DNA from: a virus
Lineage: Duplodnaviria > Caudoviricetes
Direction: 5' to 3' (one strand)
IMG/VR virus record: IMGVR_UViG_3300024228_000015
Location: 1 to 31,952 of that record
Length of the DNA stretch: 31,952 bases
In this document: piece by piece, positions 1 to 31,952 of the stretch
Layout: each line of letters starts with the position of its first letter
How positions within the stretch are numbered: position 1 is the stretch's first letter
Position numbers and translations under genes: made by a program
Notes under the pieces: generated by a model
Database searches by the model: none
What the model was told of the DNA's origin: nothing
Seen by the model: the letters and a program-made list of their open reading frames with translations, nothing else

Positions 1-2737
1 TTATTTTTTGGGTTAAAAAAGGTACATTCCCTCCATCATTTGGGTCGGCTATTCTTGCTTTTAATCTATCAATTGTTTGTTGAGTAGTTTCTTCTTTTTC
101 ATATTTAGATTCATTTACTCCATCAAACTTTCTTTGCTTTAAAGCTGCTTGTATAGCGAATACTGCATCTTGCTCTTTATATCCGTATCTCTTAGCCATA
201 GCTTTAATAAAGCGATCTACTGATTTAGATACTTCTGGGTTTAGACTTTCTTTTATGACTCCTTCATCGTAAGCATCTATCATATAAGCATCTCTCAATG
301 CCTCTATAACCTCTAATGCTGCTTCTTTAGTAGTTGTACCATCTTCATTAGCCATATCAGTAATTACTCTTACGATAATATCTAGATCTCCTCTTCCTTC
401 TTGAAGTGATTCATTATAGTCATCATCGCCAAAGTAAAATCCTAGATTTTCTAACTCTTCATTATCGTACTCTTGTGATAGTTTCTGTTGGAAATCAGAT
501 ATTCCTCCGATCCATTCCATTATTACTTCTACACATCCAGGATTGTCTTCTATAAATTCGTCAAAACCTTGTCTATATCCTAATGCTCCAAAAATTTCAT
601 CTAAATCTCTAGAAGCTGATTCTTGTATCATATCACCAGGTTCAGTATATTGTGATCCTGTCCCTGCTACCTTACTGTCTAAATGTTTTTCTAATTGTTT
701 CTTTTGACCGTTAAGTTTTTTAAGTACCTCTATAGCTGCTTTTTTTGCAGATGCGTCAGTTGCTGTTTTATATGCTTCTAAGTTAGTTTTTATTTGCTTC
801 TTTACTTGGTCTAATCCTTTAGATATTTTTGCAATTGATTCTTCGTTCACTCCTTCTTTATAGTAATCTGGATCTTCGTAGTAATCATCTCCTTCTTTTC
901 TACGTTTAGCGTAGTCGGTATCTTCACCGTCGGTATACGCATCGTACCTATCTTCATCACTCTGTGCTGCGTTCAGCATATCATTTAAATCGTAATCCTT
1001 TTCTAGATTAGGATTTTTTAAAGTTACTGCATTTGGTAAATCATCTCCTCTACCTATATGTAATTCAAAATCTTCTCCTTCTTTATACTTGCTTTGTAAA
1101 TGATCAACTACTTGTTGAATCATATCAAGATCATATCCAAAGGTAACTAATTCTCCATCTCCTTCATTTATTTTACCTACTGCTGTATCGTAATCTAAAG
1201 GTTTAATTCTACCTGCTGCTTTTTCAATGGCATTGTCAATTTTATTTAACATATCACCATATCTGTCAGCTACCGGTCCTCCGGTTGGTTCTATTTCTGG
1301 ATCATTTTCCATTTCTCTTTCTATATCTGCTCTTTTTGCTTTTAATTGCTTAATGAGAGCTCTTTTCTTACCGTTTATTCTAGTGTCTTTCCTATCTCTA
1401 GCGTGTATTTGATCTACTTTCTTAAGATCAGCATTTCTCTTTTTAGCGACTCTCATCTTCATTAGTACAGGGTCATTAAAGTCAGTAGCTTCGTCCATAT
1501 CTGCTGAATGGTCTGCTAATTCAATATCGTTTGCTCGTAAATCCATTACTACATCGTAAATAAATGCTTGTGGATCTTCATCTGGTTCTTGATAAAATTC
1601 TGAGTCTGGGTTTTCTGAGTCATCATACATGTCGTCAAAGCCATCTTCATGTTTAAATATAAAGTAGATAATTACATTACCTGCTCCATCGTTATCCACT
1701 ACTTCCATTTTAACGTAAGTTGGATCTACGTTCTGATCTAAGATAGCCATAGCTTTCTTATAGTCGTGTGCTTTTACTTTGATGTAATGATGATCATCTC
1801 CTGCTCCTTCGTCTAATGATTTATCAGCAATATAATTTTTAAAATCTTCAACATAATCATCTGATGTGAAATCCCTGTATTGTTCTTTACCATTTAGCTC
1901 AATATCTTTAGCTAATGATTTTACATACATTTCAACTTCATCTCCGGTTGCATTTGCGCCTGCTTTAAGAACAGGGTAAAGTGCTTTACCTTTTGTATCT
2001 TCGAACCCTTCTCCTAATGGACGACCTTCGTCGTCATACCCTACTCCATGATCTTCTTCATCGTCTTTTTGCATTTGGTCTGGGTCATAGTCTCCTTCGT
2101 TTAAGGATCTGAAGTGTTTCATAAATTCGTTTGTTAATACATCTACATTAACAATTGCTTCTCCGGAAGGTTTAACCCCTACTTCTATTAATTTTTTATC
2201 AAAAGAGAAATCTACAAGGTGTAGCTTATCATCAGTAATATAAAAAGAAAACTCGTCTTCTCCACTTTCACCTTTATATATAACGTGTATATCAAAACTC
2301 CCTTCTTCTAAACGATGTGCTTTAATTCTTGCTACTTCGTCTCCTGCTTTCTTAAGAGCTTTAATTAATGCTTTACCGACAGACTTAGCAATTGATTTTG
2401 TTTCATCTTTAGAGAAGTTTATTCCTTCATCTTCTTTAAGTTTTGCTCCCTTTGCTGTATCTATGCCTGTGATAGCAGGATCTTTTTTTAGATCCATTGC
2501 AGTTTTTCTATCCATTTTAACTGCTTTAGTGTCTCCACCTTTTGTTGAAACGAACATAGTTTCGTCTCCTTCTTCTAATATTTTCATTTTTGAGAGTATA
2601 TTTTCACGTACTATGTTTAACTGTTGTATAGAGTCTTCTACGTAGGTTGTGGTTAACGCTTTAGATTCTGCTGTCTGTAGTTGATGTAGTGTTGTTTCAA
2701 CAGAGGTTAAACGTGCTTTTAATTCTTCGTAAGTCAT
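1..2737 (-). CDS. Large acidic multi-module protein (>912 aa, runs off the left edge), putative internal head polyprotein
   Basis: Translated manually from the ATG at 2737 (MTYEELKARLTSVETT...) with no stop to the window edge. It is absent from the ORF track, presumably because no stop is in the window. Recurrent [ILVM]-x-E-[GSAE] motifs; TATTTATA motif 26 nt upstream. Confidence 0.85.
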   Translation of the reverse strand, partial: MTYEELKARLTSVETTLHQLQTAESKALTTTYVEDSIQQLNIVRENILSKMKILEEGDETMFVSTKGGDTKAVKMDRKTAMDLKKDPAITGIDTAKGAKLKEDEGINFSKDETKSIAKSVGKALIKALKKAGDEVARIKAHRLEEGSFDIHVIYKGESGEDEFSFYITDDKLHLVDFSFDKKLIEVGVKPSGEAIVNVDVLTNEFMKHFRSLNEGDYDPDQMQKDDEEDHGVGYDDEGRPLGEGFEDTKGKALYPVLKAGANATGDEVEMYVKSLAKDIELNGKEQYRDFTSDDYVEDFKNYIADKSLDEGAGDDHHYIKVKAHDYKKAMAILDQNVDPTYVKMEVVDNDGAGNVIIYFIFKHEDGFDDMYDDSENPDSEFYQEPDEDPQAFIYDVVMDLRANDIELADHSADMDEATDFNDPVLMKMRVAKKRNADLKKVDQIHARDRKDTRINGKKRALIKQLKAKRADIEREMENDPEIEPTGGPVADRYGDMLNKIDNAIEKAAGRIKPLDYDTAVGKINEGDGELVTFGYDLDMIQQVVDHLQSKYKEGEDFELHIGRGDDLPNAVTLKNPNLEKDYDLNDMLNAAQSDEDRYDAYTDGEDTDYAKRRKEGDDYYEDPDYYKEGVNEESIAKISKGLDQVKKQIKTNLEAYKTATDASAKKAAIEVLKKLNGQKKQLEKHLDSKVAGTGSQYTEPGDMIQESASRDLDEIFGALGYRQGFDEFIEDNPGCVEVIMEWIGGISDFQQKLSQEYDNEELENLGFYFGDDDYNESLQEGRGDLDIIVRVITDMANEDGTTTKEAALEVIEALRDAYMIDAYDEGVIKESLNPEVSKSVDRFIKAMAKRYGYKEQDAVFAIQAALKQRKFDGVNESKYEKEETTQQTIDRLKARIADPNDGGNVPFLTQKI

Positions 2738-2763
2738 ATTACTAGTTTTATGTTGTATAGCTA

Positions 2764-2771
2764 TATAAATA
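2764..2771 (-). promoter_or_regulatory. Putative late promoter motif TATTTATA
   Basis: Same octamer occurs in several short intergenic gaps upstream of minus-strand starts. Confidence 0.6.
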
Positions 2772-2777
2772 AATAGA

Positions 2778-3410
2778 TTACTCTTCCCAAATAACGTTTT
2801 TAAACTTCTCAGGCTCTAAACCAAAGAAATCCGTTCTCCATTGGGTTTGCTCAAAGAAATCTAAATTTATCCATTCATGTTTAACTTTCCAAAGATCTAT
2901 AGCTGTTTGATCCCAATCTAAGTTAAGAATAAATTTCTCAATTTCCAACTTTTTTTCAATTACTTCTTCGTATATAAATGAATCCCATTCGTAATGGAAT
3001 ACCTCAAAGCATTTAAGCTCTGAAACGTAGTCTATCGATATATCTATTCCCCATTTAGGTTTCATTTTAATGAGTTTCCATAACATGGGATTATATTCTG
3101 ACATTGCTTCTAATTGAACTTTTGCTGTTGAATCGAATCCTTTTCTTTCAAATATATCTGAGTGGTTGATATGAGCACCTTCTTTCTTATCCCAGAGTAA
3201 CCAGTCGTACCTTAAACAGTCTTCATGTCTTCTTGCTATTGGTTCATACCCATTATAAGAAAGGTATGCTTGTTCTGCTTTAGTTAAGTGGTACCCATTT
3301 TGGTCAAATAAGTCTACCGAGGTTTTATCTCTTAGTATACTTACATCCTCTATTGGATTTGTAAAGTATGCTTCTCTGTGAAGGGCGGTATTTGCTATTT
3401 TTATTGACAA
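2778..3410 (-). CDS. Hypothetical protein (210 aa)
   Basis: Long ORF co-oriented with neighbours, globular composition, no motif recognised. Confidence 0.75.
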
Positions 3411-3601
3411 TGGTAGTTTAAATATCTTTGAAGTGCTTTCGCATAGTGAGTTCCTTTGTCTTTTAAACCTGATTTTGCTTTTCTAACTTTAGAACAAGAT
3501 AGGTTACCTAAACGTTTTTTAAGTATACCGGGTTTAACCGGATCATGAGGACCTTCTTCTAGTACCTCTTTAATTACCTTAGTTAGTTCAGATTTCTTCA
3601 T
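3401..3601 (-). CDS. Small basic protein with leader ending in VLEE, putative internal head protein
   Basis: [17 protein letters not shown] followed by a Lys-rich domain; overlaps both neighbours by 10-14 nt. Confidence 0.7.
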
Positions 3602-3788
3602 TTCTTTTGATCAGTTCTTTTTTTATTGCAGCTTTCTTTCTCTTGTACGATGGGTTAGTAAGGTACTTTTTTAGTTCTACCGTAGATGTATTAGTAACAG
3701 TATAATGTTCCCAGACCCATTGATTGGACATTTTACCGTTTTTATCCTTTTTATACTTCTTAGAACTTGGTTTAATTTTTACAGGCAT
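3588..3788 (-). CDS. Small basic hypothetical protein (66 aa, start reassigned to MPVKIKPSS)
   Basis: ATG at 3788 lies 1 nt after the upstream gene's stop (3790), removing the 77-nt overlap of the track's longer call. Confidence 0.6.
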   Translation of the reverse strand: MPVKIKPSSKKYKKDKNGKMSNQWVWEHYTVTNTSTVELKKYLTNPSYKRKKAAIKKELIKRNEEI

Positions 3789-3789
3789 T

Positions 3790-4374
3790 TTATTTTTTTT
3801 TCCATATTTCACCTCTTCTACAACGGACAACTGCCCCGGAGGCGTATGCTGATGGCCAGGTGTCATATTTACTTTTAGCTAATCTAGTACATCTATCATC
3901 TTTTTCCATGATAGTATTTTCATTAGTAGATTCGTACATAGTTCCTACTATTGCATTTTTAATATCTTCTTTGGTTACACCTTCTTTAGTCTTTTCTAAA
4001 GATGTACCTGCTTTTTTTGCATCTTTATATGCATTAGAGTTTTTATGGGAAGATTTTTTACCTGCTTTTTTCTTAGCATTTATATTAGCCCAAAGTCCTT
4101 CTTTCTTAACTGTTGCTTTCTTTGTATTTTTCACGACTGTCTTTCCTTTACTTCCTGCTTTCTTTTTCTTAGCTGCGGTAGCGGCTCTTTGGTTCTTAGT
4201 TAAACTTTGTGCCTTAGCTTTTGGTAAGCATCTATCAGGATTCTTTTTATTCTTTGATGTTCCACAATCACCAGCTATATTACCAGAAGAAGAGATGCGT
4301 ACCCACTTCTCTTTCTTAAACCAGTCTCTTAAAGACTCTTTTACTACTTCTTTTATATTAGATGGTACTTTCAT
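3790..4374 (-). CDS. Lys-rich modular protein, putative nucleic-acid-binding internal protein
   Basis: Three basic modules (LRDWFKKEKWV..CLP; GLWANINAKKK; RC..WPSAYASGAVVRC) separated by VVKES, VKKEG and MYES/IMEK. Confidence 0.7.
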   Translation of the reverse strand: MKVPSNIKEVVKESLRDWFKKEKWVRISSSGNIAGDCGTSKNKKNPDRCLPKAKAQSLTKNQRAATAAKKKKAGSKGKTVVKNTKKATVKKEGLWANINAKKKAGKKSSHKNSNAYKDAKKAGTSLEKTKEGVTKEDIKNAIVGTMYESTNENTIMEKDDRCTRLAKSKYDTWPSAYASGAVVRCRRGEIWKKK

Positions 4375-4377
4375 AAG

Positions 4378-4734
4378 CTACTTTAACTTTAAAAACTCTA
4401 CAAACACTTTCATTACTAATCCTGCTAGAATTCCAAATATAATCCAAAGAGCTTTAGATACGCTGTCTTTCCATCTCTTTAAATCTTCTAACTCAATCAT
4501 CTTAGAACTAAATTCTTTTTCTCCTATTTCCATTTTTCTACGGAACTGAGAGTTTTGATTAGTTTTAACTATAACTCCATCTTCTGGGTTGAGTAGTGTA
4601 AACTTTAAGTCTGATACATCTTCTTTTAATGCTTTCATGTCCGATTGCATGGATTTTAATTCTCCATTCGGCATGTGTTTTTTTATGTGTACTAATTCAG
4701 TTAGTACTGATTCTAGTAGTTGCTTTTGTGTCAT
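4378..4734 (-). CDS. Coiled-coil protein with one C-terminal transmembrane helix (holin-like architecture, function uncertain)
   Basis: Hydrophobic ALWIIFGILAGLVMKVFV at the C-terminus, heptad-like segments before it. Confidence 0.6.
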   Translation of the reverse strand: MTQKQLLESVLTELVHIKKHMPNGELKSMQSDMKALKEDVSDLKFTLLNPEDGVIVKTNQNSQFRRKMEIGEKEFSSKMIELEDLKRWKDSVSKALWIIFGILAGLVMKVFVEFLKLK

Positions 4735-4768
4735 GCTATTTTAGATATATAGTGCTTTTAAGTATATC

Positions 4769-4777
4769 TAATAAATA
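4769..4777 (-). promoter_or_regulatory. Variant late promoter motif TATTTATTA
   Basis: Intergenic, one mismatch to TATTTATA, 34 nt upstream of the ATG at 4734. Confidence 0.4.
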
Positions 4778-4781
4778 GAGG

Positions 4782-5354
4782 TTAATTTAGCTTCTTTTTC
4801 AAGTAGTCTATGTATTCGTTAACTTTTTCGGTAACTATAGCTTTTTCCTTTTGTTTACTGCTGTTCCAGTTTTCAATATCTCCCTGTTCGGTAACATAAT
4901 CATTCGTTTGCTCTAAAGTATCTTTTAATTGCGCTTCGATTTCATTTATGTAGTACTTCAAGTTTCCTTTTCTAGCATGCATTAAATAATCCTCTAACAT
5001 ACCTTTTTCTCTAAGTTCTGCTTGCCAATCTATCACGCAGTCAAAGCACATTTTATTTACCTTGTAAGCTTCTTTAGAAATATGTGATTTTATTGCTTTT
5101 CCACATTTTGGACAAGTGAGCGGAACTTGAATTGCTTGTTTAGCAGCGTCTAGTTTAGTAATATTTTGCTTTAAACCGTTCTTTATTGTCCAGTTTTTGC
5201 CTGATTCTTCCCAGATATCTCCTTCTTTATACTTCTTATAAACTTTTTTATATCCTGATTGAAGTTTGGTCTTACCGGTATAATCTTTTTTTATGATATT
5301 ACGCATTCTTTCTACATCTGAATGCTTAAATTCTTTTTTAAGATTACTACTCAT
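4782..5354 (-). CDS. Hypothetical protein with C4 zinc finger
   Basis: CPKC...CFDC pair; overlaps the upstream gene by 8 nt. Confidence 0.7.
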   Translation of the reverse strand: MSSNLKKEFKHSDVERMRNIIKKDYTGKTKLQSGYKKVYKKYKEGDIWEESGKNWTIKNGLKQNITKLDAAKQAIQVPLTCPKCGKAIKSHISKEAYKVNKMCFDCVIDWQAELREKGMLEDYLMHARKGNLKYYINEIEAQLKDTLEQTNDYVTEQGDIENWNSSKQKEKAIVTEKVNEYIDYLKKKLN

Positions 5355-5937
5355 ACCCTAATTCTTTTAGTCCGTTAATTGCTTCTGTTATATCTCCACC
5401 TTTTACTCTGAATGCTATTCCTCCTTTAGCTCTCCATTCTTCTATGTTAGATTTTTTATCATCAATAAGTATAGCGTAAGGGTTAGCGTAATTTTGTTTA
5501 CTGGCTGAGTATGCAAATATTACTTTTGGTTTTGGTGTAAGGTTATTTTTAGTCCATAGATTTTTACCTAATCTAGAAGTATTATCTCTAGATGGTGAGG
5601 TTAATAGTGATGGATTATATTTAGATATAAAACTCCACAGTTCCTTACCTCTTGGCATCCAGTCCATACCCACCCAGAATGCTACTCCTACTGTTTGATC
5701 TATAAATTTCCAAAATTCAGACATACCGAAAATTGCTTCAAAGTCTTTCGGCTTAACTACTTTCTTTATATCTTTTAGAGGGTAGTACTTAGGTCCTACT
5801 TCATTTAACTTTTCGTGAAACCTACTTTCAAAATCTGTTAACACTCCATCCATATCACAGTATATTTGATACTTAGAGGTTTTTTCTGCTACAGTTGGTG
5901 GATGTGCTTCTAATAAGTCTACTATACTTGTATTCAT
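5347..5937 (-). CDS. HAD-superfamily 5'(3')-deoxyribonucleotidase-like phosphatase
   Basis: Motif I IYCDMDGVLTDF, motif II LLTS, motif IV ILIDDK. Confidence 0.85.
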   Translation of the reverse strand: MNTSIVDLLEAHPPTVAEKTSKYQIYCDMDGVLTDFESRFHEKLNEVGPKYYPLKDIKKVVKPKDFEAIFGMSEFWKFIDQTVGVAFWVGMDWMPRGKELWSFISKYNPSLLTSPSRDNTSRLGKNLWTKNNLTPKPKVIFAYSASKQNYANPYAILIDDKKSNIEEWRAKGGIAFRVKGGDITEAINGLKELGYE

Positions 5938-5967
5938 AACCTTTTTTTAGTTTATACTATTATACCT

Positions 5968-5999
5968 TAATATACGAAATATTATGTTCCGAAACAACT
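5968..5999 (-). promoter_or_regulatory. Bacteroidota-type (host sigma) promoter AGTTG-N20-TATATTA
   Basis: One of three copies with identical 20-nt spacing; resembles the Bacteroidota -33 TTG / -7 TAnnTTTG layout. Confidence 0.7.
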
Positions 6000-6005
6000 T
6001 TTTTG

Positions 6006-7280
6006 TTAGTTATTTTTTAAACCGTCTTCCCAATTCCTAAATGTTATATTACCTAAAAGGTATGCTTCCTTTTCTAACTCTAATAAATCACTATCTTCGT
6101 TTGTATTTTGAGTCTGTATATTATGGAGAGTTCCTTTTAGATTTTGCATATGATGTACCATTTCATGTGAGTAGGACCTTACTATGTCTTTATCATGTCT
6201 ACCGGATATATAAAGTACTATCTCTTTATTATTCGGGTCATAATATGCTGTTCTTCCAAAAAAGTTTGAGGCATTTGCTTGATCTTTTTTAATAGTTACA
6301 TCTGGTAGAGGAGTTATCTCCATCCCCTGGTCTATCATGTATTCGGTTAGTGAAGCTATAAAGTCTTTTAATTCTAGTTTATTTTTTTTATTTTCGGCGA
6401 TTTGTTTAAATCCAACTCTTAAGTGATCTCCTTTATATTCTATCTCTGTATTGTTTGGTACTAATCTGGTTAAGTAGTTGTAAAGTGTGTTGATGTCTGT
6501 TTTTGTATTACTTTCTTTTAACGTGCTATTATTATGTCCACATTTATGGCATATAAATAAGTCATCCCCTCCATCTTTTATATCCCAACTCCATCCACAT
6601 TTATCGCATATAATCTTCTTATCTTTTATCTCTTCTGTAACAAAGTAGTTAGTCAAAAAACCTTCAATATTATTAGCTAATATTTCCGATACTATTTTGT
6701 CTTTTAAGTCTGTCAGTATGCCTAGCACTTCTTCTCTAGAAAGGTCTTCTGGAAAGAAATCTAAAACCTTATCTAAATTTCCAGACAATATTGTATTTCT
6801 AAAGTCTGTTGCTCTAATGCCTGAACCTGGTGCTGCTGCTAGAGCTAATCCACTTACATTTGGAGCGTTTTTAAATGTAGTTATTCTTCTTAAGTCTACA
6901 AAATCTTTATCTCCTCTAATACCTGTTACAGATACAAATTCTTGTTTAGGGTTTGCTTGTGCATAGTCTTTAGCTGCAAACATTGGATTTGATTCTCCAT
7001 CACGTATTTCAACATTCCCTAAGTATTTTGAATATACCTTCCATATTGACATGGACTCTTCTTTAGTTATCCCGTTTCTTTCTCCTGCTCCTACAAAGAC
7101 TATTACCTTATCAATTTTAGGTTTGCTATTACTTGTTCCTTTAAGTAAGTTTGCACCTGTCTCTTTGTAATTATCCTTGTCATATATCGAACCGTTATAT
7201 GAACCGTCTAGTAAAGATTTTACTACATTAAAATGTCCTCTATGAGGTGGTTTATATGCTCCTGGGTATAGTGCTATCAT
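6006..7280 (-). CDS. HIGH-motif nucleotidyltransferase-like domain fused to a zinc ribbon and a HEXXH metallopeptidase-like domain
   Basis: ALYPGAYKPPHRGH; CDKC...CHKC; HEMVHHMQ...EKEAY. Confidence 0.8.
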   Translation of the reverse strand: MIALYPGAYKPPHRGHFNVVKSLLDGSYNGSIYDKDNYKETGANLLKGTSNSKPKIDKVIVFVGAGERNGITKEESMSIWKVYSKYLGNVEIRDGESNPMFAAKDYAQANPKQEFVSVTGIRGDKDFVDLRRITTFKNAPNVSGLALAAAPGSGIRATDFRNTILSGNLDKVLDFFPEDLSREEVLGILTDLKDKIVSEILANNIEGFLTNYFVTEEIKDKKIICDKCGWSWDIKDGGDDLFICHKCGHNNSTLKESNTKTDINTLYNYLTRLVPNNTEIEYKGDHLRVGFKQIAENKKNKLELKDFIASLTEYMIDQGMEITPLPDVTIKKDQANASNFFGRTAYYDPNNKEIVLYISGRHDKDIVRSYSHEMVHHMQNLKGTLHNIQTQNTNEDSDLLELEKEAYLLGNITFRNWEDGLKNN

Positions 7281-8218
7281 GCTAAAAATGCTTGTACTTT
7301 AGAATCTATTTCTGATACTGAGGAGTGTTTCAGCTTTTCTTGAAATGTTGGATTGTATATCATATCTACGATATTATCTAATACTTCATCTGCCTTTTGT
7401 TTCCTTTTCTCACTACTATCTCTGTATTTCTTAACTGCATCTCTAAGTTTATCTTGTCCTGGACCAACTCCATTCTTTCTAAAGGATTTTAAGAATGCAC
7501 TTTTGATTGCTTTATCTTCTGATCTATTGTCTTTATTCCAATCTATACTTCCAACATCTTTTATAAACTGCTGCTCTTCCTCAGGTGTCATTTCTACTGG
7601 TACAAAGAATGAAGATCCTCCAACGTTATTATCTTCGTTAAATTTTTGTAAGTAATCTTTTACTCCACTTAAGCCGTTTTTAGCAGCTTTGTCAAATCCT
7701 TCAACTTCTTTTTTGTACTTTCCTCCTCTATCACTAACGAATATAGATAAATTACCTTTTAATTGTCCATTAAAATCTTCTATTTTAGCATACACATTTC
7801 TCCAGGTTGCAAAAACAGAGTCTCCAGGTATGTTTCTTTCTCTAGCCATAAAATTAGATACGTATGAGATCATAGGATGAGCATACACCATAACCATGTA
7901 GACTTCATACCCTAAAGCAAGTAGTTTATCTAAGTTTTTTTGGAAACCTGCACCAGAGGCAGTAGTATCCCAGACAAAGCTAGTTTTTTCTTCTGCTGCT
8001 GCCATTGCGTCCTTTGACGTTTGATTGGCTGCTGGTCCTAGTTTGTTGTAGTACGGGTGGTCTTTGTCCTCCACGTACTTGTCTGGGTTGAATTGTTCTA
8101 GGCTGTCTAACCCTAACTGGTTTAGAAGGTATGTTTTGCCTGATCCTGCTCCTCCCGCCATTATTACTGCTTTCGGTCGATCTGATCGTTCTAGTATTAA
8201 GTCTGATAGTTTGATCAT
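7277..8218 (-). CDS. P-loop kinase, zeta-toxin/AAA_33-like
   Basis: Walker A GGAGSGKT, NPD motif, FVWDTT Walker-B-like, RERNIP lid; leader MIKLSDLILE. Confidence 0.8.
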   Translation of the reverse strand: MIKLSDLILERSDRPKAVIMAGGAGSGKTYLLNQLGLDSLEQFNPDKYVEDKDHPYYNKLGPAANQTSKDAMAAAEEKTSFVWDTTASGAGFQKNLDKLLALGYEVYMVMVYAHPMISYVSNFMARERNIPGDSVFATWRNVYAKIEDFNGQLKGNLSIFVSDRGGKYKKEVEGFDKAAKNGLSGVKDYLQKFNEDNNVGGSSFFVPVEMTPEEEQQFIKDVGSIDWNKDNRSEDKAIKSAFLKSFRKNGVGPGQDKLRDAVKKYRDSSEKRKQKADEVLDNIVDMIYNPTFQEKLKHSSVSEIDSKVQAFLA

Positions 8219-8819
8219 TATTATTGTTATTAGTTGTTCTTCTTCTATTTACTACTGTTTGTGTTACTCTCCCTCTTCTTCCGTTAATGTAGGATGTACT
8301 TGTTCTTCTATTATAATTATTGCCATAAAATGTATTATGACCGGTATTCCAACCGTAATAGTTGTTCCAACCATAAGGATTACCCCATTGGTTAGAGGAC
8401 CAACGTCTATTATTCCAGCTATACGACCAACCCATTCCGTATCCATAGTTGTTATACCCCCATCGGTCATATCCAAATGGTGACCATCTATGAGGCGAAT
8501 GCCAATTGTATCCCCATACCCAATCGTTCCACATTTGACTTCTACTGTAATAAGGGTTATAGTAATTATACCTATTACCTAATATTCTATTGTTCCAATC
8601 AAACGATCTAGGCTGTCTTAAAGCATATTGTGCAAAATCAAATCTAAAGTTAAAATCTGTTCTGAGTAATCGTTGAAGTTCAAACTCATTATCTATTACT
8701 GTTATTTCTGCATCGGATCCTTCTATGCTGTAAATAGGATCATGATTTAGAGTACTTACTTGGAAAGTAGCACATCCTGATAATAATAATACTAGTAATA
8801 AAAGTAATGATCTGTTCAT
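7980..8819 (-). CDS. Predicted lipoprotein with W/G/N/Y-rich region and Arg/Ser/Asn-rich tail
   Basis: Signal peptide with lipobox LLSG-C; low-complexity aromatic middle; last 239 nt overlap the kinase gene in another frame. Confidence 0.75.
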   Translation of the reverse strand: MNRSLLLLLVLLLSGCATFQVSTLNHDPIYSIEGSDAEITVIDNEFELQRLLRTDFNFRFDFAQYALRQPRSFDWNNRILGNRYNYYNPYYSRSQMWNDWVWGYNWHSPHRWSPFGYDRWGYNNYGYGMGWSYSWNNRRWSSNQWGNPYGWNNYYGWNTGHNTFYGNNYNRRTSTSYINGRRGRVTQTVVNRRRTTNNNNNDQTIRLNTRTIRSTESSNNGGRSRIRQNIPSKPVRVRQPRTIQPRQVRGGQRPPVLQQTRTSSQSNVKGRNGSSRRKN

Positions 8820-8822
8820 ATA

Positions 8823-9605
8823 TTATAATTTTAGAGTTGTAGGGTAGCTATTATAAATAGGTTCCGTATTAGGGTTCTCTAATGAGTATAGTTTATATAT
8901 CATTTTAAACAATTCAAAGTTTTCTTCTATTTTATCTATCTGTAAAACTTTCCACCCTTTTCCTTGTATTACGTTTTTTTGTTTAGATGGACCTCTAGAA
9001 TGAGCTTTTAACCAGATTATACCTGTACGCTGTATCTTTATTCCTTTTGCTTCTTCTAACCCTTTAGCATAGGCTGAAAGCTGTAAGTCGAAGGACTTAT
9101 GTACTGAGTTTGATGTTTTAATATCTAGTAGCCATATTTCTCCGTGCATCTTTACTACTAGATCTGCCGTACCTGCATATCTATGTTCGTCTGACCATAC
9201 AAAGTCTTCTGCAGATATCAGTTCAGGTTTGTGTGTTCTCCAAAAGTCTGCAAACTTTAATATCATTTCCCAAACTATTTGAGAGTACTTCGCATTACCG
9301 TAATCATCCATCCAAGAAACTTCTTTCCCTAGAACTAACTGTTCACATGCTTCATGTACCTGTGTTCCTTGTTTTCCTGCTCTTCTCATAATAAGATCGG
9401 CGTTATGCCCAACATCCTTAAGCCATGACTCAAAGAATTTATTCTTGGGCATATACTGGAGTATAGTTGTTACGGACGGGTAATATACTCCTTCACCTCT
9501 CTTATAGACTCTACGGTCTAAGAAATTTATCTGTTTTAACTGTGGGTTAAAATCTAATCTCTTTTTTTCATTCTGTTCAAGAATGTTCATTCCTTGCTTT
9601 ATCAT
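8823..9605 (-). CDS. PD-(D/E)XK (RecB/Cas4-like) exonuclease
   Basis: YPSVTTIL, GTQVH, YAGTADL, LDIKTS and QLSAY motifs; 4-nt overlap with the primase stop. Confidence 0.85.
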   Translation of the reverse strand: MIKQGMNILEQNEKKRLDFNPQLKQINFLDRRVYKRGEGVYYPSVTTILQYMPKNKFFESWLKDVGHNADLIMRRAGKQGTQVHEACEQLVLGKEVSWMDDYGNAKYSQIVWEMILKFADFWRTHKPELISAEDFVWSDEHRYAGTADLVVKMHGEIWLLDIKTSNSVHKSFDLQLSAYAKGLEEAKGIKIQRTGIIWLKAHSRGPSKQKNVIQGKGWKVLQIDKIEENFELFKMIYKLYSLENPNTEPIYNSYPTTLKL

Positions 9606-10525
9606 AAATTTAATTTTTGCAACATAATCTTAGAAAAATCTAATTCTATTGCGTTCTGTACTAGTTTAGTAAAGTCTTGAAATCCCATTTCTGAAGGATC
9701 TTTACCTGGTAGTTCAATTAGAAAAACTCTAAATCCTGCTGCTATGAATTTTTCAGCCATTTTTAAAGCTGCATCTTGAGCGTCTAAATCTAGAGCTATG
9801 TAGATGTCTGTTAATTTACTTGTTAATATTTTTCTCCAAAGTTCATTGGATATACTCTTACCTAAGATAGGTATAGCATTTCTTCTTATTGCTATAGCGT
9901 CAAATACTCCTTCACATAGTATAATAGGACAATCCCAGTTTATTAAGTTCTCATAAAATATTATGTCTTTGGAAGATTCCGGGTTTTTGTACTTAAAATA
10001 GTTGCCGTCAAAACTTCTTCCAACAAAATAATTGAGCCTGTTGGATCCAGAATAACTCGGCAAAATAACTCTTCCTCCATATTCTCCACTTGTGCAGTAT
10101 CCAATACCATATTTAATAAAATCATTGTCGGTAAGGCCTCTGTCATATAGGTATTTTTTAACTAAATTTGCTACGACTGATGTGTTGGTTGCTTCATCTA
10201 ATCTTTGATACTCTTTAGGGAGTTCAACTATTGATGTACCTGTATATTCTATTTCTGAACCTTTAGGTAAATACTTCAGTATAAGTGCAGCTTGATCTTT
10301 AGGTGTATTAAGTTGTTTGAGTAGTGAACGGATAGTGCGACCTTTTGTCTGACATACCCAGCATTCCCAGGGATTATGCCCTTTTTCGTTAGTAGCCATG
10401 TTTATTTCTAACTTAGGCTTACGGTGATTGCAGAATGGGCAATGAAAAGCATGATTTGCTCTTGCTCTCTTATGAGATTTACCTAGTAAATTCTCTATTG
10501 ATCCTAGTAAAAAAGTATAATCCAT
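9602..10525 (-). CDS. DNA primase (DnaG-like: zinc-binding domain plus TOPRIM)
   Basis: CPFCNH...CWVC zinc domain; GRVILP, KYKNP, CEGVFDA, ALDLDA and KDP motifs. Confidence 0.9.
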   Translation of the reverse strand: MDYTFLLGSIENLLGKSHKRARANHAFHCPFCNHRKPKLEINMATNEKGHNPWECWVCQTKGRTIRSLLKQLNTPKDQAALILKYLPKGSEIEYTGTSIVELPKEYQRLDEATNTSVVANLVKKYLYDRGLTDNDFIKYGIGYCTSGEYGGRVILPSYSGSNRLNYFVGRSFDGNYFKYKNPESSKDIIFYENLINWDCPIILCEGVFDAIAIRRNAIPILGKSISNELWRKILTSKLTDIYIALDLDAQDAALKMAEKFIAAGFRVFLIELPGKDPSEMGFQDFTKLVQNAIELDFSKIMLQKLNL

Positions 10526-10550
10526 TTAGTTGTCCGTAACTATTATCTTA

Positions 10551-10582
10551 TAATATAAGAAAAATAATTCTAAATATCAACT
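10551..10582 (-). promoter_or_regulatory. Bacteroidota-type promoter AGTTG-N20-TATATTA upstream of primase
   Basis: Second copy, same 20-nt spacing, 25 nt upstream of the ATG at 10525. Confidence 0.7.
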
Positions 10583-10998
10583 AATTTTAAATGATTTTTT
10601 TGATTTACCATAACATTTGATGGTCTGATATCTAATTCTTCTGGGTCTATGCCTATTCTTTTAGATTCTCTTTCAAGTGCTTCGACCCACTCTTCAGGTA
10701 TTTCTCCTCTATATTCTCCTAGAACCTCCATTTGTATAATCCCTAGTTTAGGATTTATTACTTCTACATCGTATATTTTTGCAAAGTTATTTGTCTTCTT
10801 ACCTTTTAGTATAGCTGCATGTTCTAGTTCTACTTCATCTGTTGTAGCTTTGTAAACTCTTCCGTTAAGTAGGTAAGCTGATCCGTAATCTCCTGAGCCT
10901 AAATATTTAGCGCCTTTGTCTCTTAATTGATCTGTTACTTTTTCAAATGCTGGATCGTAGTATAGTATTTCACCAAGTATTACTCTTGATAGTTTCAT
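10570..10998 (-). CDS. Minimal protein-kinase-like-fold enzyme (142 aa)
   Basis: Gly loop YLGSGDYGSAY, VYK lysine, helix-C Glu, IQME hinge, catalytic loop DIRPSNVM, terminal KLVD. Confidence 0.75.
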   Translation of the reverse strand: MKLSRVILGEILYYDPAFEKVTDQLRDKGAKYLGSGDYGSAYLLNGRVYKATTDEVELEHAAILKGKKTNNFAKIYDVEVINPKLGIIQMEVLGEYRGEIPEEWVEALERESKRIGIDPEELDIRPSNVMVNQKNHLKLVDI

Positions 10999-11003
10999 TA
11001 TTT

Positions 11004-11351
11004 TTAACTTTCTTTTTGATTAAAGTGGAACTTTACACTTGGAAAATATTCTCGTTCTCCGGGATCATTTTCATAGTAGTTACTGTCCTGTGTAATTTCC
11101 AAACCTTTGCTTTTTATAAAGCTTATTATTTTGTTCCAATCACTTTGTTCAAATTCATCTTTAACTCTAAAAGTAACCTTACCGTATGCTTTTCCTTTTA
11201 ATGGATCATTATCTTCTCTGCCGCCGGCATAATCTCCCATACTTACATAAGGGCTTCCTCCAAAATTTGTATCTAATTCTTTAGCCAGTAAATCTGATTC
11301 TTTATCGTATTTGTTAAAATCAATTTCTAAGAGTAAGTCTGTTAGTTTCAT
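11004..11351 (-). CDS. Hypothetical protein with MKLTDLLLE leader
   Basis: Shared leader; 4-nt overlap with the upstream gene. Confidence 0.75.
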   Translation of the reverse strand: MKLTDLLLEIDFNKYDKESDLLAKELDTNFGGSPYVSMGDYAGGREDNDPLKGKAYGKVTFRVKDEFEQSDWNKIISFIKSKGLEITQDSNYYENDPGEREYFPSVKFHFNQKES

Positions 11352-11611
11352 AGTTTGTAAATTTTTACTTTAAGATCCCCTGTTCCTTTAATTAATCGGT
11401 GATAAGTCTCTTTAGGTATAAATAGTTTATTTTCTGATAATCTTTGAGGTATTTTATTGTCAAATTGAAATTGCCAATCAGTAGGGTGAGTTGATTCTAC
11501 TATTCTATCTTCCTTATCTCTATGCCAAACATATTCAAATGAATCGGTATCACAGGAGAATTCTCGTACTAAGTAACCTTCCGTATTATATTCTGTATAT
11601 GGGTTATCCAT
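11348..11611 (-). CDS. Small cupin-like protein
   Basis: WHRDxEDR and IPKETYHRL resemble cupin motifs 1 and 2. Confidence 0.6.
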   Translation of the reverse strand: MDNPYTEYNTEGYLVREFSCDTDSFEYVWHRDKEDRIVESTHPTDWQFQFDNKIPQRLSENKLFIPKETYHRLIKGTGDLKVKIYKL

Positions 11612-11625
11612 TATTGTACTTTATT

Positions 11626-12366
11626 CTACCAGTACCCAGAGAAGTTCTTTGCTCCTCCTAATGATTTCCAATACCGTCCTACATTACAAGCCCAGTAACC
11701 TGGTTTTGTTTTATCTTTTTTAGTAGCGCATTTATGTCTTGCAGCAAAAGAAGCTCTTGCTCCTGGTTCTTTTATTTTAACGCTTAATCCTGTTGTTCCT
11801 CCAAAAGACACTTTAACAACATTTCCTTTTTTATTTTTAGTGTAGACAAAGAACTTTTTAGAACCTCCTCTTTTAGGTTTATTTAAAGGTACATCTTTAC
11901 CTTTGTATTTAGCTTCATTTAGTATTTTTAATGCAACATTAGATGGCTCATAAGACCAGTTTTTCTTATCGCTACTCTGTGTTAGAATTATATCTTCACC
12001 TTCTGGTGTTGATATTGTATATTTTCCAGTTCCTGTATTTTTACCAATATAACCTTTAGGCATCTTTGGAATTAAATTCATTAACTTATCATCAGATATT
12101 TTATTAGCTTCATTTATCATAGGTAAATCTAAAGGTACTTTTGTTCCTTCAAATAATCCATATAGACCAATATCTGTTGTTTCTATTAACTTTAAGTCTT
12201 CTTCGTTAAGTTGAATTTTACCGTCTCTATGAGCATCTCTTGCTTCAGCAAATAATTGTATAAAGCTATCGCTAGAGTATCGGTAGACATTCTCATGTAA
12301 GGTGAGGTTATTGTCTACATGGTACCCTAAAGAAGGGAGCCCTAATAAATCTTTTATCTGTATCAT
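11626..12366 (-). CDS. Multi-module hypothetical protein with basic C-terminal domain
   Basis: Modules separated by MINEA and ILNEA; C-terminal VKVSFG...RASFAARHKC...GYWAC domain. Confidence 0.75.
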   Translation of the reverse strand: MIQIKDLLGLPSLGYHVDNNLTLHENVYRYSSDSFIQLFAEARDAHRDGKIQLNEEDLKLIETTDIGLYGLFEGTKVPLDLPMINEANKISDDKLMNLIPKMPKGYIGKNTGTGKYTISTPEGEDIILTQSSDKKNWSYEPSNVALKILNEAKYKGKDVPLNKPKRGGSKKFFVYTKNKKGNVVKVSFGGTTGLSVKIKEPGARASFAARHKCATKKDKTKPGYWACNVGRYWKSLGGAKNFSGYW

Positions 12367-12369
12367 AAT

Positions 12370-12786
12370 TTACTTTTTATTTCTTTCTTGCCAGTCTAGG
12401 GAGATTTTATCTTTTTCTATTGGACCTCCTTTTGCCCATGTTCTACAGCTTCTTGCAGAATGACATTTAAAATGATGCATCCAACAGTAACCTAATTTTC
12501 CGTCTTCATCAGACGTTACACCTGGCATACATTCTTCCATTCTAGGAGATATATCAAATGCAACACAATTGCTACAGTTAGTTCCTTTTGCTGCTTCTTC
12601 TGTAGTGTTCCAGTACTTTGCTATATCCTTCCAGTATGAACCTGGTTCACTTACATTCAGTGGACCGTACTGTATATGAGTTGCTTTTATTGAAGCATCT
12701 CTATTTTTCGTGTTGAGTATTAAATCCTGAGTTGCTGCAGGGCAGGATTCATTATTCTCTTTAAGTAGAATATCTCTTAGTTTCAT
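12370..12786 (-). CDS. Cys-rich protein (possible Fe-S/metal-binding) with MKLRDILLKE leader
   Basis: CSNC...GYC...C...SCRTW pattern. Confidence 0.7.
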   Translation of the reverse strand: MKLRDILLKENNESCPAATQDLILNTKNRDASIKATHIQYGPLNVSEPGSYWKDIAKYWNTTEEAAKGTNCSNCVAFDISPRMEECMPGVTSDEDGKLGYCWMHHFKCHSARSCRTWAKGGPIEKDKISLDWQERNKK

Positions 12787-13262
12787 ACGTCAAAGTCTTT
12801 TCTATAGAACTTACCGAGTACATTGTCGTTAATATAGCTATCCTTGTTCTCTAGTACTTCATTTATAAATAGGTATTTACATTCAAAATACGTTAGAAGC
12901 TTTTTATTAGGTACGTAACATAGTATTGAACGTTTAAAATCTGTTGGTGTACCTTCTTTCACATATTTTAGAATATCTTTGTGTGAACCGTAATACGTCT
13001 TCCAATCTGACTCTGTTATTATTTTTTGCTTTAAAGGTGTTCTTCCTCCTATTCCTTTTGCTTTTCTTTCTTCTCTTAAAGCTTCTAATGCTCTTTTACC
13101 TAATCTCTTGTTACGTTCGAAGTATAGAACTTTTTTTCCTATATACTTTTTATTCGTAGGAATGTGAAAAGTTTCATATATAAAACCGTACGTACCTTCC
13201 GGCATATCTGATATCTCTGTGATTGTTTGACCTTTATTGGTCCATTCTGATTGTGTAACCAT
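12783..13262 (-). CDS. GIY-YIG family endonuclease (Seg-like, free-standing)
   Basis: GFIY...KKYIGKK, WKTYYGS, conserved E and YIN-x-N. Confidence 0.8.
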   Translation of the reverse strand: MVTQSEWTNKGQTITEISDMPEGTYGFIYETFHIPTNKKYIGKKVLYFERNKRLGKRALEALREERKAKGIGGRTPLKQKIITESDWKTYYGSHKDILKYVKEGTPTDFKRSILCYVPNKKLLTYFECKYLFINEVLENKDSYINDNVLGKFYRKDFDV

Positions 13263-13269
13263 GTTTGTT

Positions 13270-13301
13270 TAATTTACGAAATTAAATTTAATTAACCAAC
13301 T
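13270..13301 (-). promoter_or_regulatory. Bacteroidota-type promoter AGTTG-N20-TAAATTA upstream of the GIY-YIG gene
   Basis: Third copy, same 20-nt spacing, only 7 nt upstream of the ATG. Confidence 0.65.
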
Positions 13302-13320
13302 ATATAAAGCTCTAACTAGA

Positions 13321-14022
13321 TTAATCGAAACCTCTATCATCTGAATCTTTCTCAATATCAGATATCTCCTTAGCATTGTGTACTAAGAAATTTGATGCAA
13401 AGTAGTTATCTACCTCTTCAACATCTAAATCACCTGTTTGAACTTCACCGGGTATTTTTTCTCTAGTTTCTATATTGATTAATTCCATATTAAAGTTAAA
13501 GAGTTTGTCTCCTACTACTACTTCTTCTATGTACCTAAAGGAGATAGTGTTATCTCTTTTAATTAATACTGGGTGTTCGTTTGTTATCTTTAATGTGTTA
13601 TTTATACTATAGTGGTTTCCATTTGATCTTAATCGGTTTGCTGTTACGGTTGATACAGTCTTTTCACCAAATACTCTGTAGTGTGTGTACCATTCGGTCC
13701 AGTCTTCCTGTGCTCCTAATCCTTCTATGTTAAAAGAGACTACCCTATCCCCTACTACTACATCTTCGATTGGTTTTTGAGTTCCGTCTGCCATTTCTAT
13801 TAAAGTACCATACACTAAACATCCTAAATCAGTCCCATCATCATCATCATCAACAGATCCTCCTGATTTACCGCGTAAATCATCAAAGCCTATTTCTCCG
13901 GAAGTTCTCTGTGCTAATGTTCGTATATCACTATCGTTTAAGCTACACTGTGTGTTAGAAGTCCCTCCTGCTTCTACATGTATAGCATTTATAGTTATTG
14001 CTCCTGTTGATGATAATGCCAT
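13321..14022 (-). CDS. Putative fibre-tip (adhesin-anchor) module fused to a Hint domain
   Basis: About 53-aa N-terminal module MALSSTGAITI...SLNDSDIR...FDDLRGKS, then a poly-Asp linker, then Hint (C68 LVYGT, TNEHP, LVHN-A); directly follows the S74-bearing fibre gene. Confidence 0.8.
   Translation of the reverse strand: MALSSTGAITINAIHVEAGGTSNTQCSLNDSDIRTLAQRTSGEIGFDDLRGKSGGSVDDDDDGTDLGCLVYGTLIEMADGTQKPIEDVVVGDRVVSFNIEGLGAQEDWTEWYTHYRVFGEKTVSTVTANRLRSNGNHYSINNTLKITNEHPVLIKRDNTISFRYIEEVVVGDKLFNFNMELINIETREKIPGEVQTGDLDVEEVDNYFASNFLVHNAKEISDIEKDSDDRGFD
13375..13821 (-). other. Hint domain 1 (Cys1, TxxH, terminal HN, +1 Ala)
   Basis: CLVYGTLIEMADG...IEDVVVGD; ITNEHPV; NYFASNFLVHN. Confidence 0.9.
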
Positions 14023-14028
14023 AGCTTT

Positions 14029-17000
14029 TTAGTTCTTAGTTTCAAGCTTTTTTTCAAGTTCAATTACTTTTGCTGATAGTTCTTTTATTGCTTCTGTTAG
14101 TACCGCTACTGTTGCTGCGTAATCTATAGTTTTAGTATCTTTATATTCTTCTGTAATAATTTCAGATGAAGATACTAATTCTGGTATATGTTTTTCAAAG
14201 TCCTGAGCTATAAAACCTATTGAGCTTCCTAAATCTTTATTATTCCAATCAAAAGAAACTCCTTGAAGTTTTAGTACCTTATCTAGAGCACCTTTAAGTG
14301 GTTTAACATTGTGCTTTAATCTCTTATCAGATGCATTCCCTGTGGTAAATGCTGTTATGTTATTTGCTGCTGCTATTCTATACGCATATATATCCTTATA
14401 TCTATATGTTGTAGAGCCTATATCAAAACCTGTGGTAGTACTTGTGCTTGTAGTGTTCGGTCTAATTGCATCGGTTGCTAAGGTACCTCCTTTAGTCTGT
14501 AGTATTACTGATGCAGCAGTTGCATTACTATCTAGCCTTTCTGCTCTTACGTACTTATCAGCATCAGATACAATCTGTAGCCCTCCTGCTTTTAGTTCTA
14601 CAAAATTACTTGGTACTGCTAATCCTAACTGTGTATCAAATCCAGTTACACTGGTAAATGTAGCTGCTTGATTTGCGCCGACAGTATGTTTTCTTTCAGT
14701 ATATGTTACAGAGTTCGAGTTCGACACTGTGACAGATCTTCCTGAACCGGTTATTACCTTCCATTTATACCTAAAGTGTATAGTTCCTGCTTCTGATACG
14801 TTTATTATCTTTTCAGCGTTAGTAACTGCAGAATTAGATGTTGTAGATGCACTAGAACCAGCAAATGTAGCATCTACCCAAGTATAACCGTAACTAGGGT
14901 TATGGTGTATTATACTGTTTGCAATGTAGTTAAATTTATCTGGTATTTCATATGAGTGTACCTCTAATTCTTCTTTTACTAACTCTCTCTTATCAACAGT
15001 CTTAAGTTCTACTCCATTTCCTGTGTCAATATAGATTTGTGTTATTCCTGTGTCTATTTTCTCTGTCGGTATAATATGTCCTCCGTCGGTCCAGAAGTTA
15101 TGGTTATAAGTTACTCTGATATTCTTACCTCCTGCTTCTACGAGCCAGTGCTCGTTAACTGTTCTTGTATTTATACCGGCTGGTGTTACTCCTATAAATT
15201 TAGAAGTTTCTTCATCCCAGACTTTCAGTTTATCTTGTCTGTTTATATTTTTTGCAAGTTTAGTTGAACCGTCTATAAGTGTTACTAAAGCGTTAGAATC
15301 TACAGAAGTGAAATCAAATTCAAACTGCTCCGGGGTATTTGAGGAGTTAGTTCCAGAAGATATTTTATATGTAAATGATGAAGTTCTTCCTATCGCAGTA
15401 GATGATCCTAGTAGAGTAGACCCTATTTCGTCATTCCCACTGTTGAATGCACATAAGTATAATTCTGTTATGGTAACTGCTGCTGTTGGTCTAATAAATC
15501 CGTGTTTCTGGGATGATGTTGATGGTACGTAGTTAGGGTCTGCAACTGATACTGTTGGTGTTGTATGTGTACCTACTTTTGCTGTAAATGCTGGTATATT
15601 TAAAGTGACTGTATAATCTCCTGCTGATGTTGCATTAAATGTATCTGCGTCTTTAGGTCCTAGTATACTCCCTGATGCTACTCCAAAATATTGCTTTGCT
15701 CTGAAAGCTGTATTGTCGGTAGAAAAGAGGAAGGGTATAGAACCTGTTGATGCAAAAGAAGACCAATAGTTACCTGTGGAACCTATAGCATCTATATTAA
15801 CATTTACTGCCCCTCCAGCAGTACTAGTCAGATCTCCTAAGGGAGAGATGATAACTTTTTTATCGGCACCTACATACATCTGTATTTCAGGTATATTTGG
15901 TTCAAATACTATTTCACCATCTTCATCTCTTAATGCGTTGGTACTTTCATCAATTACCCAATCTCCAATTCTACCAGATGTTGCTGTGATTTCTCCTGAT
16001 ATTGATGCATCTGATGCTGTCATGTACCCTTCTGCAGATACCGAGAATAACGGTAGTTCTTGGGTTGGGATGGATAGTGACCCTCCTTCAAGAGTACCTC
16101 CTGTAATAACCCCACCTTCTATGTTTGTACCTCTAATTAAACTACCCGTTACACCGGCAGCTGTTACTATTCCCTTGAATGATGCCGATCCTTCGTTATT
16201 AATAAAAAATTCTTTAGCATGTATACTACCTGCTGAATGTAGAGTTAATCCAGATTCTGCAAAGCCGTTTGTTACTGTTTTAGTTCCTGAGAATATAGCG
16301 TCTTGGTCTATGGTCCATCCTCCTGCTGACCCTGATGTTATATCTTCTGTTGCTGTGTATGTAACTTCTATTTCTCTTAATGTAGCTCCATCAGTACTTG
16401 TTGAGAAGATTTTTATAGTATTACTTCCTTGATTTACTTTAATGTTATCGAAGTAGGTATTTAAAGTATTATCTGCTCCTCCTACATCTGTTCTACTTAA
16501 CCTTGTGCGTAGTTGTCTACCGTTTACTGTTGCTTGTACACCTGAGTAGTTAGGTTCTCTTTTAATTGATGGTTCAAATACATAAGCATCAAAACGTCCT
16601 GAGTTTTCAGAGAGTACCATTCTTACTGGAAGAGTATCATCACCTTTTGGTGCAGCGATTTCATGGTAAGTCCAAACATCTGTTAATGTTATAGCTTTGT
16701 CAGCAAAGACTCTATAATCATTTCCGAGTCGTTGTCCACGCATTTTCATTGTACCGGTCCCTTTAAACCACCCTGATATTAGGAATGATTCTCTTTCAGT
16801 ATTTGAGGTTATACCGTTTGATGCTACGTATTGACCTTCGACGGTTGTCTGTATCCTAGTAGCTCTGGTTCCTTCTTTTTTATCTTCTTGATCTAAAGTA
16901 AGTGTTGGATATGAAGTACTTGTTGAAGGTCTACCTTTAAACCATCCATTTCCGTGTTCTATAACCTGGGTTGCTAATGTTTCTGCTCCTGTAAAAATCC

Positions 17001-20000
17001 CTGCTGCTTCTGCGTCTGCAATTACTAATTTTAACTTAGCAGTTCCTTCTTTATCAGATTCAAAATCGTATTCAAGAATATCATTTGTAGGTGTATTTGG
17101 AGCAATTCCTTGTGATCCTGTAAAGTAAAATAGTTCTGAGGTTACTACATTTTCATTAAGTGTATTAGCCTCTGATAATGTAGTATTACCTACCTGTAAT
17201 GAACCTCTAAATGCTGCTGTACCGTCCTTGTTAATATAGAAATTAGGTGAGTGGATAGATCCTTGGTAATTCATTACTATACCGCCATTAGCAGCGGTAT
17301 ACCCACTTTGATTTTGAGTAGTATTAGCAGTATTACCGGAGTTAATATTGTAGCTACTAATGTTCCATCCTGCTATTGTACCGTCAGTTGCTGCTGCTGT
17401 AGCTCGCATAGTTGCGGTTGTTATATTGTCAACGTTCCCTAAACCTATAGTATCTGCTGTGTTGCTTGAATTTAATGTATTAGCTGCGGTTAAATCTGTA
17501 TTACCTATACTTACTGTTCCTGAAAAGTTAGCGTTACCGTCTATGATAGAAAATTCTTCACTTATTAAATCTCCTGTATCTAAATTAAATTGAGTTCCTG
17601 CTGCTGAATAAGTTCCTGATGTATAGTTGTAGTTGGTTGATTCTATCTTACCAGTTGTTACCATTTCTCCAGTTATAGAGGTAACTTGCATATAGTGTGC
17701 TTCTATTGCAGGGTCAGTCCTAAGTAAGAAATTGGTTAAATTCAATGATGCTGAAGGTATTACTCCTCCGTAGTTAGAGAATGTAGCACCGTTGGTTGGT
17801 GCTTGTATTCCGTACATATTAGCACTAACTAATCTTCCTCCTCTTGGGTTAGTGGCTATAAAACTTACTACTCCTCCTCCACTATTTGATGTATAAACAT
17901 CGTTACTAAGAGTGAGTGTAGTCGATGACCCTTTTAGAGAAAATGGATGTACAATCGTTCCACCACCGGGTGACTTTTTTAACTGTGTAATTAATCTTCC
18001 AGAATCAGATGAAGTGTTTATACCTACGTTTGCATTTGCACTAATACCTGCTAAGATTGGGTGAGAAGCTGGTAATCCCTGATTAGCTGCTGAGTAGCCC
18101 ATCATCCAACCTATACCAGTACCATTAGCAGTTGCTGCAATTGGCCATTCTGTATTATAAGATCCTGTATAATTCCCTACATTGGTATCATTACCTACTA
18201 CTAGTACAGATTTACCTAAATCAAATAAGTTAAGTGCTAATTGTATTTCTGATCCATTTAATCCCCAATTTCTTTCATCAAATACGTATAAGTCATAATC
18301 ATGTGAATCAAATCCGTCTATGTCTGCTGGGTTAGTGTTGTTGGAGGCGTAGCCGTTATCGTCGTAGTACCAAGTACTCTCATTACCGCCAGTGTATCCT
18401 AGTGATTCTGATATATATGTTAATGTGCCACTTGCTGTTGTTCCTGCACTACCGGTTGATACTAAAATTATATTGTAATCAGATTTATTCTTAGTAGAAG
18501 GAGTTGCAAAAGTATCTGGGTTTGTTACTTCAATATTTCCTTTTACATTTAATGTTGTTCCGTCCCAACTTAAGCTAGGTGCTGCTGATCCTCCTAATTT
18601 AAAAGTTCCTGCATCTAAATCTAATCGAGAACCATTTGCTGTTCCCCAATTGGTTGATTGTATTCCTCCTGTCTGTATACCGTTACCTGAAATCCTTGTT
18701 GACATCCCGAGAGTCTTTCCTCCTGACATTCTACTAAATAGTAGGTTATTTGTTGTACCGGAATTGTGTATTGCTGCTCCCGGCCTAACATATCTTTCAG
18801 TTATTGCATCATTATTTCCAGTCTGTGGATTCGTTACTACTTGTGAATCGTATGTTACGTACGGTGAAGTAAAGTCTCCATCTTTAAATATTTTGTATAC
18901 AGCTCCAGTAGGTTTTAGCTGGATGCTAATTCTAAATAACGTAGGGGTATTAGTCGTCCATGCACTATATGCAAGGGCTCCTCTGGGCTTAGCATCTTCG
19001 TAAGCGTATATATTACCATTATAGAAGTAAATAGCGTGGCTAAGGTTGCCATAGCTAAATGTATTAGCACCCTCTTCAAATAACCCTATCATAGTTCTAG
19101 GGTTGTAATCAGATGTTACAATATCCCATTCAAATATACCTCCATCTTTTCTATCAAATAATGCTTTTGTATGAAAGCCTTCATCCCAGCTATTATTATT
19201 ATTATTGAATTCATTTCCAAATACAGGTGATGCATAACTAGTAGTTGTTGTAATACTAGAGTCAAATAAGTTTGTATCTAAAGAACCGCTAAAGTTATAT
19301 TCAAATGAAGGACCTACTCCTGGGTTACCTATTGATAGACTTTGACCGTTCCATACTAAGCCATCATCTCCAGAACCTGATAGCATAAACAGTCCAGATG
19401 ATGACATGAAAGTTAAGAACTGAGTTCCGTCATGAAATCCAAATGCATCAAAGCTTGTATAGAGTCCTGCTGTTTCAGGAGGTGTTGGAAGAGAGGCGAG
19501 TGACATCTGTGCATCTGGTCCAAAGTTGTATGTAGCGGGGTTTACCATTGAGCTGGTTGCTGCAATGAGGGTTGCTATTGAACCTGTTGCTGCATCTGCA
19601 GTACTTTGAGCTGTGAGTATTGATCCTGTTATTGCGGTAACTGCTGTATCCGCATACGTCTGTAAAGAACCTGTTGCAGTATTTAGTGCTGCTGTAGCAG
19701 ATGCTTCTGCTGCAGTTTGTGCTGCTGATGAAGATGATGATGCTTCAAGAGATGCACTAGTTGCTGCATCATTTGCTGCACTAGCGCTTGCAAATGCTGC
19801 TAAGAATAAATCTGCTGATGATGATTGTTCTGCTTCTAATTCTGCTTGTGATGCAAAATCACCAGGGTTAGTAACGTTTATTTCTCCACTAATTGTAAGT
19901 GCTTGAGTTGATGCATTCCATACTAGTTTATCTCCTAATGAAAAGTTACTTGATGAGTCTAAATAGAATCCAGTATCCGCATCACTATGAGTTCCTTCTC

Positions 20001-23000
20001 CATTGTATAATTTAGAATCTTCTAAAGTTATTCCTCCTATTTCTCCTGCTCTAGCAATTATTGTTCCATCAACTGTTAGTTCATCATTAGTCCATGCTAA
20101 TCCGCTATTATTACTTCCTGTTAAAAAGAATTCTCCACTACCAGACATATATGTTTTCCAAGATCCTGAGTTATAGAATCCTAATCTGTCTGCGTTATAG
20201 TATAATCCGTAACCATCTCCAGGAGGTGTAGGATTATATGCAATTTTACCATCTACATCTACTGATCTTGATAATGCTGCGGATGCTGATAATGCTGCTT
20301 GTAGTGCTGCTTGGGAGGCGCCTTGGGCTGCTGCAATTGCTAAAGATGCTGATGCATTACTTTCTGCGGATGCTGACTCTTGTGCTTCTGTTAGTGCTGT
20401 ACTTGCATCATCTACACTACCTGTTACATAGTCTTGAGTTGCTGCATTTCCTCCTAGTATGTTTACTTCTCCTGAAATGACTAGTGCTCCTCCGTCCCAT
20501 TTTAAATAATTAGTTTCACTTCCTGTTAAGAAAAAGTTACCATTATTTGCCATGAATGTTTGGAAAGCACTTCCAGAGTAGTAACCCATTGCTGTAGGAC
20601 CTGTGTATAGTCCTTCTAGGTTTGGATCTGTAGGTCTTACTATTCTACCAGTTGAGTCTGTAAATGTATTTAACGATGCTGTCCCAACAGAGTCTGTTAT
20701 AAGTTGAGACTGATCGTATGTTGTATCTGAAGCTGCTACCCATTCGCTTGCACTGTAAATATGTATTGCATTTCCGTCATTTGAGTCAATCCACATATCA
20801 CCGTCAAGTCTACTTTCAGTAGCAGGAGCATTATCTTGTCTAAATATAGAGTTTAGTCCTTCTTGAACTAATGAAAGTGATGCATTGGTTACTGCTTGAT
20901 TTGCAAATGCTGCATTTGATGCTGATATTGATGCTGATAATGCTGTATCTAAGCTGTCTGTTTGTTGATCTGTATAATTTTCGGAAGCACTTAATGAAGC
21001 AGAATAAGCTGCATCTGCTGCTGCTATTCCACTGTCTGCTGCTGCTGCTGCGGATGCTGATGCGAATAACTCTGCTGCGGTTTGTGCTGCTTCTAGTGAT
21101 GATGTTGTTGCTACGTTACCTGCTGTGACATTTATTTCTCCTGAAATTTTTAATGTTCCTCCATCCCAAGTTAAAGATTCTCCTTGATCACTTCCTGTTA
21201 AGTAGAAGTTTCCGTTATTAGCCATGTAGGTCTTCCATTCACTTTCGGAATAAAAACCTAATGCTTCATCTCCTAAGTACAATCCTGCTGATGCCGTATC
21301 CGGTGTTCTTACTATTCTACCAGATGAGTCTGTAAATATGTCTAAAGATACATTATCTATTGCTCCTGATATCTCGCTTAGTTGATTGTAGGTTTCATCT
21401 GGAGTTGTTGCCCATCCTGTTTCGTCTCCTGACCATATCTTTACAGCGTTTCCTTCGTCACTATCTATCCACATATCTCCTATAGTACCTGATGCGGTAT
21501 AAGGTGCTTCTGCTTGTCTAAATATAGCCGATTTTCCAGCTAGTACTAAGTTTGCTGATTCTAACCCTGATTGTAGTGTAGCTGTTGATGAGCTAATTGA
21601 TCCTGAGAGTGAAGCAGAGACTTGTGATATTATAGCTAAAGAAGCTGATTCTGCTACTGCTGCAGATGCTGATGCTGCATTTGTCGCATAATCTTGGGTT
21701 GCTGCGTTCCCTGATGTGATGTTTATTGCTCCTGCTATCTCTAATGTTCCGGTCGATGAATCCCATGCTAATTTATTACCTTCAGAACCTGTTAAGAAGA
21801 AATCTCCTTGGTTGTCCATATAGGTTTTCCATTCTCCATCTTTATAGAACCCTAAGTTCGTAGAAGCTAAATAAAGTCCTTCAGCTGATGCTGTTGGCGG
21901 TCTTACTGCTCTACCTGCACTATCCGTAAATATTTTTCCATCTAAAGTACTAGTAGTATTCTCTACTGATGCTGAAAATGCTGCGTCTGATGCTGATATT
22001 TCTGTTCCTAGAGAGCCTGATAATGAGCTTGTTGCTGCATTAAGTTCTTCAGTGTTTACACCACTACCTCCTGTTATATCTATATTACCTTTTATATTGA
22101 GGGTTGTTCCATCCCAGTATATGTAATTTGCACCTGTTGTTCCTGTTCCTACCCTAAACTTACCGTTACCATCTAAGTATACTCCTGTTCCAGTAGTACT
22201 TGTCATGTTACCGGCATTCGTACCTGCTGCTAAGGTTCCATTGTTTAATGAACTTGAAATTATAAAAGTAGAAGTATCTAAAGTAAATGTTTCAGTATTA
22301 ATAACTAAATTACCATCTGTGAAGTTATCTAATGATATGAAGTTATTAGCGCCTCCTACTTTCCAAGCACCGTCAGTATACCAGTAGTTATTATTATTTA
22401 CAAATATACCGTCGTTGAAAGCTCCTGTTGTGCCTGATACTTTTCTACCTATAGATATTTTTTGACCTGTTTCTAATCCTCCTGCTACTGTAGCTACATG
22501 AAGTATACCTGCTATAGATCCTGTTTCAGCTGTTATAGCTCCTTTAAAAAATCCATTTTCAGTGTATAAGCCAAAACCTGGTTCATTATTACCGTATAAG
22601 TAACCTGAAGCTAATCCTGAAAGGTCTCCTAATCTAGATCTTAACTGTAAATCGTATGCTCCTGATCCTGTTCTTTCTACAATATCCATATAAGGAGTAG
22701 AAACATCTCTAGGATTAGCATTCATCATTATATACCCAGATGATATATCTTGAGATGGATTAAATACTCCTGTTGAAACTAATACTTGCCCTTCATTATA
22801 GGGTTTCGCTGTTGAAACTAGCCCTGATAAGAATTCTGCGTCTAAGTCTATTAAGTAAACTGTATCTCCGTTAACATGGGAATCTGCTTCTGTATCATGG
22901 TAATCTCTTATAACAGTTAAAACATTACTACTAATTGCTGTTACCTTTAATCTTTCATTCCCTATCTTTATAATATTCTGTACTCCAAGACCGGATGAAT

Positions 23001-24996
23001 CGGTTACATTGACACTAGTCTCTCCTGTGGTTGATATATCTGCTGATAAAGTTGTAATAGATGCTGATACTGCTGGTGTACCTCCGTATGCTCTTTCTAC
23101 GTACAACTCTCCTGCTAAACCGTCTGGATCTATTGAACCTGTATTTCCTGTTATGGATGAATCTTCTGAGTATCTTTTTGATCCTGATACATACACATAT
23201 TCTACGCTAAAACCAGCATCGTTGACTGATTTAATTTTAAGTATTTCTCCTTCAGAAAAACCTGAAGTATTAGCAACTGAAAATGTTACGGCATTTGCTG
23301 CGTATGATGAAGACCCTGCTAAGATTACACCGTCTGTATCTTTTAATGGTTGTATTGTAGTAGCGTTAGCGACCATTAGTTGTCCACCGACTACGTTTAC
23401 AGTTTCTTTTTCGAATACTGTTGTGCTGAGTGTCCCTCTAATTCGCATATTTTCAAACTCTGCTGAACCGTTTCCGATTGTGTCTATTCTCCAACCTTTT
23501 AGATTAGAAACAAAATTAGATGATTCTAATTTTCCGTCTGAATGTATTATTAGTCCTGTCTCGTCTTCACCGTAGTTTTCTCCGAAGCCTGCTGTAGGTA
23601 TTGTTCTAATTTGAGAATCAGTTATTTCCCAACCACCAATCTTATTACCCTGTTGACCGAACATTGCTATGGTATTAGCACTGCCAGTCCCTGCTCCGTT
23701 ATATATCTTTATACCGTAAAGATCATCTGCTGCATCTGATATTTCTCCTAGTCTTATTATTTCTGCAGAAGCAGTATCGAATATGTTTAACCTTTGAGTG
23801 GTTGTATCAATATTAAAATAAGTTGTGTCTAACTTAAAATTATCTGTCTTAATATCAACACCAGTGGTTGTGTTAAACCTAACATAGTTATTAGCATCCT
23901 TAGTCAGATCCAGCGTTGGTACAGTGTTATCCATACCTATTATTACACCAGCAGCATCAGTTCCAAAGCCGGTTTTTGCACCTGCCACGATCATCGCATC
24001 TAAAGCGCTACCTGATATCTTAAATACATTTGTTTCTCCTACTTCAATAGCAGAAGAAGCTCCCAACAGTTTTACACTTCCGTTACCAAGAGACATAGAT
24101 GCTTCTGTGGAAGATATTTCTATATTAGATGCTGAGATTTCTAGTAATGAAGTTGAGAGGCTTACGTTACTCCCGTCAAACTTTACAAAACTACTTGTTG
24201 CATCCCCTACATAAAATCTAGGGGTACCTTCATTATACTCTAACTGAATACCTTTATTGCCGAACGTACTGTCATTGAAAGTTATACTTCCTGCATTTGC
24301 ATCTATTACTACGTTAGTAGATTTCTTTATCTGTGTATTAGTTATTTCCCATCCAGCAATTTTACCTCCGGAGAACATTACTGCTGATCCTGTTATATCT
24401 CCGTTACCTTTTAAATTAAAATTTGAAGCAGAAATAAAATGATCTGTTGGTCCTGCAGCACCGGATATAAAGAAGGAAGGTATGCCTAGGGTTTCAGGTC
24501 CATGTATGGCGTTAGGTGTGATACTGAATCCTCCTATGAGTCCGGAGGATGCTGTTATATCTCCTTCGATGATTGCTCCAGAAGCGTGTAAGAAGCCGCT
24601 AGAGGAGATAGCGAAGTTAGATCCAAAATGTACGTAATATGGAGCAGTCACTGCTGGATCAAAGTCTATGTACCATTCGTCAGAAGATAGATTTCCTCCA
24701 TCTGAATTCATAGCTTTATTTTTATCGTAGAATTGCCCGTTAAACAGGTCGATTATCATCCTACTACCAGTTATCTGGCTGTCAGCTATATATACATCTC
24801 CGATTGATCCTCCGTTTTCTTGAAAGTCAGCAAATGCTTCTCCACCGATAGGTACAGTCGCAGTTGTTCCGTCTTTCCTTTGAAGAATTAATTGATTTTC
24901 AGCGAAGGACGCTGTATAGAAGAATGATCTAAAATTTTCATCTAATTCTTCATGTGTTAGAGGTGCTCCTTTCTCGTCTCTAAATGTTAAACCCAT
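14029..24996 (-). CDS. Giant tail fibre / receptor-binding protein (3655 aa) with internal repeats, embedded Hint domain and C-terminal S74 chaperone
   Basis: Gly/Ser/Thr-rich beta repeats, Ala/Ser helical linkers, probable lectin/CBM-like domains; SDKRLK...GFIAQ...coiled-coil end. Confidence 0.9.
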   Translation of the reverse strand: MGLTFRDEKGAPLTHEELDENFRSFFYTASFAENQLILQRKDGTTATVPIGGEAFADFQENGGSIGDVYIADSQITGSRMIIDLFNGQFYDKNKAMNSDGGNLSSDEWYIDFDPAVTAPYYVHFGSNFAISSSGFLHASGAIIEGDITASSGLIGGFSITPNAIHGPETLGIPSFFISGAAGPTDHFISASNFNLKGNGDITGSAVMFSGGKIAGWEITNTQIKKSTNVVIDANAGSITFNDSTFGNKGIQLEYNEGTPRFYVGDATSSFVKFDGSNVSLSTSLLEISASNIEISSTEASMSLGNGSVKLLGASSAIEVGETNVFKISGSALDAMIVAGAKTGFGTDAAGVIIGMDNTVPTLDLTKDANNYVRFNTTTGVDIKTDNFKLDTTYFNIDTTTQRLNIFDTASAEIIRLGEISDAADDLYGIKIYNGAGTGSANTIAMFGQQGNKIGGWEITDSQIRTIPTAGFGENYGEDETGLIIHSDGKLESSNFVSNLKGWRIDTIGNGSAEFENMRIRGTLSTTVFEKETVNVVGGQLMVANATTIQPLKDTDGVILAGSSSYAANAVTFSVANTSGFSEGEILKIKSVNDAGFSVEYVYVSGSKRYSEDSSITGNTGSIDPDGLAGELYVERAYGGTPAVSASITTLSADISTTGETSVNVTDSSGLGVQNIIKIGNERLKVTAISSNVLTVIRDYHDTEADSHVNGDTVYLIDLDAEFLSGLVSTAKPYNEGQVLVSTGVFNPSQDISSGYIMMNANPRDVSTPYMDIVERTGSGAYDLQLRSRLGDLSGLASGYLYGNNEPGFGLYTENGFFKGAITAETGSIAGILHVATVAGGLETGQKISIGRKVSGTTGAFNDGIFVNNNNYWYTDGAWKVGGANNFISLDNFTDGNLVINTETFTLDTSTFIISSSLNNGTLAAGTNAGNMTSTTGTGVYLDGNGKFRVGTGTTGANYIYWDGTTLNIKGNIDITGGSGVNTEELNAATSSLSGSLGTEISASDAAFSASVENTTSTLDGKIFTDSAGRAVRPPTASAEGLYLASTNLGFYKDGEWKTYMDNQGDFFLTGSEGNKLAWDSSTGTLEIAGAINITSGNAATQDYATNAASASAAVAESASLAIISQVSASLSGSISSSTATLQSGLESANLVLAGKSAIFRQAEAPYTASGTIGDMWIDSDEGNAVKIWSGDETGWATTPDETYNQLSEISGAIDNVSLDIFTDSSGRIVRTPDTASAGLYLGDEALGFYSESEWKTYMANNGNFYLTGSDQGESLTWDGGTLKISGEINVTAGNVATTSSLEAAQTAAELFASASAAAAADSGIAAADAAYSASLSASENYTDQQTDSLDTALSASISASNAAFANQAVTNASLSLVQEGLNSIFRQDNAPATESRLDGDMWIDSNDGNAIHIYSASEWVAASDTTYDQSQLITDSVGTASLNTFTDSTGRIVRPTDPNLEGLYTGPTAMGYYSGSAFQTFMANNGNFFLTGSETNYLKWDGGALVISGEVNILGGNAATQDYVTGSVDDASTALTEAQESASAESNASASLAIAAAQGASQAALQAALSASAALSRSVDVDGKIAYNPTPPGDGYGLYYNADRLGFYNSGSWKTYMSGSGEFFLTGSNNSGLAWTNDELTVDGTIIARAGEIGGITLEDSKLYNGEGTHSDADTGFYLDSSSNFSLGDKLVWNASTQALTISGEINVTNPGDFASQAELEAEQSSSADLFLAAFASASAANDAATSASLEASSSSSAAQTAAEASATAALNTATGSLQTYADTAVTAITGSILTAQSTADAATGSIATLIAATSSMVNPATYNFGPDAQMSLASLPTPPETAGLYTSFDAFGFHDGTQFLTFMSSSGLFMLSGSGDDGLVWNGQSLSIGNPGVGPSFEYNFSGSLDTNLFDSSITTTTSYASPVFGNEFNNNNNSWDEGFHTKALFDRKDGGIFEWDIVTSDYNPRTMIGLFEEGANTFSYGNLSHAIYFYNGNIYAYEDAKPRGALAYSAWTTNTPTLFRISIQLKPTGAVYKIFKDGDFTSPYVTYDSQVVTNPQTGNNDAITERYVRPGAAIHNSGTTNNLLFSRMSGGKTLGMSTRISGNGIQTGGIQSTNWGTANGSRLDLDAGTFKLGGSAAPSLSWDGTTLNVKGNIEVTNPDTFATPSTKNKSDYNIILVSTGSAGTTASGTLTYISESLGYTGGNESTWYYDDNGYASNNTNPADIDGFDSHDYDLYVFDERNWGLNGSEIQLALNLFDLGKSVLVVGNDTNVGNYTGSYNTEWPIAATANGTGIGWMMGYSAANQGLPASHPILAGISANANVGINTSSDSGRLITQLKKSPGGGTIVHPFSLKGSSTTLTLSNDVYTSNSGGGVVSFIATNPRGGRLVSANMYGIQAPTNGATFSNYGGVIPSASLNLTNFLLRTDPAIEAHYMQVTSITGEMVTTGKIESTNYNYTSGTYSAAGTQFNLDTGDLISEEFSIIDGNANFSGTVSIGNTDLTAANTLNSSNTADTIGLGNVDNITTATMRATAAATDGTIAGWNISSYNINSGNTANTTQNQSGYTAANGGIVMNYQGSIHSPNFYINKDGTAAFRGSLQVGNTTLSEANTLNENVVTSELFYFTGSQGIAPNTPTNDILEYDFESDKEGTAKLKLVIADAEAAGIFTGAETLATQVIEHGNGWFKGRPSTSTSYPTLTLDQEDKKEGTRATRIQTTVEGQYVASNGITSNTERESFLISGWFKGTGTMKMRGQRLGNDYRVFADKAITLTDVWTYHEIAAPKGDDTLPVRMVLSENSGRFDAYVFEPSIKREPNYSGVQATVNGRQLRTRLSRTDVGGADNTLNTYFDNIKVNQGSNTIKIFSTSTDGATLREIEVTYTATEDITSGSAGGWTIDQDAIFSGTKTVTNGFAESGLTLHSAGSIHAKEFFINNEGSASFKGIVTAAGVTGSLIRGTNIEGGVITGGTLEGGSLSIPTQELPLFSVSAEGYMTASDASISGEITATSGRIGDWVIDESTNALRDEDGEIVFEPNIPEIQMYVGADKKVIISPLGDLTSTAGGAVNVNIDAIGSTGNYWSSFASTGSIPFLFSTDNTAFRAKQYFGVASGSILGPKDADTFNATSAGDYTVTLNIPAFTAKVGTHTTPTVSVADPNYVPSTSSQKHGFIRPTAAVTITELYLCAFNSGNDEIGSTLLGSSTAIGRTSSFTYKISSGTNSSNTPEQFEFDFTSVDSNALVTLIDGSTKLAKNINRQDKLKVWDEETSKFIGVTPAGINTRTVNEHWLVEAGGKNIRVTYNHNFWTDGGHIIPTEKIDTGITQIYIDTGNGVELKTVDKRELVKEELEVHSYEIPDKFNYIANSIIHHNPSYGYTWVDATFAGSSASTTSNSAVTNAEKIINVSEAGTIHFRYKWKVITGSGRSVTVSNSNSVTYTERKHTVGANQAATFTSVTGFDTQLGLAVPSNFVELKAGGLQIVSDADKYVRAERLDSNATAASVILQTKGGTLATDAIRPNTTSTSTTTGFDIGSTTYRYKDIYAYRIAAANNITAFTTGNASDKRLKHNVKPLKGALDKVLKLQGVSFDWNNKDLGSSIGFIAQDFEKHIPELVSSSEIITEEYKDTKTIDYAATVAVLTEAIKELSAKVIELEKKLETKN
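14032..14331 (-). other. Peptidase S74 intramolecular chaperone (auto-cleaving) domain
   Basis: SDKRLKHNV, FDW, IGFIAQD, IDY and EAIKEL motifs. Confidence 0.9.
14899..15306 (-). other. Hint domain 2 (Ser1, TxxH, terminal HN, +1 Pro) inside the giant fibre
   Basis: SVDSNALVTLIDG...; VTYNHNF; NYIANSIIHHN-P; 136 aa. Confidence 0.8.
19330..21933 (-). repeat. Five diverged ~60-80-aa protein repeats within the fibre
   Basis: Consensus GLY....[LMF]G[FY][YH]....[WF].T[YF]M...G.F.L[TS]GS....L.W....L.[IV].G; plus two copies of IFRQ..AP......GDMWIDS..GNA. Boundaries approximate. Confidence 0.8.
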
Positions 24997-25012
24997 AGTA
25001 CGTTCCCTTTAT

Positions 25013-25020
25013 TATAAATA
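25013..25020 (-). promoter_or_regulatory. Putative late promoter motif TATTTATA
   Basis: Intergenic, 16 nt upstream of the giant fibre ATG. Confidence 0.65.
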
Positions 25021-25036
25021 CGCTCTAATTCTCGAA

Positions 25037-26683
25037 TTAGCCAGTATACATAATATAAGCTAAGGCGTAGAATGATGGAACGTGGTATGATGTTGTTATG
25101 TCGTGGTCGTGACTGAGGCCGTTACCTTGTGATAAGGTTGTACCAGCTCTCCAGTATACGTATTTATTATCTGTGTCACTATCTCCACTTCCTTTATACT
25201 TAGTTGGACCTACATTATCCACTCCTCCAATAGCTCCGTTTTGACCTGTACCTGGGTTGTTGTATTCTATATAATACGAATCTTTATATTGATGAGTGTG
25301 ACTAGGGATCTGAGCTTGTGTTAAGGTGTGTGCTTGAGTGGATCCAAAGTGATCATGATTAGTGTTCCCTCCTGTTGATACTGCACTTCCACTAATAGTT
25401 GTAGTAGGTGTACCTGTTGTGTTGTTACTAGCTACTATAAATTTATTTCTTAAATCTGGAGTAACTACTGAGTTATATGTTGATCCATTACATAAATTCC
25501 AACCGCTAGGTAATGATTGTACTGCTCCTGACCACATGATTATTCCTCCTTGAGGTATTGGTGCTGCATTTACTTGCTTTACTACACTGTTATTTTGTTG
25601 AACTAAGAAATTGTAGTTTGTAGCAGATGAAGCATCTGCAATGGTGTTAACTTTCAATGAACCGGAAATTGTAGCACTTTCACTTACATATAATTCTCCG
25701 CTTCCTGAGATATCACCCGTGAAGGTTGCTTTTCCATCTATGTTAATGTCGTCTGATCCTGTTATTTTACCTTTTACAGTTAATACATTTCCTGTTATAG
25801 TTGCAGAAGTTCCTATACCGACAGCTCCGTCTGCTGCAAAATAGGCTACCATTTTGTTGTAAGTGGGTTCTGCTGATGAAGATGGTGGTGCAGATATTAT
25901 ACTAAACGATTCGTCTCCTGTGGTAGATTGTAAACCCATGATTATATGAGCGTTGTGAGGTCCTTCTAATATAATACCACGTTCATTACCTGTTAATAGG
26001 TTAGCACCAACATTATTCTCGATTCTAGTATTAGCTGAATCCCATGTGAATAATTTTGACCTGTAGTTGTTCCCGTGGTCTTTACCGAACACTATACTAC
26101 CGCTAATAACAAAATCTCCAAGGTTGTTAGCAGCGCCTCTATGGAGGATTTTTCCATTTCCTGTTACAGTTAACAGCGGCGTTATACCGTTATAAAGTTC
26201 TATATTTGCGTTGTTGTCTGAGAAGTTGTTTCTTAATACTAAATCTTTAGTGGTACCACCATACGTAATACTTGCGTTTGCGGCATCTGTTCCTATCTTA
26301 AAGTCTGATCCATCTCTCAAATACACATCTCCGCCTTCTACTCTTAATTTTTCTCCAGTAGCAGCGGTTGTTGCTCCTAATACTAAAGCATCAACTCCGG
26401 TACTATTATCATATACAATTGCTGAAGCTCCTCCTAGTAGTGTTGGGGATAGTTTAAATTGCAATTCTCCAACATTTCCTGCTGCTACTGGGTCAGATCC
26501 TGTATAAGGGTTTAGGGGTATATTAATTGCACTAGCAGCTTGTACTGTACTACCTGTATAATGTAAGCTTAGGCTTCTCAAATCAGATGAAAGAGAAGCT
26601 GAGTAAAATACTGAGCTAAAGTTAACGTCTAATTCGTCGTATGTTAATGCTGTTCCTTTATTGGATCTTAGTGTTATTGCCAT
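25037..26683 (-). CDS. Tail fibre with tail-collar domain and HxH tip
   Basis: IPQGGIIMWSG...PSGWNLCNG...TPDLRNKF collar motif; HDH, HTH and HDH motifs as in T4 gp12/gp37-type metal-binding tips. Confidence 0.85.
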   Translation of the reverse strand: MAITLRSNKGTALTYDELDVNFSSVFYSASLSSDLRSLSLHYTGSTVQAASAINIPLNPYTGSDPVAAGNVGELQFKLSPTLLGGASAIVYDNSTGVDALVLGATTAATGEKLRVEGGDVYLRDGSDFKIGTDAANASITYGGTTKDLVLRNNFSDNNANIELYNGITPLLTVTGNGKILHRGAANNLGDFVISGSIVFGKDHGNNYRSKLFTWDSANTRIENNVGANLLTGNERGIILEGPHNAHIIMGLQSTTGDESFSIISAPPSSSAEPTYNKMVAYFAADGAVGIGTSATITGNVLTVKGKITGSDDINIDGKATFTGDISGSGELYVSESATISGSLKVNTIADASSATNYNFLVQQNNSVVKQVNAAPIPQGGIIMWSGAVQSLPSGWNLCNGSTYNSVVTPDLRNKFIVASNNTTGTPTTTISGSAVSTGGNTNHDHFGSTQAHTLTQAQIPSHTHQYKDSYYIEYNNPGTGQNGAIGGVDNVGPTKYKGSGDSDTDNKYVYWRAGTTLSQGNGLSHDHDITTSYHVPSFYALAYIMYTG

Positions 26684-26685
26684 GG

Positions 26686-27741
26686 TTAAATATCTAATTT
26701 TACTACTACTGTTGTTTCATTGTTATTTGATACAGGTACTGGTTGGCCCATTTTAGCTACAGCGATTAGTTCGTTTGCATCATTATATAGACCTACAGTA
26801 GTGAAGTACGGTTTAAAGTGACTTCCTGTAAGTTCTGCTTTTATAGTACCATTTAAATCCGTTACACTGGTTGGGTGTAGTGTATTGTTAAATTCACTTT
26901 CCCCTACCGGGCAATGGTAGTTATACGTATAAATAGGTTGTGATGATTGCCAAGTAATACTACCTGAAAAGTAATTAGCATAGTAATTACCCACTGCAGG
27001 ATTAGTTATTATCATTAGACCATGAGAATAGACAATGTTTCCGACTATTCTCTGTGGAGAAGATGCTGATAGTATTAGGTTGCCGTTCTTATCATCTATT
27101 AAGGTAGTTTTCCAATCATCAAATCCTGCTACCACAAATTCCTGTTCGGTTTCATTTATATAGTCTCCTTCCCTTACTACATATTCTCCATCTTGTAATT
27201 CTTCTGCTGCTCCATATAGTGTACCTATTTCTTCATTGTAACTTTCCGATACGAATCCATATTCATCGTCTTGTAAACTATCAGATGAAGTATATACATA
27301 ATTAGATTCTGGACCTGATATATCTGGTTCAATTCTAATACTACCTGGTTTTATATTTGTTCCGTAGAGGTTTTGAGGTATAGATATAACGGTAAATTCA
27401 GATTCTGCTCTTCTTTGATTTTGTGTATAAGAGCTCTGTAGATAGTTCTCATACGCTGAGCCTGACATTTCATTTGAACTACTAACGGGACTTCCGTTTT
27501 CAAAGCCTGAGTAGTATAGATGATTAATACTATTGTAAACTAGTTGGGTGTAATGTTCTGTGTCTGTGCCTATTAATCTTTTATCTGCTGTATCAGGGAA
27601 AAATTGTGTTGATCCTGAAATGCCTATATATGTTTCAACTCCGTATTCAACATGTTGACTCCCTGAGATTGTAAAGCTCTTATGAGCAATATAGGAAGTT
27701 AAAAATGAATCTTCTTTGTTTAGTTTTTTGTAAGCACTCAT
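26686..27741 (-). CDS. Putative baseplate/tail structural protein
   Basis: C-terminal TTVGLYNDANELIAVAK motif shared with the adjacent paralogue; tail-module context. Confidence 0.65.
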   Translation of the reverse strand: MSAYKKLNKEDSFLTSYIAHKSFTISGSQHVEYGVETYIGISGSTQFFPDTADKRLIGTDTEHYTQLVYNSINHLYYSGFENGSPVSSSNEMSGSAYENYLQSSYTQNQRRAESEFTVISIPQNLYGTNIKPGSIRIEPDISGPESNYVYTSSDSLQDDEYGFVSESYNEEIGTLYGAAEELQDGEYVVREGDYINETEQEFVVAGFDDWKTTLIDDKNGNLILSASSPQRIVGNIVYSHGLMIITNPAVGNYYANYFSGSITWQSSQPIYTYNYHCPVGESEFNNTLHPTSVTDLNGTIKAELTGSHFKPYFTTVGLYNDANELIAVAKMGQPVPVSNNNETTVVVKLDI

Positions 27742-27744
27742 TCA

Positions 27745-28761
27745 TTAATAGTCAAGTTTGATTCGTATTAGAGCTTCCTTAGTAAAATCCTTTAGTAAAG
27801 GTTTTGATAATTTAGCTACTCCTAATAGATCATTGTTATCATTATATAGTCCTACAGATGTTACGTAAGCTTGTGGATTATTAACCATTGAATTGTGTCT
27901 TATCTCTCCTGAACCTGTTACATTAGAAGGGTTAGATGAATAGTTAAATTCACTATTTCGTACCCTTACAAAAACATAATTTGAAGATATTGTTTCTTCT
28001 GAGTTCAGTTTAAAACTACCTCCTCTTTCAATTGCTTGGTAGAGTAACCTGTTATTAAATCCGTTTTCGTCTGCAGAACCAGATTTAATTTCAAAGCCTG
28101 CGGAAATATTTTCCTGTAATGCCTGTACATTTAAAAGTATTATACCTACGTCAGGTAAAAATTTTCCGTAAGAAGCTATATACCCGGTCTGAGCGGTGTA
28201 ACCTGTTCCTAAGTCATGAGAAACGCCGTTTGAACCTGAGATTACCTCGTATACTCTTCCTACATCGTTGTATGTTACAGTTGAGCTTAATCCACTATTA
28301 TCTGTAAGATCAAGAGTTTCGGAACTACCCTCTAATCTGAGATTAAATGTACCTGGTAGTAACTTTTCTTTGTACCTTGCTCTGTTCACTGAAATTGCAA
28401 AGAAACCTTTTGTACCTGTATTACCTCCGTATAGAAAAGTGGATTCTTCATCTCCTAGTACTAATGATCTGAATTGTCCATATATAGTTGATGTTGGAGA
28501 TTTCCCGGCTACGTTTGTATTATAGGCTGTAGCTCCTAAGCCATCCTCTGATCCGTACGCTATTGAGTATTGAACTGCAGCAGCAGTAGAGTCTGATGAT
28601 GTTTGATATACATTTAAATAATAATCACCGCTTGTTGCTGCTTCTTGTGTTGATGATGTTTCAAAGCTATCTAATTCATAAGTGTCAGTAGACCATACTG
28701 TAGATGATACAGAGTCTGCACTTACTATTACGTCTTCATTATCGAATTTTTTAAATGACAT
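27745..28761 (-). CDS. Putative baseplate/tail structural protein (paralogue of neighbour)
   Basis: MSFKKF vs MSAYKKL; SEFN motif; TSVGLYNDNNDLLGVAK; both end in KLD[YI]. Confidence 0.65.
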   Translation of the reverse strand: MSFKKFDNEDVIVSADSVSSTVWSTDTYELDSFETSSTQEAATSGDYYLNVYQTSSDSTAAAVQYSIAYGSEDGLGATAYNTNVAGKSPTSTIYGQFRSLVLGDEESTFLYGGNTGTKGFFAISVNRARYKEKLLPGTFNLRLEGSSETLDLTDNSGLSSTVTYNDVGRVYEVISGSNGVSHDLGTGYTAQTGYIASYGKFLPDVGIILLNVQALQENISAGFEIKSGSADENGFNNRLLYQAIERGGSFKLNSEETISSNYVFVRVRNSEFNYSSNPSNVTGSGEIRHNSMVNNPQAYVTSVGLYNDNNDLLGVAKLSKPLLKDFTKEALIRIKLDY

Positions 28762-28767
28762 ATCTTA

Positions 28768-29427
28768 TTAAGTTGTTTTCGTTATTGTAATTGGAATAGT
28801 AACTCTTGCTCCACTATCTCTACCGATTATAGTAATCGTACTAGTAAGTGATGTTGCGTTAGATCCATACAGAGTGTTTATTGTTGTACCGGTGATATTG
28901 ATAGATGTACCGATTACTGCTTTTGATACATTTGTACCAAGTGTGGTAGTTGAATTAAGTCTATCTGCTTCTGATGAGGTTACACCTACTCCGGTAAAGT
29001 TTGACAGTAAGCGTACATCTGCTATTGTTGCAGAATAACCGTTAGTTTCATATGCTTGAGTAGCTCCTAAATAGTTAAGAGTTTGCGGTGTGATAGTTAG
29101 AGAGGCACCTTGTTTTAATGTAATAGATGCAAATCCTGCTTCTAGTATTGGTAGCTTAGCTGTACCTCTTGGAAGTGTAGCAAGCTTGTATTTCATTACT
29201 TGATTTTCATCTGGGAATGCTTCTAGGAGTGGCATATTTTCTATAGCTTCTCCAAAGAAAGCTGAACCTGACGGATGAGCGGTGTTATATAGAGTGTAGT
29301 CTATTTCATCATCTGATAATGCAAATTGAGTAATTCTAAAGGAACCGTCTCCTCGAGCGAGTAATTCACGTCCTTTTTTTGTTAATATTGCGTCTACTGT
29401 GACGACTGAGTTGTTTAGGTATCCCAT
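28768..29427 (-). CDS. Putative baseplate/tail structural protein
   Basis: AILTKKGRELLA...FRITQFALSD motif, Thr-rich beta C-terminal domain; TATTTATA upstream. Confidence 0.65.
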   Translation of the reverse strand: MGYLNNSVVTVDAILTKKGRELLARGDGSFRITQFALSDDEIDYTLYNTAHPSGSAFFGEAIENMPLLEAFPDENQVMKYKLATLPRGTAKLPILEAGFASITLKQGASLTITPQTLNYLGATQAYETNGYSATIADVRLLSNFTGVGVTSSEADRLNSTTTLGTNVSKAVIGTSINITGTTINTLYGSNATSLTSTITIIGRDSGARVTIPITITKTT

Positions 29428-29447
29428 GTTCTAACTTTTATATATAT

Positions 29448-29455
29448 TATAAATA
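29448..29455 (-). promoter_or_regulatory. Putative late promoter motif TATTTATA
   Basis: Intergenic, 20 nt upstream of the ATG at 29427. Confidence 0.65.
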
Positions 29456-29472
29456 TGTAGCTTTTTAATATT

Positions 29473-31233
29473 CTATGCTGATGATGAAGAAGAATCCGAT
29501 GATGACTCAGACGATGATGATGATTGTGTAGAAACTACACATTCAGTTTTAACTGAATCTACAAATCCTTTATCATTTGTTGATATTATTGAATTAGTTT
29601 CTTTTAACCATACTAAATGTCTCCCTACTGGTTTAATTCTATTAGCAGTTGAGGTATATAATCTTGATCCTCCAATTCTTCTTACTTGTGTTCCTGCAGC
29701 TTGTGCTGCTATTGTCGTACTATCGTACCCTCTTTCTACCATTACTTTTATATACTGACTATATAGTACTAGTTCTTGACTGAAAGGGTTAAGTTGTTTT
29801 CTGTTATGATTTACGTTTAACACCTGTACTTTTTCACCTGAGTCTAGTACCAGAATATCTCCCGGTGTTACCAATGTACCTGGTATAGGGTTTAATCGGA
29901 AAGTATTATCTGTCCCTACGTTAGTCAGTACATCAGGATTTGAAATTGTTCCTACTAGTCCTTCTCCAATAGTAGGTTGAGTTCCTTTTCCGTCAAATAG
30001 TAGATTCTGCATATCCCTCTCTGCTAACGGAATATTACATATTCTTTCTAACTCTGTTGCTACCCCACTAAAAGGGTAGAGTGCTGCTTCTATTGTCATT
30101 CCTGCTATTGCAGGTGATATCCCACTAAAATCTGCTTCGGATGTTTTTGTTCCGTTATACCTAGCATTAATTAAACCTGTATCTGTGTAGTTTGAATCTT
30201 GAACGGATGCAGGTTGAGCGTAGGGTTCTTGAATACCTCTAACGGCTGATAGTGTTAAGAACCTATCTAATTCTCCAAAAAAAGTTCCGATATAAACTAA
30301 AGGTTGTCCGTTTGAGCTATTATGTGTTACTTTCTGTTTTAATCTTACATGTAAATCATCTGTAGATGTTGTAAATGTTTCGTTGACTGGTGCTCCTGAT
30401 TTTATAGTTTCTACTACTCCTGAGTTATAAGTCTGTGTTAGTAGTGTTTTTGTAACGTTTGGAGTTCCGGAAGTATTAGAGGTGTGAAAAATTTCTAGTA
30501 ATAACTGTATTGTAAAATTTGCATAGTTATTAGAGTTTTGATAGAATGATGGTTCTATCCTGATTACAGACGGTACCGGTATGTCAAAGGTATTATCTAA
30601 GTCAGCTAATGTAAATACGATATTTGCACCTCCTTCTCTATTTAGAGACCTTACTGGTGATGTTATTGTGTTTATTACAGATAGTGCGGGTTGACTACTT
30701 ATTTGGTATCCGAACTCTTTTTTAAATGCTGAATCGCCTTCCTGGTGAAACAGTGTTAGATCTACTTGTGGGTTACCTAGTAATGCGTCAAAATTGTCAG
30801 GTTGTATCCCTCCACTCACCCTGTCTACATCGTACCTAATTCTATTAGTTCTTGTATTTTCTGCATTACTAATTAATGCATTATACTGGTTATTAAAGAA
30901 AGGTTCTATTAAAAACGGGTCTACAGCTATTTCTGAGTTGGTGGTGCTTACGCTGTTATTAATTATAGTATCCTGGTTATTAAGAAAAAAGTAACCAGTC
31001 TTATCACTAATATCTATTATATTTAAAGTTGTGTTTTCTCCGCTGCTGGAAATGGGAAGTAGTATTTTATTTATCTCAGATAAAGATGGAACTATTCTAG
31101 TACCTTCAAGGTCTACGTCTGAGATCGTTAGAGATTTAACTGTAACAAATCCTGTTCCGCTTTCTGTTTGTACTAATACTCTAATTTCTCCATCCGTTGG
31201 GGCAGTGTTTGAAAAGACTCCTTGACTTGGCAT
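29473..31233 (-). CDS. Hypothetical virion structural protein (586 aa) with Ser-rich C-terminal tail
   Basis: Beta-rich composition, tail-module context, TATTTATA upstream; no catalytic motif seen. Confidence 0.65.
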   Translation of the reverse strand: MPSQGVFSNTAPTDGEIRVLVQTESGTGFVTVKSLTISDVDLEGTRIVPSLSEINKILLPISSSGENTTLNIIDISDKTGYFFLNNQDTIINNSVSTTNSEIAVDPFLIEPFFNNQYNALISNAENTRTNRIRYDVDRVSGGIQPDNFDALLGNPQVDLTLFHQEGDSAFKKEFGYQISSQPALSVINTITSPVRSLNREGGANIVFTLADLDNTFDIPVPSVIRIEPSFYQNSNNYANFTIQLLLEIFHTSNTSGTPNVTKTLLTQTYNSGVVETIKSGAPVNETFTTSTDDLHVRLKQKVTHNSSNGQPLVYIGTFFGELDRFLTLSAVRGIQEPYAQPASVQDSNYTDTGLINARYNGTKTSEADFSGISPAIAGMTIEAALYPFSGVATELERICNIPLAERDMQNLLFDGKGTQPTIGEGLVGTISNPDVLTNVGTDNTFRLNPIPGTLVTPGDILVLDSGEKVQVLNVNHNRKQLNPFSQELVLYSQYIKVMVERGYDSTTIAAQAAGTQVRRIGGSRLYTSTANRIKPVGRHLVWLKETNSIISTNDKGFVDSVKTECVVSTQSSSSSESSSDSSSSSA

Positions 31234-31247
31234 AATCTACTTTTTTA

Positions 31248-31255
31248 TATAAATA
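31248..31255 (-). promoter_or_regulatory. Putative late promoter motif TATTTATA
   Basis: Intergenic, 14 nt upstream of the ATG at 31233. Confidence 0.65.
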
Positions 31256-31262
31256 TCTACTA

Positions 31263-31952
31263 TTAATTATAATATTTAACGTTATGAGACAGTATCCCGT
31301 TGCTTATGTATGTATGAGCTTTTTCAACCGTTAACTTAACTACTGGTCCATCCTCTGCTTCTTCTACTCCTAAGACCTCGTAACCTGTTGTTATGTCTCC
31401 TACTTCTAAGGAATTTGCTGCTATAAATTCTGATTTATTATCTACATATACTCTATGTCCTGGGCTGCATATTAGTTCTCTGTCGCTATATACTATTTTT
31501 ACTTTTTCACTTTTATCTTGTAGCTGTGCTCTAGTTACGATACAGCTTAGTAATTCTAAAGTAGTTTCATGTTTTGTTCTAACTATATCACCTGTTTTTA
31601 TATCCTTGGCTTTTTTAGTTTTTCCCTGTTCTAATGTAATATCTGTTTCAGGGTCTATACAGTTATTGGCAGGTTGCTGTACAATAGAGATAGAGTCTTT
31701 TACAGTTGTTCCTATACGTAGCGAAATAGTACCATATCTAGTGCTACTGGTATTATTTGCTGAAGCGTACCAGGTTCTTGATCCGTTACCTGTCCCCATT
31801 GCGCTAGAAAGGGTTATCCAGGATATACCTTCGTAAAGGTTCCAGCTTGTATTTGATGATATGGATAAGGTACCATTGGTGGCGTAACCGCTTGCGTTAA
31901 CTGAAGAGGGAGACATTGTTGCATAGCTTGAGTTAAATATTACTGAATCTGA
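31263..31952 (-). CDS. C-terminal part of a protein with a BACON-like domain followed by a Hint domain (probably 5'-truncated by the window)
   Basis: Frame stays open from 31916 to the right edge (SDSVIFNSSYAT). SNTSW...SWITL...GTGNG...N...R.GTI...Q matches the BACON pattern; then CIDPET...SPGH...LSHN-V. Confidence 0.8.
   Translation of the reverse strand, partial: SDSVIFNSSYATMSPSSVNASGYATNGTLSISSNTSWNLYEGISWITLSSAMGTGNGSRTWYASANNTSSTRYGTISLRIGTTVKDSISIVQQPANNCIDPETDITLEQGKTKKAKDIKTGDIVRTKHETTLELLSCIVTRAQLQDKSEKVKIVYSDRELICSPGHRVYVDNKSEFIAANSLEVGDITTGYEVLGVEEAEDGPVVKLTVEKAHTYISNGILSHNVKYYN
31281..31661 (-). other. Hint domain 3 (Cys1, SxxH, terminal HN, +1 Val)
   Basis: CIDPETDITLEQG...KDIKTGD; CSPGHRV; HTYISNGILSHN; 127 aa. 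Confidence 0.9.

What the first reader, a model, noticed from the sequence alone, without database searches (positions are those of the whole stretch)
13321..31661. Three non-splicing Hint domains on three different tail-module proteins: candidate autoprocessing/ligation system on the virion
Seen: Hint domains at 13375-13821, 14899-15306 and 31281-31661, mutually divergent, 127-149 aa, with no homing endonuclease. Each keeps the N-terminal nucleophile (C, S, C), block-B [TS]xxH and terminal HN, but has Ala, Pro or Val at +1. Known: canonical splicing needs Cys/Ser/Thr at +1. Hedgehog, bacterial intein-like and polymorphic-toxin Hints instead cleave, or transfer the upstream polypeptide to another nucleophile. 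Typical phage inteins sit in DNA-metabolism or packaging enzymes. Inference: domesticated Hints that activate the C-termini of adhesion modules as (thio)esters. Possible uses are covalent capture of a host-surface molecule, cross-linking of fibre parts, attachment of a small molecule, or triggered shedding of tips.
Basis: partly seen in the sequence, partly recalled or inferred. Interest (0 to 1): 0.85.

Follow-up and report, generated by a model that had tools for sequence, protein, structure and literature searches.

The report
Lysine-tailed Hint domains on phage tail
A marine phage carries intein-like (Hint) domains with intact catalytic residues on three tail-region proteins, one predicted to cap the tip of the long fibre, and a conserved lysine just behind two of them suggests these two likely cut themselves out while linking the tail protein to that lysine, an untested reaction.

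Summary
In detail: three divergent (19-28% identical) endonuclease-free Hint domains at the stated coordinates, none with a +1 nucleophile, in an Immutovirus-like myophage. All are under purifying selection (dN/dS 0.04-0.35); the best solved matches are type-A bacterial intein-like domains (2LWY, Tetrahymena BIL2). They are three separate modules, not one shown system. Hint1 ends a gp38-like cap protein predicted to bind the trimeric fibre tip. Hint3 ends a 1545-aa baseplate-region protein cut by the contig end. Hint2 (Ser1, Pro+1) sits on a hairpin inside the fibre. Among the top database hits, Lys occupies +1 or +2 in 190 of 247 nucleophile-less Hints. Best reading: ATP-free thioester-to-lysine (isopeptide) self-excision, as reported for BIL2; untested. 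'Non-splicing' is too strong, and host capture is unsupported. GenBank already labels three tail-module genes of phage NCTB 'intein domain', and this scan noted the family before on other genomes. My ten searches found no paper on it.

The parts
13321..14022 (-). 233-aa fibre-tip cap protein: gp38-type attachment domain, linker, Hint1 and acidic Lys tail
   Evidence: ORF; 23 homologues aligned; gene directly after the S74-bearing fibre
13861..14022 (-). gp38-like N-terminal attachment domain (residues 1-54)
   Evidence: Atlas structure match to PF05268 GP38, TM 0.85; predicted to bind fibre residues 3546-3553 of all three chains, score 0.82 against best control 0.01
13822..13860 (-). variable Gly/Ser/Asp-rich linker ending in Gly(-1)
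   Evidence: -1 is Gly in 19 of 28 Hint1-clade clusters
13375..13821 (-). Hint1 (Cys1, block-B His150, His215-Asn216)
   Evidence: dN/dS 0.13 and 0.12 against L110 and L111
13324..13374 (-). 17-aa tail, Ala+1, Lys+2 and conserved Lys225 (+9)
   Evidence: K225 conserved in at least 90% of 23; Lys in +4..+10 in 27 of 28 clusters
14029..24996 (-). 3655-aa long tail fibre with C-terminal S74 chaperone, host of Hint2
   Evidence: Pfam Peptidase_S74 E 2.8e-15 at 3556-3608; PHROG long tail fibre distal subunit
14899..15306 (-). Hint2 (Ser1, His3299, His3365-Asn3366, Pro+1) on a flexible loop between two strands of a beta-rich domain
   Evidence: present in 10 of 10 orthologous fibres examined; dN/dS 0.13 and 0.32
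14647..15669 (-). beta-rich domain (about residues 3110-3450) interrupted by Hint2
   Evidence: AlphaFold model: strands flank a low-confidence linker (108-118) and the Hint; pairing of these strands as a hairpin is inferred
14032..14331 (-). S74 intramolecular chaperone; its cleavage would expose the tip that the cap protein is predicted to bind
   Evidence: cleavage site inferred from the Ser-Asp-x-Arg-Leu-Lys start of the Pfam match
31263..31952 (-). C-terminal end of a 1545-aa baseplate-region protein (orthologue of immuto gp109), cut by the contig end
   Evidence: P0068 228/229 identical; synteny with baseplate genes gp112-113 of NC_055915; orthologues
31674..31847 (-). BACON-like domain directly before Hint3
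   Evidence: Pfam BACON E 7e-4; BACON in 9 of 17 orthologues
31281..31661 (-). Hint3 (Cys1, block-B His, His-Asn)
   Evidence: dN/dS 0.04-0.35 over 12 pairs
31266..31280 (-). 5-aa tail, Val+1 and Lys+2
   Evidence: Lys+2 in 18 of 18 clade clusters, +1 takes 7 different residues; often the last residue of the protein

Best explanation
These are three separate, selectively maintained Hint domains of the type-A BIL kind on host-recognition parts of the tail, and the two terminal Cys1 domains (Hint1, Hint3) likely act as single-use, ATP-free transpeptidases that link the upstream tail domain to a conserved tail lysine while cutting themselves out. Inferred steps: (1) N-to-S shift at the Gly-rich junction makes a C-terminal thioester; (2) the epsilon-amine of the tail Lys, standing in for the missing Cys/Ser/Thr+1, attacks it and forms an isopeptide; (3) Asn cyclisation frees the Hint and leaves the fibre-tip cap or baseplate arm capped by a short isopeptide-linked peptide. 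The purpose would be maturation of the adhesion tips (a removable shield, cleanly quenched). Hint2 (Ser1, Pro+1, no Lys) probably does something else: at most it nicks the fibre at its N-terminal junction and stays attached. Shown: fold, residues, selection, lysine conservation. Predicted: tip binding. Not shown: any reaction.
For: Cys1, His and Asn are invariant in 23 of 23 Hint1 proteins and His-Asn in 30 of 30 aligned Hints. dN/dS is 0.04-0.35. In loci not selected on the tail: Lys+2 in 18 of 18 Hint3-clade clusters, Lys at +4..+10 in 27 of 28 Hint1-clade clusters, and Lys within +10 in 58 of 60 Cys1 against 0 of 13 Ser1 Hints. Among the top 150 of 36,672 database hits, +1 is Lys in 157 of 299 intact Hints, and Lys is at +1 or +2 in 190 of 247 that lack C/S/T, against 5.7% background and 2-4% at +3..+8; 34 of 38 tails of 12 aa or less carry it, while 9% of 151 control ORFs end in Lys. 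True Cys+1 inteins: Lys+2 in 0 of 18. Keeping His-Asn before a tail of one or two residues makes sense if that tail gets ligated (inference). The closest solved relatives are 2LWY and BIL2; BIL2 is reported by its authors to form a Lys isopeptide bond (PMC8616854 section 2.4, passages). The Hint3 tree broadly follows a neighbour-gene tree, and 25 of 26 rows of the window's clade keep the Hint.
Against: No biochemistry or virion proteomics exist. The lysine position differs between clades (+1, +2, about +8), which fits a flexible nucleophile but also a charge or docking role; Arg replaces it in 14 of 247 database Hints. A Hint1 subclade (3 of 23, plus L009 and L010) has lost the block-B His and the block-F Asp yet keeps Cys1, His-Asn and Lys. 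Pro+1 occurs in 6 of 28 Cys1 Hint1-clade clusters and is thought to hinder Asn cyclisation (recalled). The Cys/Ser-Lys covariation rests on two or three Ser1 lineages, and 11 of the 13 are internal. 68% of control ORF ends hold a Lys in their last nine residues, so the Hint1 signal needs the motif test, whose pattern I chose after seeing the tails (42 of 45, shuffle mean 17). The cultured relative immuto_2-6A has no Hint in the fetched 41 kb, and 5 of 28 gp109 orthologues lack it, so it is dispensable in the wider group. The benefit of an isopeptide cap is not evident. BIL2's acceptor Lys lies in a folded ubiquitin-like domain, not in a short tail.
Confidence: 0.38

Rival explanations
1. Plain self-removal: the Hints are disposable folding or timing caps, like the S74 chaperone. 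They cleave off by thioester hydrolysis and/or Asn cyclisation, as type-A BILs mostly do. The lysine only helps catalysis or docks the tail, and any ligation is a by-product.
For: Cleavage products dominate in type-A BILs (PMC4031507; PMC7664689). The Hints are terminal, behind flexible linkers. Stand-alone 53-61-aa relatives of the cap domain exist, so a Hint-less cap is a plausible mature product. L015 ends just after the BACON domain without a Hint.
Against: N-terminal hydrolysis alone needs neither His-Asn nor Lys, yet both are kept before tails of 1-2 residues. A 54-residue cap has little to chaperone. In eight loci (seven distinct sequences listed) a Hint1-type domain sits directly before an S74 chaperone, which already does that job.
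Confidence: 0.25
2. Latent covalent harpoon: the Hints stay on the virion at the distal tips, and on adsorption the thioester or ester is attacked by a host-surface amine or hydroxyl, which tethers the phage or sheds the tip. The tail lysine gates or activates the site.
For: Hint1 occupies the slot of the receptor-binding domain in a gp38-like protein; relatives carry other domains there. The cap is predicted to bind the fibre tip (0.82 against best control 0.01). Hints also end collagen-like fibres, J-like proteins and BACON arms. Gly at -1 is the commonest residue (87 of 247). BIL2 is reported to modify a substrate in trans.
Against: No adduct-binding domain follows the Hint. An exposed thioester would have to survive in seawater. 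A built-in Lys would compete with the host nucleophile. The Hint is far more conserved than expected for a host-range determinant (dN/dS 0.12-0.13; inference).
Confidence: 0.15
3. Non-catalytic knob: the Hint fold is used as a stable binding or spacer domain, and the conserved residues are structural.
For: A subclade lacks the block-B His and block-F Asp. Block-F position 4 is Ser in Hint2 and Lys in Hint3. Hint2 has Pro+1 in 7 of 11 clusters and no Lys, which fits a retained domain best.
Against: Cys1/Ser1, His and Asn are invariant while neighbouring surface residues vary. The block-B His is invariant in 28 of 28 Hint2- and Hint3-family rows.
Confidence: 0.13
4. Selfish or neutral passengers: self-excising elements spread by domain shuffling among adhesion modules and tolerated because a lysine-linked scar at a terminus or loop is harmless.
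For: Patchy presence (5 of 28 orthologues lack Hint3), three independent lineages in one genome, and tandem arrays of up to seven Hints in unrelated proteins.
Against: No endonuclease. A terminal Hint could be lost by one stop codon, yet 25 of 26 rows in the window's clade keep it under purifying selection. No Hint-free allele of the Hint2 fibre was found. The neighbouring GIY-YIG gene is also present, by synteny and the same PHROG label, in Hint-less immuto.
Confidence: 0.09

Closest known systems
Type A bacterial intein-like (BIL) domains, e.g. Clostridium thermocellum BIL (PDB 2LWY)
   Same: Best sequence-profile and fold match; mini-Hint, terminal His-Asn, no +1 nucleophile, no endonuclease.
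   Different: Here in phage virion proteins, mostly at the C-terminus with a tail of 2-20 aa and a conserved Lys; type-A BIL ligation is described through the freed alpha-amine. Scores are below the PT-HINT cut-off (26.1 against 27.7 bits for Hint3).
Tetrahymena BUBL BIL2 (PDB 6Y75, 6TMM)
   Same: Second-best match (E 3e-15; best for the Hint3 host alignment); reported ATP-independent Lys isopeptide formation (PMC8616854).
   Different: No ubiquitin-like flanks; the candidate acceptor Lys lies in a short tail; zinc activation was not examined.
T-even gp38 adhesin on gp37 (Salmonella phage S16, PDB 6F45)
   Same: N-terminal attachment fold, gene after a chaperone-bearing fibre, predicted 3:1 capping (PMC6851490 and PMC3157838 passages).
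   Different: No tryptophans in the attachment domain, no polyglycine sandwich; a Hint replaces the specificity domain.
Hint-bearing tail proteins of phage NCTB (LT598654, genes 132, 135, 136) and Alexandravirus/Yoloswag-type jumbo phages
   Same: C-terminal Hint after a Gly linker on tail-module proteins, +1 Ala/Thr/Val, Lys in the short tail; same starred clade as Hint1. NCTB also has three.
   Different: Different host proteins; known only as GenBank or PHROG labels, with no mechanism in the papers I searched.
Class 1 phage inteins and Hedgehog Hog domains
   Same: Hint fold, N-terminal Cys/Ser, block-B His.
   Different: Inteins need C/S/T+1 and interrupt enzymes (terminase, helicase). Hedgehog has a sterol-recognition region after the Hint (recalled), which is absent here.

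Membership tests
Class 1 intein | Cys/Ser1, block-B His, terminal His-Asn | tested here: met
Class 1 intein | Cys/Ser/Thr at +1 | tested here: not met
   Ala, Pro, Val here; C/S/T in 3 of 28, 3 of 11 and 1 of 18 orthologue clusters
Class 1 intein | insertion in a conserved site with intein-free alleles | tested here: not met
   Hint1 and Hint3 are terminal; Hint2 is present in 10 of 10 fibres examined
Type A BIL | Hint fold without endonuclease, closest to 2LWY | tested here: met
Type A BIL | C-terminal His-Asn and no +1 nucleophile | tested here: met
   definition from PMC4031507
Type A BIL | passes the PT-HINT (PF07591) curated cut-off | tested here: not met
   Hint3 26.1 against 27.7 bits; Hint1 and Hint2 not listed
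Type A BIL | N- and C-terminal cleavage with some ligation | not testable with these tools
   needs expression
BUBL BIL2 | flanked by ubiquitin-like domains | tested here: not met
   no ubiquitin family hit
BUBL BIL2 | Lys isopeptide formation | not testable with these tools
   only lysine conservation was measured
Hedgehog Hog domain | adduct-recognition region after the Hint (recalled) | tested here: not met
   tails of 17 and 5 aa; Hint2 is followed by a fibre strand
gp38 adhesin | N-terminal attachment-domain fold | tested here: met
   TM 0.85 to PF05268, predicted models on both sides
gp38 adhesin | monomer caps the processed fibre trimer | tested here: inconclusive
   model supports it, 0.82 against 0.01, possibly from likeness to 6F45
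gp38 adhesin | three Trp anchors and a polyglycine-sandwich specificity domain | tested here: not met
   no Trp in residues 1-67; a Hint follows

The most novel reading that the evidence does not exclude
A large class of 'lysine inteins' arms phage host-recognition tips and microbial surface proteins with genetically encoded, ATP-free isopeptide ligases. In this phage the Hint at the fibre tip replaces the receptor-binding domain and covalently staples the virion to an amine on the host surface, or to partner tail proteins, at adsorption.
Probability: 0.15. Interest if true: 0.92.

Novelty: new variant of a known kind. Interest (0 to 1): 0.63.

Why it matters
BIL domains have lacked a clear biological role, and phage inteins are treated as parasites of replication and packaging enzymes. 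This locus shows Hints kept by selection on virion tips and points to a single residue, the tail lysine, that makes the chemistry directly testable. If it is the nucleophile, this is a widespread natural route to isopeptide bonds without ATP or a partner enzyme, a new maturation step in phage tails, and a possible protein-ligation tool. Related cultured phages exist (Alexandravirus, Yoloswag type), so virion-level tests are feasible.

Tried and rejected
Single-sequence AlphaFold of fibre residues 3001-3499 failed (pLDDT 32) and was not used. tblastn of that region against cultured phages found nothing. The GIY-YIG gene at 12783-13262 as a homing partner: rejected, since an equivalent gene lies at the same place in Hint-less immuto. 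Hint2 as a canonical intein: Thr or Ser+1 in only 3 of 11 clusters, Pro in 7, and no empty allele. Loci L056-L103 were fetched with a pattern containing the +2 residue and were left out of all lysine counts. The Hint3 host could not be assigned to a named baseplate family by PHROGs, Pfam or PDB sequence; 'baseplate-region' rests on synteny. Cross-linking of subunits through the tail Lys was considered: if every chain reacts, each upstream domain ends on a short tail or a Hint and no network forms, so I rank it low. The VIA wide fold search was not run, so the fold of the domain that hosts Hint2 is unnamed. The models give no coordinates here, so I could not measure the Lys-to-Cys1 distance. 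Ten literature searches found no paper on Hints in phage tail proteins. The primary BIL, BIL2 and NCTB papers were not seen (not held), and no supplements were read; a mention there cannot be excluded.
Full report
Context. The window is a whole 31,952-nt contig with the real genes on the minus strand. Gene order and protein matches place it with Flavobacterium phage immuto_2-6A (Immutovirus): 56% identity for the 338-aa gene and the same run of baseplate, fibre, GIY-YIG, primase and exonuclease genes. It is thus likely a marine myophage of Bacteroidota; the host is inferred.

Observation. All three Hints are real and lie where stated. Alone they score below the Pfam cut-offs. A profile of 30 relatives hits the C. 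thermocellum BIL (2LWY, E 3e-17) and Tetrahymena BIL2 (3e-15) ahead of every intein. Hint2, the weakest, aligns end to end to a profile built without its family (20.4 bits against 11.4 for the best of 500 shuffles), and a pLDDT-86 model matches 2LWY at TM 0.86. The three are 19-28% identical and fall in separate clades of a quick tree whose deep branches are weak.

Anatomy, Hint1. Residues 1-62 of the 233-aa protein have the fold of the gp38 attachment domain (TM 0.85), and the gene follows the S74-bearing fibre as gene 38 follows gene 37 (PMC6851490, PMC3157838; passages). In two cultured phages the same N-domain also follows an S74-type fibre but carries other C-terminal domains; in a third (nt-1) it heads an FG-GAP protein away from a fibre gene. 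A complex prediction of three fibre ends (3455-3555) with this protein scored 0.82, best of three controls 0.01; the mark was reached by 116 of 157 solved complexes and 2 of 215 mismatches; runs agreed in at least 87% of contacts, partner pLDDT at least 78. Three segments (7-12, 23-29, 42-47) touch residues 3546-3553 of the three chains. Because gp37-gp38 is solved, the pass may reflect likeness. So Hint1 likely sits where a receptor-binding domain normally sits. Against reading too much into that, stand-alone 53-61-aa relatives of the cap exist.

Anatomy, Hint2. It interrupts a beta-rich domain about 190 residues before the S74 site, behind a variable Gly/Ser linker that is low-confidence in the model. 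I examined 7 of the 12 proteins (five had scores identical to one included) plus three loci; 10 of 10 keep it with Ser1 and His-Asn. Across 11 clusters +1 is Pro 7, Thr 2, Val 1, Ser 1, and no Lys follows. No empty allele turned up.

Anatomy, Hint3. The ORF is cut by the contig end; P0068 gives the full 1545-aa protein, an orthologue of immuto gp109 near the baseplate wedge gene. Of 28 orthologue rows, 23 carry the Hint and 5 do not; nine of the 39 loci did not cover that gene end and were left out. A BACON domain precedes it in many.

Selection. dN/dS is 0.04-0.35 for Hint3 over 12 pairs, 0.13 and 0.12 for Hint1, and 0.13 and 0.32 for Hint2, similar to the flanking fibre (0.15-0.24). The Hint3 tree broadly follows the tree of a neighbouring gene, and 25 of 26 rows in the window's clade have the Hint.

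The lysine. In loci fetched without regard to the tail (99 distinct Hints, 73 clusters at 90%), +1 is free, but Lys is at +2 in 18 of 18 Hint3-clade clusters and within +4..+10 in 27 of 28 Hint1-clade clusters; 58 of 60 Cys1 Hints and 0 of 13 Ser1 Hints have Lys within ten residues. The library search found 36,672 proteins at E 0.001 or better. Its top 150 are biased to multi-Hint proteins, whose copies are not independent, and the profile held the +1 and +2 columns, favouring Lys at +2 but not at +1. In them 157 of 299 intact Hints have Lys at +1, the canonical nucleophile position; 190 of 247 without C/S/T have Lys at +1 or +2, against 5.7% background; 34 of 38 short terminal tails have it (my count from the printed list), while 9% of 151 control ORFs end in Lys. 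Outside the query clade 98 of 115 proteins have such a Hint, and 0 of 18 Cys+1 inteins have Lys+2. Hosts include pilin-, PKD-, Tim44- and subtilase-bearing proteins (30-31 of the 150 scanned), so the family is not phage-only.

Mechanism. Type-A BILs can ligate their flanks without a +1 nucleophile, through the freed alpha-amine, though cleavage dominates (PMC4031507, PMC7664689; passages). BIL2 is described by its authors as forming a Lys epsilon-amine isopeptide without ATP (PMC8616854, passages of section 2.4; primary paper not seen). His-Asn and Lys kept before a tail of one or two residues are most simply explained if that tail is joined to the upstream domain. I therefore favour thioester formation, Lys attack and Hint release for Hint1 and Hint3 (0.38), over plain removal (0.25), host capture (0.15), an inert knob (0.13) and selfish passengers (0.09). 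Results against: a Hint1 subclade lacks the block-B His and block-F Asp (block numbering recalled, position read from the alignment to 2LWY); Pro+1 occurs with Lys in 6 of 28 clusters; Arg sometimes replaces Lys; the Ser1 group is only two or three lineages; and the benefit of such a cap is unclear.

Comparison and novelty. It works like a type-A BIL, perhaps like BIL2. It is not a class 1 intein or a Hedgehog domain, and it misses the PT-HINT cut-off. Hints on tail proteins are visible in GenBank: three 'intein domain' genes in the NCTB tail module and a terminal Hint in Alexandravirus, Yoloswag and fHe-Yen9-02 tail proteins. Ten full-text searches gave no paper on them. I also saw passages only of PMC5259590, PMC7412058, PMC7824862, PMC6892783, PMC3556154 and PMC10579305, none of which discusses Hints in tail proteins, and a term search of PMC12014285 gave no hits. 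Earlier notes of this scan describe the same Lys-tailed family on other genomes; these are unchecked AI notes and not independent evidence. New here are the gp38-like tip placement, the Cys1/Lys versus Ser1/no-Lys split, and three architectures in one tail. Verdict: new variant of a known kind, interest 0.63.

Noticed in passing
window 7277-8218, 10570-10998, 11004-11351, 12370-12786 (also weakly 3401-3601, 5347-5937, 11626-12366): Unrelated small genes start with a shared leader of the form M-x(0,1)-K-L-x-[DR]-[ILV]-[IL]-L-x-E, reminiscent of a capsid-targeting sequence with a protease site (resemblance recalled).
   Followed up: no
window 7980-8819: 279-aa ORF with a lipoprotein-like signal and a Tyr/Trp/Asn-rich then Arg-rich body, overlapping the zeta-toxin-like kinase ORF 7277-8218 by 239 nt in another frame; no family hit.
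   Followed up: no
window 12783-13262: SegE-type GIY-YIG gene directly after the Hint1 gene; PHROG and RefSeq label the family 'NAD synthetase', probably wrongly; syntenic in immuto.
   Followed up: partly
L117:1999-6924, L119, L121-L124, L126, L128: Fibres (collagen-like in the two printed) in which a Hint1-type domain with Pro+1 and Lys+2 lies directly before the S74 cleavage site, so two autoprocessing domains are stacked.
   Followed up: partly
P0036, P0042, P0058, P0076, P0108 and others: Tandem arrays of 2-7 Hints joined by 0-6 residues (often Lys-Gly-Gly), the last frequently ending His-Asn-Lys-stop; hosts include pilin-, PKD- and Tim44-like proteins.
   Followed up: partly
L034, L035:713-2509, L036:6581-8089: Hints ending His-Asn-Asp-Arg-stop (Ser1 in L035 and L036; start not covered in L034), next to Cys1 paralogues ending in Lys.
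   Followed up: partly
L029:2421-7487: The Hint3 orthologue is followed by a Gly linker and a further domain of about 130 aa, not identified.
   Followed up: no
window 15280-15306: The start of Hint2 resembles block A of the Ser1 PolB intein of phage MIJ3 as printed in PMC6892783, a lead for a separate intein origin.
   Followed up: no
L002:6744-7205: NCTB gene 135 is a stand-alone Hint with a degenerate N-terminus and Lys at +1.
   Followed up: no
window 2-2737: 912-aa, very acidic, open-ended ORF with repeated Asn/Asp-Glu-type junctions and one PHROG hit of unknown function.
   Followed up: no
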